From: Pirellulaceae bacterium
Lineage (GTDB): Bacteria; Planctomycetota; Planctomycetia; Pirellulales; Pirellulaceae
Direction: 5' to 3'
Length of the DNA stretch: 64,000 bases
Assembly (NCBI GenBank): GCA_035512595.1
Contig: DATKDU010000207.1
Span: 4,889-68,888 of the forward strand
Part shown: positions 1 through 64,000 of the stretch, piece by piece
How positions within the stretch are numbered: the stretch's first letter is position 1
How the letters are laid out: each line of letters opens with the position of its first letter
Made by a program: the position numbers and the translations under genes
The notes under the pieces: model-generated
Seen by the model: the letters and a program-made list of their open reading frames with translations, nothing else
Database searches by the model: none
What the model was told of the DNA's origin: nothing

Positions 1-1007
1 GATCGGCGCGACTTCGTCTTCAGTAAAGTGGACGCAAAACATGCTCGCGCCGCACCGCTCGCAGGCCAGCGGCTCGAGGGTCTTGAGCAGCGAGTTCCAG
101 TAAACGACGAACTCCCGTCGCGACCGCTTGCGGGTCACGTCGAGCTGCATGGCCAATGCCGGCAATTGGCAGCGGACGACGGCAATCGGCGTCAGCGTGG
201 CGGTCATGGCGTACCGCTCGCGGACTTCGGCCTGCTTGCGGCGGAGTTCCAATTGCACCGCCTCGCGCTTGGCCCCGATCATCTCCGGCGTAGGGGCGGT
301 CTTGGTCCGGCGGTTGACGGCCCCTGCTTCCTTGAGCAGGGCGCTATAGTAATCCTTCAGCCGATTGAGGTCGCGGGCCAGCCGCGCGTCCAGCCGCGCC
401 AGAAACGGCGCCGCGGCCGCCATCACCCGCGACGTAGCCAGGCGGCCGGCTTGTTCGAGCAGCGCGGACAGGTCGCCGGCCGTTTCCACAGCAGGGGCCA
501 GGTCATACTCCTCCAGCAGATCGGGCAGCTCGATCGCCGCCAACGACCGCCCGTTGAGCGACACCGACACGTGCGTTTCGAAGCAATCCTCCGAGCGCAG
601 CGACGCGTGGAAATGCCACGTCTGGTACTCAACCATCGCCGCCCCGGCCCCCAGCACGCGGACGCGGGCGTTGGGCCAACTGAACGTCCGCACGACCATC
701 TCCGCCATGTCCGCCTTTTTGAGATAACGATCCGCAATCCGAAACGCCGCCACCCGCGGCACTGCCGCCTGGAGCACCTGCCCCGCCAGGTCCAGGAACT
801 CGCCCCCCAAGGAAACGTTCAGTCCGCCGCGCGCCGGCTGCGTGGACAGGACAAACGATTCGGCGGGGACGTGCAATGCCGCGGCCACCGGAGGCGGGGC
901 CAGCGCCGTTCCTTCCGCACCGTCCGCGGACCACTCGACGATGCCGCCGGTCGCTTCCAGCAACTCGGTAGTGAACTGCTTGACGTCGTCCTGCACGGTG
1001 GAGGCGG

Positions 1008-1011
<4 letters not shown>
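1..1011 (-). CDS. conserved hypothetical protein (3' end cut by window edge), translationally coupled to the SNF2 helicase
   Basis: Not in the ORF track because it runs off the window. My translation of the minus strand from ATG 1011-1009 reads MTASTVQDDVKQFTTELLEATGGIVEW... through ...LACERCGASMFCVHFTEDEVAPI at the edge. The ATG overlaps the helicase stop (ATGA, 1008-1011). Track ORF 28..1017(+) is its Arg/Gly-rich antisense shadow. Confidence 0.6.
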
Positions 1012-2882
<1,871 letters not shown>

Positions 2883-3138
2883 CCTGCTGATAGCGAGCCA
2901 TCGCGGCGGCTGGCGATAGTCAATGTGGCTATGTTATGGCACGCTCGCCTGGGCCATACAAGACAGGATGTCGGTCGAAGGGGGTCGGGAATCGTTGCGG
3001 GCCGAAGCCTTCTCCACAGGCAAAGCGATGGGCCCGAAACGACGGAGGGCCCCTTGGCTCCCTTCCGCCTGACGGCAGGTGCGAACACAATGACGCTCAG
3101 CGCTGTCCCTTCAGTCAGCCAGTCGAACACCGTCTGCG

Positions 3139-4497
3139 ATGACGAACATGCCCCTAGCAATCTCGCGTATCGACACCCGCCGCGACGACGTCGAGGCGGC
3201 ACTCGACGCCCTGCGCCGAAAGCTCAGCCCGGCGGGGAACGTCGTCAGCGAGGCGGGGCGGAAGAAGACGATCGAGGTCTTCGGCGAGCCGCTGTCGCCG
3301 CAACAAGTCGTGGAGCGGATCTGCGGCGACGTGCAGGCCCGCGGACTGGCTGCTGTGCTGGAGTATTCGCGAAAGCTCGACCGGGCGGAACTGACGGCGC
3401 AGACTGTTCGCGTCTCGACCCAGGAACTGGCCGCGGCACATGCCAAGGCGGAGCCAGAATTCCTGGCGACGGTCCGTCAGGTGCGGGACAACGTCCTTGA
3501 GTTTCAGCGGGCCATTCTGCACCGCGACGTGGAAGTGCGGAGGCCCGGCGTACTTCTCAAGCAGCGCTATGTGCCGCTAGCACGCGTCGGCATTTGCGTT
3601 CCCGGCGGCGCGGCGGCTTATCCTTCGACCGTGCTGATGACTGCCGTGCCGGCGCAGGCGGCCGGCGTCAAAGAGATCGCCATCGTGTCGCCGCCGACCG
3701 CCAATGGGGCGAACAATCCCGACGTGCTGGCGACTTGCCACGAACTGGGAATTACCGAGATCTATCGCATCGGCGGCGCACAAGGGGTCGCAGCGTTGGC
3801 CTACGGCATCGACGGCGTTGAAAAAGTTGACAAGATCGTCGGACCGGGCAATCTGTTCGTCGCGCTGGCCAAGCGGCACGTCTTCGGCGAGGTTGATATC
3901 GATTCGATTGCCGGGCCGAGCGAGGTCGTGGTGATTGCCGACGACTCGACGCGCCCCGATTTCACGGCGGCCGATCTGTTGGCCCAGGCGGAGCATTCGC
4001 CTGGGGCGAGCATCCTGGTCACTTGGAGCGAGCGGATTCTGGAGGCGACGGCCGCTGAACTTGAACGACAAGTGGCAAAGCTTTCCCGCGCCGAGCTAAC
4101 CGTCCAATCGCTGCGGGACTTCGGCTGTTTGATTCTCGTTCGCGACGAAGACGAGGCGTGCCGGATCACGAATCTGATCGCCCCCGAGCACCTGCACATT
4201 GCCACCGATCATGCCGAGCGGTTGCTCGCCAAGATTCGCAATGCGGGGGCCACCTTCCTCGGCAATTACAGCCCGGTCGCCCTCGGTGACTATGCCGCCG
4301 GCCCGTCGCACGTGCTGCCGACCGGCGGCACGGCCCGCTGGGCATCGGGGCTGTCGGCCAACCACTTTTTGCGCTCCAGCAGCCTGATCCAGTACGACTC
4401 CGAGGCGCTAAAATCCATCGCCCCGCACGTGCAGCGGCTGGCGGACAAAGAAGGACTGACGGCGCATCGGGCGAGCGTGGACGTGCGGCTGGGTTGA
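3139..4497 (+). CDS. hisD: histidinol dehydrogenase
   Basis: 452 aa. IGGAQGVAALAYG, QAEHSPGASILV and APEHLHI motifs, with hisC/hisB downstream. Confidence 0.95.
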   Translation: MTNMPLAISRIDTRRDDVEAALDALRRKLSPAGNVVSEAGRKKTIEVFGEPLSPQQVVERICGDVQARGLAAVLEYSRKLDRAELTAQTVRVSTQELAAAHAKAEPEFLATVRQVRDNVLEFQRAILHRDVEVRRPGVLLKQRYVPLARVGICVPGGAAAYPSTVLMTAVPAQAAGVKEIAIVSPPTANGANNPDVLATCHELGITEIYRIGGAQGVAALAYGIDGVEKVDKIVGPGNLFVALAKRHVFGEVDIDSIAGPSEVVVIADDSTRPDFTAADLLAQAEHSPGASILVTWSERILEATAAELERQVAKLSRAELTVQSLRDFGCLILVRDEDEACRITNLIAPEHLHIATDHAERLLAKIRNAGATFLGNYSPVALGDYAAGPSHVLPTGGTARWASGLSANHFLRSSSLIQYDSEALKSIAPHVQRLADKEGLTAHRASVDVRLG

Positions 4498-4530
4498 ATC
4501 CGACGTAGAATTGGTTTCGGAGGACTTGCG

Positions 4531-4806
4531 ATGTCAACTGCCACATCCACATCGGTTGGACATTCCATTTATAGCGACATCATCGCTGCGGCAGAGACTC
4601 CGCTCAGCGAGGAAGGGGCGAACTGGATACTCAGCCTTCGCTTTCCCCAGGCACATGTCGATCGAATGCTGGTGCTGGCCGAGCGCAACAACGCCGGAAA
4701 GCTAACATCTGAGGAACGCGAAGAAATGGATCAGTATCTTCACACGGGTCACGTGCTTTCGATGCTACACGCCCTCGTCCGCTTGGCGCGTCGTCACCAG
4801 GAGTAG
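4531..4806 (+). CDS. small hypothetical protein, first gene of an HNH cassette
   Basis: 91-aa ORF starting 33 bp after the hisD stop, with a GGAGG-like RBS, ending 12 bp before the HNH gene. No family recognised. Confidence 0.5.
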   Translation: MSTATSTSVGHSIYSDIIAAAETPLSEEGANWILSLRFPQAHVDRMLVLAERNNAGKLTSEEREEMDQYLHTGHVLSMLHALVRLARRHQE

Positions 4807-4818
4807 GCGAGCGCACGA

Positions 4819-5223
4819 ATGGAAACGACTCTCATTCGACTCGTCTGGAAACGTGCGGAGTCGTGTTGCGAGTATTGCCGTCTTCCCGCACACCACCACG
4901 ATCTCCCATCTTGCATCGATCATATCATCGCACGAAAGCACGACGGTCCGACGGAAGAGGCGAACTTGGCTCTCTCCTGCTATCGATGTAACGCATTCAA
5001 GGGAGATAACATTTCGGGAATCGACCCCGAGACCGGCAAGTTGACACGACTGTTCCACCCGCGTCGGGACGCCTGGCGTCGCCACTTCAAGTGGGACGGC
5101 CCGGTGCTCGTAGGACGAACTGCCGTAGGACGCACTACGATCAAAGTGTTGAACATCAATTCGCCGCAGCAGCTTGAATTGCGACAAGTCCTACTGCTGG
5201 CTGGCGGAATCGAATTGGCGTGA
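4819..5223 (+). CDS. HNH endonuclease
   Basis: 134 aa. CEYCRLP ... DHIIARKHDG ... NLALSCYRCNAFKG, i.e. a CxxC-H-N-CxxC His-Me finger signature. Confidence 0.85.
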   Translation: METTLIRLVWKRAESCCEYCRLPAHHHDLPSCIDHIIARKHDGPTEEANLALSCYRCNAFKGDNISGIDPETGKLTRLFHPRRDAWRRHFKWDGPVLVGRTAVGRTTIKVLNINSPQQLELRQVLLLAGGIELA

Positions 5224-5254
5224 GTATGCGATTGGCGGCTCCCAAAAACAAACT

Positions 5255-6313
5255 ATGACTTACTTCCGCGACAACATCCGCGCCATGGCCGGCTATGTTC
5301 CCGGCGAACAGCCGCAATCCGGGAAGTTCATCAAGCTGAATACGAACGAGAATCCTTATCCGCCGTCGCCGCAGGTCGCGCGGGCCGTGGCGGAGGTGCT
5401 CGAGCGCGGGCTGCAAAAATATCCCGACCCGCTGGCCGACGCCTTCCGCACCCGGGCCGCCGAGGTGCTCGGCCTGCCGGGCAAGGACGGGATCCTGTGC
5501 GGCAACGGCAGCGACGACATCCTGACGATCTGCACGCGAGCGTTCGTCGGCGAAGGGGACCTGCTGCGATTGCCGTACCCCAGCTACATCCTTTACAAGT
5601 CGCTGGCACAGATTCAAGGGGCACGGTCTGAGGAAATCCGCTTGGCGGACGATTGGTCGTTGCCGCCGGAGTTTGCCGCATCCGCCGACCGGCTGAAGCT
5701 GGCGTTTCTGCCCAATCCCAACAGTCCAACGGGAACGACGATCGGCCGCGAGGCGATCCTCGCACTGGCCGAGCGGCTGCCGTGCCCGCTGGTCGTGGAC
5801 GAAGCGTACGTAGACTTCGCGGATTTCCACTGCGCCGATTTGCCGGCCAAGAATGAAAAGATCCTCGTCAGCCGGTCGCTCTCCAAGTCGTTTGGCCTGG
5901 CCGGCCTGCGGTTCGGGTTCCTGATCGGCCAGCCGCAGATCATCGAGCAGCTCATCAAGGTCAAGGACTCGTACAATTGCGACGCCCTGTCGATTGCCGC
6001 CGCGACGGCCGCCATCGACGACCAGGCCTGGCTCGCGGAGAATCGGGCCAAGATCGTCGCCACGCGCCAGCAACTGACCGACGGGCTGACGCAGCTCGGC
6101 ATGACCGTCATTCCCAGCCAGGCGAACTTCGTCTGGTGCACCCATCCGTCACAGCCGGCAAAACCGATCTACGAGCGGCTCAAAGCAGAGCGCATACTTG
6201 TGCGGTACATGAACTACGCGAACTGGGGAGACGGCCTGCGAATCAGCGTGGGGACGGACGGGGAGATTGAGGCGCTGCTGGGGATGCTCGCCGCAATGCT
6301 CGGGAACAAATGA
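5255..6313 (+). CDS. hisC: histidinol-phosphate aminotransferase
   Basis: In-frame ATG at 5255 (MTYFRDNIRAMAGYVPGEQ) is preferred over track start 5174, which overlaps the HNH gene. NENPYPPSP and SRSLSKSFGLAGLRFG (PLP-lysine) motifs. Confidence 0.9.
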   Translation: MTYFRDNIRAMAGYVPGEQPQSGKFIKLNTNENPYPPSPQVARAVAEVLERGLQKYPDPLADAFRTRAAEVLGLPGKDGILCGNGSDDILTICTRAFVGEGDLLRLPYPSYILYKSLAQIQGARSEEIRLADDWSLPPEFAASADRLKLAFLPNPNSPTGTTIGREAILALAERLPCPLVVDEAYVDFADFHCADLPAKNEKILVSRSLSKSFGLAGLRFGFLIGQPQIIEQLIKVKDSYNCDALSIAAATAAIDDQAWLAENRAKIVATRQQLTDGLTQLGMTVIPSQANFVWCTHPSQPAKPIYERLKAERILVRYMNYANWGDGLRISVGTDGEIEALLGMLAAMLGNK

Positions 6314-6388
6314 CCAATGACCAAGCACCAATGACCAATGCACCTTGACCAGAAACATTGGTCATTGGGACTTGGTCATTGGTCATTT
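6308..6388. repeat. 33-bp-arm imperfect inverted repeat built from tandem AATGACC-like units (hisC-hisB spacer hairpin)
   Basis: aaatgaccaatgaccaagcaccaatgaccaatg (6308-6340) pairs with cattggtcattgggacttggtcattggtcattt (6356-6388), 2 mismatches. The hisC stop lies in the left arm. Confidence 0.85.
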
Positions 6389-6400
6389 AGGAATTTCGCA

Positions 6401-6988
6401 ATGCCCCGCACCGCCACCATCGACCGCCAAACCCGCGAAACCCAAATCCGCCTGGAGCTGAACCTCGACGGCTCCGGCCAGGGTTCGTGGAACACGGGAG
6501 TCGGCTTCTTCGACCACATGCTCGAGCTCTTCACCCGGCACGGGGCCTTCGATCTGAACGTCGAGGCCAAGGGGGACCTGCACGTCGATCAGCATCACAC
6601 GGTCGAAGACGTCGGCATTTGCCTGGGTCAGGCGATCCGGCAGGCGCTGGGCGACAAGCAAGGAATCCGCCGCTACGGCCACTTCACCCTGCCGATGGAA
6701 GAGACGCTCTGCACGACGGCATTCGACCTTTCCGGCCGCTACTACCTCGTCTTCCAGGCGCAGTTTCCCAGCGCCAGAATCGGCCAGTTCGACACCGAGC
6801 TGGTCGAGGACTTCTGGCAAGCCGTCGCCGCCAACGCGCTGGCGAACCTGCACATCCTCGTCCCCTACGGCCGCAATAGCCACCACATCAGCGAGGCGAT
6901 CTTCAAATGCGCCGCGCGGGCGCTGCGGATGGCCGTGGAAGCCGACCCTCGCATGACCGGAGTGCCGAGCACGAAGGGGACGCTCTGA
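6401..6988 (+). CDS. hisB: imidazoleglycerol-phosphate dehydratase
   Basis: Start taken at [38 protein letters not shown] and [11 protein letters not shown] motifs. Confidence 0.9.
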
Positions 6989-7056
6989 TTGCGGATTGCG
7001 TGCTACCGGCCGCTGCGGCATTCCTTCAGCGCTCCTGTTAGAAACTCCAGCAGTGT

Positions 7057-8049
7057 TCACGCTTTGGCCGCCATCTTGCTGATCCGCAATTGCCGGTCGT
7101 AGTGCGCCGTCGCGATCTGCATCGAGTCGGGCGACAGGTCCATGTCGCGAAACAGGCTCGGCAATTCGAACCGGTGGAACTCTTTGTTTGAGTCGGGCTT
7201 CCAGAAGAGCAGGTGCTTGCCCGCCGAGCCGCCGCAGCCGCCGACGAGCGTCCCGTCGGGCAGATAGACGACCCGCCAGATCGGGCCTTTGAGCCCCTCG
7301 GCAATGTGCTGCTGGGCGACTTTTTGCGATTCCCACTTAAACAGCAGCACCAGCGGCTCGAGGACCGCGCCGAGCGGGTTGGACGCTTTGTGCAGGCCGC
7401 CGCAGGCCAGGTATTTGCCGTCGGGGCTGAGGGCCATGCTCCGCACGCCGCCGAAATCGACCTGCTGTCCGCCGTTGTAGGAGTGCAGCATCTTGGCGTC
7501 GAACGAGCGGGCCAGCGTCCCGGCCGGCACGTCCCACTGCTTCACATTGCCGCGGAGATCGCCCGAGAGCAGAAACTGGCCCCCCGGATGCCACAGCAGG
7601 CTGTAAACCGGCACTTCGTGACCGGAAAACTCCTTGACCTTCGCACCGTCGGCCGCATTCCAAATCCGGACGATGCGGTCATTGCCGCCGGTGGCGATCT
7701 GTGTTCCGTCGGGGCTGACCGCCAGGCAGCGGACCCAGCCTTGATGGGCGTCGATGGTGCGGGCCGGCTTGGGATCGTCGGCCGCCACCGGCCAGGAAAT
7801 GAGCTTCCCTTCACTGCCGCCGGAGTAGAGCGTTTCGCCGTCCTTGGAGAAACCGAGGCACCAGACCCAGCTTTCGTGACCGGAAAGAACGATCTTTTTG
7901 CCGTCGGCGAGGGTCCAGCGCTCGATCTTGTTGTCTTCGGAGGAGGAGAAAACGAACCGCGACTGCGGCTCGAAACGGCAGGCGATCAGCGGGCTCTCGT
8001 GCTGCCACTGCGTGGCCAGGTGGGTCTGCGTCGGTTGGGGCGTGTTCAT
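7057..8049 (-). CDS. WD40-repeat beta-propeller protein
   Basis: 330 aa with repeated ...GH...V..L.(F/W)S.DG....SGG.D..I..W... units. Confidence 0.85.
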   Translation of the reverse strand: MNTPQPTQTHLATQWQHESPLIACRFEPQSRFVFSSSEDNKIERWTLADGKKIVLSGHESWVWCLGFSKDGETLYSGGSEGKLISWPVAADDPKPARTIDAHQGWVRCLAVSPDGTQIATGGNDRIVRIWNAADGAKVKEFSGHEVPVYSLLWHPGGQFLLSGDLRGNVKQWDVPAGTLARSFDAKMLHSYNGGQQVDFGGVRSMALSPDGKYLACGGLHKASNPLGAVLEPLVLLFKWESQKVAQQHIAEGLKGPIWRVVYLPDGTLVGGCGGSAGKHLLFWKPDSNKEFHRFELPSLFRDMDLSPDSMQIATAHYDRQLRISKMAAKA

Positions 8050-8120
8050 AAACGGCGAGAGGTTGCGGCACGGCGCTGGGGTGGGAAGAAAGGCGCCGCA
8101 CCTGGTGGGTTGTATGCTTG

Positions 8121-8216
8121 TAACCCGACGCGTAAGCGAGGGAATTGGCCCTGGTCACGCGGCCCTCGCTGACGCTTGCGGTTAGTAGCGGCCCTCGCTG
8201 ACGCTTCGGGTTACTA
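8121..8216. repeat. REP-like element cluster (GCCCTCGCTGACGCTTCGGGTTA family): one inverted copy plus two tandem direct copies
   Basis: gcggccctcgctgacgcttgcggttagta (about 8159-8187) and gcggccctcgctgacgcttcgggttacta (8188-8216) are tandem. taacccgacgcgtaagcgagggaa (8121-8144) is a degenerate inverted copy. Confidence 0.7.
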
Positions 8217-8228
8217 TGAGAGACCACC

Positions 8229-8729
8229 TTACCTTACCGGCGGCTTTCCCAGCAAGCGACGAATCAGGCCGATCTGCCCGGCGTGCAGAAATTCGTGGTG
8301 CGAGCACATCAGCAAGGCCCCGAGCTTGTTCGGAAATCCTTCGACGTAGGGCATGTCCACCGGCTCGCTCAGGGCAGCCTCGCTGACTTGCGGCAGCTCG
8401 ATCATCACCTGCTGGTAAACGCGGTCGAACGTGCCGCGAATCTCCGCCGGCGGCGGATACTTGCTCGCGTCCGCATCGGGAGTCGAGCCCTTGCTGAACA
8501 GCTTGCGGAACGAGCTGCTCATCAGCTCCGCGTCGATTTCCTGCCGGCCGCGGATGCGAAACAAACAGAGCCCGTACTGGGCCATCGCCACGTGCCCCAC
8601 CTGCCACGCCAGGTGGGTCGGCAATTGCGGCGGCATGGCGAACCAGTCGCGGTCCTCGATGCCCTCCAGGAGGGACGAGGTGTAGGTGCGGGCGAACTGG
8701 ATTTGGCGGATAGCGAGTGCGAGGCTCAT
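8229..8729 (-). CDS. DinB-family (four-helix bundle, metal-binding His triad) protein
   Basis: 166 aa. HLAWQVGHVAMAQ near the N-terminus and CSHHEFLHAGQIGLIRR near the C-terminus are typical of DinB/YfiT-like proteins. Confidence 0.75.
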   Translation of the reverse strand: MSLALAIRQIQFARTYTSSLLEGIEDRDWFAMPPQLPTHLAWQVGHVAMAQYGLCLFRIRGRQEIDAELMSSSFRKLFSKGSTPDADASKYPPPAEIRGTFDRVYQQVMIELPQVSEAALSEPVDMPYVEGFPNKLGALLMCSHHEFLHAGQIGLIRRLLGKPPVR

Positions 8730-9550
8730 GAACTCTTCGCTTCGCGGAGGAAATTTGCCAGCAGGACCGATTCCTCGTGACGGAGCGAAATCCCGGCGGG
8801 CTGGTCATACTCAAAATCAGCGTAGTATCGGGAGCGCCTTACGATGTCATTGACGATGGACTGCAGATCGATGGTCACGTCTTCGTCCGACGGCAAGAGC
8901 GGAATTCGCAGCTCGGGAAGCGGCAAATGCGAGTACGCCGGCAGGACTTCGCACTCAGGCACTCGCACTTTGCGGGAAACGAGGATGTAGTAGGGGCTTT
9001 CGGGCCAGGGTTCGCGCAGCAGCCGGCGGCGGCCGCCGCGCAGCAGGTCAAGCTCGACGAGATTTGCCGCTCCTTCCAGCAGCCACTCGCGCTTGGCGCT
9101 GTAAGCCTTCCACCCCTCGCTGCCGAGGCGCTTGTTCGTCGGTGACATGAGTTCCAGGCACGTCACCAGTCCGCGGTTCTTTTCGATTTCGCGTATCTCG
9201 AGATACACTTCGCGCTCCTCGACCTCTGCGATCGAGTGCATCAAGAGGGCGTTGGGATTGACGGCCGCCGCGGAACCTTCCCAAGTCGGGGAGGCCGCCG
9301 AGGAACGCGTGAGTTGCACCCGCACATCGGGCTCCACGTACTTCACCGGTCGATCGGGGTCGGCAGGGTCGATCCAGTCGATGTACGTCCGCTCGTCGAG
9401 GCGAATGGCGTACCGCGGCGGCAACAGACCGGCCAGCGTCCGCTCCAAGTCCCCGATCAGCTTGTCGTGAAAGTCCCGCCACAGACCACGGGCCTCGATA
9501 AACGGGTCCATGCCGGGAAACGGAGAGCGGGTCATGCGGATTCGTCCCAT
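8726..9550 (-). CDS. DUF4058-family protein
   Basis: N-terminus SPFPGMDPFIEARGLWRDFHDKLI matches my memory of the DUF4058 signature. 4-bp overlap with the downstream DinB gene. Confidence 0.75.
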   Translation of the reverse strand: MGRIRMTRSPFPGMDPFIEARGLWRDFHDKLIGDLERTLAGLLPPRYAIRLDERTYIDWIDPADPDRPVKYVEPDVRVQLTRSSAASPTWEGSAAAVNPNALLMHSIAEVEEREVYLEIREIEKNRGLVTCLELMSPTNKRLGSEGWKAYSAKREWLLEGAANLVELDLLRGGRRRLLREPWPESPYYILVSRKVRVPECEVLPAYSHLPLPELRIPLLPSDEDVTIDLQSIVNDIVRRSRYYADFEYDQPAGISLRHEESVLLANFLREAKSS

Positions 9551-9619
9551 CGCGGTGCCTGTGACGTGCTCTCCATCTTAGCGTCCAGCCGACTCTCCGG
9601 CCAATGCACGCGGCTGAAG

Positions 9620-9799
9620 CTACGCCTCCTTCGCCTCGCGCCGCAGCGACTCCTTCAGCCGGTCGCGCATCCACTGCGAAAGGCTCAGGCCGCAGCGCTC
9701 GGCGCATTTCTGGAACTCGATCCGCTCCGACTCGGAAAGCGTCACCGCCACCGTGCAAAGCGGCTCGTCATCGGGCGGTTTTGCAGCAGGTGCTTCCAT
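9620..9799 (-). CDS. ribbon-helix-helix (CopG/Arc-like) small DNA-binding protein
   Basis: CTVAVTLSESERIEFQKCAERCGLSLSQWMRDRLKESL has a strand-helix-helix pattern. Start is uncertain (ATG 9799 or track start 9865). Lies 69 bp upstream of the DUF4058 gene. Confidence 0.55.
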   Translation of the reverse strand: MEAPAAKPPDDEPLCTVAVTLSESERIEFQKCAERCGLSLSQWMRDRLKESLRREAKEA

Positions 9800-9863
9800 G
9801 CGGGTATTGTTGCCCGCCAGGCTTGCCCGGCAAGCGTGCCTCAGGCGTATCATGGAAGTCGCC

Positions 9864-10850
<987 letters not shown>

Positions 10851-11046
10851 AGCCCTGACCTTCGAGGCCGAATTGGAGTGCGTCGTCGAAGAGAAGTTTG
10901 ACGTCGTCGGGCGGTTTCGCCTTGGCGGGGTCGAGCGAATCCGCCGCCGAGACACCTGCTGCCCGAGCAAGGAAGAGAGACAGGAAGATGGGGGGACAGG
11001 AAAATGGGAGGAAGGGAGGAAAAGGGAAGCGCCATTTCTTCTTCAT
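10851..11046 (-). pseudogene. orphan 5' fragment (start codon plus signal peptide plus ~35 codons) of an SGNH-hydrolase paralogue
   Basis: MKKKWRFPFPPFLPFSCPPIFLSLFL...DSLDPAKAKPPDDVKLLFDDALQFGLEGQG parallels the N-terminus of gene 11137..12303. Similarity stops at the deacetylase stop codon. The rest of track ORF 10771..11046 is read-through. Confidence 0.65.
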
Positions 11047-11136
11047 TTTCCTGTCGTTGATTTTCCTGTCTTCATTCCTGTCGCCGGGCGTATACCGGTG
11101 GGTCGGCGCGTCGCTACTGCTCCGCTGGACGCCACC

Positions 11137-12303
11137 CTACGGCAGGATCGGCTGTAGCACCTTCATGAACGCCTCGGCTTGCCGGTAAAAGCCCAGGTCG
11201 GTCGGGTGCGAGCTATCGACGGTTCCCTCGCTGTCGTCGCCGATCATGCCGGCGCCTTCGATGTAATAGAGGTTCTTGTCGCCGGCGGCTTTCAGTTCGC
11301 CATAAGCTTTCTTGAGTGCCGCCTGGTTGGTTTCGTTGCGCTCGCGTTTTCCGGGCAGCAGGAAGCCGTCGGTGTAGTTGCGGTCCTCGACCAGGACGAT
11401 CGGCGTCTCGGGCCGCTTTTCGCGGAGGATTTTCACCAGCGGCACGGTTCGCTCGGCGACCTGGTCGGCGGCCAGGTTGGGGAGGCAATCGATGACGAAG
11501 GCGGACGCATCAATCTCGGCTAGAAGCTCGGCCACTTCCTTTTCCATTCGGCCGTTGCCGGAAAAACCCAGGTTGATCACCGGCCGGTCGAGCCAGCGGC
11601 CGAGGATCGCCGTGTGAACCATGCCGGGGCGCGAGGCACAGCCGCCTTGCGTGATCGACGTGCCGTAGAAGACGATCGGTTTGGCGTGCGCGGCGTCTCG
11701 CGGCGGCGCATTCTCGAGCGCACTCTCCTTGGGAATGCCGATCTCCAGCGATTCGGTGCCGTTGTAGAGGGGGAGGTAGAGTAGAAATTCGTGCTTGCCA
11801 GCGGGAATGCCGCTGACCAGTGCGACGGACGAGGTCTTGGCGGTCGGCGACTTGTTCGCCAGCCAGCGGGGTTTGCCATCCGGCAGCTTCACGTACAAGT
11901 CCAAGCCGCTGACGCCCGTGCTCGGCATGTGCGGCATATCGAGCCGGTCGGAGGTGAGGGTCCAGCGGGCGTGGATCGTGGTCGCATCGGTCACGAACCG
12001 CACGGCCAGCCCGGCGCTGTGGCGGCTCAGTCCCCACACTTCGGGCCGCACCTTTCCTTCGGCCCTTGCTGGCAGGCGGTCGTACGACGCTTTGACGTCG
12101 GCAAAGCCTTGCCCTTCAAGGCCGAGCTCGAGGGCGTCGTAAAACAGCAGCTTGCCATCGTCGGACGGTTTGGCTTTGGCCGGGTCGAGGGAGTCACCAG
12201 ACCAACCCGTTGTGGCCAAGGTGAGGAAGAGAGACAGGAAAATGGGGGGACAGGAAAATGGGAGCAAGAAACGGAACGTAGGCCTCAAGTTCCTTTTCAT
12301 CAT
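11137..12303 (-). CDS. secreted SGNH/GDSL-type hydrolase (carbohydrate-esterase-like)
   Basis: FYGTSITQGG (block I Ser), GFSGNG (block II) and DSSHPTD (block V). Signal peptide present. Start taken at ATGATG 12303 rather than track start 12396. Confidence 0.85.
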   Translation of the reverse strand: MMKRNLRPTFRFLLPFSCPPIFLSLFLTLATTGWSGDSLDPAKAKPSDDGKLLFYDALELGLEGQGFADVKASYDRLPARAEGKVRPEVWGLSRHSAGLAVRFVTDATTIHARWTLTSDRLDMPHMPSTGVSGLDLYVKLPDGKPRWLANKSPTAKTSSVALVSGIPAGKHEFLLYLPLYNGTESLEIGIPKESALENAPPRDAAHAKPIVFYGTSITQGGCASRPGMVHTAILGRWLDRPVINLGFSGNGRMEKEVAELLAEIDASAFVIDCLPNLAADQVAERTVPLVKILREKRPETPIVLVEDRNYTDGFLLPGKRERNETNQAALKKAYGELKAAGDKNLYYIEGAGMIGDDSEGTVDSSHPTDLGFYRQAEAFMKVLQPILP

Positions 12304-12399
12304 CTTCCTGTCCTTTATTTTCCTGTCTTGATTCCTGTCGGCTGCCGTATTCCGGTGGGTCGGCGCGTCGCTACACCGCTTGACGCCAACGTACATTTT

Positions 12400-12591
12400 C
12401 TATCGCCGGAAGATCGCACCAATCAGCACAAGTCCCGCAATACCCACTCCAAAGAAGCCAAGCACTGCCCATGTTGGTATCCTCCCATTCGAGCGTAATC
12501 CCGGCGGAAAGAAATACAAACCTGCCATAAGGCTGAGGGACCATGCTGCAACGGCCCATGTCACGGGTTCAAATAGAAAGTCCCACATCAC
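12400..12591 (-). CDS. small two-TM membrane protein
   Basis: 63 aa with two hydrophobic stretches. Its ATG overlaps the upstream DUF1080 stop (TGATG), suggesting coupling. Confidence 0.45.
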   Translation of the reverse strand: MMWDFLFEPVTWAVAAWSLSLMAGLYFFPPGLRSNGRIPTWAVLGFFGVGIAGLVLIGAIFRR

Positions 12592-13964
12592 AGGTCTTTG
12601 ACGAAAACATTCGCAAACTCAATCGGCGTGCCGTGGTGCTGGAGGCCGATCGGGCCGCGGGAGGGAATGCCCTGGAGCTGGGCGTTGTCGATGACCGTTT
12701 CGCCGTTGAGGACGACGGTGAGCCGGTCCCCCTGGAGCGTGATGTGAAAGCGGTTCCATTGTCCGGCCGGCTTGTCGGCTCGCTTTTTGGGAACGCACGC
12801 GGCGCGGACTTCGGCCGGCAACGCCTTGTTCTTGCGGAAGGCGACGATCTCCCCCGAGCCGCTGGGATAGCAGGAGATGTTCGCCTGCGCGTCCTCGCTG
12901 CCGCGGAGCAGGATGCCGCTGTTGCCGTAATCGTCCACTTCCACCAACTTCGGCGTGCCGTCGGCATTGACGGCCTCGTCGCCGCTGGGCAAGACAACCG
13001 GATACGACTTCTTCTCGGGCTTACCGACCAGCCGCCAATCGACGATCATTTCGAAGTCGCCGTATTCCTTGGCGGTCCAGAGGTGCTTGTCGTTGGCCTG
13101 GGCCGCTTCGCTTTTCCCGTCATATTTGAGAACCCAGTCGCTCGGCTGCCAGTGCCCTTCGCTCCCTTTGCCGACTTTCCAGCCATCCAGATCGACCCCC
13201 GTATAGAGCGTGACGAACTCCTCGGCGACGCGGCCGGTCTCTTCTGCTGACGGATTGGTGCTCGGCAGTTCCTTGATCTTGATGTTCCGGAAGTGGCACT
13301 CGGAACCTTCCGACTCCAGGGAGATGTAACCCTTGCGCGGGCTGCACAGCGAGCCGCCGGAGACTTCCTTGCCGTTGACGGAGAGCTTGATCACGCCGTC
13401 ATTACAGACGACGCGGTAGTGATTCCACTCGCCGAAGGGCTTCGCCCTGAACTCGCTCGGCAGGCAGCGCTGCGAGCCGCTGGGATGCGGCCGGTCGGGC
13501 TTCATCGTCGCACCATGAATCGGAAACACGTCGCCGTGCCCTGTGAATCCCTCCTGCTTCTTGCCCGTCTTCCTTTCCCGCTCGGCGACGTACTCATGAT
13601 CGAGGATCTGCACCTCAATGCCGCGGGTGAAGGGGGTTCCCTGGGCGATCATCGGATCCCCCCAGATGAACAGCCCCGCGTTGCCGGCCGGATGGATGTG
13701 CTTCCACTCCAGCTCGATGACAAAATTCTCGTACTGCTTCTCGGTGCGCATCACGCCGGTCGGTATGCCCGTGCTGACGATGATCCCGTCCTTCACCGTG
13801 AACGTCCCCGGCGCGACGTTGACCGGCACCCAGCCCGACAAATCCCGCCCGTTGAACAGCGGCACAAATCCCTCGGCATCGGGTTTGGTCTCGTCGGCGA
13901 AGCACAGTCCAACGCAAAGAATCACGGAGGTCAGAGACGCGGTGATGGCAGTAGTTTTGGTCAT
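12588..13964 (-). CDS. secreted protein with two tandem DUF1080 (3-keto-disaccharide hydrolase-like) domains
   Basis: 458 aa. Signal peptide, then two copies of ...F(V/T)PLFNG.DL.GW....G.F.V.DG.I... ending in ...FRNI.IKEL / FANVFVKDL. Confidence 0.85.
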   Translation of the reverse strand: MTKTTAITASLTSVILCVGLCFADETKPDAEGFVPLFNGRDLSGWVPVNVAPGTFTVKDGIIVSTGIPTGVMRTEKQYENFVIELEWKHIHPAGNAGLFIWGDPMIAQGTPFTRGIEVQILDHEYVAERERKTGKKQEGFTGHGDVFPIHGATMKPDRPHPSGSQRCLPSEFRAKPFGEWNHYRVVCNDGVIKLSVNGKEVSGGSLCSPRKGYISLESEGSECHFRNIKIKELPSTNPSAEETGRVAEEFVTLYTGVDLDGWKVGKGSEGHWQPSDWVLKYDGKSEAAQANDKHLWTAKEYGDFEMIVDWRLVGKPEKKSYPVVLPSGDEAVNADGTPKLVEVDDYGNSGILLRGSEDAQANISCYPSGSGEIVAFRKNKALPAEVRAACVPKKRADKPAGQWNRFHITLQGDRLTVVLNGETVIDNAQLQGIPSRGPIGLQHHGTPIEFANVFVKDL

Positions 13965-14006
13965 GGCGATTCCGGATCTGTTTTGGGTTCAGGGTTAAAT
14001 GAATCT

Positions 14007-14168
14007 CCACCGACCCTGGTCGGTGGGAATTACGACTGACAAGCTAGACCGAAACACCGGCACTCACTCCCCTTCCCGCCGCTTCGCGGCGGGAAGGGGT
14101 AAGAAGATAGTTTCGGGGTAGCTGCGTTCTAGCTGGCCAGTCGGGATACCACCGACCAGGGTCGGTGG
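14007..14168. repeat. cluster of three GC-rich hairpins downstream of the beta-propeller gene
   Basis: ccaccgaccctggtcggtgg (14007-14026) and ccaccgaccagggtcggtgg (14149-14168) are the same palindrome with the loop inverted. ccccttcccgccg-cttcg-cggcgggaagggg (14069-14099) has a 13-bp stem. Confidence 0.8.
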
Positions 14169-14230
14169 CGTAAGGTTGCGTCTTTGATTCAAAGCTTTGG
14201 ATCTACGGATTCTCTGAATTCCATATTCAG

Positions 14231-15139
14231 CTACGGTCCCGCTGGAATCTTGAGCTCCACCGGCTTTGCCTTCCAGTCGAGCGTCACGTGAATCAGCGGC
14301 GACTTGGCTCGCGGATCGACCACCAGCAGTTGCTCGCCGCGCCACAGGAGCCAGACCGGATGCACGAGCGGCTCCCCTTCGACGAAAATAGCCGGCGCTT
14401 CCCCCGGCGGCACTTTCCAGACCGCACGGTTGTAGCCGTCGGCCAGGTAGGCCGTGTTATCCTTGCCGAGCACGATGCCGGCGGGGAATGCCGGGCTCTT
14501 CAGCGGCTGCCCTGCGACCAGCACTTCGCTTTTACCCTCGGCATCCAATCGGATGAGCAGATCGCCGACGTGCTGCACGACGTACAGCCGCCCCTGGTCG
14601 TCGATGGTCATGCCTCGCGGCGCACCGACCTTGGCAAACTCGACCGCTTCGCCGCCGCCGGCGGGAATCTTGCGGATCGCGTGCCGCCCCGGCTCCAGGT
14701 CGGCGACAAAAATGTCCCCGGCCTTGTTCACCGCGATCGCCGTCGGAATGCCGACGCGGCCGGTGTGCACCGGCTGCGGCTTTCCTTCGTCATCGAAACG
14801 ATAGACCGTGGTCGTGGCGCTGTCTCCGGCCAGCAGCTTTCCCTCATGATCGAGCGCCAGGCAGCGGACGGCATTCAGCGGAGTTCCCAACTTGTTGGAC
14901 GCCTGGAAGTAGATGGCGGGGGTGTTATCGACGATCTTCCACACCCCCGGCAGCTTGCGATCGGCGACGAAAATCGCGCCGTCGCCGTCCACGACCGCCG
15001 ACAGCGGATAGAGCGGCTGCTTGGGCGGGACCGCCGGCTGGGGGGCCTTTGCCCCTTTCTCGGGAGCGGCCTGCTGTGCGATCAGGGGCGCAGCGAGCGC
15101 CGCGGCAACTGCGGCGCAGAGAAGGAGGTGGCGGGACAT
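14231..15139 (-). CDS. secreted NHL/SMP-30-like beta-propeller protein
   Basis: Start moved to ATG 15139 (MSRHLLLCAAVAAALAAPLIAQQ signal peptide). Repeated ...G.P.(A/G)I.(V/I)...G.(I/L)(F/Y)V(A/V)D... blades. Confidence 0.75.
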   Translation of the reverse strand: MSRHLLLCAAVAAALAAPLIAQQAAPEKGAKAPQPAVPPKQPLYPLSAVVDGDGAIFVADRKLPGVWKIVDNTPAIYFQASNKLGTPLNAVRCLALDHEGKLLAGDSATTTVYRFDDEGKPQPVHTGRVGIPTAIAVNKAGDIFVADLEPGRHAIRKIPAGGGEAVEFAKVGAPRGMTIDDQGRLYVVQHVGDLLIRLDAEGKSEVLVAGQPLKSPAFPAGIVLGKDNTAYLADGYNRAVWKVPPGEAPAIFVEGEPLVHPVWLLWRGEQLLVVDPRAKSPLIHVTLDWKAKPVELKIPAGP

Positions 15140-15228
15140 GCAGAATGCATCCAGAGGAACGACGATGGACCCACAAGCGAAGCAGCACCAGTCTACCCCG
15201 CCGGCGCAGGGGGTTCTACGGCTGCCGG

Positions 15229-18144
15229 TCACTGGTAGTTCTCGTCGTCGCCGTCCAGCAGCCCCGACTGCCGCAGGGCCTGGCCGGTGAACGACGCCTC
15301 GCAAGCCGCCACGTCTTCCGGCGTGCCGGCGACGACGACCCGCCCCCCTTCCTCGGCGGCCCCAGGCCCCAGATCGATCAAGTAATCGGCCGAACGCATG
15401 AGCTGTACGTTGTGCTCGACGACGATCAGCGAATGCCCGACGGAGAGCAGGGCGTCGAAGCAATCGAGCAGCTTGATCACGTCGGCAAAGTGCAGCCCGG
15501 TCGTCGGTTCATCGAGCAAGAACAGCGTCCGGTTGCGCGACGCTTCCGACAGGTAGCCGGCCAGCTTCAGCCGCTGGGCTTCGCCGGCGGAAAGCGTGCT
15601 GACCGGCTGGCCCAGCCGCAGGTAGTCGAGCCCGACGTCGATGAGCTGCTTGAGCCTGGCCTGCACCTTCGGCTGCCCGCGAAAGAATGAAAACGCCTCC
15701 CGGACCGTCAGTTCCAGCACCTCGGCAATGTTCAGCCCGCGGTAGCGTACCGCCAGGATCTCCTTGCGATAGCGGGTGCCGCGACAGTCGGGGCATTTGA
15801 CGAACACGTCGGAGAGGAACTGCATGTCAATTTTTTGGTAGCCGTCCCCTTCGCAGGCGTCGCAGCGGCCGCCGGGGACATTGAAGCTGAAATGCCCCGC
15901 GGAGTAGTTGTGCGTGCGGGCGTCGATGGTCTCGGCGAAGACCGCGCGGATCGCATCGAAGGCTTTGATGTAGGTCACGGGGTTCGAGCGGGGTGAGCGG
16001 CCGATCGGAGCCTGATCGACGAGCATCACGTCGTCGATCTGGCCGTCGCCGACGACGTCGTCGTGCGGCAGCGGCTTGTCACAGTCCTTGCGTTTGCGGC
16101 GGCACAGAGCGCCGTACAGCGTCTCCTGGACGAGCGAGCTTTTCCCCGCGCCGCTGACGCCCGTAACGAGACACAGGACTCCCAGCGGGAACTCGACCGT
16201 CAGGTTTGTGAGGTTATGGCCGCGGGCGTTGAGCAGTCGAATACGGCCGCGGTTGGGTTTTCGCCGCTCGCTGGGGAGCGAAATGCCTCGGCGCCGGGCG
16301 AGGAAGCTGCCGGTCAGGCATTTTTCGTCGGCAATCATCTGGCCGGGCGTCCCCTGGAACGTGATCTGGCCGCCGTTTTCGCCAGCGCCCGGTCCGATTT
16401 CGACGAGCTGGTCGGCCGCGCGAATCACCGCCTCCTCATGCTCGACGACCACGACCGTATTGCCCCGGTCGCGAAGGCGAGCGAGCGCAGCGACCAGCCG
16501 CGCCACGTCACGCGGATGCAGGCCCACCGACGGCTCGTCGAGGACGTAGAGCATGTTGACGAGGCTCGAGCCGAGCGTCGCGGTCAGCGCCACGCGCTGC
16601 GCTTCGCCGCCGGAAAGGGTCCGCAGCGTGCGGTCGAGCGAAAGGTATTCCAGCCCCACAGACTGGAGAAACGCCAGCCGGGCGGCAATTTGCTCGCGAA
16701 CGAACTGGGCGATTTTTGCCTCGGCTTCGTCAAGCTGAAGCGACTGCCAGAACCGGGACCCTTCGTCGATCCGGAGCTGCGTCACCTGGGCGATTGTTTT
16801 CTCGCCGATGCGCCACGCCAGCGCTTCGGGCTTTAGCCGCGTGCCGAAGCAGGTGGGGCAGGGTCGAGGACTTTGGTAGCGGGCGGCCAGCGACCGATAC
16901 TGCACCTTCCCTTTCCGCTCCTCGAGCGAGCGAAAGAATCCGGCCAGCCCGCCGAAGGAACGCTGCGGCACTCCCTCGCGAATCAATCGCACGTGCTCGG
17001 CCGACAGTTCGTGAAACGGCACATCCAGCGGCAGACCATACTCCGGGGCCAGGGCGAAGAGCTCCTGAAGATAGTGTTCGTGCTCCGGCGTGCTCCACGG
17101 GGTGATTGCCCCCTGCCGCAGCGAGCGGTGCGGTTCGGGAACAATCAGCTCCATGTCCAGATCGATCACCTGACCGAGCCCTTCGCAGGTGGGGCATGCT
17201 CCCAGCGGGCTGGTGTAACTGAAGCTCTTTGGCTCGGGGGTTTGATACTCCCGGCCGCAGGACGTGCAGCGCAAATCGACCGTGAATTGCAGGCGGCGAA
17301 ACGGCTTGCCGTCCACGATATGTGGTGCACTCGCTCCGCGAGTGCCCTTCGACTCGCGGAGCCAGTCGGCCACATTTTCCACCAGCGCGAAACACTCGCC
17401 CCCCCCCTGCCGGAATGCGGTCTCCAGCGAATCGGCCAGCCGCTGGCTGGAGCTGCCGCCGGCGGTCAAGCGATCGACAATCACCGAAGTAGGCACAGTC
17501 CGTATGCCGTCGTTGACCAATTTTGCCGGCGGTTCATCCGCCAAGTTCACGATCCGCTCGCCGATCAGGACGCGCGTGAACCCCTGCGCTCGCAGTTCCT
17601 CAAGCCCTGCCGCTTCGTCGCCGTCGATCCGGCGCGCAAAGCCAATCATCAGCCGCGTCCCCGCCGGCAATGCCGATAAATGGGCCGCCGCCGACTGCGG
17701 CGTCTCGCGGCGCACTTCCTGGCCGCACGTGAGACACACCAGCCGGCCGATCCGGGCAAACAGCAGCCGCAAATAATCATCGATCTCGGTCGCCGCGCCG
17801 ATCGTCGTCCGCGGCGAGCGGCTGGCCCCGTCGTGCGTCACCGCCACTGCCGCCGGCAAGTGATCGATCCGCTCCGCCGCCGGCTTTTCCAGCCGCTCCA
17901 GGAACTGCCGCGCGAACGCAGAGAAGCTCTCGATGTATCGCCGCTGCCCCTCGGCATACAGCGTATCGAGTGCCAGGCTGGTCTTGCCGCTGCCGCTGAC
18001 GCCGCAGAAGACGGTCAGCTTGCCGAGGGGAATGTCCAGATCGACGGACTGGAGGTTATGAACCTCCACGCCGCGGAGCTCGATATGGCCTTGGGGCACG
18101 GCAGCCGATCCAAGCGGGATTTTGGATGGGGACGAATCCCGCAA
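15229..18144 (-). CDS. uvrA: excinuclease ABC subunit A
   Basis: 971 aa. GVSGSGKTSLALDTLYAEGQRRYIESFS, two LSGGEAQR signatures and CxxC zinc modules. Confidence 0.95.
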   Translation of the reverse strand: MRDSSPSKIPLGSAAVPQGHIELRGVEVHNLQSVDLDIPLGKLTVFCGVSGSGKTSLALDTLYAEGQRRYIESFSAFARQFLERLEKPAAERIDHLPAAVAVTHDGASRSPRTTIGAATEIDDYLRLLFARIGRLVCLTCGQEVRRETPQSAAAHLSALPAGTRLMIGFARRIDGDEAAGLEELRAQGFTRVLIGERIVNLADEPPAKLVNDGIRTVPTSVIVDRLTAGGSSSQRLADSLETAFRQGGGECFALVENVADWLRESKGTRGASAPHIVDGKPFRRLQFTVDLRCTSCGREYQTPEPKSFSYTSPLGACPTCEGLGQVIDLDMELIVPEPHRSLRQGAITPWSTPEHEHYLQELFALAPEYGLPLDVPFHELSAEHVRLIREGVPQRSFGGLAGFFRSLEERKGKVQYRSLAARYQSPRPCPTCFGTRLKPEALAWRIGEKTIAQVTQLRIDEGSRFWQSLQLDEAEAKIAQFVREQIAARLAFLQSVGLEYLSLDRTLRTLSGGEAQRVALTATLGSSLVNMLYVLDEPSVGLHPRDVARLVAALARLRDRGNTVVVVEHEEAVIRAADQLVEIGPGAGENGGQITFQGTPGQMIADEKCLTGSFLARRRGISLPSERRKPNRGRIRLLNARGHNLTNLTVEFPLGVLCLVTGVSGAGKSSLVQETLYGALCRRKRKDCDKPLPHDDVVGDGQIDDVMLVDQAPIGRSPRSNPVTYIKAFDAIRAVFAETIDARTHNYSAGHFSFNVPGGRCDACEGDGYQKIDMQFLSDVFVKCPDCRGTRYRKEILAVRYRGLNIAEVLELTVREAFSFFRGQPKVQARLKQLIDVGLDYLRLGQPVSTLSAGEAQRLKLAGYLSEASRNRTLFLLDEPTTGLHFADVIKLLDCFDALLSVGHSLIVVEHNVQLMRSADYLIDLGPGAAEEGGRVVVAGTPEDVAACEASFTGQALRQSGLLDGDDENYQ

Positions 18145-18200
18145 TGTACCGCGGCTGGGCTGGATTGGTAATCAGCCGCGGAAAGCCGGCCTAACGCAAG

Positions 18201-18419
18201 CTAACCGGCCTGGCTCGTGGTTGCGGCCGTTTCGGTAATGCCCAGGTAGGCGTCGATGTCGCGCTGCAGTCGGGCGATCTCGTCAATCGGGCCTTCGGCC
18301 AGAACCTGGTAATTCGTGAAGTTTTGCGGGGCGATGTCACGGTGCAACGATACGAGCGCGCGGTACATGCCGCCCATGAGCTCGATACTTTGCAGCACTT
18401 CTGCATCGGACTTGATCAT
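18201..18419 (-). CDS. small helical protein, partner of the NTase-fold gene
   Basis: 72-aa ORF whose ATG overlaps the upstream gene's stop (ATGA 18416-18419). No HEPN Rx4-6H motif seen. Confidence 0.5.
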   Translation of the reverse strand: MIKSDAEVLQSIELMGGMYRALVSLHRDIAPQNFTNYQVLAEGPIDEIARLQRDIDAYLGITETAATTSQAG

Positions 18420-18862
18420 AGGGTAATCCTCAACATACCTTTGCGTATCGACGCATCACCGCGAATCCGGCTGAAAAACTCGATATGCTCCGCGAGATCT
18501 TCGCGCCCGTCTCGCCCCACGAGAACATCAAACCGGAACATCTGGCGGACACGTCGCCGCGACACGACATTATACTCCCTGGGGCGGAGTTCGGCAGAGA
18601 AATCGTGGTTCCGTTCCACGACGAGGACTAAATCCACGTCGCTGGGGGCCTCCTTGCTGGTCACAAAGCTGCCGTCCACGATCACCGCCTTGATCAGCCC
18701 GCAGGCCTTTGCCTCGCGCAGAAAGGCCTCGAGTTTTTCAAACAATCGGCACCGCCGATCCGATCCTTGAAATTGCCCAAATCGTTCGCGAATCTCTGCG
18801 GGTGTGCAATCGTAGACTCCCTCTGGAAGAAGTCCGTGGTCGTTGAGAGCCGGGATGGGCAT
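18416..18862 (-). CDS. minimal nucleotidyltransferase-fold protein (DUF6932-like)
   Basis: 148 aa. VDGSFVTSKEAPSDVDLVLVV fits the pol-beta NTase motif G[SG]-x10-D-x-D. The family name is from memory only. Confidence 0.65.
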   Translation of the reverse strand: MPIPALNDHGLLPEGVYDCTPAEIRERFGQFQGSDRRCRLFEKLEAFLREAKACGLIKAVIVDGSFVTSKEAPSDVDLVLVVERNHDFSAELRPREYNVVSRRRVRQMFRFDVLVGRDGREDLAEHIEFFSRIRGDASIRKGMLRITL

Positions 18863-18892
18863 GGAAGTTCGACGGGGCGCCAGTCAAGGTTG

Positions 18893-19669
18893 TCACTTCT
18901 TGGATGATGTCAAAACGCCTGCCAGCTTCCCCCAATCCACCTCTCGATCAAATCGCTTCGCCCCAAACGCAAGCTGCGCCACCACCGGCGGCACGCACCG
19001 CAGCTCCAACTCCAGCCGGTTGCTGATCACGCTCGGATCGGCAATCTGCTCCGGCGGATAAATGTCGTTGAGCACGATGCCGGCGACCTTCAGCCCGCCG
19101 CCATACGTCTCAGCGGCAATCAGCGTCTGGAGCGTCTGGTTGATCGTGCCGATCCGGTTCGGCGCGACGACGATCAGCGGGAAACCGAACTCCTTGGCCA
19201 GATCGGCGACGTACTCGCTGTCGCCTAGCGGGGACATCAGCCCGCCGGCCCCTTCGACGACGACGATCTGGCTCCGCTTGCGCCAGTAGTCGAGGCCGCG
19301 GCGCAAGAGGCGGCTGTCAATCTGCTTTTGCTCCTCGCGGGCCGCCAGGTGCGGCGACAGCGGCGCGGAAAATCGCTGCGGGCAGACGCGGTCGATCTGG
19401 CCCGGCTTGCCAGCCGCTTCCCAGAGAGCGAGCGCATCGGTCGAGATCAACTGCCGTCCCTGCCGCAGGCAGCCGCTGGCCGCCGGCTTGTAGACGCCAA
19501 CCTTCACTTTCCGCCGCGCCAGTGCGGCGGCAATCCGGGCGGCAACGTAGGTCTTGCCGACCCCCGTGTCGGTGCCGACGACGAACAGGCCGGCGCAGGG
19601 GGTCAACTCGCCGTTGCTGGCCTTGGCCCGGCTGGTGACTCGCTTGGTCGCAGAATGGCTTCCCCTCAT
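18893..19669 (-). CDS. bioD: dethiobiotin synthase
   Basis: VVGTDTGVGKTYVAA P-loop, EGAGGLMSPL and overall length. Confidence 0.9.
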   Translation of the reverse strand: MRGSHSATKRVTSRAKASNGELTPCAGLFVVGTDTGVGKTYVAARIAAALARRKVKVGVYKPAASGCLRQGRQLISTDALALWEAAGKPGQIDRVCPQRFSAPLSPHLAAREEQKQIDSRLLRRGLDYWRKRSQIVVVEGAGGLMSPLGDSEYVADLAKEFGFPLIVVAPNRIGTINQTLQTLIAAETYGGGLKVAGIVLNDIYPPEQIADPSVISNRLELELRCVPPVVAQLAFGAKRFDREVDWGKLAGVLTSSKK

Positions 19670-19891
19670 GCTTCCACGCTACAAAAAGGCTGGCCAGGCG
19701 GACAGCGGGGGAGCTTCGCGGCTGGTCCCCCCTGTTCAGGAATCTGAACATTTCCCTCCCAGGAAATTCTCGCCGATTCGCACGCCGACCATTGAGTCCC
19801 GCCCACACCGTAATTAGGGTGGAAGGAAGCAGGAACAACTTTGTCGGCATTGAGGCTGGAACACAACGCTTTGCATCGGGGAACTACGACC

Positions 19892-20335
19892 ATGACTGGA
19901 CTTTCGAAGTGGCTGCTGGCGATCGCTCTCGTGTGCGGCGCGCTGCCGGCCGCAGCGCAGGCTCAAGGCCCGTACAACTGGGGCTACGGCTGGGTGGACG
20001 GCTACGGCCAAGGGGACGTGGTGACCTACAACGACAACATTCCGTACTTCGCGGCCCACCCGCCGGTGTACTACAGCCTGGACATCGTCCGGCGACCGAT
20101 GGGCCCCAGCCCGTTTGCGTATCCGGGCTACTTCGCGCCGATGCAAACCGAAGTGCAGATCGTGCCGGCCGTGGCCGCCGCCCCGCAGAAGATGGCCCCG
20201 GTGATGATCAACAACTCGTACTACGTCCAGAAGGCGAATGCCGCGGTGAAAAATGCCTCGTACGTTCAGCCGCTCGATCGGGAGGCCGCCAGCCGCGGCA
20301 CGCTGCTGATCGTCAATCCGTTCGTGAAGCGATAA
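19892..20335 (+). CDS. small secreted hypothetical protein
   Basis: ATG 19892 gives MTGLSKWLLAIALVCGALPAAAQAQG signal peptide. Followed by a strong terminator. Confidence 0.65.
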   Translation: MTGLSKWLLAIALVCGALPAAAQAQGPYNWGYGWVDGYGQGDVVTYNDNIPYFAAHPPVYYSLDIVRRPMGPSPFAYPGYFAPMQTEVQIVPAVAAAPQKMAPVMINNSYYVQKANAAVKNASYVQPLDREAASRGTLLIVNPFVKR

Positions 20336-20402
20336 GCCGAATACCAATCGCCGCCCGTCGAAACCGACGCCTTGGCGGTTGATAAGAAAAGCCATCCAGT
20401 CC

Positions 20403-20442
20403 AGCGGCGCTGCCGAAGCTCTTCGGCGGCGCCGCTTTTTTT
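20403..20442 (+). terminator. Rho-independent terminator
   Basis: agcggcgctgccgaag / cttcggcggcgccgct stem (one G-U) followed by T7 (20436-20442). Confidence 0.85.
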
Positions 20443-20490
20443 GCGCCGCGAAGGGCTCCGCGGGAGAGGCAACAGTCAACGGCGCAGCGT

Positions 20491-20724
20491 TTAGTACCGC
20501 ACGACGGCTTTGACCGTCATGTTGTCGATCACCCGCCGCACTCCCATCACGCTATTGGCCGCCTGCACGGCGGCACTCTTCTGATGGGGGAACTGGACGA
20601 CTCCGGACAGCGTCACTTCCCCGCGATGGGATTGCACGCTGACCTGCGAGGGGGTATTGATGCCGCGGTTGGATAATTTCTGCGCCACCTGCTGATTGAG
20701 GGTGCGGTCGGGAATTTCGGCCAT
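20491..20724 (-). CDS. BON-domain protein
   Basis: 77 aa. VSVQSHRGEVTLSGVVQFPHQKSAAVQAANSVMGVRRVIDNMTV is a typical BON pattern. Confidence 0.8.
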   Translation of the reverse strand: MAEIPDRTLNQQVAQKLSNRGINTPSQVSVQSHRGEVTLSGVVQFPHQKSAAVQAANSVMGVRRVIDNMTVKAVVRY

Positions 20725-21191
20725 TTTGAGGCTCCTGAAAAGAGACGGGAATGGGCGCGGCAGCGGAAGTTCTTCTCGCTCGCGCTCCCACTCCCAAGGA
20801 TCGGGATTTAGCCGCCGGCAGGGGGAGGCGTCGGGCCGTGCCGGCGGCAGGTGCGGGTGGCAGTCTGCCGCTCGCCGCTCCGATCTATGGAGGGAGGCTC
20901 AGGAGGTTTGTCAGGCTGCTTCAAGTCAGCCTTCATAGATGAAGATGAGTTCAGTATGACCGCGGCCGTGAGGGAAAGCAACTCCCGTGGGCGGCAGTGG
21001 GCCAAGCGGCAATCCGGGGCGCGGCTGACGGATTGTGGCACCGTCGGCCGCAGGCGTGGGAGCACCCTTCATTCTTGGATCAAAGATTGCTGCGGCTCGT
21101 GCGAATTGTAGGATGAATGCTCGCGTACGGCCGCCAGTCCCGTCTGGCTTCCCAACTGCCAGGTCGTCGCCCCCTAGGCTGAGGGTGATTT

Positions 21192-22937
21192 ATGCCACAG
21201 CTCGTTGCCTGCTACGGCTGCGGCCAGCAATTCATGGCCGCGGACGAGATTCTGGGGACGGTAGTGCCCTGCCCCAATTGCGGCAGTAATTTGCCGATTC
21301 CCGCCCCGCCGTTGGCGGCGACGCAGCCGCTGAGTCCGCTGTCGCCGGCGCGCACACTCCCCTCGGCGAGCTTCCGCCAGTCTTCCGGTTCGAATCCGCA
21401 GTGGCGGACGATCATTCTGGGAATCGTCGGCACAATATGCCTGCTGTGGCTGGTGTTGGCTCTGCCCAACGCGCTCTTCTGGGCCATCGGCCGGCCGGCG
21501 GCCAGCCCGGAAAAAGTTGGGGCCGGCGCAGTCATCTTCTGGATCGGCGTGCTGCTGGCCTGCGGCGGCATCTTCGAGTGGCCGCTGTTCAAATACTCGC
21601 GCGACATGCGCGTCACGCGTGAGTGGTTCGGTGAGCACGGCGCTAAATGGTTTTATGCCGGCATTGGCGGACTCGCGGCAGTGATGGGCCTGGGGGTTAC
21701 GGTGTCGGCCACGGCCTACTCGCTATTTGGCACCTCGGTCAACACGTCGGAAAGGCCCGACTTCGCGGCCCAGCAGACGCTGCCGCAGCCGCTGGCCGGC
21801 CCGCAGGTCTCCGTCCCGCCGCCAGAGAACGCCTCGGGACGACTGGATGCGGTTGGGCCAAACGCCGCCGCAGCCACTTCGCCCGCATCGGCGCAAGCCG
21901 CCGCGGAGAAAACTGCCGCCAGCACCCTGCCGGCCACGCGAAAGGAGTTCAGCGAGCTGCCGGGTCAGTGGCGTTATCTCGAAGGGGGCTACTGCATCAA
22001 GATTCCTGAGTCGATCGTGATTGACCGCGATAGCAAGACGCAGCATGACGGATTCATCCAGCACGACTTTGGCGGTTGCACCGCGACGGGAAAGCCGGAA
22101 GGGGTGAATTTCGCCGTGTACGTTCAGATCCAGCCGCGCAACCGCGACATGGACAGCAAGTCGCTGTTCGACTTCAAGCGCCGCCAGCCGCCGCCGAACG
22201 AATTGAGCCAAGAGCTGCTCGCTGTGAACGGCCTGGAGGTCGTGAAAACCCCCACGCGAAAGACGCAGGCGAGCGCGTTCCGAAACAGGCCTGCTTACAC
22301 CCTCAACGGCATGACCTATCACTTTGCCGACAAGAAGTGCCTGATCACCCTCTCGGTCTATTCGCAGTTGCCGCTGGATCATGCCGATCAGCAGGCGATC
22401 AGGCGGTATTTGGACACGTTTCAGCGAATGCCGGAGCAACCCGCGATAGCTCAAACCGGCGATGGTGCAGCGAGCGCCGAAAATTGGCAGCTCCTGGAAG
22501 GGGGCCTGCGGATTCGCCTGTCGCCCTCACTGGAAGTGCGCGTGAACAATATCCACCGCGGCGGCGCTAGCCGCGACGAGACGACGCACAACCTTCACGG
22601 CCAGACGGCCGACGGCGTGGAATTCAAGGTTGATGTGATCCGCGTCCCGGCGTGGAACAAGCCCAACGAGGCCCGCCGGAATGCGGCCGCACGTTCCGAG
22701 CGTCCGCGGCCGGACTATGAGCACGTGGCGGTGGACGTACACGGCCTGGTGATGGAGCGGATCACGCACCTGCCCCACAATCGGGGCCCCGGCACGACGC
22801 GGGTCGAATACCGGCACCAGGAAGGGCAGCACCAGATCATCATGTTGGCCTCGTCGAAGCTGCCCCTTGATCACCCGTCGTTCCAAACGGTGCTTCGTGT
22901 TTTCGAATCAATCGAGCGTGCGCCGGCGGTTCGGTAG
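21192..22937 (+). CDS. membrane protein with N-terminal zinc ribbon and duplicated C-terminal domain
   Basis: CYGCGQQF...CPNCGS ribbon, 3-4 TM segments, then two ~150-aa paralogous modules each ending (S/Q)(K/L)LPLDH....(L/I)..F(E/Q). Confidence 0.75.
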   Translation: MPQLVACYGCGQQFMAADEILGTVVPCPNCGSNLPIPAPPLAATQPLSPLSPARTLPSASFRQSSGSNPQWRTIILGIVGTICLLWLVLALPNALFWAIGRPAASPEKVGAGAVIFWIGVLLACGGIFEWPLFKYSRDMRVTREWFGEHGAKWFYAGIGGLAAVMGLGVTVSATAYSLFGTSVNTSERPDFAAQQTLPQPLAGPQVSVPPPENASGRLDAVGPNAAAATSPASAQAAAEKTAASTLPATRKEFSELPGQWRYLEGGYCIKIPESIVIDRDSKTQHDGFIQHDFGGCTATGKPEGVNFAVYVQIQPRNRDMDSKSLFDFKRRQPPPNELSQELLAVNGLEVVKTPTRKTQASAFRNRPAYTLNGMTYHFADKKCLITLSVYSQLPLDHADQQAIRRYLDTFQRMPEQPAIAQTGDGAASAENWQLLEGGLRIRLSPSLEVRVNNIHRGGASRDETTHNLHGQTADGVEFKVDVIRVPAWNKPNEARRNAAARSERPRPDYEHVAVDVHGLVMERITHLPHNRGPGTTRVEYRHQEGQHQIIMLASSKLPLDHPSFQTVLRVFESIERAPAVR

Positions 22938-23084
22938 GTGCATTTGCCGCCTGGAGCGCGTGACAAAGTAGGATTGTCTCCTTTCCTGTCTCCCGACATC
23001 TGGCGTGATGGCTGGATCACGCGCGGGTCCGCACGTGCAAGTGTACGTGCCACCCTTTTCAAGACGTGCCATTTGGCCGGACTC

Positions 23085-23122
23085 TTGACCCGGGTTGGGA
23101 ATATTTGTATACTGTACAGTAT
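23085..23122 (+). promoter_or_regulatory. sigma70-like promoter with overlapping 14-bp perfect palindrome
   Basis: TTGACC (23085-90), 17-nt spacer, TATACT (23108-13). ATACTGTACAGTAT (23109-23122) is a perfect palindrome over the -10 and start site. Confidence 0.55.
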
Positions 23123-23267
23123 CCTACCTATGGCGGATTGCCCGGTCTCGGCCGCCGATTTTGTTGCGGCGGGAGGGACAAACTGGGCAGTTCACCCCGG
23201 ACGGACGAGTGCCGTCCGCGAAGATCTTTGACAATCTGGAAACACAGTCCACAGTCAGGGCCAGCGG

Positions 23268-23342
23268 CCAGGAATCAGGGGCCGGGAGCCAGGAAGCCAG
23301 GAAGCCAGGAATCCAGGAGCCAGGAATCCAGGAGCCAGGAAT
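23268..23342. repeat. CCAGGAA/CCAGGAG microsatellite
   Basis: ccaggaatcaggggccgggagccaggaagccaggaagccaggaatccaggagccaggaatccaggagccaggaatc. Confidence 0.85.
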
Positions 23343-23398
23343 CAGCGGCCGGGGGCCACTTTGATAAGGAGCGAGCCGAAAAACAACGCTGAAGCGGG

Positions 23399-23592
23399 CT
23401 TATCCAAGGAAAATCCGTCCGTTTCTATAAGTGACTGGCGCGTAAGGGGTTAAGTGATTTCAGAAACGGCGATTAAAGCACCGATCACTTATTAAAGAAA
23501 AATCCTTCGATTTCTATAAAGGATTGGCAGACAAAGGGTTACGGGCATTTTTTGGCCGTGGAAAAAGCCCCAAAGTGCTTATCACTTATCCA
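23399..23592. repeat. AT-rich tandem repeat, two ~89-90-bp units plus the start of a third
   Basis: Units start at CTTATC/CTTATT (23399, 23488, 23578). The first ~54 nt of the units align (..gaaaatcc.t.cg.tttctataa.g.a.tggc....aa.gggtta). Confidence 0.7.
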
Positions 23593-23856
23593 CCTCATGC
23601 TCCAAATCCACCGTCCTGGACCCCGAGAAGGCGGAAGGGGCGAATTGGGCGTGCGCAAACGCGCTAGCGCCGACCACTGCAAAACGGGGATTTTTTTAAC
23701 GCAACGTCTATTCAGCAAAGAAGTTGTGTCACGCCGCCCACTGCCAAATTCGCGCTGGCAGCCTGCGGGCGACGCGAGCCGGAGGGACCCGCAGCCAGGT
23801 TTCTGGCCCCGGCCCCCGGCACCGGAGTGGTGAGAGCGTGTGAATGAATTGGGGGA

Positions 23857-23956
23857 AATGCAAAATGATCAATGCAAAATGCAAAATGCAAAAGTCAGCA
23901 AGGCATTTTCATCGACGCATTTTGACTTTTGCACGTTGCATTGGACATTTTGCATT
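23857..23956. repeat. imperfect hairpin built from ATGCAAA repeats
   Basis: aaatgcaaaatgatcaatgcaaaatgcaaaatgcaaaagtca pairs with tgacttttgcacgttgcattggacattttgcatt. Confidence 0.8.
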
Positions 23957-23958
23957 AC

Positions 23959-24095
23959 CATCAGGGGGCTGACGCCCCCCGCTCGCCAGTCATCAGGGGG
24001 CTGACGCCCCCCGCTCGCCGATCCCCCGCTCGCCGATCCCCCGCTCGCCAGTCATCAGGGGGCTGACGCCCCCCGCTCGCCGATCCCCCGCTCAA
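23959..24095. repeat. tandem array of a 29-bp GC-hairpin unit (CATCAGGGGGCTGACGCCCCCCGCTCGCC) and a 15-bp subunit
   Basis: Unit A at 23959, 23991 and 24052. Subunit GATCCCCCGCTCGCC at 24020 and 24035, degenerate at 24081. Lies immediately 3' of the minus-strand gene ending at 24104. Confidence 0.85.
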
Positions 24096-24103
24096 CGATC
24101 CTC

Positions 24104-25519
24104 CTACCGCTGTCCCCGAATCACCGGCTGGGCTGCTGTCCCCTGGCGGGCCGCCATGCGAGCCTGGCCCGTCGCTTTCGCTTCGGCCAGGATCTGCTGG
24201 ATGAGTGCCGCCGAGGCGCCGTCGATCACGAGCACCTCGCTTTGACCCTGCGGGTTGTCCGCCGATCGCAACACGCAGACCAGTTCCGTCCGCGCGCCGC
24301 CGGCGGGCGGAGTGAGTGGCGACGTGATGCCGGCGGCAAATGGTTGCGGTGGAGCGACGTCGGCATTCGGCGGTGTTTCGAGGGGCGCAGTGGCCACGGC
24401 GGGACTGGACTGAACCAGGCCACGATCCGCCGCCGGCTCTTCGTGCGACACGAGGCGACCCTCACCCCGGCCCTCTCCCAATGGGAGAGGGGGAATAGCG
24501 CGCTGATAGACCGCCTGCAAGTTGAACTTGTCGAGCTGAGAGTGGATTGCCGCCGGGCCGGCATAGATCCCTTCGCCGTCGGCCGGATCGTCGGCATTGC
24601 AGACTCCGATGAGCTGTCCGGCCGCGTTGAACAGGCCGCCGCCGCTGCGACCCTGGGCCGGCCGGCCGCCAACGGTCAGATTGGGCCGGTTGGCGTAGCG
24701 ATTGACCGCGTGAATCTTCGACCGCTCGACGGTTGGATCCTGCCCTTCGCTACAGCCGACCGTGAACACCACGTCCTGCGGCCGCACGATGTCGCTGGGC
24801 GCGGCCACGATTGCCGGCGCGACCTTCACACCCGGCCAGATGGAGAGGAGTGCGATATCGAGGTGTTCGTCGTAGTCGAGCAGCTCCCCGGCCACCGGCG
24901 AGCGAGCCCCCGGTGCAAACAGCTCGACCTCGATCTTCCCTTTGCCGCCGCTGCTCTTGAACAGATGGCCGCAGGTCAGGACGAGCGCTTCGTGCTGCTG
25001 CGATTGCTCGTCGAAGTGGGTGTCGATGATCGTCCCCGTGCCGACGCCCCAGCTCCCTTCCTCTTGCACCTTCAGTCGCACCGTGGCCGCCAGGGCCCGC
25101 TGCTCGGCAGTGGGTGTTTGCGCGGCCGCCTGCGAAGGATCGGGGGATTGCCCGCGAACCAGCGGCGCACTGCCGGCGGTTGCCAGCGACCGTTGATCGA
25201 GTTCGCGGGGCATTTGCCCGCGGGAGATCATCTGCACCAGGTCGTCGTACGTCGTCACGCCCGCGAACCGCTGCACCTCGCGATCGCCGGCAAACAAGAC
25301 GAACGTCGGGTAGGCGACGATGCGGTACTGCCGGGCGAGCTGCGGCTCGCGGGTCACATCGACCTGCCGGATAGGAAATTTTTCGCTGGCCAGCCGCTGC
25401 ACGACCGGCTGCATCGCCCGGCAGGGCTGGCAGCGGGGATCGGTGAACTCGACCAGGGTGACGTCGCTGGCGCCGCCGGACAGCGCAGCGAAAAGCACGA
25501 GACTGTAGCAGCCGCTCAT
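24104..25519 (-). CDS. secreted thioredoxin-domain / trypsin-like serine protease fusion
   Basis: Start at ATG 25519 (signal peptide). CQPC thioredoxin motif, then CGHLF (His), DIALLS (Asp) and GRSGGGLF (Ser). Confidence 0.85.
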   Translation of the reverse strand: MSGCYSLVLFAALSGGASDVTLVEFTDPRCQPCRAMQPVVQRLASEKFPIRQVDVTREPQLARQYRIVAYPTFVLFAGDREVQRFAGVTTYDDLVQMISRGQMPRELDQRSLATAGSAPLVRGQSPDPSQAAAQTPTAEQRALAATVRLKVQEEGSWGVGTGTIIDTHFDEQSQQHEALVLTCGHLFKSSGGKGKIEVELFAPGARSPVAGELLDYDEHLDIALLSIWPGVKVAPAIVAAPSDIVRPQDVVFTVGCSEGQDPTVERSKIHAVNRYANRPNLTVGGRPAQGRSGGGLFNAAGQLIGVCNADDPADGEGIYAGPAAIHSQLDKFNLQAVYQRAIPPLPLGEGRGEGRLVSHEEPAADRGLVQSSPAVATAPLETPPNADVAPPQPFAAGITSPLTPPAGGARTELVCVLRSADNPQGQSEVLVIDGASAALIQQILAEAKATGQARMAARQGTAAQPVIRGQR

Positions 25520-25972
25520 GGCTTCCCTCCTTGGATCGTTCCGCAGGGAAGCCGCGGCAAAGCGGGTCAGCATCCCTGCTGTCGTGGGACTCGCGCCGAG
25601 GCGCGAGCTGCCGCCGGCATCCCATCCTGGGTGCCGACGGCGGGTTAAGAACCGGCGTGGTTGCGGGGTCGCCGGTTCGCGGAAGGAGCAATGTGTGCCA
25701 GCCTGGAGAAAAGGGCAAGAGCAGTTTTTTTACCGATCACCTGTCAGCGAGTGACTGATGATGGACTCGATTCTCAAGACGCGACCAGGTCACGCTAGCA
25801 GCAGGACGGCCGACGTCAGAATCCGCGGACGATGCGAACTTCGCCCCCATCTCGCACGTTTCGTGGTTCTCTTGCCGGCCCGGCGGCAACACTGCGGGTA
25901 CTCCCCGTTGCCCGCCGCGGCTTTCATAATGCGCCATTGTCCGCCGGTTCACATTCACTGCGGAGGCTCACC

Positions 25973-27148
25973 ATGCGACGATTGACTGCCGTGCTCTCGC
26001 TGCTGTCCTGCTGGCTGCTGGCCTCCGCGATAGGCCAGGACGACCAGCCCAAGAAACCCCGTCCGCTCCAGAACCCAAGACCGAAAAACGCTGCCATGGG
26101 AATCGAGAAATCCAGCTTCGGCAAAACCAAAGCAGGCGCCGAGGTCCAGCTTTACACGTGCCGGAACGCCAATGGCCTGGTCCTCAAGGTGATGACTTAC
26201 GGCGCGACGGTCGTCTCGATGGAAACCCCCGACAAGTTGGGGAACGTGCGGAACATCCAGCTCGGATTCTCCAAGCTCGACGGGTATCTCGCGCGGCATC
26301 CCTACTTCGGCTCGACCGTCGGCCGCTACGGCAATCGGATTGCCGGCGGGAAGTTCACGCTCGACGGCCAGGAATACAAGCTGGCCACGAACAACGGCCC
26401 CAACCACCTGCACGGCGGGATCAAGGGCTTCGATGCCGTCGTGTGGAAGGGGGAGGAAGTGAAAACCGCTGACTCGGTCGGCGTGAAGTTCTCGTACACG
26501 AGCAAGGACGGCGAGGAAGGTTATCCCGGAACGCTGCACGTGACCGCAACCTACACGCTGACCAATGCCAACGAGATGCGGATCGATTACGCGGCGACGA
26601 CCGACAAGCCGACGGTGCTGAACCTGACCAACCATTGCTACTGGAACCTGGGGGGCGCGGGGAGCGGCCAGATTCTGGAGCACGTGCTGACGATCCATGC
26701 CGACAAGTACCTGCCGATCGACGCCACGAGCATTCCGACCGGCGAGCTGGCGGACGTCAAGGGAACGCCGATGGACTTTACTTCGCCGCACAAGATCGGC
26801 GCGCGGATCGGCGAGCTCAAGCAGCCGCCGCACCAGACGAAGGGGTACGACCACTGCTACGTCCTGCGGGGTCAGGAGGGAAAGCTATCGCCGTGCGCCT
26901 TCGCCCACGATCCGGCCAGCGGCCGAACGATGGAGATCAGCACCACCGAGCCGGGGGTGCAGCTCTACTGCGGCAATTTCCTCGACGGCGGGGAAGGCAC
27001 CGGCGGCTACAAACAGCACGACGCCTTCTGCCTGGAGACGCAGCACTTCCCCGACTCGCCCAACCAGCCGGAATTCCCCAGCACGGTCCTGCGGCCGGGT
27101 GAGACGTTCAGGTCTACGACGGTACACAAGTTTGGGGTGCGGAAGTAG
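25973..27148 (+). CDS. galM: aldose 1-epimerase (secreted)
   Basis: ATG 25973 with GGAGG 7 nt upstream. NHLHGG, TNHCYWNL and CLETQHFPDSPN motifs. Confidence 0.9.
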   Translation: MRRLTAVLSLLSCWLLASAIGQDDQPKKPRPLQNPRPKNAAMGIEKSSFGKTKAGAEVQLYTCRNANGLVLKVMTYGATVVSMETPDKLGNVRNIQLGFSKLDGYLARHPYFGSTVGRYGNRIAGGKFTLDGQEYKLATNNGPNHLHGGIKGFDAVVWKGEEVKTADSVGVKFSYTSKDGEEGYPGTLHVTATYTLTNANEMRIDYAATTDKPTVLNLTNHCYWNLGGAGSGQILEHVLTIHADKYLPIDATSIPTGELADVKGTPMDFTSPHKIGARIGELKQPPHQTKGYDHCYVLRGQEGKLSPCAFAHDPASGRTMEISTTEPGVQLYCGNFLDGGEGTGGYKQHDAFCLETQHFPDSPNQPEFPSTVLRPGETFRSTTVHKFGVRK

Positions 27149-27215
27149 AACGGACCGGCTTGCTGCTGCGGACCGCATGACGGCTGAAAAATCGCTGACC
27201 AGCGGCACTCCCGTG

Positions 27216-28238
27216 CTACGACACCAACACTCCCCGATGACGCCGCAGCCGGTTGAGATGCGGCTTGTCGAGGATCTGAAACGGACTGGCGAGCGGCCGC
27301 CATGATTCGCCGCACTGGCTGATCAAGGAATCGTCAATCGGGCCCAGTCGATTGGCGGCAAGCTGAAGATACGGCACTTGTGCCGGGTCGAGGTCCATCA
27401 GCCGGCAGACGGTGGCATCGACGGCGGCGGGAACGGTGCCGACGACGAGCAATCCCATCGACTTCTTGGTTCCCATGATCGGCCCGTCCCCCTCCATGCA
27501 GTCGATGCCGTCCACGATGGCGATCGTCTTGGGGAGCGAGGCGTTGATGTCGTAGACCGTCTCGGGAATGCCGTTGTGGTGCAGGACGTTCTTGGGCCAG
27601 CCGTACTTGATGCCGGGGATGACGCCATACATGTTCTTGAGCGCGGCGGTGACCCCCATCCAGTGGTGCGTCTTCATCTTGGGCATCGAGACGATCAGAT
27701 CGGCTTCGAGGACCGCTCGCGGAAAGTGAAATCCCGGCAGCTTGCACATGCGGCCGCCGTTCTTGACGAAGCCAAGCTCGTCGTAGTTCAGATCGGCAAA
27801 TGTGAGCTTACCGCTGTCGAGGGCGTCGGCGACCCCCGACTCGACGAGAGCCATCTCCGTATCGCGGAGGTGTCCCGGCCCTTCGCCGACCGTGACGGCC
27901 GCTCCCCACAAGCGAAAGACTTCGGCCGCGGCAAGGATCACGGCCGGATGCGTCGTCATGTGGGGCGCTGATCGCGTCGGCTCGACGAGGTTGGGCTTGA
28001 GGAGCACGCGTTTGCCACGAACCTCCTCGACATTCAGCCCAGTTGCCACCAAGCCATCACGAATCGGCCGCACCAGATCGCCGTCGTAGCGTTGGTGCCG
28101 GGCGATGAAAACGCCGGCCCTTTCGCGAAACCAGCGGCGCACAAGCCCCGCGCCAAAGAGCGCGCCGGCGCAAATGCCGCCCCCCACGAGGAGCGTCCGG
28201 CGGGAAAGGTTTCCGGGCTGGTTGGCAGGTAAGGTCAT
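27216..28238 (-). CDS. DUF362-domain protein with twin-arginine signal
   Basis: LSRRTLLVGGG Tat-like N-terminus. LLKPNLVEP ... HP.V ... MKTHHW pattern typical of DUF362. Confidence 0.8.
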   Translation of the reverse strand: MTLPANQPGNLSRRTLLVGGGICAGALFGAGLVRRWFRERAGVFIARHQRYDGDLVRPIRDGLVATGLNVEEVRGKRVLLKPNLVEPTRSAPHMTTHPAVILAAAEVFRLWGAAVTVGEGPGHLRDTEMALVESGVADALDSGKLTFADLNYDELGFVKNGGRMCKLPGFHFPRAVLEADLIVSMPKMKTHHWMGVTAALKNMYGVIPGIKYGWPKNVLHHNGIPETVYDINASLPKTIAIVDGIDCMEGDGPIMGTKKSMGLLVVGTVPAAVDATVCRLMDLDPAQVPYLQLAANRLGPIDDSLISQCGESWRPLASPFQILDKPHLNRLRRHRGVLVS

Positions 28239-28249
28239 GCGATCTCCGC

Positions 28250-29194
28250 TTAGCCCGCTCGTCCACGATCGGAAACAAGCAACGCCAGGGAATTGTTCTG
28301 TGCGGCCAGCGCCAAGAGCGCCAGCTTGTGCGGCGAGCGGTCGTGCGCTTGCACGCGCCGATGCGCAGCAGCGAGCAGCTCCGCACCATTGGCCAGCTCG
28401 ATGCCGTGCGCCCGCAGCCCGAGCAGCGCCCAGGCCCCAGACATCGCGGTGCTGGGCCGAATCAGCGAGCGCTGCAAGTACGCCAGCGACCGCTCTAAGT
28501 AGGTCCCGGCTGCCGGGCGGGACCTTGCGGCGCGGTCACTAACCTGGTCAGGTCCCGCCCGGCAGGCGGGACCTACTTCTCCCGCCAGCGCCAGCATGGC
28601 CAGCCCCGTTGGCTGCACGTGCGGACGCAGCGTCTGGCCAAGGACGACCGTATTGCCGTAATTGCAACCGCCGACAGGGAGCAGCCGGTCCACGAGCAGC
28701 CTGATCGCCTCGCGGACGCGGGCGTGCGTTCCCAAACCGGCACGCTTGAGTGCCAGTACGTTGAGTGCGGTCGGCTCGATCCACGAATGGGTCTTGTCGG
28801 CCCAGCTCCAGGCGACGAGCTGCGTGTCGTGTCCCATCTCCGGCGACCGCGGCATCGCGGTCCCTTTGGCTTCGAGGATCCAGTCCACGGCGCGGCGACG
28901 ATGAGCCGCGTAAGCATTCCGGCTGCTGGCATCGTCCGCCGCTCGCCAGGCCAGAACTGCAAGGCCGGTTGGCCAACCGGGGGACGGCTCACTGTGGCGA
29001 ATGCCGACGGCGCCGTCGCTACCCTGGCAGGAAGCAAGGAAGTCCAGCGCTGGGGCGGCTTGTCTCGCTTTACCGGCGGCAATCAGGGCCAAGGCAGCCA
29101 ATGCGGTTGGCTCCGTAGCCGGCGACTGCGCAGGCGCGTAGCCGATGACCGGCTGCGCGGCGAGACTCGCGAGTGTCGAAGCAAGCCAATCCAT
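28250..29194 (-). CDS. prenyltransferase/squalene-oxidase-repeat (alpha-alpha toroid) protein
   Basis: Repeated ...T(A/G)LA(A/V)LAL......A...L...Q..DG... units. 11 bp upstream of the DUF362 gene. Confidence 0.7.
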   Translation of the reverse strand: MDWLASTLASLAAQPVIGYAPAQSPATEPTALAALALIAAGKARQAAPALDFLASCQGSDGAVGIRHSEPSPGWPTGLAVLAWRAADDASSRNAYAAHRRRAVDWILEAKGTAMPRSPEMGHDTQLVAWSWADKTHSWIEPTALNVLALKRAGLGTHARVREAIRLLVDRLLPVGGCNYGNTVVLGQTLRPHVQPTGLAMLALAGEVGPACRAGPDQVSDRAARSRPAAGTYLERSLAYLQRSLIRPSTAMSGAWALLGLRAHGIELANGAELLAAAHRRVQAHDRSPHKLALLALAAQNNSLALLVSDRGRAG

Positions 29195-29456
29195 GACGCT
29201 CCTAGCCGGAGGCTAACAGCCTCCGGGATCGACCCGGAGTTCCCGGAGGTCATTGACCCCCGGCTAAGAGCATCTATCGGCTCGCCTCAATTCTGGACGG
29301 GTTAAAAACCTGTCCTACGTGCTAAACCTTGGCGGTGGCTGCGACTGAACGATTTCGTCAATTTGTGCCGGCGAGAGTTCGCGAGGACTTGGTGGGGTAG
29401 CGAATCACCAGCGGCAGGATATCGCAGCGAATGCCGAAGTCGGTATCGCGAACCAT

Positions 29457-29497
29457 GTTCAAAGTTCAAAGTTCAAGGTTCCTCAACTTTGAACTTG
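29457..29497. repeat. GTTCAAA-repeat hairpin
   Basis: gttcaaagttcaaagttcaagg ... caactttgaacttgg. agttcaaagtt pairs with aactttgaact. Confidence 0.75.
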
Positions 29498-30089
29498 GAA
29501 GCGGACGTTCGTGCGGCAATCCGCCTCGCGCAGAACGATTGTCAAACCTTGCCGGCCAGTCAAACCGTGCCGCTTCACAATGTAGCGGTGAGGGCGGCGC
29601 TAGCGATCAACGTGGAGGCTGCGGGGGCCATTTTACCGGCAAGGTTTGACCACCTTTCGGCAGCGTCAAAGTCTACGCAACGGTCGCCCTAAAGCGTGGC
29701 AGGAAAATTGTTTGCGAACGTTCAAGGTCGCTGCGCAAGGGGGACGATACCGTACTTGTCAACCGGTTCAAGCAGCCCAGCCGTCGCCGGACGGAGGAGG
29801 CTGGACCGGGCCAAGTCCGGCGGTTTTTCGGGTCAGCGGAAGACCCGACCGGCCTTGGCGGAAGACACACCCCACGTGCGAGCGACACCCACCTACCTGA
29901 AGCTCGCACCGGACCTACCTGGTAACCGCAACCCCGCATGATACCTCCGCCTATCGGACGGGCGGAGGATCTGTCCACCGTGGAAGGGATCGCCACGCTC
30001 TTGTCGCGCGCGGCAAACCGTTCACGCAATCCGGCCGGACCGGGACATGCGCCAGTTCGATGGTTCCATCGTTAAGGAGACGTCGCTCG

Positions 30090-30875
30090 ATGAAATGGAA
30101 CATTCTGGTTGGATCGTTGGTACTAAGCGCTTGCGCTTGTACCCAGAGTTATGGTTTTGAGCTGCTGGACCGCATGCTCGGTGTCAGTGGCTGCGGCTGC
30201 GAAAGCAGTTGCTGCGAATCGAAAGGCTGCCGGTCGCGTTGCGTGCGCGTAAAGTGCTGCAACTCGTCCTGTGGCAATGGCTGTGCGAAAGCCGCGCCGA
30301 GCTGTGCAGCTCCGACGTGTGCCGCCCCAGCCCCCACGTGTGCGGCTCCCGCCCCCACCTGTGCCGCGAAGGCCCCGACCTGCGCCGCTGATCCTAGCTG
30401 CGAAGCGAAGGCCGGCTGCAACAACGGCTGCCGCGACCGCTGCAAGCGTGGTTGCCTGCTCGATCGGCTCTTCTCGTGCAACAAGCGCTGCCACAACGGT
30501 TGCGGCAATGGTTGTGCGAAGGCCGCCCCGAGCTGTGCCGCGAAGGCCCCGACCTGCGCCGCGGCTCCTAGCTGCGGAGCCAAGGCCGCTTGCCACAACG
30601 GCTGCCGTGACCGCTGCCATCGCGGTTGCCTGCTTGATCGGCTCTTCTCGTGCAACAAGCGCTGCAACAACGGTTGCAGCAACGGTTGTGCGAAGGCCGC
30701 TCCGACCTGTGCCGCTCCGGCCCCGGCTTGCGGCTGCGACGCTGCGGCTCCCGGCAAGGCGCACGCCGCTGGTGGGGACATTGCCCCGATGCCGCCGGCC
30801 CCGGTGGTCGATCCCTCGGCCTACCTGTCCGCTCAACGTCGGGTCGTTCCGGCCTCGGCGACCTTGGTCCGCTAA
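30090..30875 (+). CDS. secreted cysteine-rich tandem-repeat protein
   Basis: ATG 30090 (MKWNILVGSLVLSACA signal peptide). About 40 Cys in 261 aa. Two near-identical 58-aa (174-bp) repeats CxNGCRDRCxRGCLLDRLFSCNKRCxNGCxNGCAKAAP(S/T)CAA plus a degenerate first copy. Confidence 0.75.
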   Translation: MKWNILVGSLVLSACACTQSYGFELLDRMLGVSGCGCESSCCESKGCRSRCVRVKCCNSSCGNGCAKAAPSCAAPTCAAPAPTCAAPAPTCAAKAPTCAADPSCEAKAGCNNGCRDRCKRGCLLDRLFSCNKRCHNGCGNGCAKAAPSCAAKAPTCAAAPSCGAKAACHNGCRDRCHRGCLLDRLFSCNKRCNNGCSNGCAKAAPTCAAPAPACGCDAAAPGKAHAAGGDIAPMPPAPVVDPSAYLSAQRRVVPASATLVR

Positions 30876-30909
30876 GGTCACGAGCAGCCTGTAAGGCTTT
30901 GACCATTAC

Positions 30910-30948
30910 GGCCTGCCACGGTGAAAACCTGGCAGGCCGTTTTTTTTT
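30910..30948 (+). terminator. Rho-independent terminator
   Basis: ggcctgcca-cggtgaaaacc-tggcaggcc followed by a T9 run. Confidence 0.9.
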
Positions 30949-31106
30949 GCGCTGACCTGTCGCCTGAGTCAGGGGTCAGGAGTCAGGGGTCGGGTGTGAT
31001 AACGAATCGGCGCTTTTTCTGCGCCAAAAGACGGCCACTAAGTCATCCTGCAACCGCTTAGAGAAATCACAGGATTTTCTTTAATAAGCTCTTCTGCCTC
31101 CAACGC

Positions 31107-31598
31107 ATGCGCATCGGAATCTTTGCCGACACTCACGACCACCTGGCCAACATCCGTTTGGCCGTGGAGCGGTTCAACGACGAGGAAGTCGAACTGGTCC
31201 TTTTCGCCGGCGATCTAGTCTCGACGTTTGCCGTGCCGCCGCTGAGAAAGCTCCACGCGCCGCTCGTCGCCTGTTTCGGCGACAACGAAGGGAACAAGCC
31301 GGGACTCCTGGCCGGCTTTCGGCTCGTCGGCACGCTGAGCGAGCCCCCGGTGCGGCTGGTCACCGACGACGGCACGCGTTTCGTCCTGGCGCACATGAAG
31401 CGGCAATTGCGCAGCCTGGATGCCGACTACGACGTCGCCATTTTCGGCCACACGCACAAGCCGCGCATCGAGCGCGACGAATCCGGCCGGCTCCTCATCA
31501 ACCCCGGCGAAACGAGCGGCTGGACCTTCGGCCGCTCCACGATCGCCTTGTATGACACCGTGTTGCGGCAAGCGGAGTTGTGGGATTTGGGGCAATGA
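31107..31598 (+). CDS. YfcE/MJ0936-family metallophosphoesterase
   Basis: MRIGIFADTHDH, FAGDLVS, GDNEGN and FGHTHKP motifs. Confidence 0.85.
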   Translation: MRIGIFADTHDHLANIRLAVERFNDEEVELVLFAGDLVSTFAVPPLRKLHAPLVACFGDNEGNKPGLLAGFRLVGTLSEPPVRLVTDDGTRFVLAHMKRQLRSLDADYDVAIFGHTHKPRIERDESGRLLINPGETSGWTFGRSTIALYDTVLRQAELWDLGQ

Positions 31599-31831
31599 AA
31601 TGCCGCCGAATGGAGATTTCAACCGGCTCGCCCGGTTGGCAACCCATTCGGAGGGCTCGTAGCGACGCCCCCCAGGATCCCCTTCCATCGGTGATCCGGC
31701 CCGAAAGATCGGCAAACTTCGCACGACCGTCCCGGCAGAAGAGCTACTAGCGACCTAAACTTTCGTAGCGCAGCGACCGCCCGCGGTTGCAAGGGGCGTC
31801 TGGGACAACTCCGGCAAGGGAGAACGGCTTG

Positions 31832-34057
31832 ATGAACGGTCGAAGACCGCAGTGCGCGGTTCGTCACGGCGACCCGCGCGTGCTGAGCCTCCGCCGTCAA
31901 TTGATCATGCTCGGCGCGGCCCTGCTGATCGGGACTGGCGCGGTAGTCTCGATGGCGCTCTGCGCGTTTGCCTCGGCTGGCCTGTGGCGCAGCGCTGGCG
32001 TGGCCGGCGCGATCTTCGCCGCGCTCGTGCTGTGCCTGGTGCTGGCCTGGCGATTGGTCGCACGGTGCCTGGGAATTCTCGATGATCTGGTGCGGGCACT
32101 GAAGCGGGTGGCGCTGGGCGACTTGAACCACCGGTTGGACGAGGGGGGGTGCGCCGAGATGCGCCGCGTGGCGAGCGCCTTTAACCTTGCCGTCCAGAAC
32201 TCCGCCCGCCGGGCGGAAGACCTGAAACGATCTTCGGTCAAGCGGGTGCAAGCGGCAATCGAGCTGCGCGAGTCGCGCGAGCTGGCAATCGCAATCCAGG
32301 AGACGGCCCTCGACTCGATCATCACCATCGACTCCCGCGGCATGATCGTCGCCTTCAACGCGGCAGCCGAGGCCACGTTTGGATTCAAAGCGTCCCAGGC
32401 GATCGGCCAGGACGTCGCCGGATTGATTGTGCCCGAGCGCTTTCGCGAGCCTTATCGCCGCGGCCTGGCCCACTTTCTGGAGACGGGCGAAGCGCCCATC
32501 CTGGGTAAGCGCGTCGAAATGCCGGCCCTCCGCGCCAGCGGCGAGGAGTTTCCCGTCGAGGTGGCGATCGTCGCCAACCAGCTCCGGGGGCTCGTCTGCT
32601 TCACCGCCACGATCCGCGACCTTACCGACCGGAAACGGGCCGAGAAAGAGCTGGCCCGCGCGGCCATGTACGACAGGCTGACCGGTTTGCCTAACCGCTC
32701 GCTGCTGTTGGACCTGGTGCAGCAGGCCCTGGACCGGGCCGGCCGCTGGCGCGGAATGCTGGCCCTGATGTTTCTCGACTTCGACCGGTTCAAGCTTATC
32801 AACGATGGCCTGGGGCACGACGTCGGCGACGCCCTGCTGTGCGAAATCGCCGCCCGGCTGACGAGCGAGCTGCGGTGCGGCGATTCCGTGAGCCGGTCGG
32901 AGTCGGGGACTTCCGCGGCGCGGATGGGGGGGGACGAGTTCGTCGTGATGCTCGAGCCGATCCGCGAGGCCGAGGACGCGCTCACCGCGGCCGATCGGCT
33001 GCTGGCGGCCCTATCGCGGCCGTACCGCCTGGGCCCGCACGAAGTTTTCGTCACGGCGAGCATCGGGATCGTCGTGGCGCAGGGAGACTACGAGCGGGCG
33101 GAAGACCTGATCCGCGACGCTGACACGGCCATGTACGAAGCCAAACGCGCCGGCAAGGCCCGCTATGCGGTGTTCGACGAGGAAATGCGGATGCGGGTCC
33201 AAAGGCGCCATCTGCTCGAGAACGAGCTGCGGCGGGCCATCGAAGGGGAGCAGTTCACGCTCGCCTATCAGCCGATCGTGTCGCTCGAGAACGGCCGTCT
33301 GAAGAGCGTCGAGGCTTTGCTCCGCTGGCTGCACCCGGCGCAGGGGTCCATCTCGCCCGCGGAGTTCATTCCCATCGCCGAGGAATCCGACCTGATCTTG
33401 CACATCGGGCGGTGGGTTCTGAAGGAAGCCACACGGCAGATGGCGGAGTGGATCCACCGGCTGGGGCCGGCCGCGCCCCCCACGGTCAGCATCAACCTTT
33501 CCCGCAAGCAGTTCGCGCAAAGCGACCTGGCCGAGCAGGTCCACGCCGCGGCCGCCGACGCCGGCTTGCCTCCCAACCGCATTCAACTCGAAATCACGGA
33601 GGATACGTTCGCCAGCGACGTTCGCTCGGCAATTGCCACCATGAATGAAATCAAGGGGCTGGGCTTCTTGCTGGCCATCGATGATTTTGGCTCCGGCTGC
33701 TCGTCGTTCGCGTCGCTGCACGAGTTTCCTGCCGACGTGCTGAAGCTCGACCGTTCGCTGCTCCTCGATATCGAGACCAGCAAGCAGACGGCGGCCCTGG
33801 TTCATGCCCTGGCCATCCTCGCCAATAATCTGGGATTGGCGATCGTCGCCGAGGGGGTGGAGCGCGAGTCCGAAGTCATCATACTCCGCGAACTCGGATG
33901 CCATTTCGGCCAGGGCTTCTACTTTGCCCGGCCCCTTTCGCCGGACGCCTTTGCCGAGTTCGCCCTGCGGCGAATCGCCGAAGAAAGCAGCGTGATTCCC
34001 GCGGCATCGCTGGAGCGACGCTGGGCGGAACTAGAGTTCCCCGCGGTCAAGGTCTGA
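31832..34057 (+). CDS. membrane HAMP-PAS-GGDEF-EAL signalling protein
   Basis: ATG 31832 with AAGGGAG RBS. RMGGDEFVV (GGDEF), VEALLRW (EAL), DDFGSG and a PAS segment (IDSRGMIVAFNAAAE). Confidence 0.9.
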   Translation: MNGRRPQCAVRHGDPRVLSLRRQLIMLGAALLIGTGAVVSMALCAFASAGLWRSAGVAGAIFAALVLCLVLAWRLVARCLGILDDLVRALKRVALGDLNHRLDEGGCAEMRRVASAFNLAVQNSARRAEDLKRSSVKRVQAAIELRESRELAIAIQETALDSIITIDSRGMIVAFNAAAEATFGFKASQAIGQDVAGLIVPERFREPYRRGLAHFLETGEAPILGKRVEMPALRASGEEFPVEVAIVANQLRGLVCFTATIRDLTDRKRAEKELARAAMYDRLTGLPNRSLLLDLVQQALDRAGRWRGMLALMFLDFDRFKLINDGLGHDVGDALLCEIAARLTSELRCGDSVSRSESGTSAARMGGDEFVVMLEPIREAEDALTAADRLLAALSRPYRLGPHEVFVTASIGIVVAQGDYERAEDLIRDADTAMYEAKRAGKARYAVFDEEMRMRVQRRHLLENELRRAIEGEQFTLAYQPIVSLENGRLKSVEALLRWLHPAQGSISPAEFIPIAEESDLILHIGRWVLKEATRQMAEWIHRLGPAAPPTVSINLSRKQFAQSDLAEQVHAAAADAGLPPNRIQLEITEDTFASDVRSAIATMNEIKGLGFLLAIDDFGSGCSSFASLHEFPADVLKLDRSLLLDIETSKQTAALVHALAILANNLGLAIVAEGVERESEVIILRELGCHFGQGFYFARPLSPDAFAEFALRRIAEESSVIPAASLERRWAELEFPAVKV

Positions 34058-34138
34058 ACCAGGAGTGACTGCCGTAAAGGGTCAGTCGGTAGTTGGGCGC
34101 TAGATCGGGAGAGACCTGGTGCGGGTCTCCATTTGGCT

Positions 34139-34160
34139 AAAAACGGTATGTACCGTTTTT
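34139..34160. terminator. bidirectional A5-stem-T5 terminator hairpin
   Basis: aaaaacggta-tg-taccgttttt, 80 bp after the GGDEF-EAL stop. Confidence 0.7.
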
Positions 34161-34233
34161 CTTGCCGGGAAAACGCCGCACTGCCCAACGTGAGCAGGTA
34201 ATCTAACTCGTGACTTCAGCTTGAGTTCCAACC

Positions 34234-34279
34234 AGAGCGACGGACGGGGCTCGAACCCGCGACATCCAGCTTGGGAAGC
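34234..34279 (-). repeat. att repeat: partial copy (3' half, anticodon loop to discriminator) of tRNA-Gly(CCC)
   Basis: agagcgacggacggggctcgaacccgcgacatccagcttgggaagc matches 54503-54548 at 44 of 46 positions. The 5' half of the tRNA is absent here. Confidence 0.9.
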
Positions 34280-34498
34280 AATGAGCAGGATGCCGCAAGT
34301 GAGAACCTGCCCGAACTTACGACGAGCAAATCGGCAGCTTGTACCAACGCTTGTACCGGCGAGGCGAAAAACGCCGAATTGGTGGCACCCGATCCGCAAG
34401 TGACGTTGATCATCGAGCGGTGGCCGCAGCTCACGCTCGCTGCCCGCCAAGCGGTGATGCAGATCGTGCTCGCCAACGCGCCGCACGGGGACGTCTGA
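34271..34498 (+). other. orphan ORF in the integrase reading frame across the att repeat (possible detached integrase 3' end)
   Basis: Begins TTG GGA AGC inside the att copy, the same codon phase as TTG GGA AGC TAG at the integrase end (54540-54551). Encodes ...ELVAPDPQVTLIIERWPQLTLAARQAVMQIVLANAPHGDV. Confidence 0.4.
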
Positions 34499-34722
34499 TG
34501 CCCACCGTCCGACATGGGCCAAATCCTGCTGGTGGTGTCCCAGCGACGATGACCGATCAGGATCCGGCCTTTCCACACTGGCGGCAAGCTGCGCCGTCCC
34601 TTCGCGGTCCAGCACAGCGGCAGAGGAACCTCCAGTGGCCAGCGTCGATTCGTTGTGGTTTTATCGTCGTCTGCTCGACCAGCCTGTTGGCGAGCCCCAA
34701 CTACCTCAGCGGGAAAGGACGA

Positions 34723-35151
34723 ATGATGGAACTGACAACCAGAGAACAAGCTACCGCCGTGCGGCTCGGAGAAGCATTGGCACAATTCCTCGTGGCGCTG
34801 GAAGAAGGTGCGGCCGCCCGCCAGGCGAAGCGACTGCTGAAGGACTCGCCCCCTTCGAGGGACCGCTCGACTACCAGCGAGCCGCAAAGCGGGAAGGAGC
34901 CGCCGGCGATGAAGGCGACGCCGACGACGATTCCAATTCAGCCGACAATCGGGATAGGCAGGGCGGAGCCCGAGCGGTTGCTCGTTGGCAGCCGAGAAGC
35001 AGCAAAGCTTCTTTCGATCAGCACTCGCTGCTTATGGGGGATGACCGCGCCCCGCGGTCCGCTACCGGCCGTCTACATGGGCAGGAGGGTCTTGTACGCC
35101 GTCGCCGACCTTGCCGCGGCCGTCGAGAAGCTGACGAAACGACAACGATAA
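34723..35151 (+). CDS. excisionase/MerR-like HTH DNA-binding protein
   Basis: C-terminal LLVGSREAAKLLSISTRCLWGMTAPRGPLPAVYMGRRVLYAVADLAAAV resembles excisionase-family HTH. Start is uncertain (ATG 34723 with RBS; alternative 34498). Confidence 0.6.
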   Translation: MMELTTREQATAVRLGEALAQFLVALEEGAAARQAKRLLKDSPPSRDRSTTSEPQSGKEPPAMKATPTTIPIQPTIGIGRAEPERLLVGSREAAKLLSISTRCLWGMTAPRGPLPAVYMGRRVLYAVADLAAAVEKLTKRQR

Positions 35152-35292
35152 GCCGGCGCCAAAAGGGGGGCCCCAACGCTCGGCGGATTTTGAGCCAGAC
35201 CCCCGGGGCTTCGCGGGTCCCCAAGGGCTGGCATAGTACCCTCGCAGAAATGTGCGTTTTTTGACCCTTCCACAAACCAGAAAGGACTAGAC

Positions 35293-35880
35293 ATGAACGA
35301 GAGCAAGATCGCGGCCACGGACCGCCTGCGCAAGGAAGGCCGCTGGGATGAAGCGTCCCGCTTTCGGGACGACGTCCGCAAGAAATTGCGGGAGGAGGGC
35401 TTGGCCCGAAATGAGGCCAGTGAAAAGGCGTGGCAGTCAATGCTCGACAAATTTCCGCCAAACCAGGAACCGGCCAACACGCGGAGCCTGCCGCGCCTGG
35501 AAATAGACGACGAGTCGTTGAAGGCCCTTGCTGAGCGAACACGAGACAAACGTGTGAATCTGGACGAGGACATCATCTGGGCCTATCTGAACTTGCGGAA
35601 CGAGAAGGTGTGCTTGGAAACGGCGCCCTCGATGGGTGCATTGACGATGCTGGATTACGCACGGGAGTTCCCCGACAACTTCTATCGCAATGTCCTCACC
35701 AAGGTTCGCGACTCCAAGACCAGCGAGCCGGAAAGTGGAGCGGAGATTCCGCGCAAAAGCATTGACGAGCTAAGGGCCTTGGCGGTGAGTCTCCGGGAAG
35801 AGTTGGAGCGGGAGCTGGCATCGAGGGAAGGCGAAGGAATGGCGTCCGTCCCGACGGTAGGCGGCCGTCTGACGCCTTGA
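35293..35880 (+). CDS. hypothetical island protein
   Basis: 195-aa charged/helical ORF starting MNESKIAATDRLRKEGRWDEASRFRDDVRKKL. No family assigned. Confidence 0.55.
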   Translation: MNESKIAATDRLRKEGRWDEASRFRDDVRKKLREEGLARNEASEKAWQSMLDKFPPNQEPANTRSLPRLEIDDESLKALAERTRDKRVNLDEDIIWAYLNLRNEKVCLETAPSMGALTMLDYAREFPDNFYRNVLTKVRDSKTSEPESGAEIPRKSIDELRALAVSLREELERELASREGEGMASVPTVGGRLTP

Positions 35881-36056
35881 AGGTTCGCCGCTCCTGCGTG
35901 GAAAGCCCGTGCGCCAACTCGTCACTCCGGCTCCGCGATTTCGACGCACGGGGGCCCGAGCCATACCCACGCCCCGACCCTACTGATCCCGTCGTTGGCT
36001 CGCTAGGTGAACTCCCTTGATGCGCAGTGGACTATCAACTTCCGTCGTGAGCGGGA

Positions 36057-36296
36057 CTACGAACACGTCTTCGCACGCTTCGAGTTCGTGTGCTGCCCGC
36101 GGATTGCATGGTGAAGGCCGGCAGTATTTGCGCCACTGCGCTTTGGAAAGTCGGCAGCCACTCCCAGGCAGAGCCCCTGATCCAGAACCTGCTGGGCGAC
36201 GCGACGCCAGAGTCCTGACGCCGTCGTTAGCGACAACAGCCCCGAGTTCTTGATGCCCTGCGACTTCTTCTGGTTGACCATGCCCGGTAGCCTCAT
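36057..36296 (-). CDS. possible 79-aa coupled ORF, or a frameshifted continuation of the disrupted gene upstream
   Basis: ATG 36296-36294 overlaps the TGA of the upstream frame (ATGA). MRLPGMVNQKKSQGIKNSGLLSLTTASGLWRRVAQQVLDQGL. Confidence 0.3.
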   Translation of the reverse strand: MRLPGMVNQKKSQGIKNSGLLSLTTASGLWRRVAQQVLDQGLCLGVAADFPKRSGANTAGLHHAIRGQHTNSKRAKTCS

Positions 36297-36953
36297 CGCC
36301 GGCCGCGGAAAACCTTCGGACACGTCGGCGGGGACGGGAAGAAGCTGAACATGCCACCAACCGGATCCCCGGCCGTCGCCCCTTCATAAAGCCGGAAATC
36401 CATAGGTATATCCAGCGGCGCGATGGCCGCGTTGTGGTACAGCGCCGGCACGGGAAGCGATCGATGGTTGTGGCGGTTGTAGGTCCACCCCCGCGACACC
36501 ACGAAGACGGTATCGAGGACGAAATCGCCCTGCCGGCGGGAGCCGAACAGGACCACCGACCCTGGCGCCAGCGTCAGCAGACTGGGGTGCGACGGCTGCT
36601 GACAGATGCAGTAGCGAAAACGGTCGCCGAAGACGCAAGGGTCACTATTGGTGTGCCCATTGAATCGCTTCCTGGGGCGAATCCACGGCCGAAACAGGAA
36701 TTGGGGATGACCCGCACTCGGCCGCGGGTCGAACCGGCCGACCGCTTCCGCCTCGCATTCCCATTCGCACCAAAAGTGGAGGTCGGCCCGCGTGGGCTCG
36801 TCATCAAGTCGTCGCAGGAACTTTCCACGCTGGACGACGAATGTCCGCCGGTGCTGGCCCGTGTTCCACGGCTTCCAGCCGTTGGCCTCGGGCCGGTGCT
36901 CGACGCCGGGATGGAGGAATTGGACGAAGCGGACGGATTCGGGGGGGAGTCAT
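36293..36953 (-). pseudogene. disrupted conserved ORF (frameshift at a C7 tract after codon 2)
   Basis: My translation of the frame of track ORF 36293..36556, extended upstream, reads ESVRFVQFLHPGVEHRPEANGWKPWNTGQHRRTFVV...LHFWCEWECEAE...DPCVFGDRFRYCICQQ... It has no ATG/GTG/TTG for ~130 codons. The only ATG (36953) is one frame off, separated by CCCCCCC (plus-strand G7 at 36941-36947). Confidence 0.6.
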
Positions 36954-36961
36954 CAGCACTG

Positions 36962-37747
36962 CTACGGCATTGGCGCGATTACAACCTTTACGCAGAAACC
37001 ATCGGTTGTCCTCGAAAGGTCCGCCTCCAGGCCCGCTGGATTCGCAATGCGGTTTTCGGGGTCGTACACGAAACAGATTAGGTACTTGCAGCCAGGGTGT
37101 CTTTGATACTTGGCGATATCCAAAATCAGTTCTTCCCCGATCTTCCTTGCGTCCAGTCCTTTTCGCGTCTTTTTCAATTCAACGACGATCTGTGAATCCT
37201 TGAGCAGAAAGTCCATCCGTGCGGAACCACCCGCATAGCTTGGCGTCCATTCCTCGGCACGAATGTCGTCGAAGAACAACCTCAAGAGCGAGTGCATTAG
37301 GTCCTGCACGTCGTATTCATCAGTAATGTCGAGCGTGGGACGATCGGCGTGTCGCGCACGAAGCTGTCGAACCACGGCATGAAAGCGATTGCAAATCTGC
37401 TCGACAATCGCCACGGATTCCTCAAGATCGGCCTCCGCGTGGCGAACCTCAGGCATTCCAAACTGTTCGATCTCCCAAATAAACGAGCGAAGAACTTTTT
37501 TAGACTTGTCAACTCCCGCCTTGAAAGCTTGGATCTCTGGATTAGGATCACCGAGTCGGCAGATGCCGTAAAACTGAAAATCGACCGTCATTAAGTCCTG
37601 GGAATGGTGGGAGTCTTCCCCGAAGATCTGATCGAGGACTGTGCGGCACTTTCGTCGCCAGGCATCGACATTCGTCGGCTTCCGCTTTACGGCATCGGCC
37701 TCTTCGATCAAGCCTTTGATCAGGGTAGTTGCGGCGGCTGCATCCAC
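36962..37747 (-). CDS. PD-(D/E)XK nuclease-fold protein
   Basis: 261 aa. C-terminal half YDVQDLMHSLLRLFFDDIRAEEWTPSYAGGSARMDFLLKDSQIVVELKKTRKG fits a D...(D/E)xK core (D in MDF, ELK). Helical N-terminal half. AT-richer than its surroundings by eye. Confidence 0.7.
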   Translation of the reverse strand: MDAAAATTLIKGLIEEADAVKRKPTNVDAWRRKCRTVLDQIFGEDSHHSQDLMTVDFQFYGICRLGDPNPEIQAFKAGVDKSKKVLRSFIWEIEQFGMPEVRHAEADLEESVAIVEQICNRFHAVVRQLRARHADRPTLDITDEYDVQDLMHSLLRLFFDDIRAEEWTPSYAGGSARMDFLLKDSQIVVELKKTRKGLDARKIGEELILDIAKYQRHPGCKYLICFVYDPENRIANPAGLEADLSRTTDGFCVKVVIAPMP

Positions 37748-37787
37748 GGAGGTGGTTACTCCCTTCCCATCCAGAACCCGGTCATCG

Positions 37788-39278
37788 TCATTTACCTAGC
37801 TTCCCCGCAATCGCCTGAAACTGCTCTAGCGCCGTCTCCAGGTCGTCGGCAATCTCTGCCGCCAGAACGTCGGGCTCGGGCAGATCCTCGGAGTCCTCCA
37901 GGCTCTTGTCCCTGAGCCAGAAGATGTCCAGGTTCACCTTGTCCCGCTTGATCAGCTCTTCGTAGTCGAACTGCCGCCAGCGCCCCTCCGGGTTCTTGTC
38001 CGCGTCCCACTTGGCTTTCCGCTGGTGGCGCTTGCCGGGCCGGTAGCACTCAACGAACTCGTCCAGGTCGGCTCTGCTCATCGGGTTCGTCTTCTGGGTG
38101 AAGTGCATGTTGGTCCGCAGGTCGTAGACCCACAGCTTGCTCGTCCACGGCTTCTCCTGCGCCGGCTTGGCGTCGAAGAACAGGACGTTGGCCTTCACCC
38201 CCTGGGCGTAGAAGATGCCGGTCGGCAGCCGCAACAGCGTATGCACGTCGCACTGCGTCAGAAGGTTGCGGCGGACCGTCTCGCCGGCCCCTCCCTCGAA
38301 CAGCACGTTGTCCGGCACGACGATCGCGCAGCGGCCGTTGATCTTCAGCAGCGTCTTGACGTGCTGCACGAAGTTGAGCTGCTTGTTCTTGGTCGCGGTC
38401 CAGAAATCCTGCCGCTCGTAGGCGTGCTCCTCTTTTTCCAGGTCCCCCTCCTCGTTGACGATGGCGATGCTGCTCTTCTTGCCGAACGGCGGATTGGTGA
38501 CCACGACGCTGAACCGCTCCCCCGGATCGCCGGCCAGGCTGTCCACCCCCGACTTGATCGGGCACGGGTCGGCGTCGATGCCATGCAGGTACAGGTTCAT
38601 GATGCAGAGGCGGGCCGTGTTGGGGACCAGCTCCCATCCCTTCACGAACTTCGTCCGCAGGTGCTTCTTCTGGTCCTTGTCCAGTTCCTTGCCGAAGTGG
38701 GACACGACGTAGCTGTATGCCGCCAGTAGAAAGCCGCCGGTCCCCGCCGCCGGATCGCAGACCGTGTCCCCCGGCCCCGGCTGCACGCAATCGACGATCG
38801 CCTTGATCAGCTCCCGCGGCGTGAAATACTGCCCGGCCCCTTTAGGGGACTCCTCGGCACTCTTGGCCAGCAGCCCCTCGTAGATGTCCCCCTTCACGTC
38901 GGCATCCATGCTCGACCACTTGACCGGCTCGATCAGATCCACGATCAACCGCCGCAGCGTCGCCGGGTTCTGGATGTCCATCCGCGCCTTCTTGAAGATT
39001 TCGCCGAGCATCCCCGGCTGCTTCCCCAGTTCCTCCAGGCAGTGGCGGTAGTGGACTTCCAGCTCGTCCCCCTCGAGCTTGAGGAGCGCCTCCCACGAGT
39101 ATTTTTTGGGGACGATGGGGGGCCGGTTGTACGGGGCCTTGGTCAGCTCGTCGGCCATCTTCAGGAAGAGCAGGAAGGTGATCTGCTCGGTGTAGCCCAT
39201 GTACGACAGCCCGTCGTCGCGCAGGACGTGCGCGAAGTTCCAGGCTTTGGAGACGATTTGCTGGGAGAGGTTGCTCAT
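37788..39278 (-). CDS. hsdM: type I restriction-modification N6-adenine DNA methyltransferase subunit
   Basis: 496 aa. HsdM N-terminal domain, DPAAGTGGFL (motif I) and VVTNPPFG (motif IV). Confidence 0.95.
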   Translation of the reverse strand: MSNLSQQIVSKAWNFAHVLRDDGLSYMGYTEQITFLLFLKMADELTKAPYNRPPIVPKKYSWEALLKLEGDELEVHYRHCLEELGKQPGMLGEIFKKARMDIQNPATLRRLIVDLIEPVKWSSMDADVKGDIYEGLLAKSAEESPKGAGQYFTPRELIKAIVDCVQPGPGDTVCDPAAGTGGFLLAAYSYVVSHFGKELDKDQKKHLRTKFVKGWELVPNTARLCIMNLYLHGIDADPCPIKSGVDSLAGDPGERFSVVVTNPPFGKKSSIAIVNEEGDLEKEEHAYERQDFWTATKNKQLNFVQHVKTLLKINGRCAIVVPDNVLFEGGAGETVRRNLLTQCDVHTLLRLPTGIFYAQGVKANVLFFDAKPAQEKPWTSKLWVYDLRTNMHFTQKTNPMSRADLDEFVECYRPGKRHQRKAKWDADKNPEGRWRQFDYEELIKRDKVNLDIFWLRDKSLEDSEDLPEPDVLAAEIADDLETALEQFQAIAGKLGK

Positions 39279-39305
39279 TTTGTCTTTCGATGCATGGAGT
39301 GCGGC

Positions 39306-40817
39306 TTAGGCCCCCCCGACAAGTCCGAGCCCCGGCGCGAACATTGGATGCACGGCGAACCAGCGAGTGGCGGTTAACTCAACAGGATTGCTTGGATCGT
39401 AGGGAACCGCTTCGTCCGTTCTGCTCAACTTCACCCATAGAATGCCGCATTCAAGCAAGAGGCGGGCGAAAGCGCAGGGATCCTCGGAATAACCTCTTGC
39501 CCACGCATACCGATCTGCGCCGGGCTCATTCAAATCGACCTCCAGGGCTATGATTTCAAGGATGTTTTTCAAAGTGCCTAGTGGGAACTCCTTTTGACCT
39601 CCATTCATCTTTTTCACAATCCGCTCTAGGCCGGGATACTTGTACTCGAATTCGCCCGTAATCTCCTTGAGACGCTCGATCGAAAAGTCGCGGATGGCAG
39701 TTTCCATATCATGCTGTGTTATCTGCTTGTGTCCGTTGGTGTCTGCCGTGACCGCCGCGACTGTAGCCAATCGAATGGCTTCCCGCGGACGCCCATTCGA
39801 GTGCTTCCAAATTGCCTTGAAGGCGTCTTCTGGGAAAAGACCTCCCCATATTTCCTTGCGTTGCACCTGAAGTTTGAACAGGATTCTTTCCTCGACGATG
39901 GTACGAACCGAATCGAAGTCCCACCGCACTGGAATTACGACGTCGTGGAGTTTGTCTCGGTCAACGAGCGGCAAGGAGTTGTAGATATTCTCACGTAAGG
40001 CAACGATCGCCTTTAGGCGTGGTGGTCTGCTGAAGTGGCTCAAGCTGGTAAATAGCGATGCCAAGAAGGCGTTCTGCGTGGGAGTGTCGTTCCAGTAAAG
40101 ATCGAGATCGTCGATCAAGAGGTAATAGGAGTGCTTCACGTTATCGCGAAGTTTTCGCGCCACCGAATTCACCAGCGAAAGCAGATGGAGCGGCTCACCT
40201 GATTTCGCGTTCTCTTTATCCAGCACGGCCTTTCCCGTGATTTTTGCTCCGGCGTACTCGCCTGAAAGTTCGACTTCCTTTACTAGCTGAAGAATGCGGA
40301 CTGTCAGCGATGTTTCTTCGCCCTGGCTCATTGAGATGAGCTTTCTGGCTTCCTTTTCGAATTGGCCCCGAAAGATGTTAGTGAACCATCCGCTTAGTTC
40401 TGATGCGTTCGGAAACTCTCTTCTCAGGACCTCCATTGCGAGGACATAGTCCCAAAGGGCCTTGAAGAGCCACTGGTTCTTAGCCGACTCTGCGATGATG
40501 GGTGACGTTGCTTCCACGTTCGCGAGCGCCGAGAATGCGAGGTCGTCGGGACGGATGCTGATCACCCTGCATTCGCTTCCCGCCTTTGTAAGCTGCACCA
40601 TCTTCAGGATTGCCGATTTGCCCATGCCCTTTGGGCCGACAAAGAACGTAGCCGGGTCCTCGATGTCGATCGCGCGTCGCAAGTAGCGCTGTTCCGAAAC
40701 GTAATACTGGGCGAGATGTTCATCGTTCTCAGCAACAAGCCGCCCAAAATCGAGCGTGTCGTCTTCGGCGTTGAGCTTTAGGAGATTTCGTTCGCGGTCT
40801 TTGTTCTTCTTAGTCAT
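39306..40817 (-). CDS. P-loop NTPase of unassigned family embedded in the R-M operon
   Basis: 503 aa. Walker A GPKGMGKS (res 61-68) and Walker B YYLLIDDLD (res 231-239), about 165 residues apart. Helical C-terminal region. Visibly AT-richer. Confidence 0.85.
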   Translation of the reverse strand: MTKKNKDRERNLLKLNAEDDTLDFGRLVAENDEHLAQYYVSEQRYLRRAIDIEDPATFFVGPKGMGKSAILKMVQLTKAGSECRVISIRPDDLAFSALANVEATSPIIAESAKNQWLFKALWDYVLAMEVLRREFPNASELSGWFTNIFRGQFEKEARKLISMSQGEETSLTVRILQLVKEVELSGEYAGAKITGKAVLDKENAKSGEPLHLLSLVNSVARKLRDNVKHSYYLLIDDLDLYWNDTPTQNAFLASLFTSLSHFSRPPRLKAIVALRENIYNSLPLVDRDKLHDVVIPVRWDFDSVRTIVEERILFKLQVQRKEIWGGLFPEDAFKAIWKHSNGRPREAIRLATVAAVTADTNGHKQITQHDMETAIRDFSIERLKEITGEFEYKYPGLERIVKKMNGGQKEFPLGTLKNILEIIALEVDLNEPGADRYAWARGYSEDPCAFARLLLECGILWVKLSRTDEAVPYDPSNPVELTATRWFAVHPMFAPGLGLVGGA

Positions 40818-40875
40818 CGTGACTGCTCGTCGTAGTTAAGAAACTCGTCCGCGAAGCGACAGGAACTCCCAAGGA

Positions 40876-42444
40876 TTACCCAGCCGTTCGCGCAGCGGGA
40901 TTGGTTCGATTACGACCGGCCTTCGACCGGCCAGCAGCGCTCGCCCCATTCCTCTCGTCTCCCAAACCTAACCGTATTCGCTCCAGCAGCACGCTGGCCG
41001 GTTCGTCGTGGGGGTCTTGGGGGACGAGTTTCCCCTCGAAGGCCCGCTTGAGGATGCTCTGGCGGAGACGGGCGGCGCGGTGCAGTCCGTGGTCGATGGC
41101 AGTATCGGCCGCCTCGATCTGGGAGAGCCGCTCATCGAGTTGGGCGACGATTTCTCGCTGTTCGGAGGGGGGCGGAACTGAAACCGGGAACCGACGCAGA
41201 ATGCCGAGGTTGATCGAGGCCAGATTCGTTGTCTGCTTGCCAGCTTTAGTGAACCATTCCTGTCCAAACGTATTGCCGTGGTGCGAAACGAACCGGGATT
41301 GCATTTGCTTTGAGACCAGCCGGGCGCGGAAAATGTGGTTTTGGTGAATACACTCCAAGATTTCGCCTTCCCAAACCCACCCGCGACCGAGCTTATCCCG
41401 GTCGCCGCCTTCAGTGAAAAGGACGTCGCCAACTTCAAGTCGCAAGTCAACAATGTCCTCCTCGGGGGCAAAGATGTTTTTCATCTCGGAGAGGTCGAGA
41501 AACCCTCGCTGCACATTGGCGACTCGCAAATATGGAACTTCCCGCATCCCAGGTTGGTTGGACCGCTTTTGATCTTTTGTGATGCCGCCGACTAGATTGG
41601 CCAGCGCTTCAAGGGTCGCCCAGCACCAGCCCTTGGGCAGCTCGGGCAGGTTGGTCGTATCCGGCGACGCGGGCTCGACGTACTTGGCCCGCCAGTTCGT
41701 GGGGGGCGGTTTGCCGGCGGCGGCGAACTTGGCGAGTTGATCGGCTTCCCACTTGCGGCGGCGTTCGGCCAGGATCCGCTCCAGCAGCTTCGAGGCGGGC
41801 TCCACGTCCTTGTGCTTGGCCCGCCAGGCCGCGGTCAGCTTCCCCTTGACGGCCGCATTCAGGACGGCCGCCCGGTAACGCTTCAAGTTCGCCTTGGCCC
41901 GCTCCAGTGCCGCCACGCCCGCATCCAGGTCGGAGAACAGTTCCTCGATCTTCTCGACGATCCGGCGCTGCTCGCTGAGCGGAGGTACGGGGAACTCCAC
42001 TCGTGACAGTGCCTTTCCGGTCAAGTGCTTGATGGTCGTCCCCGTGTAATGCGGCGCGAAACGGTTGGTGATCGTCCCGTAGTAGAGGTAGTACATCGCA
42101 AACGAGGGGTCATATTCCTCGGGGCGAAAACGAATCCGATGGAGCGCCTTTTGGATTTTGGCGGATGCCGCTTGACCCTTCCAAACGGCTGCCCGACCGG
42201 GTTCGCCCCCTTCGCAAATCACAAGGTCGCCCGGCTGAAGGCCGAACCGCGATTCCTCGTCGGCCTCGAATCGCATTTCTTTCATGTCGCTAAGATCGAA
42301 TGTAAACCACCGCACGTTGACGTTACGCAGGTAGGGTTGCAGTGAGCCGCGATTCTTCTGCTTGTCGAGCATCTTCCCGAGACACATTTCGGCAGCAACC
42401 AAGGTCAGGGGCAACGCTGGCCACGGAAATCCATTTGCACTCAT
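40876..42444 (-). CDS. hsdS: type I R-M specificity subunit
   Basis: 522 aa. Two target-recognition halves separated by conserved helices (PPLSEQRRIVEKIEELFSDLDAGVAALERAKANLKRYRAAVL; PPPSEQREIVAQLDERLSQIEAA). ATGA overlap with hsdR. Confidence 0.9.
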   Translation of the reverse strand: MSANGFPWPALPLTLVAAEMCLGKMLDKQKNRGSLQPYLRNVNVRWFTFDLSDMKEMRFEADEESRFGLQPGDLVICEGGEPGRAAVWKGQAASAKIQKALHRIRFRPEEYDPSFAMYYLYYGTITNRFAPHYTGTTIKHLTGKALSRVEFPVPPLSEQRRIVEKIEELFSDLDAGVAALERAKANLKRYRAAVLNAAVKGKLTAAWRAKHKDVEPASKLLERILAERRRKWEADQLAKFAAAGKPPPTNWRAKYVEPASPDTTNLPELPKGWCWATLEALANLVGGITKDQKRSNQPGMREVPYLRVANVQRGFLDLSEMKNIFAPEEDIVDLRLEVGDVLFTEGGDRDKLGRGWVWEGEILECIHQNHIFRARLVSKQMQSRFVSHHGNTFGQEWFTKAGKQTTNLASINLGILRRFPVSVPPPSEQREIVAQLDERLSQIEAADTAIDHGLHRAARLRQSILKRAFEGKLVPQDPHDEPASVLLERIRLGLGDERNGASAAGRSKAGRNRTNPAARTAG

Positions 42445-45194
42445 GCCGCCAGCCTCCCATTCAGCTCCGCCAGGAGTGCCGGCAGCGCTTCGCCGAACAG
42501 TTCAAACGCCTTCCCCAGCCCGCCGATCTGGTTGAACGGCACTTCGTCGAGATCTTCCTTCTCGATCGTCAGGCTCGTGGCGACGTGGTCCTTGATCGCA
42601 TCCAGCCAGCGCCGCTGGTCGGGGGTGAACTTGCGGCCCGCGGCCGTCTGCTCGGCCAGCCACGCCTCATACCGCTCGTGGACCGTCTGCCCCATCGGCA
42701 CCAGCGGCGTCGCCGGGTCGAGTGCGTGCCGCACCAGGGCGATCAGGTCCACGATCTTATTGCCGCCGTCCGCCTTCACCTTGGCCGGCGCCACCGCCTT
42801 GTACGCCTGCCACAGCCGCAGCGGATCGAACCGATGCGGCGGCTGGGCCAACTCCTTGGCCAGTTCTTTCACCTGCGCGTACCGCAGCCCGGCCCGATAC
42901 GGCCTGCTGTAGAGGAGCTGGAGCGCCTCGATCTCATCCTTGTGCTCCTCGATGAACTGCCGAAAGCTGGTCACCAGGGCCTGCGCCTTCTCCTTGGAAG
43001 CCGCATCGAACCCCGCCTTGAGCAGCTTGTCCCGCGTCTGCTCGTCGATCACCTGCTCCAGCGACTGTTTCGCCTTCAGCACCTTGTCCCGCAGGACCGG
43101 ATTGTGGAACGGCTTCAGCGCCTGCCGCATCCGCTCGTGCTCGATCGTATCGAGCTGCTGCTCGCTCGGTTCCGTGCCGGCGGGCAGGGTGAATTTCGTC
43201 TTCGCCTGGGCGGCGACCGTGTCCGGGTCGATGCTCGCCAGCAGATCCCGGCTGAGCGTGGCCAGGTCCTTGCCGCCAGCCGCAGCCGTAAGTTCGGCCT
43301 CCGCGTCGGGCTCGATCTCCCGCTCCAGCCGGGCCAGCCGTGACGCCAGGGTAGAAACAATGTCGGCACTGGCGGCTCCCGCCCCGACCAGATTGAGAAT
43401 CTTGTCCAGCGGCACGCTGGGCTGCCGGTCGAGCGGTTTGGTGGCCGACTTCTCGCTTTCGCAGACGCCGATAGCATCCACGATCACGAAATGATCCTTG
43501 TGCCGGGCGTCGGGGGTCACGCTTTGCAGCGCGTCGCCATCGATCACCCGGCAGCCGCGCCCCTTCATCTGCTCGAAGTACGACAGCGAGCGGATATTCC
43601 GCAGAAAGAGCAGGCACTCCAGCGGTTTGACGTCGGTCCCCGTGGCGATCATATCCACCGTCACGGCGATCCGCGGATTGAATGCCGTGCGGAACTGCGC
43701 CAGCAAGTCGTCCGGCTTGTGCGCTTTGGCCGTGATCTTCTGGCAGAAGTCGTTCCCCTTGCCGAACTCTTCCCGCAGGATGCGGACCACGTCCTCGGCA
43801 TGCAGGTCGGTCTTGGCGAAGACCAGCGTCTTGGGGACTTCGGTCCGCCTCGGAAAAATCTCAGGCAGCTTGTCCCGGAACGTGCGGACGACCAGTCGAA
43901 TCTGGTCCTCGGCGACCACGTCCCGGTCGAGCTGATTGGCCGTATAGGTCAGGTCGTCGTCCAGCTCCCGGTACTTTTTCTGCTTGGTGCGCCGGTCGCG
44001 GTGGGGGACGAAGATGCCCGGCTCCTTGGCCAGCTTCGCCCCGCTGGCGCTGATTTGCGTCTCGATCCGGTACACGTCGTAGCCGACATTGACGCCGTCG
44101 GCGACTGCTTTCTCGTGCGTGTATTCCTGCACCAGGTTCTGATTGAAAAAGCCGATCGTCTGCGCCGTCGGCGTGGCGGTCAGGCCGATCAGGAAGCCGT
44201 CAAAATACTCCAGCACCTGCCGCCACAGGTTGTAGATCGACCGATGGCATTCATCGACCACGATGAAGTCGAACGTCTCGATGGGGATGCGCGGGTTATA
44301 GGCGACCGGCAGCGGTTCCTTGACCAGCGGCGTCTCGGTCTCGAACAGTGAGCTTTCCTCGTTCTCCTCCAGGTACTCGTCTTCGCCTTGGAGCATCGAG
44401 TACAGCCGCTGGATCGTGGTGATGCAGACCTTCGACGCGGCATCGATCGTGTTCCGCTTCAGGTGCTGGACCGTGTACTCCTCGGTGAACTTGTAACCGC
44501 TGGGGCCAATAAACTGCTGAAACTCGTTCAGCGTCTGCTTTCCCAGGTTGTTGCGGTCCACCAGGAACAGAATCCGCTTCGCTTTTGCGTGCTTGATCAG
44601 CCGGTAGCAGAAGTTGACGGCGGTGAAGGTCTTGCCGCTGCCCGTGGCCATCTGGATCAGCGACCGCGGCCGATTGTCCGCCAGAGACCGCTCCAGGTTA
44701 ATGATCGCTTCCTGCTGCACGCGCCACAGTCGCCCCTCTTCAAGCGGCGGCATCCCCCTCAGCAGCGACCGAACCTGATCGTCGAGCTGCACGAGCCGAA
44801 TCAATTCCTCTGGCCGGTGGAACGTGAAGACCGGCCGGCTGCGGGCGTCCGGTTCCAGGATGCTCGTGAACTGCGTCTCCGTGCCGGTCGATTCGTAGGC
44901 GAATGGCAGCGGCAGGCGGTAATTGGGCAGGCCCCGCGGCAGTCCTTTGACGTACTTATCCGACTGCGGCTCAATCCCTTTGAGCGTGTGCCCTTCCGGC
45001 TTGGCCTCGACGACGCCGATCGCCCGCCCGTCCGCATAAAGCAGATAGTCCGCTTCGCCGCTGGTGAGGGGAAATTCCCGCACGGCGATGCCATTGCCGG
45101 CCGAAAGGTCGATCTGGCGATAGTCCTGCACCTGCCAGCCGCATTCGGTCAGCTGCCGGTCGATGTTTTGTCGGGCTCGTTCTTCGGGGGTCAT
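42441..45194 (-). CDS. hsdR: type I restriction enzyme R subunit (EcoEI-type C-terminal region)
   Basis: MATGSGKTFTAV (motif I), VVDECHRS (II), LTATP (III), QMKGRGCR (VI). Start set at MTPEERARQNIDRQLTECGW (ATG 45194) rather than track start 45503. Confidence 0.93.
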   Translation of the reverse strand: MTPEERARQNIDRQLTECGWQVQDYRQIDLSAGNGIAVREFPLTSGEADYLLYADGRAIGVVEAKPEGHTLKGIEPQSDKYVKGLPRGLPNYRLPLPFAYESTGTETQFTSILEPDARSRPVFTFHRPEELIRLVQLDDQVRSLLRGMPPLEEGRLWRVQQEAIINLERSLADNRPRSLIQMATGSGKTFTAVNFCYRLIKHAKAKRILFLVDRNNLGKQTLNEFQQFIGPSGYKFTEEYTVQHLKRNTIDAASKVCITTIQRLYSMLQGEDEYLEENEESSLFETETPLVKEPLPVAYNPRIPIETFDFIVVDECHRSIYNLWRQVLEYFDGFLIGLTATPTAQTIGFFNQNLVQEYTHEKAVADGVNVGYDVYRIETQISASGAKLAKEPGIFVPHRDRRTKQKKYRELDDDLTYTANQLDRDVVAEDQIRLVVRTFRDKLPEIFPRRTEVPKTLVFAKTDLHAEDVVRILREEFGKGNDFCQKITAKAHKPDDLLAQFRTAFNPRIAVTVDMIATGTDVKPLECLLFLRNIRSLSYFEQMKGRGCRVIDGDALQSVTPDARHKDHFVIVDAIGVCESEKSATKPLDRQPSVPLDKILNLVGAGAASADIVSTLASRLARLEREIEPDAEAELTAAAGGKDLATLSRDLLASIDPDTVAAQAKTKFTLPAGTEPSEQQLDTIEHERMRQALKPFHNPVLRDKVLKAKQSLEQVIDEQTRDKLLKAGFDAASKEKAQALVTSFRQFIEEHKDEIEALQLLYSRPYRAGLRYAQVKELAKELAQPPHRFDPLRLWQAYKAVAPAKVKADGGNKIVDLIALVRHALDPATPLVPMGQTVHERYEAWLAEQTAAGRKFTPDQRRWLDAIKDHVATSLTIEKEDLDEVPFNQIGGLGKAFELFGEALPALLAELNGRLAA

Positions 45195-45818
45195 GCGGTC
45201 GTCCGGCAACTGCCTGCCGACGAGGAGAGCCAGCGACCCCACGAAAACCGCCGCGCCCGCCCATTGCCAGCCAGAGACAGAAAGTGACAAGGCGACGCCC
45301 ATTGTGGAGTCACCCGCCGCGGGATGCAAGCACTTTTCTGCCAGGACCGGGGCCAATATCGCGGGGGGCGCAACAAAAACGGCCCTCCGGTGGGGCAGGA
45401 ACCGGAAGGCCGCGATGCGTAGCCGCAAGCGGCCAGCACTCGACACAATATTCGTCGCCCGAGTCAATTGAAGCGCGGGAATGCCGGCATTTGTTCGCGG
45501 CATTCGGCCGCAGTAAGATGGACCTCACCCACGCACGGGTGAGTGTGAATCCAAACTCGATTTGAGGACCAACCTAGCGCAATAACGAACCAGAGCACAA
45601 GCGTGTAGTGAAGTTTCTGCTTCCCAGTAAACAGCCAACCTGAGCCGCAAGGCTCTTGATCTACAGAAGCAGTGCTTGCGCCACGCTCCCGCAAGGGAGC
45701 GTCGGCCAGGTGCTGTTCTGTAGGCCCCTTGGCTGGGGTACTGGGAGCGGCCCTGCGTTCGGCGCTCCTTTTTTCGTCGGCTGATCGAATGGCGGTCAGC
45801 AGCGGGAGATTCCTGACG

Positions 45819-47795
45819 ATGCCACTCCATCTCTACTGTCCCCGCTGTGGCGAACTTCGGCCGGCGGGCGAGGGGGCGGTAGTTAATCATTTCACCTGCC
45901 TGCGATGCGGCCAATTCGTCGGCGCCATTCCGCGTTCGGTGGAACCATTACCGCCGCCGCTCTCCGAACCTCCGCCGCGCCTTAGTCCCGATGACCCCCC
46001 GGTAGATAAAGGTCGCAGTTTCGCCGCCCCGATCTGGGCCTTGGGCGTGTTGGCGGCGCTCCTGGCCACAGTCTTGATCACGGCCGTCGTCGCGGGACGC
46101 TTGCGGCGGCCGGGTAATCCGCCTACGTGGCGTGACGCACCGGCCGTGTCGAGTGCTGAGGATGGTGGGGCCGTTGCGGAGTCGTCCATACCAAACCAGC
46201 CGCCGACGCCAATCGCCGCGGTAAGGGGCATCGGGCCGTCTCTGGTAGCGGACCAATCGCAGCCCACTTCACCTGTCCAGGCAGACCCGCCAAAGGAGTT
46301 GACGCCGGCGCAGCTCTTCGAGCTGGCCCGCCCGTCGATCGTCACGATTGAAACGTTGGACGATAACGGCCGGCCGATTGCAACGGGGACGGGGTTCGTG
46401 CTGGACGACTCAAAGTTTCGGCTGCCGAGTTGGTATACAGTGTCGGTTGCTGCTGAGGGGCTGCACTTAGTGGTCACGAACTTTCACGTGATCGACTCGG
46501 CTGCGACCGCGAAGGGAACGTTTGCGACGGGGGAAACGGAACATGCCCTTTGGGTGTTGGCCGAAGATTCAAAGTCGGATCTGGCGCTGCTTGCATTTGC
46601 CTTGGAGAAGCCCGTCCAGGGGCTCCGCATCGCAACTGCACCGCGCTCACGAGTTGGTACGACGGCGTATGTCATGGGCAATCCGTTGGGCCTGGAAAGC
46701 ACGCTCAGCGATGGATTAATCAGCGGCTATCGGAATTTCGCTGATGGCAGCAACCGGATGCAGCTCACCGCGCCGATTAGCCCCGGCTCCAGTGGCGGGC
46801 CGGTTCTCGATTCCAAGGGGCGAGTCATTGGCGTCGTCAGGTCCACCGCAGTCGGCGGGCAGAACCTCAACTTTGCCTCGCCGGCCGATGTGATCCCGCC
46901 ACTGTTTGCGGGCGAACTCGACAACAAGCGTGACGTATGGCGTGGGCGGAGCATCTCCCGCGCCCGGGATGCCGCCTACCGCGACGTGTGGATGGAGGCA
47001 TGGTCACATTCCTTGGCTTTGGGACGCATCTCCCTAGATGACGTCGAGCGCGACCAGATCAAGATGCTTTGGCGAAAGAACCGCAGAGTTGGAATTACCG
47101 CACCCATCTCGCCCGCTGAGCAAATGGCAGACCTAGAGAAGCTCTGCACGTTGGTCCCCGGTCGATACGAATGGCTGCTGGCGTTTGCCAAAGCGGAGGC
47201 GGTTTTTGATCCGTTGGCGACAGTGAAGGGGAAGGGGCGCGTCACCAGCGACGACCTGAAGTCCAGTGCCAAGGAACGAGTGCCGCTGCTGGACGAGTGC
47301 GTGCGTCTCAAGCCGGACTTCGCCCCCGCCTACGCTCGATTGGTGGACGACCGTGGGACGCTGAATGAGTTGCCGGAAGCATTGACCGCCGCCGAGCGGC
47401 TGGTGAGCCTGTTCCCGATGTGTTCTGAGGCATACAGACTTCGCGGTGATTCGTTTCGCAAACTCAAGCGCCCAGAATCAGCGATCAAGGATTATGAACG
47501 TGCCGCTGAACTCGCGCCCAACGACGGCAACAACTTCAGGGGCATCGGGCACACCCACAGTGACCAGGGGCACTACCGTGAGGCGATCGAGTTCTACAAA
47601 GCAGCCAAGACCCGAGAGACCAACAATGGATCGAGATCTGTTTTGGAGGCCGACATTGCGGATTGCTATCGTAGGTTGCGGCTCTACGCCCAGGCCATTG
47701 AGCATTACTCGACTGCGAAAGCACTCGGTCTACCGCCAGAATGGGTTGACCCCCACATCGCCGAGTGCCGCCGGCTGATGGCCGGACAGGAGTGA
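45819..47795 (+). CDS. zinc-ribbon / single-TM / trypsin-like serine protease / TPR protein
   Basis: CPRCG...CLRCG ribbon. TM segment FAAPIWALGVLAALLATVLITAVVAG. NFHVID (His), DLALLAF (Asp) and SPGSSGGPVLD (Ser). C-terminal TPRs (AIKDYERAAELAPND, AIEFYKAA). Start at 45819 (GGGAG RBS) or 45789. Confidence 0.8.
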   Translation: MPLHLYCPRCGELRPAGEGAVVNHFTCLRCGQFVGAIPRSVEPLPPPLSEPPPRLSPDDPPVDKGRSFAAPIWALGVLAALLATVLITAVVAGRLRRPGNPPTWRDAPAVSSAEDGGAVAESSIPNQPPTPIAAVRGIGPSLVADQSQPTSPVQADPPKELTPAQLFELARPSIVTIETLDDNGRPIATGTGFVLDDSKFRLPSWYTVSVAAEGLHLVVTNFHVIDSAATAKGTFATGETEHALWVLAEDSKSDLALLAFALEKPVQGLRIATAPRSRVGTTAYVMGNPLGLESTLSDGLISGYRNFADGSNRMQLTAPISPGSSGGPVLDSKGRVIGVVRSTAVGGQNLNFASPADVIPPLFAGELDNKRDVWRGRSISRARDAAYRDVWMEAWSHSLALGRISLDDVERDQIKMLWRKNRRVGITAPISPAEQMADLEKLCTLVPGRYEWLLAFAKAEAVFDPLATVKGKGRVTSDDLKSSAKERVPLLDECVRLKPDFAPAYARLVDDRGTLNELPEALTAAERLVSLFPMCSEAYRLRGDSFRKLKRPESAIKDYERAAELAPNDGNNFRGIGHTHSDQGHYREAIEFYKAAKTRETNNGSRSVLEADIADCYRRLRLYAQAIEHYSTAKALGLPPEWVDPHIAECRRLMAGQE

Positions 47796-47850
47796 AATGG
47801 ACGGGGGCCGCGGGGGTGTTTCGGGACCTGACAGCCATTGGAGACAAGCC

Positions 47851-48855
47851 ATGCCAGCCAACGTCGGCGAGATGTTCTACTACGGAGAGATTCCCTGGCA
47901 CGGCAACGGAACCGAAGTGGAGGCGCCGCTCGATTTCGCGTCTGCTGTCAAGTCTGCGGGCCTCGACTGGCAGGTGGCAAGCATCGACTTGCAAACGGCG
48001 GAAGATCCGCCCTCTCCCGCGGCCAGCCGGCAGGCGATTGTCCGCACCGACCGCCAGCCCGGCGACGTGGGCCGAGTGGTCGGGGTCGTCCATCCTGGCT
48101 TCCGTACGCTTCAGAACCATGACGCCGCGATGATCTTTGATTCGCTGTTTGGCCACGGTGAGCGGGTTTACCACACCGGCGGCTACTTGAACGACGGCCA
48201 GGTGGTGTGGCTGATGGCCAAACTGAACCGGCGGCTGTCGATCGGGACCAAGGACGACGTCGAGCCCTACGCCCTGATGGTCAACAGCCACGACGGCTCG
48301 TATCCCTTTTCGCTGAGCCTGACCACGATCCGGGTGGTCTGCCAGAACACGATCAACTTTGCGCTCCGGGAGTGTGACGTGCCCAAGTTCCGCCGGGCAC
48401 ACAAGGGGACCCCGAAGATGCACAAAGAGGCGGCCGCTGCCTATTGGAATCAAGTGCTGGGGGAGCTGGATCGGTTGGAGCAGGAGTTTCGCCAGCTCGC
48501 CCTTCGCCCCTGCTCGGACGAGCAAGTCCACCGGGCGCTCGAGAGTTTGTTCCCCTTGCCCAAGCCACTCGGCCTCGACCCGTCATTGCAACAGCAGCGG
48601 GCCTATGAGACTCGGCGAGAAACCGTCGAGCGCAGCCGCGCCATGATCCGCACGTTGCGGGAGTCCGGCGTGGGGTCCGACTTGACGACGGCCAGGGGCA
48701 CATTCTGGGGGGTACTGAACGCGATTACCGAGTACGTCGATCATCACCACGACTGCCAGGGGAGCCGGCTGGCGTATTCCTTGCTGGGGACGGGGAGCGC
48801 CATCAAGGCAAAGGCGTACCGGGTGATTCACGAGATGGCAAATCCGCCCGCGTGA
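47851..48855 (+). CDS. DUF932 (phage/plasmid-like, TIGR03299-type) protein
   Basis: MPANVGEMFYYGEIPWHGNG N-terminus and NSHDGSYPFSLSLTTIRVVCQNT core as I remember for DUF932. Confidence 0.8.
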   Translation: MPANVGEMFYYGEIPWHGNGTEVEAPLDFASAVKSAGLDWQVASIDLQTAEDPPSPAASRQAIVRTDRQPGDVGRVVGVVHPGFRTLQNHDAAMIFDSLFGHGERVYHTGGYLNDGQVVWLMAKLNRRLSIGTKDDVEPYALMVNSHDGSYPFSLSLTTIRVVCQNTINFALRECDVPKFRRAHKGTPKMHKEAAAAYWNQVLGELDRLEQEFRQLALRPCSDEQVHRALESLFPLPKPLGLDPSLQQQRAYETRRETVERSRAMIRTLRESGVGSDLTTARGTFWGVLNAITEYVDHHHDCQGSRLAYSLLGTGSAIKAKAYRVIHEMANPPA

Positions 48856-49036
48856 ACTAACACTGCTGTTTTCGCGCCTAGGGCATGCGACCTCATTCTG
48901 TAGGCGCGCTCGGTGTCAACGGGATACCTTATAAGTCGGCCCGCGACATCGCCTAGCGAGTGCTGGCGGTGTGAAACTGGGGAAGACGTGCATGCGCGAC
49001 CGGACCTTAGAGGGCGGCTGAAGGTAAACCCAAACG

Positions 49037-50119
49037 GTGGAGCTGTCCGCCGGGGCCCCTCGGGCGCGGGCGCGCGAGGGCAATCGAGCGGAGGAGATCG
49101 TGCAGGGCCGACCACCCAAAGAAGGTCCTCGGCGACCATCACAACTTACCGCAGGGCAGTTGAAGGATCCGCAGACGCGATTGCAGCGGCTGGCAGGCGT
49201 GCTGCAGATTTACTGCCGTTCGTTGATTTGGTCAATGAACGAGTTGCGCGGCTGGAAGCTCGGTGAGCCGCGCTGCCGCTTTGTGCTCTTGGAGGAAGAG
49301 TTGTGGGACCTGGGGATCGAAACAGTGGAGGATTTTTACTTTGCCGGCTGGGGCCAGCACACGGCAATTCTCAGGGCCCGCAAGCGCAGCCGGTCATTTG
49401 AGGGAAGTTTCAGCAAGTGCCGACTGAGGGAAAACTTAAAGCGCGTTAAGGGTCGGCGACGGCCGCAAATCACCCTAGTGCCGATAAGCTTGATCGACGT
49501 GTCTAGGGGTAAGAAATCCCGCGGACCGCAAAAGGTCGTGTTCACGAATCCGGACTGGGTGAAGCTGGTCGAGTTCATTCCTGGAGTCGAACATGTCCCC
49601 TCTTACGGGATTGCGCAGCATCTCCAGCACGCCTTTCATGATGCCGAGACGCCGCTGCTAGTCGCGGGATTCAAATGGGGGGGAACGCCGCTTTTCGAGC
49701 AGTGCGGCGACTGCGTTGCGTTTGACCAGTACGCGAAATCCCGCAGACTTCGGCCAACAACGGCGATCCGAAATCTGATTACATTCCGCGACAAGCAACT
49801 GGCCGAAATCGAGTCCGCCAGCCGGCAGCATGCGCAGCGTCCGCCGCCGACGCCCGAGGAGGAGGATGTGCTCATTGCCATGCTCGAACTTGGTGCGACG
49901 GACGCAAATCGGCGAACAACGAGCGACAAGATTGCCACTCATCGATCGAAAGGAGCTGGGAAAATGTCGCCACCATTGCGTGTCATCGCCCGTCTGGGGC
50001 GCATGGGTCTCGTGGAGAGCAAAAAGGGTGTTGGCGGCGGGTGCTGGCTGACCTTGTCCGGCAAGTGCCGAGCCGAACAGATACTGCATGCCAAAAAAGA
50101 TGTCATAAATCGAGCATAG
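49037..50119 (+). CDS. hypothetical island protein with C-terminal winged-helix-like region
   Basis: C-terminus VLIAMLELGATDANRRTTSDKIA...VIARLGRMGLVESKKGVGGGCWLTLSG looks MarR/wHTH-like. Start uncertain (GTG 49037, ATG 49235). Confidence 0.55.
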   Translation: MELSAGAPRARAREGNRAEEIVQGRPPKEGPRRPSQLTAGQLKDPQTRLQRLAGVLQIYCRSLIWSMNELRGWKLGEPRCRFVLLEEELWDLGIETVEDFYFAGWGQHTAILRARKRSRSFEGSFSKCRLRENLKRVKGRRRPQITLVPISLIDVSRGKKSRGPQKVVFTNPDWVKLVEFIPGVEHVPSYGIAQHLQHAFHDAETPLLVAGFKWGGTPLFEQCGDCVAFDQYAKSRRLRPTTAIRNLITFRDKQLAEIESASRQHAQRPPPTPEEEDVLIAMLELGATDANRRTTSDKIATHRSKGAGKMSPPLRVIARLGRMGLVESKKGVGGGCWLTLSGKCRAEQILHAKKDVINRA

Positions 50120-50197
50120 TTCGTCGTCGGGGTTGGTCACACAATTCGCCTGAGAGTACGGCAGGCACTGGGCTTGCCGAGAACTTCCTCAGGGAGA

Positions 50198-50440
50198 ATG
50201 AAGATGACCACTTCTTTGCCCGAACCCCAGGGGCGCCTTCTCGATGTTCGGGAAGTGTCAGCGATTTGCCACTGCAGCGTCAGGCACGTGTACCGCATGG
50301 CCGACGCCGGAAAAATGCCCCCGCCCGTGAAGCTGGGGGCGCTCGTCAGGTGGAGGGCCGCAGAAGTCGAAGCCTGGATCGCCGGCGGCTGCCGACCGGT
50401 CCGCTCCGTCGCCGCGAAAAGGGTCGCCCACCATGCGTAG
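50198..50440 (+). CDS. AlpA/excisionase-family HTH protein
   Basis: LLDVREVSAICHCSVRHVYRMADAGKMPPPVKLGALVRWRAAEVEAWI. ATG 50198 with AGGGAG RBS. Confidence 0.75.
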   Translation: MKMTTSLPEPQGRLLDVREVSAICHCSVRHVYRMADAGKMPPPVKLGALVRWRAAEVEAWIAGGCRPVRSVAAKRVAHHA

Positions 50441-50879
50441 CGACGATCCGCGCCGCGACGGTGCTGCTGAGGGTCGCCGCCGCAAGGATGCGGCCCTCTC
50501 CCACCTGGAACTCCGGCGGGCCGCCTTCATCCGGCGTGCCCGCCGGGAGTTTCTCCACGTCCTCTTGGCCCGCGGCTCGGCGACCAGCGACGACCTGCGG
50601 CAGCGGCTGGAGCTGCCGGAGGGGATCGATCCCAAAGTCTTCGGAGCAGTCCCTGGCGCGCTGGCAAAAGCCGGCATCATCGCCCAGGACGGATTCGCGA
50701 CGACCGCCCGGCCGGAGGCACACGCCCGGCCGGTGGGGATCTGGAAGCTGGTGAACCGCCAGCTTGCGGAGAAGTGGCTGGCTGAGAATCGCGACTGCGG
50801 CAGTCAGGCCAGCCGCCACGACGGCGACCAGGGGCTGCTGTTCGATCAGATCCCGAAACGCCAGGAGCCGCGGTGGTAG
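50433..50879 (+). CDS. hypothetical island protein
   Basis: 148-aa ORF overlapping the AlpA stop by 8 nt, directly upstream of PrimPol. Confidence 0.5.
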   Translation: MRSDDPRRDGAAEGRRRKDAALSHLELRRAAFIRRARREFLHVLLARGSATSDDLRQRLELPEGIDPKVFGAVPGALAKAGIIAQDGFATTARPEAHARPVGIWKLVNRQLAEKWLAENRDCGSQASRHDGDQGLLFDQIPKRQEPRW

Positions 50880-50906
50880 CCGCGGCTCCTGGCAGGAGGT
50901 TGTGCA

Positions 50907-52316
50907 GTGCCTCCAAAGAGTGCAATGCGTAGTGTAACTACGGCCGCCGCCGCTTCGCAATCGTCGGCGGCTGTTTTGATTCCAACTCCGCAACGGTCGT
51001 TACTCGACGCTGCCCGCGGTTATCGGCGGTGGGGCTGGTCGGTGATTCCCACGCGGGCCGACAATTACAAAGAGTCGTTGGTGCCATGGACGAAGTACCA
51101 GCAGGAATCGGCGCCAATCCGGGACATCGAGAAATGGTTTGCCAGCGACGCGACTGGTGGGGTCGCCGTGATACTCGGGCCTGCTTCAGGCGGGTTGGCA
51201 TGCCGCGATTTCGACGACCCTGCTGCCTACCAGTCGTGGCAGAGCAAAAACACAGATCTGTCGAGCCGGCTCCCTACGGTCAAGACGCGACGCGGCTACC
51301 ACGTGTACTTTCGGGTAGCGCCCGATGCGATGTTCAATCTACGCAGCGGGCTAAAGAAGTGGGGAGTTGGCGCTATCGTGCTCGGCGACGGTGAACTGCG
51401 TGCGGATCATGGGTGCTATACGGTATTGCCGCCGACGCCGTTTCCGGACGGTCGGTACACATGGTTGATTCCTGCGACAGGAAGTCCGTCGCAAGTTGAT
51501 CTATTCACGTCGGGATTACTTCCCCCAAAGGTGGTAGACCAAGTTCTTTTGAAAGTTGACACAGAGGACACAGACGACGCAGGACTACCCAGAAGACTCA
51601 AGCCATTGGTGGAGCCCTGTCTGACTGCGAGAAATGAATCACCAAACCACCATCACCACCATCTGCCGGCCCCCTCGCGCGCGGCCCCTGACGGATTCCC
51701 GAAGCAGCAACAATCCAACCCCAAGGGGTCGCCTCACTGGACACGCGACGGACAAGGGACGCTCAAGCAGGAGATTGACCAGATCATCGCTCGCACGATC
51801 CCGACTTCTGAGCACACGCGGAATCGCCAGCTCTTTTTGCTGGCCCGTGAGTTGAAGTCGCTGCCACAGTATTGCATGGCGTCTCCTGAAGGCATGGAAG
51901 GCGTTGTGCGGGAGTGGCATCAACGTGCGCTGCCCGCAATCGCGACGAAAAGTTGGCTGGTGACTTGGACGGAGTTCAAGCAAGCCTGGAAAAAGGTGAA
52001 GCATCTCAAGGGACGGGAGCCGCTGCGGATGATGTTCTCTCAGGCTATGCAACGGGATCTGCCTAAATGTGCAGAGCGGTTCGCCGACGATCCGCAGGCG
52101 CAGTGGCTGATTGCCCTTTGCCGCGAACTCCAGGAGGCGGCGCCTGGCAAGCCCTTTTATTTGTCCTGCCGCGCCGCCGGAGAACTGGTAAAGCTCAGTC
52201 ATACCGCGGCGAACACACTGATTTGCGGACTGGTCGAGGAGGAAATCCTCAAGCTGGTCAAAAAGGGAGATCATCGAGCGCGACAGGCCAGCGAGTTTCG
52301 GTACCTCGGGGATTGA
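50907..52316 (+). CDS. bifunctional DNA primase/polymerase (PrimPol N-terminal domain) protein
   Basis: LLDAARGYRRWGWSVIPT...KESLVPWTKYQQESAP...IEKWF...GVAVILGPASGGLACRDFDD pattern. Start at GTG 50907 or ATG 50925. Confidence 0.8.
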   Translation: MPPKSAMRSVTTAAAASQSSAAVLIPTPQRSLLDAARGYRRWGWSVIPTRADNYKESLVPWTKYQQESAPIRDIEKWFASDATGGVAVILGPASGGLACRDFDDPAAYQSWQSKNTDLSSRLPTVKTRRGYHVYFRVAPDAMFNLRSGLKKWGVGAIVLGDGELRADHGCYTVLPPTPFPDGRYTWLIPATGSPSQVDLFTSGLLPPKVVDQVLLKVDTEDTDDAGLPRRLKPLVEPCLTARNESPNHHHHHLPAPSRAAPDGFPKQQQSNPKGSPHWTRDGQGTLKQEIDQIIARTIPTSEHTRNRQLFLLARELKSLPQYCMASPEGMEGVVREWHQRALPAIATKSWLVTWTEFKQAWKKVKHLKGREPLRMMFSQAMQRDLPKCAERFADDPQAQWLIALCRELQEAAPGKPFYLSCRAAGELVKLSHTAANTLICGLVEEEILKLVKKGDHRARQASEFRYLGD

Positions 52317-52327
52317 CGAGTAGTGGA

Positions 52328-52356
52328 TTGACAGCCACCAATGAAATGTGTAATAT
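52328..52356 (+). promoter_or_regulatory. consensus-like sigma70 promoter of the XRE-like gene
   Basis: TTGACA (52328-33), 17-nt spacer, TAATAT (52351-56). The ATG lies only ~11 nt after the -10. GTGTAA-n6-TTACAC inverted repeat spans the -10. Confidence 0.6.
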
Positions 52357-52366
52357 CTGTTACACT

Positions 52367-52729
52367 ATGAGCAAGCATCCTTTGATGACTGACGTGTTGC
52401 GGAAAACAATCAATAAAAGCGGCGAGTACTTCTTGACGCTGGAACAGGCGACCGGAATCAAGCGGCAGTCGCTCATGAAATTCGCCCGTGGCGAGCAGTC
52501 GCTGCGGCTGGACATGGCTGACAAGCTGGCGGAGTTTTTTGGGTTGGTACTCACGGAAGATTCCCGCCGGCCCGCCAAAGGGAGCAAGCAGTTGCAGCAA
52601 GCAGCGAGGACCAGGAAGCTGCGGAGTCTCGCTGAACTGGCCAAGCAGGGGCTGGAGGCCGTGAAGGTCAAGGATTTCGGCACGGTGAAAAAGATCCTCA
52701 ACAAGATTCAGAGGCTGGGGGACGTCTAG
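52367..52729 (+). CDS. XRE/Cro-like HTH regulator
   Basis: 120 aa. YFLTLEQATGIKRQSLMKFARGEQSLRLDMADKLAEFFGL is an HTH_XRE-like pattern. Confidence 0.65.
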   Translation: MSKHPLMTDVLRKTINKSGEYFLTLEQATGIKRQSLMKFARGEQSLRLDMADKLAEFFGLVLTEDSRRPAKGSKQLQQAARTRKLRSLAELAKQGLEAVKVKDFGTVKKILNKIQRLGDV

Positions 52730-52763
52730 CGTTCTCCGTTACTTGACGAAGGTCAGAATCAAC

Positions 52764-54551
52764 ATGGCTAGTGTATACCGCGAAACGTTCACTAAACCGC
52801 TGCCGGCTGGCGCCGAGACCATTGTCCGCAAGGGGGAGCGATTGGCTCGGTGGAAGGACGCCAAGGGGAAGGTGAGGACCTCGCCCGTTACGACCGGCAA
52901 GGACGGTACCGAGCGGATTGTGGTCATGGCGGCGACGTACACGGCGAAGTACCGCGACGCCAACCACAATTTGTGCAAGGTCTCGACTGGTTGCCGTGAC
53001 GAAACGAATGCGCGCCAGGTGCTGGCCGAGCTGCTCAAACGTGTCGAGCGGGTCAAGGCATTGATGCTGACGCCGGCGGAAGACGCCATGATTGATCACC
53101 GGAAGCGACCGTTGGCGGAGCACATTTCGGCCTACCTGACCTACTTGGAGTCGTGCAACGCCTCGCCAGTCCATCGGGAGAACGTCGAGCGCTGCCTGAC
53201 GGTCCTGGCTGCCGACTGCAAGTTCGAGAATCTGTCGGACTTCCGACGGGAGTCTCTGGAAATCTGGCTCGTCCAGCAATCGAAGGTGCGGAAGAGCCCC
53301 GAAGGGAAGGAGATTTGGACCAAGAGCGCTCGGACGCGCAATTCTTACCGGGCAGCCATCGTCGCCTTCTGCAACTGGTGCGTGGCCACCGAACGGTTGC
53401 TGGCCAACCCGTTCACACGGGTAGCCAAGGCTGACGAAAAGTCCGATCCACGGCGGCACCGGCGGGCGCTGACCGAGGAGGAGCTCGGGCGGCTGCTTGT
53501 AGTGGCGAGGATGAGGCCGCTGGCTGAGTGCGGCCGCGACACGGTCAAGCGGCAGGAGCCCGACGCCGACGAAGGGAAGCGGGGCGGCTGGACCTATGCC
53601 CCGCTCAATTACAAAGACCTGGAGTCGGCAACGGCCAAGGCGCGGGAGCGGCTCGCCAAGCACCCGCTCAAGATCGCGGAGCTGGAGGCGGTTGGCCAGG
53701 AGCGGGCCATGATCTACAAGACGCTGGTGCTGACCGGCCTGCGGAAGGGAGAGCTGGCGTCGCTGACTGTGGGGCAATTGCACCTTGACGGCCCGCGACC
53801 TTACGCCGAACTTGATGCCGCCGACGAGAAGAACCGCCAGGGCTCACAGATTCCGCTACGGCGCGATTTGGCGGACGAACTTGCTTTGTGGGTTGAGGAG
53901 AAGCGAAATCGCCTCCAAAGTAGTCCAGGAGCGTCTGAGGGGCATATTTGTCTGCCGATGACTGCAGCGACCATCCTGCCAGCCGATACTCCCCTGTTCG
54001 ACGTGCCGGACGGGCTAATCCGGATTCTCGATCGCGACCTGAAGGCCGCCGGGATTCCCAAAAAGGACCAGCGGGGAAAGACGGTCGATGTTCACGCCCT
54101 GCGGCACAGCTTCGGCACGCTGCTGTCGAAGGGGGGCGTGGCGCCGCGGACCGCACAGGCGGCGATGCGGCACTCGTCGATCGACCTGACCATGAACACG
54201 TACACCGATCCGAAGCTCTTGGACGTGCATGGTGCCCTCGACGCGCTCCCGCAACTCCCTCTTTCGGCGGATCCTTCTGCACGCGCAATCGATGCAAAGG
54301 CAACTGGCACCGACGACTTCGGTCCCTCGCCGCTTGTACCAACGCTTGTACCAGCGGCTGACAATCGCGGTGATTTGCTGCCATTTGCTGCCCCATCGGC
54401 AAGCGGAGCTATGAGCAGCGAACGTCGCCAGAGCCGCGACGTAAGTGGTTGCGGTGACAAAAGAAAAAACCCGCTGCCACATTCAGACAGCGGGTGTCAT
54501 CGAGAGCGACGGACGGGATTCGAACCCGCGACATCCAGCTTGGGAAGCTAG
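52764..54551 (+). CDS. tyrosine site-specific integrase
   Basis: VHALRHSFGTLL and AMRHSSIDLTMNTYTD (H-x-x-R ... Y catalytic set). A long Ala/Pro/Ser-rich tail reads antisense through the tRNA (RTGFEPATSSLGS) and stops immediately after the att repeat. Confidence 0.9.
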   Translation: MASVYRETFTKPLPAGAETIVRKGERLARWKDAKGKVRTSPVTTGKDGTERIVVMAATYTAKYRDANHNLCKVSTGCRDETNARQVLAELLKRVERVKALMLTPAEDAMIDHRKRPLAEHISAYLTYLESCNASPVHRENVERCLTVLAADCKFENLSDFRRESLEIWLVQQSKVRKSPEGKEIWTKSARTRNSYRAAIVAFCNWCVATERLLANPFTRVAKADEKSDPRRHRRALTEEELGRLLVVARMRPLAECGRDTVKRQEPDADEGKRGGWTYAPLNYKDLESATAKARERLAKHPLKIAELEAVGQERAMIYKTLVLTGLRKGELASLTVGQLHLDGPRPYAELDAADEKNRQGSQIPLRRDLADELALWVEEKRNRLQSSPGASEGHICLPMTAATILPADTPLFDVPDGLIRILDRDLKAAGIPKKDQRGKTVDVHALRHSFGTLLSKGGVAPRTAQAAMRHSSIDLTMNTYTDPKLLDVHGALDALPQLPLSADPSARAIDAKATGTDDFGPSPLVPTLVPAADNRGDLLPFAAPSASGAMSSERRQSRDVSGCGDKRKNPLPHSDSGCHRERRTGFEPATSSLGS

Positions 54552-54577
54552 TGCTCTACCAACTGAGCTACCGTCGC
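54505..54577 (-). tRNA. tRNA-Gly (anticodon CCC)
   Basis: Hand-folded GCGACGG-TA-GCTC-AGTTGGTA-GAGC-A-CTAGC-TTCCCAA-GCTGG-ATGTC-GCGGG-TTCGAAT-CCCGT-CCGTCGC-T. Perfect acceptor stem, discriminator U, CCA not encoded. Confidence 0.9.
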
Positions 54578-54590
54578 AATTGCTCCCTCA

Positions 54591-54620
54591 AATATACCTG
54601 ACCGGTTCGGCGGCGTGCAA
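54591..54620 (-). promoter_or_regulatory. possible tRNA-Gly promoter
   Basis: On the minus strand TTGCAC, 18 nt, TATATT, then 13 nt to the tRNA 5' end. Confidence 0.4.
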
Positions 54621-54712
54621 GGAAGTGGCCGCGGCCGTTGCAGGAGCCGATGAATGCCGCCAAAATAGGCGGACGGTTTTAAGGACCTTGGCAAACAGAA
54701 CAGGTTCGCAAC

Positions 54713-54741
54713 CATCAGGGGGCTGACGCCCCCCGCTCGCC
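54713..54741. repeat. fourth copy of the 29-bp CATCAGGGGGCTGACGCCCCCCGCTCGCC element
   Basis: Identical to the three copies at 23959-24080. Followed by two degenerate GACGCCCC...CGC units. Confidence 0.85.
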
Positions 54742-54803
54742 TGCAGACGCCCCCCCGCTCACCTGTTGACGCCCCGCGCACCTTATTCACGAAAGGGTTC
54801 CTC

Positions 54804-55805
54804 ATGGCTCGTCCCGTCACGCTCTTTACCGGCCAGTGGGCCGATCTGTCGCTGGAAACGATGGCCCGCAAGACCAAGGAATTCGGCTACGACGGCATCG
54901 AGCTAGCCTGCTGGGGGGACCATTTTGAGGTCGATAAGGCGCTGTCTGACGATGGTTATTGCCGGCGGAAGCGGGAGCTGCTCGAGAAGCACGGGCTCCA
55001 GTGTCATGCGATTTCCGCCCACCTCGTCGGCCAGGCGGTGTGTGACCTCATCGACGAGCGGCACAAGGCCATCCTGCCGCCGCACGTGTGGGGTGACGGC
55101 AAGCCGGATGGCGTCAACAAGCGGGCGGCCGAGGAGCTCAAGAACACGGCGAGGGCCGCCAAGCGGTTCGGCCTTGGCGTGGTCAACGGCTTCACTGGCA
55201 GCAGCATCTGGCATCTGCTCTATAGCTTTCCGCCGGTGTCGGCGAAGATGATCGACGACGGCTTCAAACTGTTTGCCGATCGCTTTAACCCGATCCTCGA
55301 CGTGTTTGCCGAGTGCGGGGTGAAGTTCGCCCTGGAAGTGCATCCGACCGAGATCGCATTTGACATTTACACGGCGGAGCGGGCTTTGGAAGCGCTGGGG
55401 CATCGCAAGGAATTTGGCTTCAACTTCGATCCCAGCCACCTCCATTGGCAGGGGATCGATTCGGTCGAATTCATCCGCGCGTTCCCGGACCGCATCTATC
55501 ATTGCCACGTCAAGGACGCGATCTCCACGCTCGACGGCCGCAGCGGGATTCTGGCCAGCCATCTCAATTTCGGCGATCCCCGCCGCGGCTGGGACTTCCG
55601 CAGCCCGGGGCGCGGCACGGTCAACTTCGAGGAGATCATCCGGGCCCTCAACCAGGTCAACTACCAGGGGCCGCTGTCGGTCGAGTGGGAAGACAGCGGC
55701 ATGGACCGCGAATTTGGCGCCCGCGAGGCCTGTCAGTTCGTCAAAACCAAGGATTTTGCCCCCAGCGGCCGGGCCTTCGACGCGGCATTCGAGAAGGACA
55801 AGTAG
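54804..55805 (+). CDS. sugar phosphate isomerase/epimerase (xylose-isomerase-like TIM barrel)
   Basis: 333 aa. [31 protein letters not shown] and SVEWED pattern. Confidence 0.88.
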
Positions 55806-55907
55806 AATAAGGGGTGGGCCGGCGACCCGTGGCGGAATGTCGCGGCCCGCATCGGAAACTTGTTCCTCAGGGTCCGCACAAGGGCCAGCACCTTGGATTT
55901 CTCACAG

Positions 55908-55999
55908 AGGCACCGAGGCACAAAGGCACAGAGAGAGAGATGCTGTGGGGTGTCGTGTTTATTCGAATGCTGCTCCGTCGCCTCGGTGCCTCGGTGCCT
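55908..55999. repeat. 14-bp perfect inverted repeat of GGCAC-type units
   Basis: aggcaccgaggcac (55908-21) and gtgcctcggtgcct (55986-99) with a 64-nt loop. Confidence 0.8.
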
Positions 56000-56015
56000 G
56001 CCTGGTCAAGAACCA

Positions 56016-57839
56016 ATGACGTCCTTGGCGGCACTCGCCCTGGCGATCGGACTTGTCATCGTCGTCCCTTGGTGCCAGGCCGAGGACGCTCCACTTCGTC
56101 ACCAAACGGATTTCGCGCAGCAGCTCGAATCCCTCGCCAAAAAGTGCGACGAGCTGAAGCTCGCCGACCAGGCGGCAATCACTCGCCGCTGGATCATCCC
56201 GCGGCATTCGGGGCGGCAGTATTTCTTTGTGCCGGAAACGACGGACTCGACCGCGCCGGCCAAGAACGCGCCGCAGGTTGTGCAGCAGTGGCACGCCAAG
56301 TTCCTGGAGCTGCGGCGCGAGCAGGCGGCGCGGCTGCTGGAGCAGGCTGAGAGCGAATTGGCCGCGGATCAGCCCGTGCGAGCGTACCGGCTGTTGTTTG
56401 AAGTCCTGCACGAAGACCCCGACCATGCCGAGGCGCGCCGCATCCTGGGTTACGAGAAGCTGCGGTCGGGCGAGTGGGCCAGCCCGTACGGCAAAGGGGC
56501 GAGCGTTGCAACGTTCGATCATCCGCGATTTGGATGGCGGCGGCGGACCTACTGGCGGCTGGAGACGGAGCATTACTCGATCCAGACCAATCACAGTGCG
56601 AAAGAGGCGCTCGAGCTGGCCCGGCACCTGGAAGATTTGCACGCCATCTGGCGGCAGGCGTTCTTCTCCTATTGGACGAATGCGGACGCACTGAAGCACC
56701 GCATGGACGGCGGCAGTGAGCCGCTCTCCAGAAAAGAAGCAAAGCTCAGGGTCGTGCTCTTCAAGAATCGGCAGGAGTACGCCGGCCAGCTTGCGGAAGC
56801 AGAGCCGAAAATCGGCCTGACGACCGGCATTTACCGGGCGTCGGACCAGACGGCCTATTTCTACGGCGGCGACACGTCGGTGATTCCCACCTGGTATCAC
56901 GAGGGAACGCACCAGCTCTTTCAGGAAATGGACCGCTTTCCCGCCGAGCCGGGGCAGGAGCGGAACTTCTGGATCATCGAGGGAGTCGCGCTATGGATGG
57001 AATCGCTGGCGCGGCACGAGGGCTACTGGACGATCGGCGGCTTCGATGCCGACCGGCTCCAGTTCGCCCGCTACCGGGTGCTGTCGGGGGATTTCGAAAT
57101 GCCGCTGGCGAAGCTCGTCACGCTCGGCCGCGACGAGGTGCAGCAAGCTGCCGACATTCGCAAGCTGTACGCCCATGCGGCGGGGGTGACGCACTTCCTG
57201 ATGGAAGCGGACGCTGGAAAGCGTGCGGAGGCGACGACCCGTTATCTCCGCACGGTCTACGAGCAGACCGATAAAACGGATACGCTCTTCTCGCTGGCTG
57301 GTGCGGACGGTCCCGCGCTCGATCTGGATTACAAAGAATTCCTGCACGTCGCCGACGTGGACCTGGCGACGATCATTGATCCGCTGCGCATCCGCAACTT
57401 GTCGCTGGGCCGCACGGCAGTCACCGACGCAGGGATGAAGCACCTGGCGGGCTGCACCAACCTGGCCTGGCTCGACCTGTCGCTGACCCGCGCCGGCGAC
57501 GAGGGGCTCGCCTCCATCAAGGACTGCCGGCAGCTCAAGCAGCTTTTTCTGGAGGGAACGAAGATCACGGACGCGTCGCTGCCGCTGATCGGCGGGCTGA
57601 AGGAACTCGAGGAGTTGGATTTGTCAGCGGTCCGCGTTTCCGACGAGGCGCTGGCGGCGCTGGCAAACCTCAAGAAGCTCAAAGTGCTGTACCTGACGAA
57701 CTCCCCAGTCAGCGACCAGTGCCTGACGCACCTCAAGGGGCTCAAGCTGCTGGAAACGTTGGAGACATCGGGCACCAAAATCACCCCAGCCGGACGGAAG
57801 AACCTCAAACTGTCGCTGCCAAAGCTGGCCTCACCTTAG
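56016..57839 (+). CDS. secreted HExxH metallopeptidase-like (DUF1570-like) protein with C-terminal leucine-rich repeats
   Basis: ATG 56016 signal peptide, WYHEGTHQLF, and C-terminal LRRs (LDLSLTRAGDEGL, LFLEGTKITDASL, LYLTNSPVSDQCL). Confidence 0.75.
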   Translation: MTSLAALALAIGLVIVVPWCQAEDAPLRHQTDFAQQLESLAKKCDELKLADQAAITRRWIIPRHSGRQYFFVPETTDSTAPAKNAPQVVQQWHAKFLELRREQAARLLEQAESELAADQPVRAYRLLFEVLHEDPDHAEARRILGYEKLRSGEWASPYGKGASVATFDHPRFGWRRRTYWRLETEHYSIQTNHSAKEALELARHLEDLHAIWRQAFFSYWTNADALKHRMDGGSEPLSRKEAKLRVVLFKNRQEYAGQLAEAEPKIGLTTGIYRASDQTAYFYGGDTSVIPTWYHEGTHQLFQEMDRFPAEPGQERNFWIIEGVALWMESLARHEGYWTIGGFDADRLQFARYRVLSGDFEMPLAKLVTLGRDEVQQAADIRKLYAHAAGVTHFLMEADAGKRAEATTRYLRTVYEQTDKTDTLFSLAGADGPALDLDYKEFLHVADVDLATIIDPLRIRNLSLGRTAVTDAGMKHLAGCTNLAWLDLSLTRAGDEGLASIKDCRQLKQLFLEGTKITDASLPLIGGLKELEELDLSAVRVSDEALAALANLKKLKVLYLTNSPVSDQCLTHLKGLKLLETLETSGTKITPAGRKNLKLSLPKLASP

Positions 57840-57876
57840 TCGGCACCACTCACCACTCACCACTCACCCTCGCCGC

Positions 57877-58656
57877 ATGCGTCCCTACATCCTCGCCGAA
57901 GCCAACTACGCCTACACCAAAGCCAACCCCTATGAAGTGGCCGTCCTGCCGCTGGGGGCCACGGAGCCGCACAATCTGCACCTGCCGTACGGCACCGACA
58001 TGTTCGAGGGGACGCTCGTCGGCGAGCGGATTTGCGAGGCGGCCCACAAGAAAGGGGGCAAGGTCGTTCTGCTGCCGACAGTCCCTTACGGCACCGAGAC
58101 CAACATGGCCCGCTTTCCGCTGGCGATCAACGTCGATCCGCTGACGCTGTATGCCTTCGTGACCGACATCGTCAAGTCGTGCGTCAACTCGGGCGTGAAA
58201 AAGATCGTGCTGCTCAACAGCCACGGCGGCAACGAGATGAAGCCGCTCCTGCGGCAATTGGCCGACAAGATCGACGGGCACCTGTTTCTCTGCAACTGGT
58301 ACACCGTGTGCGGCGACGAGTATCCCAACATCTGCGAACACGGCGACGATCACGCCGGCGAGATGGAGACGTCGTTCATTCTCTATTCGCACCCGCATCT
58401 GGTCGCCAAGAATGCCGACGGAACCCTCGCGGCCGACGACGGCGCGACCGCCAAGACTCGCTTCCACGCCATCAACAAGGGCTGGGTGTCGATCACCCGC
58501 CCCTGGCACCTCTTGACCACCAACAGCGGCAGCGGCTATCCGCACAAGGCGAGCCCCGAAAAGGCGGCGAAGTTGCTCGACCTGTTGGCGGAGCGGCTGG
58601 GGACGTTTCTGGCGGAGTTGTCGGCAGCGAAGGTGGATGAGCGGTTTCCGTTCTGA
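57877..58656 (+). CDS. creatininase-family amidohydrolase
   Basis: VAVLPLGATEPHNLHLPYGTD, NSHGGN and DHAGEMETS motifs. Confidence 0.88.
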   Translation: MRPYILAEANYAYTKANPYEVAVLPLGATEPHNLHLPYGTDMFEGTLVGERICEAAHKKGGKVVLLPTVPYGTETNMARFPLAINVDPLTLYAFVTDIVKSCVNSGVKKIVLLNSHGGNEMKPLLRQLADKIDGHLFLCNWYTVCGDEYPNICEHGDDHAGEMETSFILYSHPHLVAKNADGTLAADDGATAKTRFHAINKGWVSITRPWHLLTTNSGSGYPHKASPEKAAKLLDLLAERLGTFLAELSAAKVDERFPF

Positions 58657-58659
58657 AGT

Positions 58660-58683
58660 AGGACGGCCTGGAAAGGCCGTCCT
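58660..58683. terminator. hairpin shared by convergent genes
   Basis: aggacggcc-tggaaa-ggccgtcct. No T tract. Confidence 0.6.
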
Positions 58684-58689
58684 GCGAAC

Positions 58690-60015
58690 CTAGAACCGGC
58701 AGCTCGTCCCGATCGTCAGCCCCTGCACCCAGAAGCTCTCGTCACGGAAGACGAGCGACACGTCATCACCCTGGACAAAGTCGATCATCGCCTCCGGCCG
58801 GGCGACGCTCGACCAGTACATCAGCGAATAGCCGATGTTCATGCTCCAGCAGTCGTTGATGGCATACGACCAGGCCACATCGAGTTCCGGCACCGCTGCG
58901 AACTCGTCGCGGGTGACGGTGGTCGGCTCTGCAACGAGCAGGCCCCCCGGCTGGCCGTTTTCAAATCCAGTCGCCTCGGCCGTCTGCCGCATCGTTCCCA
59001 GCCCGACCTTCACCAGGCAAGTCGTCGTCCAGCAGCCGCGGCATGATTCGTAGAGCAAGCCGATCGAGCCGCCGTGAAATTCGTTGCGGGTCCGCCAGTT
59101 GTCGCTGACGATCAGCGTCCCTTCCTGCGTGTTGGAATCGATCGAAAGCTCCTCGTTGATTCGGGAAAACTGATAACCGCCTACAAAATCGATGCGGAAA
59201 TCGCACATCCGGCACCACCCCAGCCGGGCGTAGGCGTCGGCCCCAAACACTTCCGACGTGCTGACCACGGAGATGCTGCCGTCAAACGGCGTGAACGGAT
59301 CGGAAATAACGAGCGAGTCGGGATTGCCGCTCACATCGACAAACGGCCGCTCGATGGTCTGATTGGGGAGTGAATCGGAATCCGCGGCAAAACGGAGCCG
59401 CTCCTTGCCGATCCCCCAGAACCGGCCGCCCAGGCCGAAGCATTCGTCGGGGCCGAGCCATGTGCCGAAATCAATGCGTGCCCCTCCCTGGGGAGAGCCC
59501 CCTTCGATCTCACCGCCGTACAGGACGATCTCGCCGGACGGCGGAACCTGTTCCGTGCTGCTCGTTACCAGCACCGGCAGATCGCGCCCTTTGCGCCACC
59601 ACAAGAGGCCGTCGGACCGCAGCCACCACATCGGCGGCCGGCACGACATGCAGGCGAAGCAGCCGGGATCCTTGCCGATGTCGCGAAAGCGCAGTCCACC
59701 GCAATCGCCGGCACACTGGCCCCCGCATCCGCCATCGCAGACGCAATTGCCGCAGCCCTCGGCCGGTTCCGCAAAAGCCGCTGATCCTTCCGCATAGTAG
59801 GTCGCCGGCTCCACATCGCCGGGACTGGCGGCCTGGACTGCTTGAGCAGTTCGCACGGATTGCGGCTGCTGCCAGGCAGCCATTCGGGAGCGGAATTCCG
59901 GGTTTTGACCCTGACAGGTGGTTGCTAGCAGTCCTGCGAGGCTGATGGCCAGTGTAGGGGCAAGTAGCGAGTGCCGCGGCATGGTGAGCTTCCGTAAGAA
60001 CGGCGGCTGTCTCAT
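58690..60015 (-). CDS. BBP7-type outer-membrane beta-barrel candidate
   Basis: Signal peptide, Cys/Gly-rich EGCGNCVCDGGCGGQCAGDCGG segment, alternating beta-strand pattern, terminal ...TIGTSCRF. Confidence 0.75.
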   Translation of the reverse strand: MRQPPFLRKLTMPRHSLLAPTLAISLAGLLATTCQGQNPEFRSRMAAWQQPQSVRTAQAVQAASPGDVEPATYYAEGSAAFAEPAEGCGNCVCDGGCGGQCAGDCGGLRFRDIGKDPGCFACMSCRPPMWWLRSDGLLWWRKGRDLPVLVTSSTEQVPPSGEIVLYGGEIEGGSPQGGARIDFGTWLGPDECFGLGGRFWGIGKERLRFAADSDSLPNQTIERPFVDVSGNPDSLVISDPFTPFDGSISVVSTSEVFGADAYARLGWCRMCDFRIDFVGGYQFSRINEELSIDSNTQEGTLIVSDNWRTRNEFHGGSIGLLYESCRGCWTTTCLVKVGLGTMRQTAEATGFENGQPGGLLVAEPTTVTRDEFAAVPELDVAWSYAINDCWSMNIGYSLMYWSSVARPEAMIDFVQGDDVSLVFRDESFWVQGLTIGTSCRF

Positions 60016-60151
60016 AGCGCAGCGTCAGCCGTCCAAGGGGGATGCGAATCTAGCGGTTATGTCGGTTATGCCGAGAGTGCCGGTTGAGAAAACCTGGCAG
60101 TTGGCGAAGAGTTTTTGGCCGCTAGCAGTCTGAAGTCTGCGACTTGGGCGA

Positions 60152-61132
60152 CTATGCTAGCGGCAGCCGCACGACTTCGGCCGCGCCGCAGGCGGATTCC
60201 AGTCGCGTGCCGGCGGCTGCTTGCGGGCGGCGAACGAGCGCGAACCCCAACGGCTGAGAAAGCCGCGGCGACCAGGCGGCACTGGTGACCTGGCCGACGA
60301 CTTTGTCCCCGCTCTTTAGCTCCGTGCCAAATGGCGGCACCGCGGGCGAATCGAGGAAGCGCACGCCGGCCAGCAGACGATTGACATGCCCCATCGCGTC
60401 GATCCGGGCGACCGTTTCCTGCCCCAGATAGCACCCCTTGGTGAAGCTGATCGCCTGGGCGTCGCGGCCAATTTCCTGCGGCAGATTGTCGGCGGTGATG
60501 TCGCTACCAAACAGGGGCGTACCAGATTCAATTCGCACCGCCTCCATAGCCTCGCTGCCGCATAGCCTGGCCCCGGCATCATCCAGCGTCTGCCTCACCT
60601 CCTCGAACTCCCCTGCGGCAGTCACCAGAAAGAAACTCTCCGGCAGCAAAAAGTCGGCGGAGATTACCTGCACGCCAATGCCACGCAGTCTTCCCGGACG
60701 ATGATCCCACGGCTGTGAGGGCAATTCATCGCCAATTGGCCCAGCCAGCAGATAGCGGGAGTGTGGTCCGGCCAGCAGCCAATGGCCGGTTGCCCCCGAA
60801 ACGTCCTCAAAAGTCACATCGTCGGAGATGACAAATCGGTCAAAGTGCGAGATGAGTGAGGCCGCCTGACTTGGGGCCGTATCGAGCAAGAGCGCGTCTT
60901 CCGTGCAAAACACATAGACGTGCCCCACCGTCTTTCCCTGATGGTTGGTGACGAAGGCCTCGCATCCCATACCCGGCGATAGCCGCTGGATGTCGTTGGT
61001 GCAAAAACTGTGCAGGAAATGCACGCGGTCGTTGCCGCGGATCGCGATCCGCCCGCGGCCGGTCAGGTTGCTGACGCCGACGCCCGACGAAAGGGCCTGA
61101 TACTCGGCAATCCACGGAATCTCGGCGGCCAT
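60152..61132 (-). CDS. YgfZ/GcvT-family folate-binding protein
   Basis: FTKGCYLGQETVARIDAMGHVNR signature. Confidence 0.85.
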   Translation of the reverse strand: MAAEIPWIAEYQALSSGVGVSNLTGRGRIAIRGNDRVHFLHSFCTNDIQRLSPGMGCEAFVTNHQGKTVGHVYVFCTEDALLLDTAPSQAASLISHFDRFVISDDVTFEDVSGATGHWLLAGPHSRYLLAGPIGDELPSQPWDHRPGRLRGIGVQVISADFLLPESFFLVTAAGEFEEVRQTLDDAGARLCGSEAMEAVRIESGTPLFGSDITADNLPQEIGRDAQAISFTKGCYLGQETVARIDAMGHVNRLLAGVRFLDSPAVPPFGTELKSGDKVVGQVTSAAWSPRLSQPLGFALVRRPQAAAGTRLESACGAAEVVRLPLA

Positions 61133-61232
61133 CGCTCTCCTCGCTGGCAGAATGATACGGGGACTCGATTTTGCCGGTCAACGGCCCGCAGTTGACATTT
61201 GCCGCCGCGAGCATCTGCGGCACAATGGGGGG

Positions 61233-63662
61233 ATGAGCAGCGGCAAGCACATTAGCTACATGCAGCGAACCTGGTGGGCAATCTTCCTTGGCCTGTTTAT
61301 GGCGGCCGGCGGCTGCGGACCGAGCGCTTCGACCACCAAGGACGGTTCTCCGCAAACGCGCACGGCCGCATCTGCCGCGGACCTGGGGCCGCAGCAGATT
61401 TTCCGGCGGCTCTTGGACACCTATCGTCAGGCCGATTCGTATGCCGACGATTCGGTGGTGCGGCTGCACTTTTTGGAACAGGGGCGACCGATTGAGGAGG
61501 AATGGAAGTCGTCCGTCCGGTTCGCGCGACCCAATCGCTTGGCGCTCGACGCCTTCCAGGCCACGGTCCGCTGCGACGGAAAGGAATTGCGGGCCCGGAT
61601 CGAGGATGAGGCGACGGGCGACATCGATAACCAAGTTCTCGTCCGGCCCGCCCCGAAAGAGCTGACCCTCGGCGATCTGGCCTCCGATCCACTGCTGTAC
61701 GACATCCTCGCCAGCCAGATCCATCGCCAGCCGATTCAGCTCGAGCTGCTGCTCGAATCCGCCGGGCTGGCGGCCGCATTCGGGGAGGACATCGCTTGCA
61801 AACGGCTCGCCGATGGCGAGGAACGAGGAGAAACTTGCTTCCGCATTGAAGTCCCTTCTCCTGGGGGTGCGTTCGTCTTCTGGGTCGATCAGCAGAAGTT
61901 TTTGCTGCGCCGGCTCGACTATCCGGCCGCGGCACTCGTGCCGGAGCTCGCCCAAAACCCGGACGTGTCCGATCTGGCGCTGTGGGTCGAACTGCGGGAA
62001 GCGCGATTGAACCCTCCGCTGGCGCCGGATGAATTCCAACTCGCAATGCCGGCCGGCGCCAAGCGGATGCAGTCGTTCGTAGTGCCGCCGCGTCCGCTTC
62101 CTTCCAGCCTGTTTGGCAAGGAGCCAGCCGACTTCTATTTCACGACGCTCGACGACAACCAGCTCAGCCGCAGCGACTTGATGGGAAAGGTCTCGCTGCT
62201 CGTCTGGTATCGAGAGCACGAAGCGTGCCGGCCCGCGCTGGCCGAAGCGAGCAAACTGCGACAGGAATTTGCCGACAACCAGGACGTCGCCATCTACGCC
62301 GTCAGCACCGATCCGACCACCGCGAGCAACGACGACCTCTTGCGTGTTCTGCGTAACTGGGAAACAGACCTTCCCGTGGTGCGCGACCTGGAGGCGTTCG
62401 GCCGCAGCGTGTTTGCCATCGAGTCGCAGCCGACAATCGTCGTTCTCGATGGGCAGGGGCGCGTGCAAATCTACCAGGTCGGCGTCAATCCGGAGCTGGC
62501 GGCGCAGCTATCGACGATCGTCGGGCAGCTCCTGCGCGGCGAAGATGTAGCGGCGGGAATTCTCAGCCGGGTCGAGGCCGAGCGCCAAGAATACGAGCGG
62601 CTCGTCGCTGCCGGCGGACCAGCGCCGCAAGCGGCTATGGAGATCCCAGAGGCCGCGATCAAAGCCCGCAGCGAGCCGGCGAAGCTGAAACTGAAGCGGC
62701 TGTGGAATTGCCGGGAGCTCAAATCCCCCGGCAATATTTACGTCGTCGGCGAGGGGGACGACGCGCGAATTCTCGTCTGCGACGGCGTGCGAACGGTCGC
62801 CGAACTCAGCCGCGCAGGAAAGCTGCTGGCCAGGCACGAATTGGATCTGCCCACCGGCGCTGCCGTCACTTACTTGCGGACGGGGATGGATGCCGAGGGA
62901 AAGCGATGGTACGCGGCCAGCGCGCCGCTCGCCGGGCAGCTCTTCGTGTTCGATGAAACGTGGCAGACGGTGGCCGCCTACCCAGCGGCGGCATCACCCG
63001 CGCCAATCTACGACCTGCTCTTGGCCGACTTGGGAACCGACGACGGACTGAGCTTGTACGTCGGGTTCGTCGGAGAGGCAGGGCTGCACGCCGCGACGCT
63101 CCGGGGGAAATCTCGCTGGAACAACAAAACGTTCCCTAACGTGGTGTCCATCGCCGTCGCACCACCGGCGGACGACCTGGAAAGACCCAGGCTGCTTCTC
63201 ACCGGCGAGGACGGAACCATCCTCCCCGTCAATCGCTTCGGCAATGCCGAACCGCGCAAAACCGTCGGTCAGCGCCCCATCGCCCGCCTGGCGACCGCAG
63301 CCTTTCGCCGTTCGGCGGAGACGATCTTCCTGGGGATGTCCGGCGACTTGCAGGGAAGTCTGTTTGCCGTCGGCATTGACGCCCAGGTCAAGGAGCAATG
63401 GAGCTATCCGCTGCCGCCGGCCATCCATCAAGTGCCGATCGAGGCGGTCGCTTCCGGCAACCTGTTGTCGGGCAGCAGCGGCGTCTGGGTCATTGCCGCG
63501 GCCGACGGCTCGATCCACATCGTCAGCGACGACGGACGATTCACCGACACCTGGAACTATGGAGCGGCACTGTCGGGCATTGCCGCGGCGCGGCTCGACG
63601 ACCAGCCGGTGATTCTCGTCGCTACACCACAGGACGGCGTGACGGCGTGGTCAGTGGAGTAG
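61233..63662 (+). CDS. large lipoprotein with thioredoxin-like and beta-propeller-like regions
   Basis: LFMAAGGCG lipobox. The central segment resembles the redoxin fold without a CxxC. The C-terminal third has repetitive beta pattern. Start at 61233 or 61260. Confidence 0.7.
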   Translation: MSSGKHISYMQRTWWAIFLGLFMAAGGCGPSASTTKDGSPQTRTAASAADLGPQQIFRRLLDTYRQADSYADDSVVRLHFLEQGRPIEEEWKSSVRFARPNRLALDAFQATVRCDGKELRARIEDEATGDIDNQVLVRPAPKELTLGDLASDPLLYDILASQIHRQPIQLELLLESAGLAAAFGEDIACKRLADGEERGETCFRIEVPSPGGAFVFWVDQQKFLLRRLDYPAAALVPELAQNPDVSDLALWVELREARLNPPLAPDEFQLAMPAGAKRMQSFVVPPRPLPSSLFGKEPADFYFTTLDDNQLSRSDLMGKVSLLVWYREHEACRPALAEASKLRQEFADNQDVAIYAVSTDPTTASNDDLLRVLRNWETDLPVVRDLEAFGRSVFAIESQPTIVVLDGQGRVQIYQVGVNPELAAQLSTIVGQLLRGEDVAAGILSRVEAERQEYERLVAAGGPAPQAAMEIPEAAIKARSEPAKLKLKRLWNCRELKSPGNIYVVGEGDDARILVCDGVRTVAELSRAGKLLARHELDLPTGAAVTYLRTGMDAEGKRWYAASAPLAGQLFVFDETWQTVAAYPAAASPAPIYDLLLADLGTDDGLSLYVGFVGEAGLHAATLRGKSRWNNKTFPNVVSIAVAPPADDLERPRLLLTGEDGTILPVNRFGNAEPRKTVGQRPIARLATAAFRRSAETIFLGMSGDLQGSLFAVGIDAQVKEQWSYPLPPAIHQVPIEAVASGNLLSGSSGVWVIAAADGSIHIVSDDGRFTDTWNYGAALSGIAAARLDDQPVILVATPQDGVTAWSVE

Positions 63663-63830
63663 GGAGGGTTCAGGGTTCAGGGTTCAGGGTTCAGGGTTCG
63701 GAGGTCAGAGGTCAGAGGTCAGAGGTCAGAGGTCAGAGGTCGGAGAGGCAATTGCGAATTGATCATTGCAAATTGCAATGAGCAATTTGCAATCGGTTCG
63801 AGCAACTTTTCCCCTGAACCCTGAACCCTC
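63663..63830. repeat. compound microsatellite hairpin (GGTTCAG x4-5, AGGTCAG x5-6, nested ATTGCAA palindrome)
   Basis: gagggttcagggttcaggg... pairs with ...cccctgaaccctgaaccctc. Inner attgcaaattgc / gcaatttgcaat stem. Lies between convergent genes. Confidence 0.85.
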
Positions 63831-64000
63831 ACACCGCCGCCAGATGGTGCAGAGGGGCTGGAGCAGGCGACGTCTGCAAGCCGTCGTGGACAAAGATCGT
63901 GCCGCCGCCTGCGTCGCACGCCGCGTCGAGCGCCAGCAGCGACCGCTCGAGCAACCGCTGGGCATCGTTCCCTTCAATCACTTCGGCCGCTCCCACGCTG
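63829..64000 (-). CDS. 3' end of an unidentified gene entering from beyond the window
   Basis: My translation reads ...SVGAAEVIEGNDAQRLLERSLLALDAACDAGGGTIFVHDGLQTSPAPAPLHHLAAV-stop (TGA at 63831-63829). Confidence 0.45.
   Translation of the reverse strand, partial: SVGAAEVIEGNDAQRLLERSLLALDAACDAGGGTIFVHDGLQTSPAPAPLHHLAAV

Follow-up and report, generated by a model that had tools for sequence, protein, structure and literature searches.

The window, by which we mean the whole stretch of 64,000 nucleotides analysed here, carries at 30090-30875 on the plus strand an open reading frame (ORF) whose translation gives 261 residues. Of these, 40 are cysteines, or 15.3%, and 38 of the cysteines fall in the mature part of the protein. 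Genes for a squalene-cyclase-repeat protein and a DUF362 protein lie upstream in divergent orientation, and genes for a metallophosphoesterase and a PAS-GGDEF-EAL protein lie downstream. As read from the DNA, the locus is a self-contained single-gene unit, in which a candidate promoter and a structured 5' leader, about 330 nt long, precede the ORF and a terminator follows it. The original prediction described a secreted, repetitive protein with about 40 cysteines in 261 residues, and the count of exactly 40 in 261, a signal peptide, and a 174-bp array bear this out. The parts of the gene and its terminator are as follows:

30090-30155, plus strand: signal peptide MKWNILVGSLVLSACACTQSYG, with a predicted signal peptidase I site after S-Y-G.
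30156-30182, plus strand: mature N-terminus FELLDRMLG, with L25, L26, D27, R28, M29, L30 and G31 each at least 90% conserved (n=150).
30183-30782, plus strand: low-complexity Cys/Ala/Gly/Pro core, which holds the tandem repeats at 30339-30686 and two LLDRLF motifs.
30783-30872, plus strand: C-terminal peptide APMPPAPVVDPSAYLSAQRRVVPASATLVR, devoid of Cys and with a near-invariant arginine as its last residue.
30910-30948, plus strand: intrinsic terminator with a GC-rich stem of about 11 pairs and, after it, U9.

Tandem Repeats Finder detects a period of 174 nt with 2.1 copies and 90% matches at 30349-30715, while a repeat search places two 174-nt copies, 88% identical, at 30339-30512 and 30513-30686. 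These are the two repeats that had been predicted to start at about 30414 and 30588, namely the same array read in another phase, and the degenerate first unit proposed ahead of them corresponds to a partial third copy of 59 nt at 30252-30310 with 75-78% identity. The LLDRLF motif, expected once per unit, occurs twice, at residues 123-128 (30456-30473) and 181-186 (30630-30647). The tail is indeed devoid of cysteine, the final one being residue 216 and leaving 45 residues beyond it. The strong terminator that had been anticipated is also present, and a 65-nt stretch in its region folds at -28.6 kcal/mol.

Comparison with a same-genus ortholog, whose protein is 80% identical, indicates that the ORF is a genuine gene under purifying selection in its annotated frame. 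Differences at codon positions 1, 2 and 3 number 36, 29 and 72, respectively, and every indel is a multiple of three. When the three forward frames of the window ORF were compared with this ortholog, synonymous and non-synonymous codon changes numbered 48 and 54 in the ORF's frame versus 20 and 87, and 21 and 85, in the other two plus-strand frames. The Shine-Dalgarno (SD) sequence AAGGAG (30074-30079) lies 10 nt ahead of the ATG at 30090 and the homologs begin at this same MK(W)N, and it is for these two reasons that the in-frame ATG at 30060 is not taken as the start. Four further frames are also open here, as had been cautioned, but the view that GC-rich repeats have produced an artefactual ORF, with another frame or none being expressed, is effectively refuted already, given that the synonymous-change pattern suits only the annotated frame among the three compared, that hundreds of genomes keep the signal peptide along with the two terminal peptides, and that the well-placed SD is accompanied by a dedicated leader and terminator.

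The region upstream of the gene had been considered an 860-bp spacer. A spacer of about 895 bp (29195-30089) does separate the ORF from the divergent gene that ends at 29194, but the term falls short, since within it lies a conserved, structured mRNA leader that is tied to the gene across the order. Approximately the last 460 nt before the gene, from 29636 (CCGGCAAGGTTTGAC) to the start codon, are conserved across the order, and no conservation is seen further upstream than 29636 in alignments A2 and A3, which cover 13-22 genera. To the leader alignment itself, 22 genomes representing many family-level taxa of the order each contributed the 450 nt that precede the gene. The elements of this region are:

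29636-29744, plus strand: conserved block, containing the A-rich GGAAAATT at 29702-29709 and TTCAAGG at 29721-29727.
29745-29750, plus strand: CGATAC, of which CGATA is invariant in all 22 aligned leaders, 17 nt after TCAAGG.
29777-29804, plus strand: hairpin P1, conserved in position with unrelated sequences, from single-sequence folds of 22 leaders.
29799-29866, plus strand: RNA element R1, matched by its covariance model at 45.8 bits (E 1.4e-9), 224 nt before the ATG.
29810-29820 pairing with 29849-29859, plus strand: stem P2 of R1, followed by a 5' internal loop.
29829-29847, plus strand: hairpin P3 of R1, with the loop AGCGGAA.
29944-29968, plus strand: mid-leader hairpin CCTCCGCC-tatcggacg-GGCGGAGG, from sequence reading and the minimum-energy fold.
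30028-30089, plus strand: segment next to the ribosome-binding site (RBS), about 95% identical between genera where the proteins are 64-71% identical.

The block at 29636-29744 is probably promoter or regulatory DNA, and the CGATAC that follows it may be the -10-like element of an ECF-type promoter or else a protein-binding site. The A-rich box, TCAAGG and CGATA are all free of covariation. A genome scan for TCAAGG-N16-18-CGATA returned 9 matches, which is about the chance expectation and hence provides no evidence for a regulon.

Downstream of this block, the region takes on the features of a folded RNA. Of 21 leaders, 19 fold more stably than their dinucleotide shuffles, several with z below -4, and all leaders share a layout in which a variable P1 is followed by P2, enclosing a 5' internal loop of 10-13 nt, and by P3, a hairpin of 6-8 bp with a loop of 5-7 nt. 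P2 and P3 together were captured as R1 in a covariance model of 69 positions and 19 pairs. Among its 18 matches, 79.6% of cells pair, compared with 28-37% when the partners are slid, both partners have changed in 12 of the 19 pairs, pairing in P3 reaches 97%, and none of 500 shuffles attains the covariation score. A further 32 matches from named genomes behave alike, with 86.8% of cells paired versus 21-42% on sliding, P3 at 98.9%, and again 0 of 500 shuffles reaching the score. From its 49 G.U pairs, the structure belongs to the gene's own (plus) strand. Searches of Rfam 15 with cmscan returned only chance microRNA or sRNA matches, both for the window leader (E up to 1) and for 8 related loci (E up to 0.1). 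Overall, R1 emerges as a covariation-supported RNA element absent from Rfam and a candidate cis-regulatory RNA.

Other structures in the leader stand apart from R1. The mid-leader hairpin has a compensatory counterpart in one relative, G005 (CCCGTC/GACGGG), a comparison that draws on few sequences. GTTCCA (30063-30068) could pair with TGGAAC of codons 3-4 (30096-30101) to form a stem enclosing the RBS, and this was set aside since the stem occurs in 9 of 22 leaders with invariant sequence and hence without covariation support. A terminator-like site at 29800-29821 was likewise treated as chance, its U-run not being conserved in relatives.

R1 and the gene family go together across genomes. R1 has one significant match in the window's genome. 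Of 41 relatives, 28 contain it, and all but one of these give a single match; in the exception there are two matches, the second of which is followed by no family gene and is probably spurious. In 18 genomes where the gene was located by protein search, R1 ends 184-247 nt before the start codon, and in 7 more the next ORF after R1, as judged by ORF reading, is a divergent family member, so that the pairing holds in each of the 25 genomes that allowed a check of the site. Of 80 further loci, 32 also give an R1 match, in each case upstream and on the plus strand. From these co-occurrences, R1 is tied to this gene family, and its covariance model in fact located the gene in relatives that a single-sequence protein search had missed. 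Relatives that give no R1 match (Rubripirellula, Novipirellula and others) carry at the same position a second leader type, in which GACCCAGAGGC is followed by the hairpin GACAU-NGG-AUGUC.

The leader probably controls translation of the gene. What might read such a leader is suggested by the sequence of its loops, for GGA lies in the loop of all 18 P3 hairpins in the structure-based alignment and of all 11 second-type hairpins, usually as A-N-GGA in both leader types. The SELEX consensus for the translational regulator CsrA is RUACARGGAUGU, which the second-type hairpins resemble. The CsrA family (PF02599) has 8 members in this genome, and between 2 and 14 in each of the 21 genomes searched, this one included. 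A 2026 survey describes CsrA as recognising GGA in hairpin loops of 5' leaders and as widespread in Planctomycetota, with up to 15 copies in some genomes (PMC13443453). The AAGGAG of the SD is conserved and contains GGA, though any SD would do so. Outside the SD region GGA is weakly enriched in the leaders (z 1.8-2.4), so that the CsrA link comes down to one conserved hairpin and the SD. For the same reason, a role of the leader as a CsrB-like sponge was discarded, as the enrichment is weak once the SD is excluded. We consider control by CsrA a serious but tentative proposal, with the balance tipping modestly against it. Translation would then be gated post-transcriptionally through the leader, and the simplest gate would be one of the eight CsrA paralogs acting on the GGA hairpin and the AAGGAG region.

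The contending explanation is that the upstream region acts at the level of DNA only, through a promoter and transcription-factor sites, or that the RNA is instead a riboswitch, a thermosensor or an sRNA target. The invariant CGATA and the TCAAGG-N17 arrangement lack covariation and do look promoter-like, the conserved 5' internal loop might be a binding site for a ligand or an sRNA, and the sparse GGA enrichment beyond the hairpin and SD would sit well with these possibilities. A DNA-only account, however, leaves unexplained why changes in P2 and P3 are compensatory and why their G.U pairs are strand-specific. A riboswitch would be unusual in the form of a simple stem-loop that has no multi-helix junction. 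Also against this explanation, what stays invariant is the GGA of the loop, and csrA is abundant in these genomes. Taken together, we regard this explanation as unlikely, if deserving of a hearing.

A useful precedent for a CsrA-gated leader is that of hag in Bacillus subtilis, which is controlled by CsrA through two GGA stem-loops, one of them at the SD. The window leader resembles it in the GGA hairpin loop, the GGA-containing SD and the csrA genes of the genome, and both mRNAs could be likened as coding for an abundant exported structural protein, a property that is conjectural here. The window hairpin differs in lying about 230 nt from the SD rather than about 20, in a leader that is far longer and has more structure. 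Given the many CsrA paralogs of planctomycetes, the conserved leader offers a target for asking what they do.

Turning to the protein, the expectation that no family could be assigned holds, with sequence searches of Pfam (scanned at E up to 10), NCBIfam and PDB finding no relative. A word-indexed search returns 273 relatives and an exhaustive search 221 clusters at 50% identity, all of them unnamed or labelled hypothetical, the named organisms being Pirellulaceae. A combination of pattern and tblastn searches, taking one genome per species, shows that at least 479 species-level genomes encode a relative. The best 80 of these 479 genome titles are all from Pirellulaceae, Pirellulales or Planctomycetota, and among the titles listed Rubripirellula, Novipirellula, Anatilimnocola, Aureliella, Aporhodopirellula and Candidatus Laterigemmans are also read. 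In a profile search of 301 genomes spread evenly over the phylum, matches were confined to this genome and a single other one from its family-level taxon, with none in the remaining approximately 299. One full-length copy is present in the window's genome. The family is, by these searches, undescribed, present in one copy per genome and seen only in Pirellulales-type genomes. The gene, found as one full-length copy in every Pirellulales genome that could be checked, has no name, domain or published study to its credit.

Within the family, the conserved parts are the signal peptide and two terminal peptides and not the Cys repeats, as the alignments reveal. Residues 1-31 contain columns that are at least 90% conserved in an alignment of 150 homologs, S20 and G22 of the signal peptide are likewise at least 90% conserved, and around the predicted cleavage site the 36- and 150-member alignments read ..QS(F/Y)G | F(E/D)LLDRMLG..GCGC. 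The LSAC at residues 12-15 is also compatible with a lipobox, but lipidation was rejected as a family trait, the cysteine in the h-region being missing in several members and the -1 residue usually being Leu. At the other end, the consensus is (A)PMPPAPVVDPSAY(L)xSxRRV(V/I)xASxxxVR, or in short form PMPPAPVVDPSAY..RRVV...R, and at residues 232-261 the motif can also be written PPAPVVDPSAY..RRVV..R. Here P236, P238 and D241 never vary, and 121 of 125 members end in R. DPSA stands 15-18 residues from the C-terminus in 122 of these 125 and 11 residues from it in the remaining 3. The N- and C-terminal motifs each occur in this protein only within the genome, which argues against a general sorting tag; the C-terminal peptide in particular was considered and dropped as a shared sorting tag on this ground.

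The core between the termini presents a different picture. Across 125 parsed members, the mature length ranges over 139-328 residues (239 in the window's protein) and the number of cysteines over 14-63, corresponding to 7.7-23.7% (median 15.9%). In the core, Cys accounts for 17.5% of residues, Gly for 14.9%, Ala for 13.6%, Pro for 6.3% and aromatics for about 1.4%, and C-x-C, CC and C-x3-C spacings abound. Each core has one or two LLxRLF-like motifs, while length, composition and Cys number vary, and some members have a Lys/Asp/Gly-rich core with just 8-9% Cys and retain both termini. An even number of cysteines is not preferred, with 68 even against 57 odd (p=0.37, n=125). An AlphaFold2 model from the 36-sequence alignment has a mean pLDDT of 52 and a pTM of 0.20. 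Three segments of it are modelled with confidence, namely the signal helix, the helix at the second LLDRLF and the C-terminal peptide, the last being the most confident part outside the signal. Elsewhere in the core than at that LLDRLF helix (residues 181-187), pLDDT lies below 50. In view of this model, the Cys-rich core looks like a variable, disordered spacer between conserved terminal peptides.

The neighbourhood of the gene in other genomes adds some context. In 10 of about 21 relatives, the gene is divergent from a Cupin_2 gene of 120-140 aa, and so it is in four database-homolog loci, two from isolates and two metagenomic. Three of these four have two PQQ/BamB-like beta-propeller genes after the cupin, with a response regulator beyond in two, and LpxB lies downstream in two of the four. 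The Cupin_2 arrangement is lost in the window's clade, and no leftover cupin gene was found in the spacer; the sole cupin match of the genome is on another contig, at 28% identity. The envelope flavour of the cupin-type neighbourhoods lends weak backing to an envelope role. Genes for metal resistance or metal transport are absent near the gene in every genome examined.

Our preferred reading, to which we give a little short of even chances, is that the gene encodes a thiol-cross-linked matrix protein of the envelope or periplasm whose translation is gated by the leader, possibly via a CsrA paralog. The protein would be exported and its signal peptide cleaved, after which both terminal peptides would dock to envelope partners, with the N-terminal F(E/D)LLDRMLG acting as an amphipathic docking peptide. 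The thiols of the spacer would then form promiscuous, mostly intermolecular disulfides to yield a cross-linked periplasmic or envelope matrix. Members low in Cys keep their termini, which points to the termini and not thiol density as the selected feature, and this, together with the lack of metal genes nearby, favours a structural or tethering role. By older chemistry, the envelopes of the Pirellula group are rich in cystine and proline, and the protein is a concrete candidate for this cystine-rich material.

A metallothionein-like function, one of the roles listed in the original prediction, appears rather unlikely to us. In this reading the protein would act in the periplasm or outside the cell as a metal-thiolate sponge or thiol buffer, its thiols kept reduced for redox buffering or for holding Cu(I), Zn or Cd, and much of its composition would suit such a role. 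A Cys content of 15-20% with few aromatics, disorder in the metal-free state, the many C-x-C, CC and C-x3-C spacings along with CG(x)E/D motifs, and the lack of an even-number bias are all to be expected of a sponge. Random parity and variable spacing are in fact compatible with both cross-linking and a metal or redox role. Moreover, in a search for oxidases, the DsbA-type families (PF01323 or DSBA, and PF13462 or Thioredoxin_4) and VKOR gave no Pfam match, and a single DsbB-like gene was found. This combination keeps the reduced-thiol reading alive, and thiols that stay reduced would favour metal binding, although the DsbB-like protein counts against the sponge. As a rough gauge of whether the periplasm is oxidising, across the genome 57% of exported proteins, as picked by a crude signal-peptide heuristic, have an even number of cysteines versus 54% of controls. 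Against the sponge, known bacterial metallothioneins are cytosolic and small and none of their families match, the neighbourhoods examined are devoid of metal genes, and members with about 8-9% Cys and Lys/Asp-rich cores keep the terminal peptides. The likeness to metallothioneins extends to high Cys, CxC and CC motifs, scarce aromatics and disorder without metal, whereas a signal peptide, a mature length of 139-328 aa and conserved non-Cys termini set the family apart.

A bolder extension of the envelope reading, improbable but intriguing, is that the protein serves as the long-sought cystine- and proline-rich 'staple' of the Pirellula-type envelope, where the N-terminal helix and the Arg-ended C-terminal peptide dock two different layers or partners and a CsrA paralog gates translation. 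The disordered polythiol spacer would be zipped by disulfides, and a dedicated CsrA paralog would read R1 and the SD, matching translation to export or assembly. In the CsrA-FliW system, flagellin synthesis is coupled to export or assembly in a comparable manner. If true, the staple would represent a new principle of envelope building with its own riboregulator, shared across the order.

Very unlikely is the structural option of the original prediction, which saw the repeats as folded, disulfide-knotted domains. The two 58-aa units of the window's protein do have regular CxxxC spacings, yet the repeat units are not kept across the family, Cys number (14-63) and spacing vary freely with random parity, the AlphaFold2 model of the low-complexity core contains no domain, and neither PDB nor Pfam holds a relative. 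The variable Cys number, the absence of a parity bias and the disordered model make a defined disulfide-knot fold highly improbable.

Two homologs carry a precomputed match to PF13885 (high-sulfur keratin-associated proteins) and one, from Rubripirellula (K227x_06970), is named Stig1 in UniRef; both families are eukaryotic, the likeness is of low-complexity composition only, and the window protein matches neither.

The closest functional analogues of a thiol-cross-linked envelope protein are chlamydial OmcA and OmcB and the YTV wall proteins, neither of which is homologous. OmcA, a small lipoprotein, and OmcB stiffen the chlamydial envelope by intermolecular disulfides with porin. The window protein is like them in being exported, very rich in Cys and from the PVC superphylum, the envelope role being conjectured here, and it may be a functional counterpart of that disulfide-linked envelope. 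It differs from them in being disordered and of low complexity, in its conserved terminal peptides and in being, as a family, probably unlipidated, and it has no match to PF03503 or PF03504 (Chlam_OMP3/Chlam_OMP6) in the Pfam scan at E up to 10. The YTV-domain proteins of Rhodopirellula baltica and Gemmataceae are Cys/Pro-rich exported proteins from planctomycete cell-wall preparations (PMC8567305). The present family is of a different architecture and is seen only in Pirellulales-type genomes, and neither a YTV domain (Pfam scan) nor a YTV tripeptide (sequence) occurs in the window protein. With respect to a porin partner, the same window encodes one BBP7 porin with a Cys/Gly-rich N-terminal extension; the Cys/Gly cluster that had been pointed out in this gene does exist, the gene lying on the minus strand and placing 10 cysteines ahead of the barrel.

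Across the order, the gene for the exported Cys-rich protein (window 30090-30875, forward strand) is repeatedly found in company that is missing from the window. A Cupin_2 gene of 120-140 aa, kept at 54-68% identity across the order (loci L029, L030, L031 and L034, recovered through database homologs, and 10 relatives), lies upstream of the Cys-rich gene, in divergent orientation, in roughly half the genomes. Two PQQ/BamB-like propeller genes with products of ~690-860 aa come after the Cupin_2 gene in three of the four loci, and in two of those three a response regulator gene lies beyond the propeller pair. The Cupin_2 and propeller arrangement looks like the ancestral neighbourhood of the Cys-rich gene; it is lost in the clade of the window.

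Other cysteine- and redox-related features, in the window and elsewhere in its source genome (G000), are the following.

G000:C169:4184-4732, reverse strand: second exported Cys-rich ORF, outside the window
Window 58690-60015, reverse strand: BBP7 beta-barrel porin (PF07585, E 7.6e-71)
Window 24104-25573, reverse strand: fusion of a thioredoxin domain and a trypsin-like peptidase domain, 489 aa
G000:C492:2783-3712, reverse strand: DsbB-like membrane protein carrying CPLC, the one found in the whole genome

The second ORF (MKNRPLVAALAAGLVCIASQAFAFERLDRAIL..., with CRDRC/CGRGC clusters, plus AAPSCAAKAPSC) resembles the Cys-rich family in its N-terminus and core and may be a distant paralog. Its end does not carry the PPAPVVDPSAY peptide conserved at the C-terminus of the family, and a search of the genome reported no match on contig C169 to R1, the covariation-supported RNA element in the leader of the Cys-rich gene.

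The BBP7 porin holds 10 Cys in its first 130 residues, ahead of the barrel, mostly within the Cys/Gly-rich stretch GCGNCVCDGGCGGQCAGDCGG. It alone among the genome's six BBP7 paralogs has such a cluster and could be a disulfide partner of the Cys-rich protein. The thioredoxin/peptidase fusion, whose gene lies within a few kb of that for the Cys-rich protein, is an unusual redox-protease architecture, predicted to be exported. Pfam DSBA, Thioredoxin_4 and VKOR gave zero matches in the 92%-complete genome.

A perfect 15-bp inverted repeat (GTCAAACCTTGCCGG / CCGGCAAGGTTTGAC) has its arms at 29541-29555 and 29636-29650. Conservation in the region upstream of the Cys-rich gene begins with the right arm, its first conserved block. 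Of the left arm, the same-genus genome alone retains 12 bp, with faint traces in two others, so the repeat is lineage-specific. Short repeats also occur on both sides of the Cys-rich unit:

Window 29457-29500: GTTCAAA repeats and an inverted copy, in the non-conserved part of the upstream spacer
Window 30968-30991: 7-nt GTCAGGG repeat, 3.4 copies, directly 3' of the terminator

Finally, CsrA (PF02599) is strongly expanded in this genome, with 8 copies, and in its relatives of the order, with 2-14 copies in all 21 genomes searched, this one included.

Follow-up and report, generated by a model that had tools for sequence, protein, structure and literature searches.

In Myxococcus phage Mx8, the attP site lies inside the 3' coding part of int, and integration gives int a new 3' end (PMC6070905, PMC4383910). 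In the SSV-type integrases of archaeal viruses and plasmids, the recombination site lies in the int ORF and the gene is split on integration (PMC7253208, PMC4383910). Classical tDNA islands (Islander signature; P4-type integrases) carry an intact tRNA gene and a displaced 3' fragment at their ends, with a tyrosine integrase proximal to the restored tRNA, and in most of them int is confined to one side of attP. For mycobacteriophages BPs and Brujita, Broussard et al. in Mol Cell in 2013 are said to have described integration-dependent immunity, where attP crosses the repressor gene and a degradation tag is lost.

Within the window (the whole stretch of DNA that was analysed, 64 kb), positions 34234-54548 are very probably one integrative element inserted in a single tRNA-Gly(CCC) gene through site-specific recombination by a tyrosine recombinase, and this high probability applies to the whole explanation jointly, namely the insertion, the position of attP within int and the truncation of Int on integration. 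As in Mx8, attP lies within the 3' part of int and the target is a tRNA gene, and as in the SSV type the recombination site is within the integrase ORF. In the SSV type, however, the N-terminal part is split from the catalytic part and the gene is inactivated ('suicidal'), whereas here only a C-terminal extension beyond the catalytic tyrosine is lost and the catalytic protein stays intact. The ends of the island are those of a classical tDNA island, but int extends across attP, and the arm sites on either side are part of its coding sequence. As in BPs and Brujita, attP lies in a coding sequence, the C-termini differ between the free and the integrated state, and the product reports the physical state of the element; the crossed gene is the integrase rather than a repressor, and no degradation tag is evident.

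The boundaries of the island are given by the tRNA gene, a partial copy of it and a terminator:

54504..54577, minus strand: tRNA-Gly(CCC), regenerated by integration, sole copy in the assembly (ARAGORN, genome search)
34234..34279, unstranded: attL core, displaced tRNA-Gly(CCC) 3' fragment of 46 bp, anticodon stem to 3' end (44/46 identity)
54503..54548, unstranded: attR core, within the intact tRNA-Gly(CCC)
54464..54500, minus strand: intrinsic terminator hairpin for the regenerated tRNA, element-supplied and within the tail of the int ORF (direct sequence reading)

The tRNA-Gly(CCC) was the only tRNA called by ARAGORN in the 64-kb window, which confirmed the gene folded by hand in the first-pass annotation, with a start one base away from the 54505 given there. 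In the whole 6.9-Mb assembly only two near-identical copies of its sequence were found (75/75 and 44/46), and the next-best match, at 83% identity, is a different tRNA. The 46-bp duplication of the tRNA 3' end claimed earlier was recovered in direct orientation between 34234..34279 and 54503..54548 with 44/46 positions identical, against a chance expectation of about 2e-19 for 64 kb and both strands (our own arithmetic). This block of identity, running from the anticodon region to the 3' end, corresponds to the 'A' sublocation (PMC4383910). The two mismatches, GC at 34249-50 against AT at 54518-19, fall on T-loop positions 59-60 of the tRNA. The left copy was also checked as part of a second full tRNA gene, which the first-pass annotation had named as evidence against an island; no tRNA was called there and the sequence 5' of it is unrelated, indicating a displaced 3' fragment. 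The att copies are 20,269 bp apart, and the integrated unit 34234-54548 is made up of 20,223 bp specific to the element and a single 46-bp core (20,269 bp). The proposed check of GC content revealed an atypical composition, with 61.1% in the island and 63.2 +/- 0.8% in random 20-kb segments of the genome.

The integrase gene and the arm-type repeats are arranged around these cores as follows:

52764..54551, plus strand: tyrosine integrase as encoded in the integrated state, 595 aa (Pfam Phage_integrase at 50.2 bits, cut-off 27.1)
34280..34498, plus strand: detached 3' segment of int (C-terminal extension, 72 codons and a stop), without a start codon of its own
34337..34357, plus strand: P-arm arm-type repeat, GCTTGTACC-AAC-GCTTGTACC
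54332..54352, plus strand: P'-arm arm-type repeat, identical to 34337-34357 and read as LVPTLVP within Int

The integrase is intact, and the catalytic residues R..HxxR..H..Y are all present in its translation. The first-pass annotation had it abutting the tRNA; an intact tyrosine integrase does lie at the tRNA-proximal end, but its ORF runs through the P' arm and the att core, shares 48 nt with the core and tRNA, and ends at a TAG (54549-54551) inside the tRNA on the antisense strand. The segment of Int encoded by the core contains ..TGFEPATSSLGS.., and the stop follows directly after the core, leaving a host-encoded replacement tail of zero residues, unlike in Mx8. Segment 34280..34498 is in the int frame solely in the excised circle, and at the rebuilt attP junction the int frame is open for 72 codons, compared with 0 and 40 for the other frames; its GC1/2/3 values of 0.65/0.47/0.74 show a GC3 periodicity that supports coding. 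The Int predicted from the excised circle has 667 aa, and the integrated form has 595 aa with the last 72 residues removed.

The whole attP, about 300 bp long, sits within the 3' part of the integrase gene and consists of two 9-bp arm-type repeats, 150 bp, the 46-bp core, 57 bp and the same two repeats. The full 21-nt match GCTTGTACCAACGCTTGTACC is found on both arms, and its 20-nt core CTTGTACCAACGCTTGTACC occurs at 34338-34357 and 54333-54352 and nowhere else in the window, with 0 occurrences expected by chance. Arm repeats are identical across both arms within each element and differ between elements, the relatives carrying their own element-specific matched pairs. The intact tRNA, the displaced 3' fragment, the tRNA-proximal integrase and the matched arm repeats are thus all present, in agreement with the 20-kb island in tRNA-Gly(CCC) proposed from the first reading. 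That the junctions are an artefact of metagenome assembly, with contigs falsely joined at the 46-bp repeat, is hardly credible. The assembly is fragmented (573 contigs, 92% complete), which speaks for it, but both junctions are exactly as expected of integration, both island ends carry the same element-specific arm repeat, the repeat copies differ at 2 positions, and the same architecture is present in dozens of independent assemblies.

Almost all of the 72 relatives of the integrase have a convergent tRNA downstream, with 14 isoacceptor types represented, and at most loci the int ORF stops 47-65 nt into the tRNA. Between the catalytic tyrosine and the tRNA (median 299 nt), the int frame is free of stops at 33/38 loci and the other two frames at 3/76. 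Across loci, the ORF runs into the tRNA in each of the three frames, yet it is always back in one and the same frame in the far-arm segment. In 5/38 relatives int ends about 20 aa past the catalytic tyrosine, indicating that the tail is not essential for catalysis. Complete islands of 7-10.5 kb bounded by 46-56-bp tRNA-3' repeats were present in seven relatives. The rebuilt attP junctions extended the int ORF in 8/8 cases, by 59-106 codons, and the int frame was the longest of the three in 7/8. The extensions of these eight rebuilt elements share a layout, (A/V)CTx(A/V)CT and then, beyond this arm repeat, a conserved amphipathic C-terminal helix at the end. The apparent protein motif (A/V)CTx(A/V)CT is the translated arm-type DNA repeat, so part of the apparent protein conservation is DNA conservation. 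A tail motif (K-rich/PL..V.G) at the terminator hairpin is also kept in relatives.

A natural contiguous attP form, P0003, was found on a metagenome contig (L123), with the same core and no tRNA; it encodes 653 aa, was called as one gene by the gene caller, and is 55% identical to the rebuilt Int of the window over residues 1-627. Its arm repeats have the spacing seen in the window, 274 bp. Since spacings of 253 and 274 bp preserve the reading frame as well as the helical phase, these two constraints are not fully separable.

It is unlikely that the overlap of int with att and its extension in the circle are an accident of a stop-poor, high-GC genome, with protein function ending near the catalytic tyrosine and the downstream conservation reflecting attP DNA signals only (arm sites, terminator and core). 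The five relatives with an early stop fit such an accident, as do the low-complexity tail, with its conserved 'motifs' located at the arm repeat and the terminator hairpin, and the absence of significant similarity between the C-terminal extension and that of Mx8. The frame bias of 33/38 against 3/76, the constant return to one far-arm frame, the amphipathic helix beyond the arm repeat, the predominance of the int frame in 7/8 junctions and the calling of the 653-aa form as a single gene on a natural contig all argue against it. At the level of sequence, the att-spanning layout of int is conserved in this integrase family across Planctomycetota, extending it to a family as a whole, with 14 or more tRNA specificities, in a phylum other than that of the Mx8 host.

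In the sequence of Mx8 Int, the catalytic tyrosine is followed by about 60 aa, TGLEP (T-loop antisense, tRNA core) and about 105 aa, the same layout as in the island Int. The two proteins are 23% identical (E 3e-4) in the catalytic domain only, which is a generic tyrosine-recombinase similarity, and no similarity was detectable between their C-terminal extensions.

The crossover probably takes place toward the anticodon end of the 46-bp core, because both attL/attR mismatches are in the T-loop, away from that end. On integration, the element would provide a replacement tRNA 3' half together with a terminator, and the older 3' half would be displaced by 20 kb. The excised circle would encode the 667-aa Int, and integration would detach the last 72 codons and place a tRNA-derived TAG as the stop, giving the 595-aa form. 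By analogy with the change from IntP to IntX in Mx8, the full-length Int, made from the circle alone, may be the efficient integrase, and the truncated Int may have an altered or lower activity, with excision helped by a small HTH factor.

The only congeneric genome, G001, has the same tRNA-Gly(CCC) adjoining the same isomerase gene. None of the island proteins was found at this tRNA in G001, and ordinary metabolic genes lie downstream. It is not a pristine form of the empty site sought in a related genome: its distal side is rearranged, and about 70 nt after the tRNA resemble the P' arm of the element in the window, indicating that the history of the site is longer than a single recent insertion. 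This scar points to an old association of the element family with the site, and would fit a fixed, immobile remnant inherited vertically since before the split of the sister species and kept for its defence cargo, as would the difference of attL and attR at 2/46 positions and the failure to find the excised form in exact-pattern scans of metagenome contigs. Such a remnant is a minority possibility. Against it, the int ORF is unbroken and retains every catalytic residue, both arms carry identical 21-bp repeats, and the 72-codon segment that was split off has kept an open reading frame in phase with int. The att copies in the window are 96% identical, while the orthologous flanks of G000 and G001 are 72-86% identical, and both mismatches lie outside the presumed crossover region, as do those in the relative L052. 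An integrated element that may still be mobile is the preferred reading.

The remaining genes of the island are:

34723..35151, plus strand: HTH_17 (AlpA/excisionase-type) protein, candidate recombination directionality factor, start codon uncertain
36962..37747, minus strand: DpnII/MboI-type restriction endonuclease-fold protein (Pfam PF18742, E 5e-58; PADLOC Aga_Helical-REase)
37788..39278, minus strand: HsdM, type I R-M methyltransferase (Pfam N6_Mtase, E 1e-66, and HsdM_N; PADLOC MTase_I, E 8e-186)
39306..40817, minus strand: Sll1717-family P-loop ATPase between hsdS and hsdM (NCBIfam NF047389, 215.9 bits against a cut-off of 75; Pfam AAA_16 weak)
40876..42444, minus strand: HsdS, type I R-M specificity subunit (Pfam Methylase_S; PADLOC Specificity_I, E 3e-121)
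42441..45503, minus strand: HsdR, type I R-M restriction subunit (Pfam ResIII, EcoEI_R_C; PADLOC REase_I)
45672..47795, plus strand: trypsin-like serine protease with C-terminal TPR repeats (Pfam Trypsin_2, E 6e-26, and TPR; phrog_11383)
47797..48855, plus strand: DUF932 / TIGR03299 phage/plasmid-like protein (Pfam PF06067, E 1e-42; TIGR03299, 191 bits against a cut-off of 110.7; phrog_1221)
49037..50119, plus strand: candidate regulator with a weak winged-HTH (Rrf2-like) C-terminus (Pfam Rrf2, E 9e-5, below cut-off)
50907..52316, plus strand: PrimPol (archaeo-eukaryotic primase-type) replication protein (Pfam Prim-Pol, E 6e-15; PHROG DNA primase)
52346..52729, plus strand: small XRE-type HTH protein directly upstream of int, start codon uncertain (Pfam HTH_3 weak)

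The accessory content read earlier (regulators, PrimPol, DUF932, protease and R-M) was supported by Pfam, PADLOC, PHROGs and NCBIfam, and the type I R-M system is complete (HsdR/S/M); together with the Sll1717-type ATPase and the DpnII-like nuclease it forms the cargo. The HTH_17 match is weak (Pfam E 0.002, below cut-off), and the GC3 frame signal supports coding; the protein is 43% identical over 30 aa to the Mx8 excisionase Uoi (E 0.013), a weak similarity that suggests a small HTH excisionase as in Mx8. The small XRE-type HTH protein is a conserved partner of int, located by tblastn immediately before it at 25 related loci. Replication of the circle is presumably the task of the PrimPol, and relatives carry other primase/helicase modules.

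In ORFs tiling the 20-kb island, PHROGs gave no terminase, portal, capsid or tail family, and Pfam gave neither a relaxase nor a type IV secretion family, and in this the island differs from Mx8, a 49.5-kb tailed phage. The integrase, the regulators, the primase and a DUF932/TIGR03299 protein, which is common on phages and plasmids, could also belong to a prophage or an integrative conjugative element rather than a satellite-like or mobilisable island; given the missing virion and conjugation families, a size of 20 kb, with relatives of 7-10 kb, that is too small for either class, and the lack of a close match among 50,697 phage records, this is very unlikely. The combination of an integrase, small HTH regulators, a primase-type protein and defence cargo with no virion or conjugation genes resembles P4-like and PICI-like satellites and integrative mobilisable elements, and unlike in these, no helper-exploitation genes, cos/pac site or oriT were identified in the island. 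With neither capsid nor conjugation genes found, the island probably relies on another element for its transfer and is probably satellite-like or mobilisable.

The island is flanked by a HAMP-PAS-GGDEF-EAL protein on one side and a xylose-isomerase-like TIM-barrel protein on the other. These genes confirm the flanks described in the first-pass annotation, but the flank next to attL is not purely chromosomal and contains:

34124..34234, minus strand: remnant of a family B tRNA-targeting integrase element (structured leader or P' arm), just outside the island

This segment is matched by covariance model R1 (96 bits, E 7e-25) and aligns with 17 other copies placed after various tRNAs and before an integrase, and covariation was found in the family B element. 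The hairpin previously taken for the terminator of the GGDEF-EAL gene is instead helix 4 of this conserved, covarying element. In the remnant, the integrase start codon has changed from ATG to AGG, and the gene itself has been lost. The same tRNA-Gly(CCC) was probably used earlier by an older element from another integrase family, whose leader remnant now lies just outside attL.

A single tRNA gene was called in the window by ARAGORN, tRNA-Gly(CCC) at 54504-54577 on the minus strand. A 46-bp block spanning the 5' strand of its anticodon stem to one base beyond its 3' end (54503-54548) recurs on the same strand, in direct orientation, at 34234-34279, with 44 of 46 bases identical. Both mismatches (34249-50 GC vs 54518-19 AT) are in the T-loop. 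The whole 6.9-Mb, 573-contig assembly was searched and contains these two near-identical copies only; the duplication is confirmed as real and far above chance. The intact tRNA with its displaced 3' copy, as described in the first-pass annotation, was thus borne out by ARAGORN and the assembly search. Membership of the left copy in a second full tRNA gene, which would have contradicted that description, is excluded, since no tRNA was called by ARAGORN at 34234; no tRNA-like sequence continues 5' of this copy, and an Rfam scan of 33800-34600 gave no match, even to the tRNA fragment there.

Under the Islander signature, a tDNA island of 2-200 kb is delimited by a full tRNA gene and a piece of that tRNA lying in direct orientation, with a tyrosine integrase ORF inside it or overlapping it. 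Here tRNA, fragment and integrase are all present and the unit is 20,269 bp long, so the region carries the signature of a tDNA-integrated genomic island. Mismatches between the att copies are all in the T-arm, both in the window and in a relative (L052), while the anticodon-side part is identical. This pattern agrees with strand exchange close to the anticodon loop, at the end of the core called sublocation 'A' in the Islander classification (PMC4383910). The element supplies the 3' half of the functional tRNA.

The following features were assigned, from left to right, to ORFs tiling 34280-54502.

Features of the island in left-to-right order
First from left, 34723-35151: HTH_17 (excisionase/AlpA-type) protein, weak match
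Next: several hypothetical proteins
Within 36962-45503, minus strand: DpnII/MboI-fold nuclease, before HsdM
37788-45503, minus strand: HsdM, then Sll1717-family P-loop ATPase, then HsdS and HsdR
Next: trypsin-like protease with TPR repeats, then DUF932/TIGR03299 protein
Next: weak winged-HTH protein, then PrimPol
52346-52729: small XRE-type HTH protein, then the integrase at the right end
52764-54551, plus strand: tyrosine integrase (Pfam PF00589, 50.2 bits vs cut-off 27.1)

Domain matches agreed with the accessory content reported earlier between the att copies (regulators, PrimPol, DUF932, protease and R-M). HsdR, HsdM and HsdS are encoded together and all three subunits were matched by both Pfam and PADLOC; the cargo is predicted to be a type I restriction-modification system with all three subunits. 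In the operon encoding it (36962-45503, minus strand), a Sll1717-family P-loop ATPase (NF047389) is located between hsdS and hsdM, and the DpnII/MboI-fold nuclease-domain protein after hsdM matches the Argonaute-associated 'Helical-REase' models of PADLOC. The R-M operon, ATPase and nuclease possibly form a composite defence system.

No relaxase, coupling protein or type IV secretion families were found among the ORFs tiling 34280-54502, and judged by these three components the island would not be classed as an integrative conjugative element. No virion structural families were found among the PHROG matches of the island ORFs. An integrase with HTH regulators and PrimPol, lacking virion and conjugation genes, matches the gene set of a phage satellite or integrative mobilisable element; no helper element, pac/cos site or oriT was recognised for the island. 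Composition is also atypical, as the proposed GC and k-mer check showed: island GC is 61.1% vs 63.2 +/- 0.8% for random 20-kb segments of the genome, below 99.7% of them, and by tetranucleotide distance from the genome the island ranks in the top 6%.

The integrase (Int) carries the motifs LTGLRKGE, HALRHSFG, AMRHSS and MNTYTD (R, HxxR, H/W and the Tyr nucleophile), and its PF00589 alignment covers profile positions 24-168 of 172, indicating a tyrosine recombinase with complete catalytic residues. In the species-representative genome collection, 72 relatives were found, nearly all in Planctomycetota MAGs (Pirellulales, Planctomycetaceae, Thermoguttaceae, Phycisphaerae, Brocadiaceae and others). 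A convergent tRNA, of 14 isoacceptor types, directly follows int in almost every relative locus with enough sequence. Seven relatives are complete islands of 7.3-10.5 kb within the fetched flank, each bounded by a 46-56-bp tRNA-3' direct repeat; the window shows the same repeat signature, so the members of the int family are genuine tRNA-integrating elements. The conserved partner, found in 25 loci, is the small HTH gene immediately preceding int; the remaining cargo is variable. Replication modules recur, with PrimPol in the window, a Zn-ribbon/Toprim/DUF3987 primase-helicase in L069, and an AEP-like primase plus DnaB-like helicase in L044. IMG/VR contained only two distant relatives, both short-tailed and without a tRNA, and no close relative was found in the phage collection, which gave only about 28% identity to streptococcal satellite integrases over the catalytic domain.

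The first-pass annotation placed the integrase against the intact tRNA; adjoining is confirmed, but the two do not merely abut. The int ORF overlaps the tRNA in antisense, reading across the terminator hairpin and all 46 bp of the core to give the peptide ..RERRTGFEPATSSLGS, and its stop codon (TAG, 54549-54551) is the first triplet beyond the identity block, contributed by the tRNA 5' half. In most loci of the family, the int ORF extends 47-65 nt into the tRNA, whichever of the three frames it takes relative to that gene. As a control, stop codons were sought between the catalytic Tyr and the tRNA (median distance 299 nt): the int frame has none in 33 of 38 loci, compared with 3 of 76 for the two other frames of the same DNA. 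This places the att core inside the predicted int ORF, downstream of the catalytic Tyr, in the window and 33/38 relatives. Overall, the island-in-tRNA interpretation was upheld with two corrections, this overlap in place of abutment and the nature of the left flank.

The attP of the window and of the seven complete relatives was rebuilt in silico by joining the right end to the left end. In the window the predicted circle junction reads 54502 | core | 34280, and the repaired tRNA site would read 34233 | core | 54549. The int ORF was prolonged in all eight cases, by 59-106 codons (72 in the window), and the int frame was the longest of the three in 7/8 junctions. All eight extensions share one layout, namely a short linker, (A/V)CTx(A/V)CT, a variable acidic stretch, and a C-terminal amphipathic helix (..LLxL..DRxRLAAML.. 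or ..LPLSDxxKAEAVRRLL..). The detached extension segments have no start codon of their own, and the one in the window (34280-34498) is coding-like, with GC1/2/3 of 0.65/0.47/0.74. The free (attP) form would hence encode a longer Int, of 667 aa in the window against 595 aa for the integrated copy, whose C-terminal segment would be detached by integration.

A natural contiguous attP form is represented by P0003, a 653-aa protein on L123 (a JGI metagenome contig of 3039 bp), in which the Gly(CCC) core without a tRNA is followed by ACTNACT and then the terminal helix; it shares 55% identity with the rebuilt window protein over residues 1-627. Int, core and extension are also in one uninterrupted ORF, with no tRNA, at L080 (102-1514) and L064 (9959-11944). 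L123, L080 and L064 are copies of related elements in the attP form, either free or tandem. L080 shares its MAG with L072, another member of the family that is integrated. Neither the attP junction predicted for the window nor the left end of the island was found by exact-pattern scans of metagenome contigs.

The window contains exactly two copies of the sequence GCTTGTACC-AAC-GCTTGTACC, one at 34337-34357 on the P arm (the left island end) and one at 54332-54352 on the P' arm (the right end). Each relative has its own version of the double repeat on both arms, e.g., GTTTGCACC, GTTTCCACC or GCTTGCACC. Start-to-start spacing of the arms is 250, 253 or 274 bp, every value being 1 modulo 3. The repeats are identical within an element and different between elements, as expected of arm-type binding sites co-evolving with the integrase, and are candidate arm-type Int-binding sites. 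Translation yields LVPxLVP from the P'-arm copy and ACTxACT from the P-arm copy, so that some of the apparent protein conservation is conservation of DNA. Two features nevertheless argue that the C-terminal extension is translated, namely the terminal helix that follows the repeat and the preserved reading frame.

For phage Mx8 of Myxococcus xanthus, attP is documented inside int and integration gives the gene a new 3' end (PMC6070905), and the authors of the Islander paper note that the integrases of Mx8 and SSV extend across attP (PMC4383910). The proposal of two Int forms in the window follows the Mx8 precedent. The parts of Mx8 Int come in the order seen in the window Int, and they include the T-loop antisense peptide TGLEP with about 105 residues after it, but the kinship is generic: within the catalytic domain, BLASTP gave 23% identity across 189 aa (E 3e-4). 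No Myxococcus phage was among the tblastn matches listed against phage records at E 1e-3, and the planctomycete extensions did not significantly resemble the C-terminal segment of Mx8. In SSV-type integrases, unlike the window Int, integration disrupts the enzyme. In the integration-dependent immunity of mycobacteriophages, the gene crossed by attP is the repressor, whereas in the window it is the integrase gene.

A tentative reading, to which we give slightly less than even weight, is that the int family, with at least 14 tRNA specificities, uses attP-in-int as a physical-state switch: full-length Int would be made from the free circle only, the C-terminal helix would be needed for efficient integration, the truncated Int of the integrated copy would be biased to staying put or excision, and both sets of arm sites would be doubly encoded in the int frame. 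If true, this would make the Mx8 arrangement, a curiosity of a single phage, a general means of controlling recombination direction across the phylum.

Mobile elements that sit in a tRNA gene and carry defence genes are ordinary, but the island is a cleanly delimited example of a tRNA-borne element in Planctomycetota, for which no description of such elements was found in the literature searched. An attP within int, with the C-terminus rewritten on integration, is not peculiar to one myxophage and is conserved across an integrase family with many tRNA targets, which provides natural variants for testing C-terminal tuning of tyrosine-recombinase direction. The compact int-attP cassettes with predictable tRNA targets could be used as genetic tools for planctomycetes. 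Annotation pipelines would label the integrated int 'complete', overlooking its detached 3' segment.

The flank outside attL had been taken as ordinary chromosome, which needs correction. The 110 nt at 34124-34234 (minus strand) match sequences directly after many different tRNAs in the order, each of which leads into a Shine-Dalgarno and the ATG of an integrase gene in the same orientation; these tyrosine integrases belong to another family (MPRLT..PKYRKHRASGQAVVT.., here family B). A second tRNA or a native tRNA trailer at this position was ruled out by ARAGORN and alignment in favour of the leader of this second integrase family. The element is about 115 nt long (loci L014-L018, L035, L109-L119 and L124-L153) and folds into an outer stem around two hairpins plus a terminator-like hairpin (four helices), the last of these 15-25 nt before the SD and ATG. 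Compensatory changes were found in 13/24 pairs, and 0/500 shuffles reached any measure; many pairs are G-U on the minus strand only, which points to RNA. Of 151 genomes in the order, 93 carry the element according to a covariance model, and among 30 fetched loci it is directly after a tRNA in 27 and directly before an integrase in 21. There was no Rfam match. The element is a new candidate cis-regulatory leader, which may control integrase expression from tRNA read-through.

The window copy has AGG in place of the integrase ATG and lacks the rest of the gene, which makes it a remnant; tRNA-Gly(CCC) had already been used at an earlier time by this second element family. The hairpin described before as the own terminator of the GGDEF-EAL gene is helix 4 of the remnant, but it is symmetric and may still serve both directions. 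Two further copies are present in the same genome, one after tRNA-Met with a broken integrase (C286:13295-13403, 63-aa ORF) and one after tRNA-Pro(CGG) with an integrase ORF of 429 aa (C194:29781-31186).

Same-genus comparison was made with one genome, G001. Its tRNA-Gly(CCC) adjoins the isomerase-like gene that flanks the tRNA in the window (86% identity), none of the island proteins was found in it by tblastn, and ordinary genes, encoding DUF1501, 2-hydroxyacid dehydrogenase, GFO/IDH/MocA oxidoreductase and luciferase-like monooxygenase, lie downstream, indicating that the 20 kb is present in one congener and not the other. The distal flank is rearranged, in that the block homologous to window 54436-63664 is inverted in G001 and directly abuts the GGDEF-EAL gene. 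The inversion runs from the tRNA to at least 63664 (G001:C3, L033/L034), and one breakpoint falls after the stop codon of the GGDEF-EAL gene (34057) and before the remnant of family B (about 34100). In addition, 4.5 kb of G001 (C3:9965-14538) is missing from the window.

The first ~70 nt after the G001 tRNA (C3:15805-15875; L034 806-876) resemble the island-side 54436-54503, unlike the sequence outside attL; they include the tRNA's terminator hairpin, with no integrase left. These nucleotides could suggest that the terminator region is native chromosome, but this was rejected because the terminator-bearing stretch is conserved in the tail of int-family members in other genera; the ~70 nt are probably the scar of an earlier element of that family. 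G001 is therefore no clean example of the empty tRNA-Gly site looked for in relatives: island proteins are absent at its tRNA, but the distal flank is rearranged and P'-arm-like sequence remains.

In the stretch that separates the tRNA from the isomerase-like gene, a G+C-rich unit of about 22 bp (GACGCCCCCCGCTCNCCTG) stands in tandem at 54704-54779. At least six other contigs of the same genome, and other genomes of the order, carry it at 86-97% identity, and it reads as a dispersed short repeat.

Follow-up and report, generated by a model that had tools for sequence, protein, structure and literature searches.

Integrases that span their own attachment site, attP, have usually been treated as curiosities, represented by phage Mx8 in bacteria and by SSV-type elements in archaea. 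The target of Mx8 is the 3′ part of a tRNA gene, and IntX of this phage gains 13 new residues. In the mycobacteriophage BPs, integration removes a C-terminal ssrA-like degradation tag from the repressor. In the Mx8 IntP/IntX system, attP falls within the 3′ portion of int, and the C-terminus of Int is altered when the phage integrates into a tRNA gene (PMC6070905; PMC4383910); a new 3′ end of int is made in this way, and int is not inactivated (PMC6070905). The archaeal "suicidal" integrases of the SSV type (SSV1, pTN3 and pT26-2) carry attP within int, so that the gene is divided on integration; the recombinase, its site and a kind of directionality control are packed into one compact module, and such self-disrupting recombinases have been described as exclusive to archaea (PMC8371274). 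In BPs, the repressor gene contains attP; integration shortens the protein, and the phage and prophage forms behave differently (PMC4557955). Here, we describe an integrase gene whose layout has a precedent in Myxococcus phage Mx8 and proves typical of a large Planctomycetota integrase family. What is new is the scale, the layout being the rule in this large family across several tRNA targets, together with arm sites and a tRNA terminator that are wholly embedded in the ORF and a conserved helical module at the end of the protein.

The DNA analyzed, referred to as the window, is a stretch of 64,000 nucleotides from a Pirellulaceae bacterium (contig DATKDU010000207.1). In this window, a ~20-kb integrative element occupies the 3′ half of a tRNA-Gly(CCC) gene (54504..54577, minus strand), the sole tRNA gene that ARAGORN detected. 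A repeat search of the window revealed a 51-nt direct repeat, 92% identical, at 34229–34279 and 54498–54548. Since the right copy, which adjoins int and the intact tRNA gene, corresponds to the tRNA 3′ half and the left one to a 3′ fragment of the tRNA that has been displaced, the ~20.2 kb between them (34280..54503) constitutes the integrated element. Pfam scans assigned to it a type I restriction-modification (R-M) set with a DpnII/MboI-like domain protein and an AAA_16 protein (36962–45503, minus strand), a Prim-Pol (50907–52316), a trypsin-TPR protein, a DUF932 protein, an HTH_3 protein and a tyrosine integrase directly beside the tRNA gene. The chromosomal flanks are ordinary and include genes for a GGDEF-EAL protein and a xylose-isomerase-like TIM barrel; a host terminator-like palindrome is present at 34139–34161, upstream of attL. 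A phage origin was considered and rejected, as the Pfam scans of the island recognized no virion genes and a pattern scan for the core followed by the P′-arm, described below, found no match among IMG/VR viral contigs.

The integrase gene (int) is on the plus strand and, in the integrated state, runs from an ATG at 52764 to a TAG at 54549–54551 (52764..54551), giving a product of 595 aa. The start agrees with that of the homologues, whose N-terminus reads MGTVY.... The protein matches Pfam Phage_integrase (PF00589, E 4.9e-13), which identifies it as a tyrosine recombinase, and R327, H444, R447, H470 and Y480 (window numbering) are invariant across 72 aligned sequences. Toward its 3′ end, int crosses the 3′ half of the tRNA gene (54504–54548) in the antisense direction, encoding the peptide ...RTGFEPATSSLGS, and ends with TTG GGA AGC TAG, the TAG being the first triplet past the 51-nt att repeat. 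At the left junction, TTG GGA AGC is found again at 34271–34279 in the int frame, which then stays open for 72 more codons up to a TGA at 34496–34498 (34280..34498, plus strand). When int and this tail were joined, the reconstructed fusion was 667 aa long; the att core corresponds to codons 581–595 of the 667-codon ORF and the catalytic Tyr to codon 480. All catalytic residues are therefore encoded 5′ of the core, and the 595-aa product keeps all of them, including R327, H444, R447, H470 and Y480. The stop codon of the integrated gene is contributed by the tRNA gene, and the 72 codons are left stranded 20 kb away without any upstream coding sequence. The first-pass annotation of this DNA had proposed the stop directly after the repeat, the same codon phase at the other end of the island, and forms of 667 aa in the circle and 595 aa after integration; translation and reconstruction bore out each of these points. 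The integration-dependent split of int is a real feature: integration cuts the gene and excision would restore it.

Short repeats flank the core on both sides. The sequence CTTGTACC occurs five times in the window versus 0.35 expected and is enriched against shuffles, and four of the five copies form two pairs of direct repeats, each pair 12 nt apart, on either side of the core. One pair (54333..54352, plus strand) lies within the int ORF, ~207 nt upstream of the core TTG, and the other (34338..34357, plus strand) lies 59 nt past the core. We regard these pairs as putative arm-type binding sites of the integrase, forming a putative P-arm and P′-arm, respectively. The int frame reads the P-arm pair as L-V-P-T-L-V-P (xAPxxAP in relatives) and the tail frame reads the P′-arm pair as A-C-T-N-A-C-T, an in-register ACTxxCT block being found in 13/13 other aligned tails. 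TTGYACC pairs are present at equivalent spacing in two relatives, L001 and L002, and the 59-nt P′-arm spacing also recurs in L001. Between the P-arm and the core, a terminator scan located an intrinsic terminator of the tRNA gene that is supplied by the element and lies antisense within the int ORF (54459..54495, minus strand), with a stem at 54495–54469 followed by the T-run TTTTTTCTTTT. It is translated within int as ...DKRKNPLPHSDSG..., and a matching "KRKxPL" peptide recurs in homologues. The two repeat copies differ at two positions, with GGGGCTCG in the left and GGGATTCG in the right copy; because the attP of L001 has the GGGATTCG version, the crossover is placed within 34250–34279, a segment that takes in the anticodon-loop part of the tRNA. 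The attP deduced in this way would consist of two P-arm repeats, the element-borne tRNA terminator, a 45-nt tRNA-derived core and two P′-arm repeats. As predicted, the whole of it, ~295 bp, is coding and is sited toward the 3′ end of int, beyond the codon for the catalytic Tyr.

Whether 72 open codons past the core carry any meaning depends on how often such a frame arises by chance. The first-pass annotation had cautioned that a chance open frame is plausible in GC-rich DNA, and the window alone agrees with this caution: dinucleotide shuffles put the probability of 72 open codons at 0.16 and the local base composition puts it at 0.11, and in the window (63% GC) 36% of all positions and frames are followed by 72 or more open codons. 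The evidence from the window is accordingly weak, because 11–16% of composition-matched sequences stay open that long, and the significance of the open frame comes from comparative data. A chance open frame fits the window by itself and is rejected by the comparative data only. The same figures lend support to an explanation in which the frame is a by-product, the tail being conserved as DNA only, for its arm or other protein-binding sites, and happening to be stop-free in GC-rich DNA, so that the residues it encodes have no function.

The reconstructed 667-aa protein was used as the query in a homologue search, and the best 120 of thousands of relatives were examined. The few relatives with a source name belong to Pirellulales or other Planctomycetota. 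These best 120 homologues are mostly 560–600 aa long and cover 89% of the query, which equals 595/667, the integrated endpoint of the window. The C-termini of homologues are antisense peptides of several tRNAs (...GFEPATSSLGS, ...RESNPQPPDRQSGTLTN, ...VEPSTSALRTQRSPN and ...GLEPVTPSLSSWCSNQLS); most homologues end at the tRNA-antisense segment because they are integrated copies. Among the 112 top homologues with a recognizable catalytic Tyr motif, a permissive regular expression placed the T-arm-antisense peptide 72–119 residues past the catalytic Tyr in 102, all but one of them at 97–119, and the distance was exactly 104 residues in 58 homologues. This near-constant distance in 102/112 indicates that read-through of a tRNA-derived core with fixed geometry is, as judged from the sequences, the rule in a large Planctomycetota integrase family.

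Not all homologues end at the tRNA-antisense segment. The first-pass annotation had suggested that free-standing homologous integrases be searched for a contiguous tail, and a similar tail is indeed contiguous in seven homologues (P0003, P0016, P0022, P0023, P0026, P0054 and P0074), two of which were verified on attP-form contigs. These contiguous tails contain an ACTxxCT(S/G)E block followed by the terminal helical motif; the end of P0054, for example, reads ...DLALIIERWPRLPADVRRRVLRAVQTRKE and that of the window ...VTLIIERWPQLTLAARQAVMQIVLAN.... On the contigs that encode P0003 (L001) and P0054 (L002 and L003), element genes are present on both sides of int and a tRNA gene is absent, and the flanking genes include DnaB_C/AAA_25, HTH_3, HTH_17 and DUF669. 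L001 displays, in order, the P-arm repeats, the same Gly-tRNA core, the junction GGGAAGC|AAT as in the window, and the P′-arm repeats; in L002, this arrangement surrounds the core of another tRNA. Considering that element genes lie on both sides of int and that there is no tRNA gene, L001 and L002 are attP-form molecules, either circular or at a tandem junction. The integrated state was also encountered a second time. In L063 (GCA_973789385.1), a 10.3-kb island lies between two core copies in a tRNA-Gly(CCC) gene; its Int (P0005, 560 aa) ends with LGS*, and the far junction has an in-frame 86-aa tail ending ...LSSIVDAWPRLPAAVRSAVAALVKAATGPEV. L063 represents an independent second genome with the same split of int.

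Orphaned tails were then collected from other junctions by a pattern scan for the core followed by an arm repeat 50–70 nt later (TTGYACCNNNGNTTGYAC). The pattern was found at 14 loci in a set with one representative genome per species and at 44 loci in JGI metagenomes, and these 58 loci, deduplicated together with the window, gave 48 independent junctions. Integrase catalytic motifs upstream of the core were seen only in L001 among the pattern loci. In the others, the open stretch before the core is short, mostly 11–30 codons of tRNA fragment plus flank, which indicates that these loci are attL junctions wherever the upstream DNA is long enough to judge. A hidden Markov model (HMM) of the terminal motif scored above 15 bits in the integrase frame at 36/48 junctions and in another frame at three (L012, L038 and L040), which are frameshifted, presumably decaying copies; at the remaining 9/48 the motif was missing or the sequence too short. 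Between the arm block and the motif, the tails differ in length by 0–55 residues, so that the frame has been kept through many insertions and deletions. No gaps are needed to align 32 tails to the motif D-x-(D/P)-L-x-x-(L/V/I)-x-x-x-(W/L)-x-x-L-(S/P)-x-x-x-R-x-x-(L/V)-x-x-(M/L/I)-(L/V), in two flavors, WPxLP and LSPxDRxRL. In the window, the coding region of this conserved terminal two-helix module (PQVTLIIERWPQLTLAARQAVMQIVLAN) is at 34394..34477 on the plus strand, as supported by AlphaFold2 (AF2), the motif alignment, codon-position entropy and dN/dS.

The tails are not uniform in the kind of conservation that they show. Codon-position entropies (positions 1/2/3) in the helix block were 1.25/0.97/1.43, a coding signature, whereas the arm-repeat block was uniformly conserved (0.40/0.64/0.67) and the spacer before it showed no periodicity (1.2/1.21/1.05). 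In the conserved Leu and Arg columns, different tails use differing synonymous codons. The dN/dS ratio of the tail was ~0.4; pairwise NG86 estimates over the post-arm codons were mostly 0.2–0.6 (0.36, 0.58 and 0.44 for the closest pairs), the pairs having been preselected at ≥50% amino-acid identity, which biases dN downward. These observations decide against the by-product explanation raised above. The arm block and the spacer before it do lack codon periodicity, as would be expected if they are constrained, if at all, as DNA, and the linker that they encode is predicted to be disordered (see below). However, the motif is encoded past the arm sites, from which a stretch of variable length separates it, and is nevertheless in frame at 36 junctions versus 3; its third codon positions are the most variable, its Leu and Arg codons vary synonymously, dN/dS is <1 in nearly all pairs, and the motif persists with different tRNA cores. 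We consider it very improbable that the tail is conserved as DNA only. It is instead kept in frame and is under purifying selection as coding sequence.

Selection on the protein could in principle act on the tail by itself. The first-pass annotation had pointed out that the ATG of the next ORF (34498–34500) overlaps the TGA of the tail as TGATG. This ORF (34498..35151, plus strand) encodes 217 aa and has a weak C-terminal Pfam match to HTH_17, an excisionase-type (Xis/AlpA-like) domain (E 0.0037, under the curated cut-off). Together with an in-frame TTG within the core, the overlap and the nature of the next ORF could be taken to mean that the tail is expressed alone, as a product of ~40–75 aa, when the element is integrated, or that read-through carries ribosomes across attP and drives downstream genes only in the circle. 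The overlap exists in the window, but it is not conserved in relatives, since the downstream ORF begins 20–584 nt past the tail stop in 18 of the 21 relatives where one could be detected; a translational link between the tail and the following gene was rejected on the ground that the overlap is specific to the window element. Moreover, there is no conserved in-frame start codon across the 32 tails, most loci offer only 11–30 open codons upstream of the attL core, and the terminator-like palindrome noted above lies upstream of attL in the window. We give hardly any credence to separate expression of the tail or to read-through into the downstream genes, and favor the reading in which the tail is translated as the end of Int.

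Structure predictions are consistent with the tail being part of the integrase. AF2 was applied to the window fusion and to P0003, a natural attP-form protein, and both models show, at high confidence, an integrase body made up of N-terminal β, helical core-binding and catalytic domains. The N-terminal β-rich domain (residues 3–74) has a pLDDT of >90. In Foldseek, the body of the P0003 model matched lambda Int, Brujita Int and Tn1549 Int best and also XerA, Cre and XerH, with a probability of 1.00 for lambda Int, Cre and XerH. A linker with pLDDT <50 coincides with the att-encoded region (residues 504–616 in P0003 and about 524–628 in the window protein), and is followed by terminal helices with pLDDT 81–91 in both models. 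In the window fusion, these helices span residues 634–641 and 648–661 (pLDDT ~82–85), which upholds the helical end that the first-pass annotation had assigned to the tail. According to the models, the 667-aa protein is a three-domain integrase with a ~110–130-residue disordered linker, dictated by the att DNA, and a terminal two-helix module. A profile of the 32 tails gave no significant match to Pfam or PDB sequences, and neither a second copy of the module nor a partner motif was found in the window. There were weak short matches only, to one helix of the IS629 OrfA HTH (E 0.0015) and to HTH_38 (E 0.012), which we do not read as a sign of DNA binding.

A further explanation is that the tail determines stability, the full-length form being degraded or protected via its C-terminus as in the immunity system of BPs. 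In that phage, attP is inside the repressor gene (PMC4557955), and the two forms of the window integrase likewise differ only at the C-terminus. However, the extreme C-termini of the tails vary (...HGDV, ...KPAG, ...IEG, ...TET and ...ALG) and no ssrA-like ending recurs among them, and the part that is conserved is the internal two-helix motif. A role as a stability determinant is unlikely on these grounds, if somewhat less so than the two explanations discussed before it.

We propose that the module serves the circular-form enzyme, because the full-length protein is the sole route by which selection can reach the tail. In the circle, int would encode the 667-aa protein. Recombination with attB would cut the ORF at the crossover, leaving a gene for the 595-aa protein and, at the far junction, 72 codons, and excision would rejoin this tail to int. 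The helical module would act in the full-length circular-form enzyme, to which it would be tethered by the flexible linker; its likeliest roles would be the assembly or regulation of the integrative complex, or the binding of a partner. Loss of the module upon integration might leave a resident integrase with altered activity, providing a built-in sensor of the integration state, as has been reported for Mx8 IntP/IntX; the tail may in this way modulate Int activity by integration state. Taken jointly, the statements made about this element (attP inside int, the split, the family rule, selection on the tail and a role of the tail in the circular-form enzyme) are in our judgment likely to hold. 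A stronger proposal is that the two-helix module is a dedicated integration-state switch across a phylum-wide Planctomycetota family, with only the circular form competent or licensed to integrate and the resident enzyme restricted to excision or quiet. We put this forward tentatively, as an idea about which we have more doubt than confidence.

In this family, a conserved protein module can be made from the excised form only, and the locus offers a clean, testable case of a gene product that is set by the topology of the element carrying it. One and the same stretch of DNA forms the recombination site and is translated as a linker. There are also practical consequences for annotation, where int genes of the family can be expected to be called ~70–100 codons short and the orphaned tail to be overlooked or taken for a spurious small ORF; tools for finding islands must permit int and tRNA genes to overlap. 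Few genetic tools exist for Planctomycetes, and Mx8 has already been made into integration vectors for myxobacteria. Compact int-attP cassettes of this family could become integration vectors for Planctomycetes. If the proposal of a dedicated switch were true, directionality and the control of tandem insertion would reside in the topology of the gene itself, without a separate factor, and bacteria would have in this family their equivalent of the archaeal "all-in-one" integrase module, with att DNA that doubles as a translated flexible linker.

The first-pass annotation had likened this locus to the mycobacteriophage repressors that are truncated by integration. The analogy holds in that attP lies inside a coding sequence and the two forms differ at the C-terminus; in BPs, however, the gene that is cut is the repressor rather than int, and the tails described here have no conserved tag-like terminus. 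The closest precedent is Mx8 IntP/IntX (also Mx9), a tyrosine integrase with attP in the coding 3′ part of its gene, past the catalytic Tyr. In Mx8, as in the window and L063, integration into a tRNA gene changes the C-terminus of Int and leaves the catalytic domain intact. In the Mx8 genome, int encodes 533 aa with the Tyr near residue 354, and the T-arm-like GGGACTTGAACCCGT gives rise, near residue 416, to a tRNA-antisense peptide, ...STGLEPV..., which is followed by a ~110-aa tail. The N-terminus of the Mx8 protein, MGNVYRK, resembles the MGTVYRK of the window integrase family. In contrast, BLASTP of IntP against P0003 gave a best E of 0.03 and aligned only the MGxVYRK N-terminus and catalytic segments, and Mx8 was absent from the tblastn matches at E ≤ 1e-3 among 50,697 phage records, which yielded only weak catalytic-domain matches to streptococcal satellites. 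Close homology to Mx8 IntP was rejected on these results; the likeness appears to be one of layout, with the same design in a different family. The two systems differ in other respects as well. Mx8 is a tailed phage, whereas the window element, with its cargo of Prim-Pol and R-M genes, has no recognizable virion genes; IntX adds residues, whereas the window int stops immediately past the crossover; inspection of the Mx8 tail sequence by eye did not reveal the two-helix motif; and the window layout is documented across a whole family with several tRNA targets.

The integrase itself resembles the heterobivalent integrases of the lambda type in its predicted N-terminal β, core-binding and catalytic domains and in the direct repeats, putative arm-type sites, that flank the core on both sides. 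Unlike lambda, where attP is intergenic, the arm repeats, the core and the tRNA terminator of the window are all translated within the integrase. The split also differs from that of the archaeal SSV-type genes, in which the N-terminal part is separated from the catalytic portion and two inactive pseudogenes result. In the window, the catalytic residues and the three folded domains are all encoded upstream of the core. The bacterial family described here is, like Mx8, a milder counterpart of the archaeal self-splitting integrases.

The genes for the tyrosine integrase (Int) and tRNA-Gly(CCC) are convergent and overlapping at the right end of the island, and the present terminator of the tRNA gene (window 54459–54495, minus strand) is derived from the element rather than from the host and lies antisense to the int ORF. 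Because of this arrangement, transcription of either gene may disturb the other. At the opposite end, a perfect palindrome, AAAAACGGTA-TG-TACCGTTTTT, was observed at 34139–34161, with the GGDEF-EAL gene on one side and the left att copy on the other. The palindrome looks like a bidirectional terminator, and it probably represents the original host terminator region downstream of the tRNA gene.

Two conserved blocks were observed near the arm repeats. The A-T-G-T(-D-D) motif of Int (residues 513–516, window 54300–54317), located approximately 35 residues past the catalytic Tyr and directly before the P-arm repeats, was near-invariant among 72 sequences comprising the window Int and its homologues, and may be conserved either as protein or as a DNA site of attP. 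Between the core and the P′-arm repeats, at 34307–34327, a block reading (A)AA-GNA-CTT-ACG, with variants, is conserved as DNA; it was seen in the window, in L001 (the attP-form contig of an Int homologue) and in the related loci L004–L017, and it lacks codon periodicity. This block may be an additional protein-binding site of attP, recognised by an RDF or by a bending protein of the host. A fifth copy of CTTGTACC was found isolated and outside the island, at 30136–30143, and is probably due to chance.

Immediately upstream of int lies a gene for a small HTH_3 protein (52379–52729), the C-terminal half of which gave weak matches to the SAM domain in the Pfam scan (E-value 8e-4, below the cut-off). 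An HTH_3 gene is likewise located upstream of int in L001, with one small ORF in between. The Pfam scan also identified the cargo of the island as a defence cluster on the minus strand (36962–45503), which encodes a protein bearing a DpnII/MboI-type REase domain, HsdM and HsdS with an AAA_16 ATPase inserted between their genes, and an HsdR that includes an EcoEI_R_C domain.

In the replicate island of a second genome (L063), the direct repeat (1296–1349 and 11627–11680) is longer than its tRNA-derived portion and reaches upstream past the tRNA 3′ end (TGTACAAGAAAGCGGGCGAAG...), which explains why some attL flanks resemble the P-arm sequence of the element. Further observations concern the tails at other related loci. 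In L018, the two flavours of the terminal motif occur one after the other within a single tail of 118 residues, as ...LAAELSKLSQTDRAMLAELL... followed by ...VVVDAWPKLLKAARTGIVTMVKTA... At the junctions L012 (Aeoliella straminimaris), L038 and L040/L060, the tail motif is present but out of frame with the core; for L012, the integrase frame ends directly after LGS. All of these are likely to be decaying copies that have lost mobility. In L010, a second, diverged tail-like ORF (...ACPQSC...LLETIRLLAKLSPDERAALIGLLKTLG) is located approximately 584 nt downstream of the stop codon of the first tail, suggesting that a single tRNA gene harbours remnants of several related elements, either in tandem or nested.

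What the first reader, a model, noticed from the sequence alone, without database searches (positions are those of the whole stretch)
35980..45194. Type I R-M operon interleaved with three non-R-M genes: candidate composite defence system
On the minus strand the ORFs are packed with gaps of -4 to 58 bp. The order is hsdR, hsdS (ATGA overlap), a 503-aa P-loop NTPase, hsdM, a 261-aa PD-(D/E)XK-fold protein, then 8 bp later a conserved-looking but disrupted ORF. Canonical type I loci contain only hsdR/M/S. Here an NTPase and a nuclease-fold protein are apparently co-transcribed but split around the methylase. This recalls the generic ATPase-plus-nuclease logic of Septu/Gabija/PARIS-type systems. 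I do not recognise this trio or this order (R-S-X-M-Y-Z) as a named system. It is cargo of a tRNA-integrated island, the classic location of defence hotspots.
Basis: partly seen in the sequence, partly recalled or inferred. Interest (0 to 1): 0.8.

Follow-up and report, generated by a model that had tools for sequence, protein, structure and literature searches.

The report
Restriction operon carrying hitch-hiking defence genes
This is an apparently intact type I restriction-modification operon on a 20-kb tRNA-integrated island, with two unrelated stand-alone candidate defence genes and one dead gene inserted into it; this "embedding" pattern is already described, so it is not a new composite immune system.

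Summary
On the minus strand lie hsdR, hsdS (ATGA overlap), a 503-aa P-loop ATPase (X), hsdM, a 261-aa nuclease protein (Y) and a disrupted ORF (Z). Gaps are -4 to 58 bp. All sit inside a 20.3-kb island bounded by a 51-nt repeat of the tRNA-Gly 3' half.

The "composite system" reading is not supported.
- X belongs to NCBIfam NF047389 (Sll1717-family ATPase) and is a distant relative of the single-gene anti-phage protein DS-41. In 70 other genomes it never neighbours hsd genes, Y or Z.
- Y (helical N-domain plus REase_DpnII-MboI nuclease) has more than 5000 homologues. They occur alone on plasmids, in a prophage, and at the edge of BREX and type I loci.
- Z is a pseudogene with two frameshifts, also seen in a separately assembled contig. 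In 83 other loci it never neighbours X, Y, hsdM or hsdS.

X and Y have GC3 of about 0.62, against 0.86-0.91 for hsdR and hsdM. In relatives of this hsd family the S-M junction holds other cargo: GIY-YIG/PDC-S14, DUF262, a HIRAN protein, Septu PtuA, or nothing.

Best reading: a working R-M operon acting as a carrier for autonomous embedded defence cassettes, as in the published "guilt-by-embedding" pattern. This is a new member of a known kind and of modest interest.

The parts
42441..45194 (-). hsdR, type I restriction subunit of the EcoAI/EcoEI-like family. The ORF stays open upstream to 45503; the probable start is M104 at 45194.
   Evidence: Pfam ResIII and EcoEI_R_C; NCBIfam NF008521 and NF046051. 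Motifs GSGKT288, DECH417 and D..EAK. Plasmid homologues 45-46% identical align from residue ~101-122. GC3 0.857.
40876..42444 (-). hsdS specificity subunit, 522 aa with two target-recognition domains. It overlaps the hsdR stop by 4 bp (ATGA).
   Evidence: Pfam Methylase_S in 2 stretches; PADLOC Specificity_I E=3e-121; overlap measured.
39306..40817 (-). X: 503-aa Sll1717-family P-loop ATPase (ORC/Cdc6-like AAA with a winged-helix-like C-terminal region), embedded at the hsdS-hsdM junction.
   Evidence: NCBIfam NF047389, 216 bits against a cut-off of 75. Weak hit to DS41_1 (51 bits, cut-off 370). TIGR02928 hit over residues 335-431. Walker A GPKGMGKS 61-68 and DDLD 236-239 are invariant in the family. 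GC3 0.635 against 0.86-0.91 for hsdR and hsdM.
37788..39278 (-). hsdM, the type I methyltransferase subunit.
   Evidence: Pfam N6_Mtase E=1e-66 and HsdM_N; PADLOC MTase_I E=8e-186. Motifs DPAAGTG175 and NPPF262. GC3 0.911.
36962..37747 (-). Y: 261-aa protein with an N-terminal helical domain (~1-110) and a C-terminal REase_DpnII-MboI PD-(D/E)XK nuclease domain, appended after hsdM.
   Evidence: PF18742 E=5e-58 over residues 114-259. PADLOC Aga_Helical-REase E=1e-32. The N-terminus hits PDC-S35, E=2.5e-6. D179, E190 and K192 are invariant. AF2 model pLDDT 87; the nuclease domain only weakly resembles Can2 and MUS81 nucleases. GC3 0.611.
36057..36953 (-). Z pseudogene, a relative of an uncharacterised ~281-290-aa family. 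The ATG at 36953 is out of frame because of a C7 tract at 36947-36941. A second frameshift lies near 36335-36323. Homology ends at about 36135.
   Evidence: Homology search found 179 homologues, none with a Pfam domain. tblastn of intact homologues splits into two frames. Both frameshifts are present in a separately assembled contig.
34229..34279 (.). attL-like direct repeat of the tRNA-Gly 3' half; the far border of the island.
   Evidence: 51 nt, 92% identical to 54498-54548. No chance matches in 100 shuffles.
54504..54577 (-). tRNA-Gly(CCC), the integration target. The island's integrase ORF (52743-54551, + strand) abuts it.
   Evidence: ARAGORN; Phage_integrase domain.

Best explanation
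This is an apparently functional type I R-M operon of an EcoAI/EcoEI-like family whose native order is R-S-M. It serves as a carrier for unrelated, autonomously acting single-gene cassettes.

X was inserted at the S-M junction, and Y was added after hsdM. Both were probably acquired separately from the hsd genes. They are probably transcribed with the operon and they move with the island. Each most likely acts alone.
- X is an ATP-dependent sensor or DNA-binding protein of the Sll1717 family, a relative of DS-41.
- Y is a PD-(D/E)XK nuclease effector gated by its helical N-domain.
- Z is a decayed remnant of a third cassette and does nothing.

What is shown: gene identities, intact catalytic motifs, island borders, the compositional difference, lack of co-occurrence elsewhere, and variable cargo in the same slot. 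What is inferred: co-transcription, defence activity of X and Y, and their independence from the R-M enzyme.
For: (1) X relatives stand alone. In 70 genome loci none has hsd, Y or Z within 10 kb. The tblastn screen does detect a different-family HsdM at 28% identity. Pfam on 81 neighbour ORFs from 18 planctomycete loci shows mainly housekeeping genes and no recurring partner. Distant relatives are solitary on IncF plasmids.
(2) DS-41, to whose NCBIfam model (NF053860) X and its relatives give a weak, sub-threshold match, is listed in the DefensePredictor supplement as a single gene of ~502 aa (PMC13092281).
(3) The X sub-clade with 62-64% identity lies inside class-1 DISARM (DrmMI-X-DrmA/B/C). 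The same cassette therefore embeds in a different host system.
(4) Y homologues (more than 5000) are solitary on IncX4 and IncF plasmids, in a filamentous prophage, after a BREX-like cluster, and after a type I operon of another family.
(5) In plasmid relatives of this hsd family (HsdM 46-55% and HsdR 45-46% identical) the S-M junction holds varied cargo: GIY-YIG/PDC-S14, DUF262, a hypothetical plus a HIRAN protein, two hypotheticals, Septu PtuA, or nothing.
(6) GC3 is 0.635 for X and 0.611 for Y, against 0.857 for hsdR and 0.911 for hsdM.
(7) Z has two frameshifts.
(8) Published work shows that type I R-M loci often carry embedded, same-orientation defence genes that work on their own (doi 10.1101/2024.01.29.577857; PMC11411939).
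Against: - No experiment bears on X, Y or this operon.
- X has no recognisable effector domain, so how it would defend on its own is unclear.
- Many planctomycete X homologues sit among housekeeping genes, which fits a mobile cassette but also a non-defence role.
- Context sampling for Y covered about 8 distinct contexts out of more than 5000 homologues. Two of these abut methylation-based systems, so a loose functional preference for such neighbours cannot be excluded.
- The three DISARM-embedded X genes are 84-86% identical to each other and count as one event.
Confidence: 0.7

Rival explanations
1. Guard model, as for PrrC. X (and possibly Y) is functionally coupled to the methylation-based host system. 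It is held inactive by the HsdM/S complex, or it monitors that complex. It fires when a phage anti-restriction protein disables the complex.
For: - X sits directly between hsdS and hsdM here.
- Its nearest characterised sub-clade sits directly after the DISARM methylase DrmMI.
- The PrrC/EcoprrI precedent is summarised in Payne et al..
Against: - Most X relatives have no R-M or DISARM neighbour within 10 kb.
- X is not an ABC ATPase or anticodon nuclease, and its PADLOC hits are marginal.
- Only two independent embedding events were seen.
Confidence: 0.12
2. X (ATPase), Y (nuclease) and perhaps Z form a new composite ATPase-plus-nuclease system, Septu/Gabija-like in logic, integrated with type I R-M.
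For: They lie on one strand with tight spacing. The pairing of an ATPase with a nuclease is a recurrent defence design.
Against: - X, Y and Z never co-occur in 70 X loci, about 8 distinct Y contexts and 83 Z loci.
- X and Y are separated by hsdM.
- Z is a pseudogene.
- Other members of this hsd family carry unrelated cargo in the same slot.
- PADLOC matches of X to GajA and AriA are marginal, with E from 4e-4 to 8e-3.
Confidence: 0.05
3. X and/or Y are not defence genes. They could be mobile-element maintenance, addiction, regulatory or DNA-metabolism genes that landed in a permissive locus (the "genomic sink" idea).
For: - X is frequently found among housekeeping genes in Planctomycetota.
- Y is common on conjugative plasmids near replication, partition and toxin-antitoxin genes.
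- Neither exceeds a curated defence-model threshold.
Against: - Both also occur in clear defence islands: DISARM, BREX, and type I with SLFN, Mrr and McrBC neighbours.
- X is a distant relative of the validated DS-41.
- Payne et al. report that most genes embedded in such systems are not mobile elements or housekeeping genes and likely include new defences.
Confidence: 0.13

Closest known systems
Type I R-M operons with embedded defence genes ("guilt-by-embedding", Payne et al. 2024, doi 10.1101/2024.01.29.577857)
   Same: Unrelated genes are nested in the same orientation inside hsd operons. The cargo varies between related operons. The cargo includes known systems and untested candidates (PDCs). 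Relatives of this hsd family carry PDC-S14, DUF262 and Septu PtuA at the same S-M junction.
   Different: X gets only marginal PADLOC v2.0.0 hits. Y matches PADLOC models only domain by domain: the N-terminus to PDC-S35 and the nuclease domain to Aga_Helical-REase. This particular cargo combination is therefore not catalogued.
TgvAB embedded in the Vibrio cholerae VPI-2 type I R-M (PMC11411939)
   Same: A type I operon on a genomic island is interrupted by genes that protect when expressed without the R-M genes, and the R-M remains active.
   Different: TgvAB is a two-protein GmrSD-like type IV restriction system and was tested experimentally. X and Y are unrelated to it and are untested.
PrrC anticodon nuclease in the EcoprrI hsd locus
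   Same: An NTPase-containing gene sits between hsd genes.
   Different: PrrC is an ABC-type ATPase fused to an anticodon nuclease, is regulated by the R-M complex, and is almost always embedded. X is an ORC/Cdc6-like Sll1717-family ATPase without a nuclease and is mostly found away from R-M.
DS-41 ("AAA2"), a single-gene anti-phage protein from DefensePredictor (PMC13092281; NCBIfam NF053860)
   Same: Similar size (~500 aa) and a single gene. The NF053860 profile aligns over residues 24-394 of X (E=1e-13).
   Different: X scores 51 bits against an equivalog cut-off of 370, so it is not an equivalog. X belongs to the separate NF047389 Sll1717 family.
PADLOC PDC-S35 and Argonaute-associated Helical-REase proteins
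   Same: Y shares an N-terminal helical region with PDC-S35 (E=2.5e-6). It shares a DpnII/MboI-type REase domain with Aga_Helical-REase (E=1e-32).
   Different: Neither model covers the whole of Y. There is no Argonaute gene here. PDC-S35 is itself untested.
Septu / Gabija / PARIS (ATPase plus nuclease systems)
   Same: An ATPase gene and a nuclease gene lie in one locus.
   Different: Those ATPases are ABC/OLD-type and are always adjacent to their nuclease partner. X is not of that type (GajA E=4e-4, AriA E=8e-3). X and Y do not co-occur elsewhere.

Membership tests
Type I restriction-modification system | HsdR with helicase motifs and a PD-(D/E)XK nuclease motif | tested here: met
   ResIII, EcoEI_R_C; GSGKT288, DECH417, D..EAK
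Type I restriction-modification system | HsdM N6-adenine methyltransferase with motifs I and IV | tested here: met
   N6_Mtase E=1e-66; DPAAGTG175, NPPF262
Type I restriction-modification system | HsdS with two target-recognition domains | tested here: met
   Two Methylase_S stretches; PADLOC Specificity_I E=3e-121
Type I restriction-modification system | Restriction and methylation activity | not testable with these tools
   Needs methylome and transformation assays
Defence genes embedded in a host defence operon (Payne et al. 2024) | Foreign gene(s) nested between genes of one system, in the same orientation | tested here: met
   X lies between hsdS and hsdM on the same strand, with gaps of 58 and 27 bp
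Defence genes embedded in a host defence operon (Payne et al. 2024) | The embedded family also occurs non-embedded, and the slot carries different cargo in related operons | tested here: met
   X found alone; other cargo at the S-M junction
Defence genes embedded in a host defence operon (Payne et al. 2024) | The embedded gene has anti-phage activity | not testable with these tools
NCBIfam NF047389, P-loop ATPase of the Sll1717 family (X) | Score above the curated cut-off over the full profile | tested here: met
   216 bits against 75; profile positions 1-454 of 454. Relatives score 209-236 bits.
DS-41 anti-phage protein (NF053860 equivalog) (X) | Score above the equivalog cut-off of 370 bits | tested here: not met
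   51 bits. A distant relative only.
Septu / Gabija / PARIS ATPase-nuclease systems (X+Y) | ABC/OLD-type ATPase matching PtuA, GajA or AriA models | tested here: not met
   GajA E=4e-4 at 17 bits; AriA E=8e-3
Septu / Gabija / PARIS ATPase-nuclease systems (X+Y) | Conserved adjacency of the ATPase and nuclease genes across genomes | tested here: not met
   0 of 70 X loci contain Y. No Y context contains X.
PrrC-type R-M guard (X) | ABC ATPase fused to an anticodon nuclease, almost exclusively embedded in type I R-M | tested here: not met
   No PADLOC PrrC hit. X is mostly found outside R-M loci.
REase_DpnII-MboI (PF18742) nuclease-domain proteins (Y) | Domain match above the gathering score with the D...ExK catalytic residues | tested here: met
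   195 bits against 27. D179, E190 and K192 are invariant.
Type II DpnII/MboI restriction enzyme (Y) | A cognate GATC methyltransferase partner and a full-length type II enzyme architecture | tested here: not met
   Only the C-terminal 150 aa match. None of the homologue contexts examined has an adjacent dedicated methyltransferase. The neighbouring hsdM is a type I subunit.

The most novel reading that the evidence does not exclude
The X clade of Sll1717-family ATPases may be a dedicated guard or accessory of methyltransferase-based immunity. It is found directly after hsdS and before hsdM here, and directly after DrmMI in DISARM. It might sense inhibition or loss of the host methylation/restriction complex, or load onto DNA that the complex has marked. 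Y might then serve as a co-transcribed nuclease effector. This would be a PrrC-like back-up layer built from an ORC/Cdc6-type ATPase.
Probability: 0.1. Interest if true: 0.6.

Novelty: new member of a known kind. Interest (0 to 1): 0.3.

Why it matters
The locus adds one well-documented case to the rule that multi-gene restriction systems act as carriers for other defence genes. It also shows that the hsdS-hsdM junction of this R-S-M type I family is a recurrent cargo slot.

It nominates two untested candidates for anti-phage assays. One is a planctomycete clade of Sll1717-family ATPases, distantly related to DS-41. The other is a very large family (more than 5000 members) of helical-domain plus DpnII/MboI-type nucleases that is also common on enterobacterial plasmids.

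It does not reveal a new type of immune system.

Tried and rejected
- Composite X-Y-Z system: rejected on co-occurrence.
- Y as a stand-in for Z's usual partner W: rejected. The profile-profile comparison gave 0.2% probability, and W is absent from the window.
- Z frameshifts as an assembler artefact: unlikely, because a separately assembled contig is identical. I did not establish whether it used different reads, and errors at the read level are not excluded.
- Function of Z from structure: the AF2 model is excellent (pLDDT 95). Foldseek found nothing significant in the PDB or BFVD. Only weak PUA-like (EVE/ASCH) top hits appeared, with E of 0.2 or worse.
- Function of W: a PDB profile search found nothing. 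Pfam gave only a faint UDG hit, E=0.13, in 1 of 5 proteins.
- Promoter and terminator scans gave no signal above chance, so operon structure remains inferred.
- Literature searches for Sll1717, REase_DpnII-MboI and PDC-S35 found nothing useful.
- The Roseomonas ATPase in the same slot is Septu PtuA, not an X homologue.
Full report
**Observation**

The minus strand between 36.0 and 45.5 kb carries six genes:
- hsdR, ORF 42441-45503, probable start at 45194
- hsdS, 40876-42444, which overlaps the hsdR stop by ATGA
- X, a 503-aa ATPase, 39306-40817
- hsdM, 37788-39278
- Y, a 261-aa protein, 36962-37747
- Z, a disrupted ORF

Gaps are -4, 58, 27 and 40 bp, and 8 bp from the Y stop to an ATG. The R-M genes look intact. 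HsdR has GSGKT, DECH and D..EAK. HsdM has DPAAGTG and NPPF. HsdS has two target-recognition domains.

The locus lies in a 20.3-kb island. A 51-nt repeat at 34229-34279 is 92% identical to the 3' half of tRNA-Gly(CCC) at 54498-54548. The island encodes an integrase, a PrimPol and a DUF932 protein. An exact protein match to Y names the source as a Pirellulaceae MAG. Co-transcription is inferred from spacing only, because promoter and terminator scans were at chance level.

**X**

X matches NCBIfam NF047389, the Sll1717-family P-loop ATPase, at 216 bits against a cut-off of 75. It matches the DS-41 anti-phage equivalog NF053860 only weakly, at 51 bits against 370. An orc1/cdc6-like match (TIGR02928, 24 bits, far below its 181-bit cut-off) covers residues 335-431. 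Walker A and B residues are invariant in the family. In the DefensePredictor study DS-41 ("AAA2") is listed as a single gene of about 502 aa and marked as validated (PMC13092281).

A genome scan returned 71 loci, 70 of which hold a tblastn-detectable X relative. None has a homologue of this HsdR, HsdS, HsdM, Y or Z within 10 kb. The same screen detects a different-family HsdM at 28% identity elsewhere. Pfam on 81 neighbouring ORFs from 18 planctomycete loci shows mostly housekeeping genes and no recurrent partner.

A sub-clade 62-64% identical to X lies inside class-1 DISARM, between DrmMI and DrmA/B/C, in three arrangements. Its members are 84-86% identical to each other, so this counts as one embedding event. 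Distant relatives (21% identity, same NCBIfam family) are solitary on IncF plasmids.

**Y**

Y has a helical N-terminal domain and a C-terminal PF18742 REase_DpnII-MboI domain (E=5e-58) with invariant D179, E190 and K192. In PADLOC the N-terminus hits PDC-S35 and the nuclease domain hits Aga_Helical-REase. The fold search only weakly recovered PD-(D/E)XK nucleases such as Can2 and MUS81.

The family has more than 5000 members of about 260 aa. The sampled contexts were:
- an unannotated mobile-element-like region
- the position after a type I operon of a different family, within a defence island
- the end of a BREX-like cluster
- IncX4 and IncF plasmids and a filamentous prophage, none with hsd genes

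None of these contexts contains X or Z.

**Z**

Z belongs to an uncharacterised family of about 281-290 aa with no Pfam domain. The window copy has two frameshifts. One is at a C7 tract at 36947-36941 and the other near 36335-36323. Both appear in a separately assembled contig from run SRR8556377, so Z is most likely a pseudogene.

In 83 other Z loci there is no X, Y, HsdM or HsdS. About half of them (26 of 53 with enough upstream sequence) have a conserved ~250-aa partner, W, immediately upstream. W is absent from the window and is unrelated to Y. The closest intact Z homologue follows a type III mod-res pair.

**The hsd family**

Plasmid relatives with HsdM 46-55% and HsdR 45-46% identical share the R-S-M order and show variable cargo at the S-M junction:

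| Host | Arrangement |
|---|---|
| Streptomyces | R-S-[GIY-YIG / PDC-S14]-M |
| Gemmobacter | R-S-[DUF262]-M |
| Rhodococcus | R-S-[hypothetical + HIRAN]-M |
| Pusillibacter | R-[2 hypotheticals]-S-[2 hypotheticals]-M |
| Roseomonas | S-[Septu PtuA]-M |
| Polymorphobacter | R-S-M, no cargo |
| Vibrio | S-M, no cargo |

GC3 separates the residents from the cargo. It is 0.857 for hsdR and 0.911 for hsdM, against 0.635 for X and 0.611 for Y.

**Interpretation**

The simplest account is a working type I operon whose S-M junction and 3' end have accepted independent cassettes. This matches the published "embedding" phenomenon. Type I, BREX, DISARM and Hma loci frequently contain nested genes, 96.7% of them in the host orientation. 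Several tested examples defend when expressed without their host system, and PrrC is a rare example of functional coupling (doi 10.1101/2024.01.29.577857; TgvAB, PMC11411939).

A PrrC-like guard role for X cannot be excluded. It is disfavoured because most X relatives lack any R-M neighbour.

**Verdict**

X and Y are reasonable single-gene candidates for experimental testing.

Noticed in passing
L087 7252-8879; L096-L167 (e.g. L108 997-2632, L103 9247-10858): Z-family genes are paired in about half of loci with a conserved ~250-aa upstream partner, W. The genes overlap or lie within 20 bp. W has invariant motifs (PSIPILFFGD, VGLNPS..EF, HTDLCSPLATDPTW). Neither protein has a Pfam family. W gives only a faint UDG hit (E=0.13). 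Z folds with pLDDT 95 and has no significant structural neighbour; its weak top hits are PUA-like EVE/ASCH domains. This may be an undescribed two-gene module acting on DNA bases.
   Followed up: partly
window 36941-36947 and ~36323-36335: Both frameshifts that disrupt Z fall in C-rich runs (C7, and CCCGTCCCC). They are identical in a separately assembled contig. Whether the C7 tract varies in length in the reads (phase variation) could not be checked.
   Followed up: partly
P0242 (214 aa, 73% identical to Z): The second-closest Z homologue, from another genome, also ends in an aberrant Arg-rich tail, as if frameshifted. Z may be decaying in more than one lineage.
   Followed up: no
window 34334-34361 and 54329-54356: A second 28-nt direct repeat (93% identical) lies just inside each end of the island. 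The copies sit 55 nt and 142 nt from the att repeats. They may be recombinase arm sites.
   Followed up: no
window 45672-47795 (+): A 707-aa trypsin-like serine protease with C-terminal TPR repeats is divergently oriented from hsdR inside the island. Its protease domain resembles that of PADLOC RT-Protease_XI (E=1e-12). It may be another defence or cargo gene.
   Followed up: partly
contig of P0005; L168: Class-1 DISARM loci in related metagenomes carry several nested cassettes between DrmMI and DrmA. These are CTD10/MC6/DUF2326 genes, a 1265-aa reverse-transcriptase protein, the X homologue, and PDC-S02 (DUF1016). This is an extreme case of embedding.
   Followed up: partly
L084 5905-6702 and many IncX4/IncF plasmids: Y-family nuclease genes on enterobacterial plasmids are annotated as "malate dehydrogenase" in RefSeq. 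This looks like a propagated mis-annotation.
   Followed up: no
window 30339-30686: A 174-nt tandem duplication (88% identical) lies outside the island, within an ORF region around 30060-30875.
   Followed up: no
window 52743-54551 (+) and 54504-54577 (-): The mechanical integrase ORF runs 48 nt into the tRNA-Gly gene on the opposite strand. The integrase 3' end and the att core therefore overlap.
   Followed up: no
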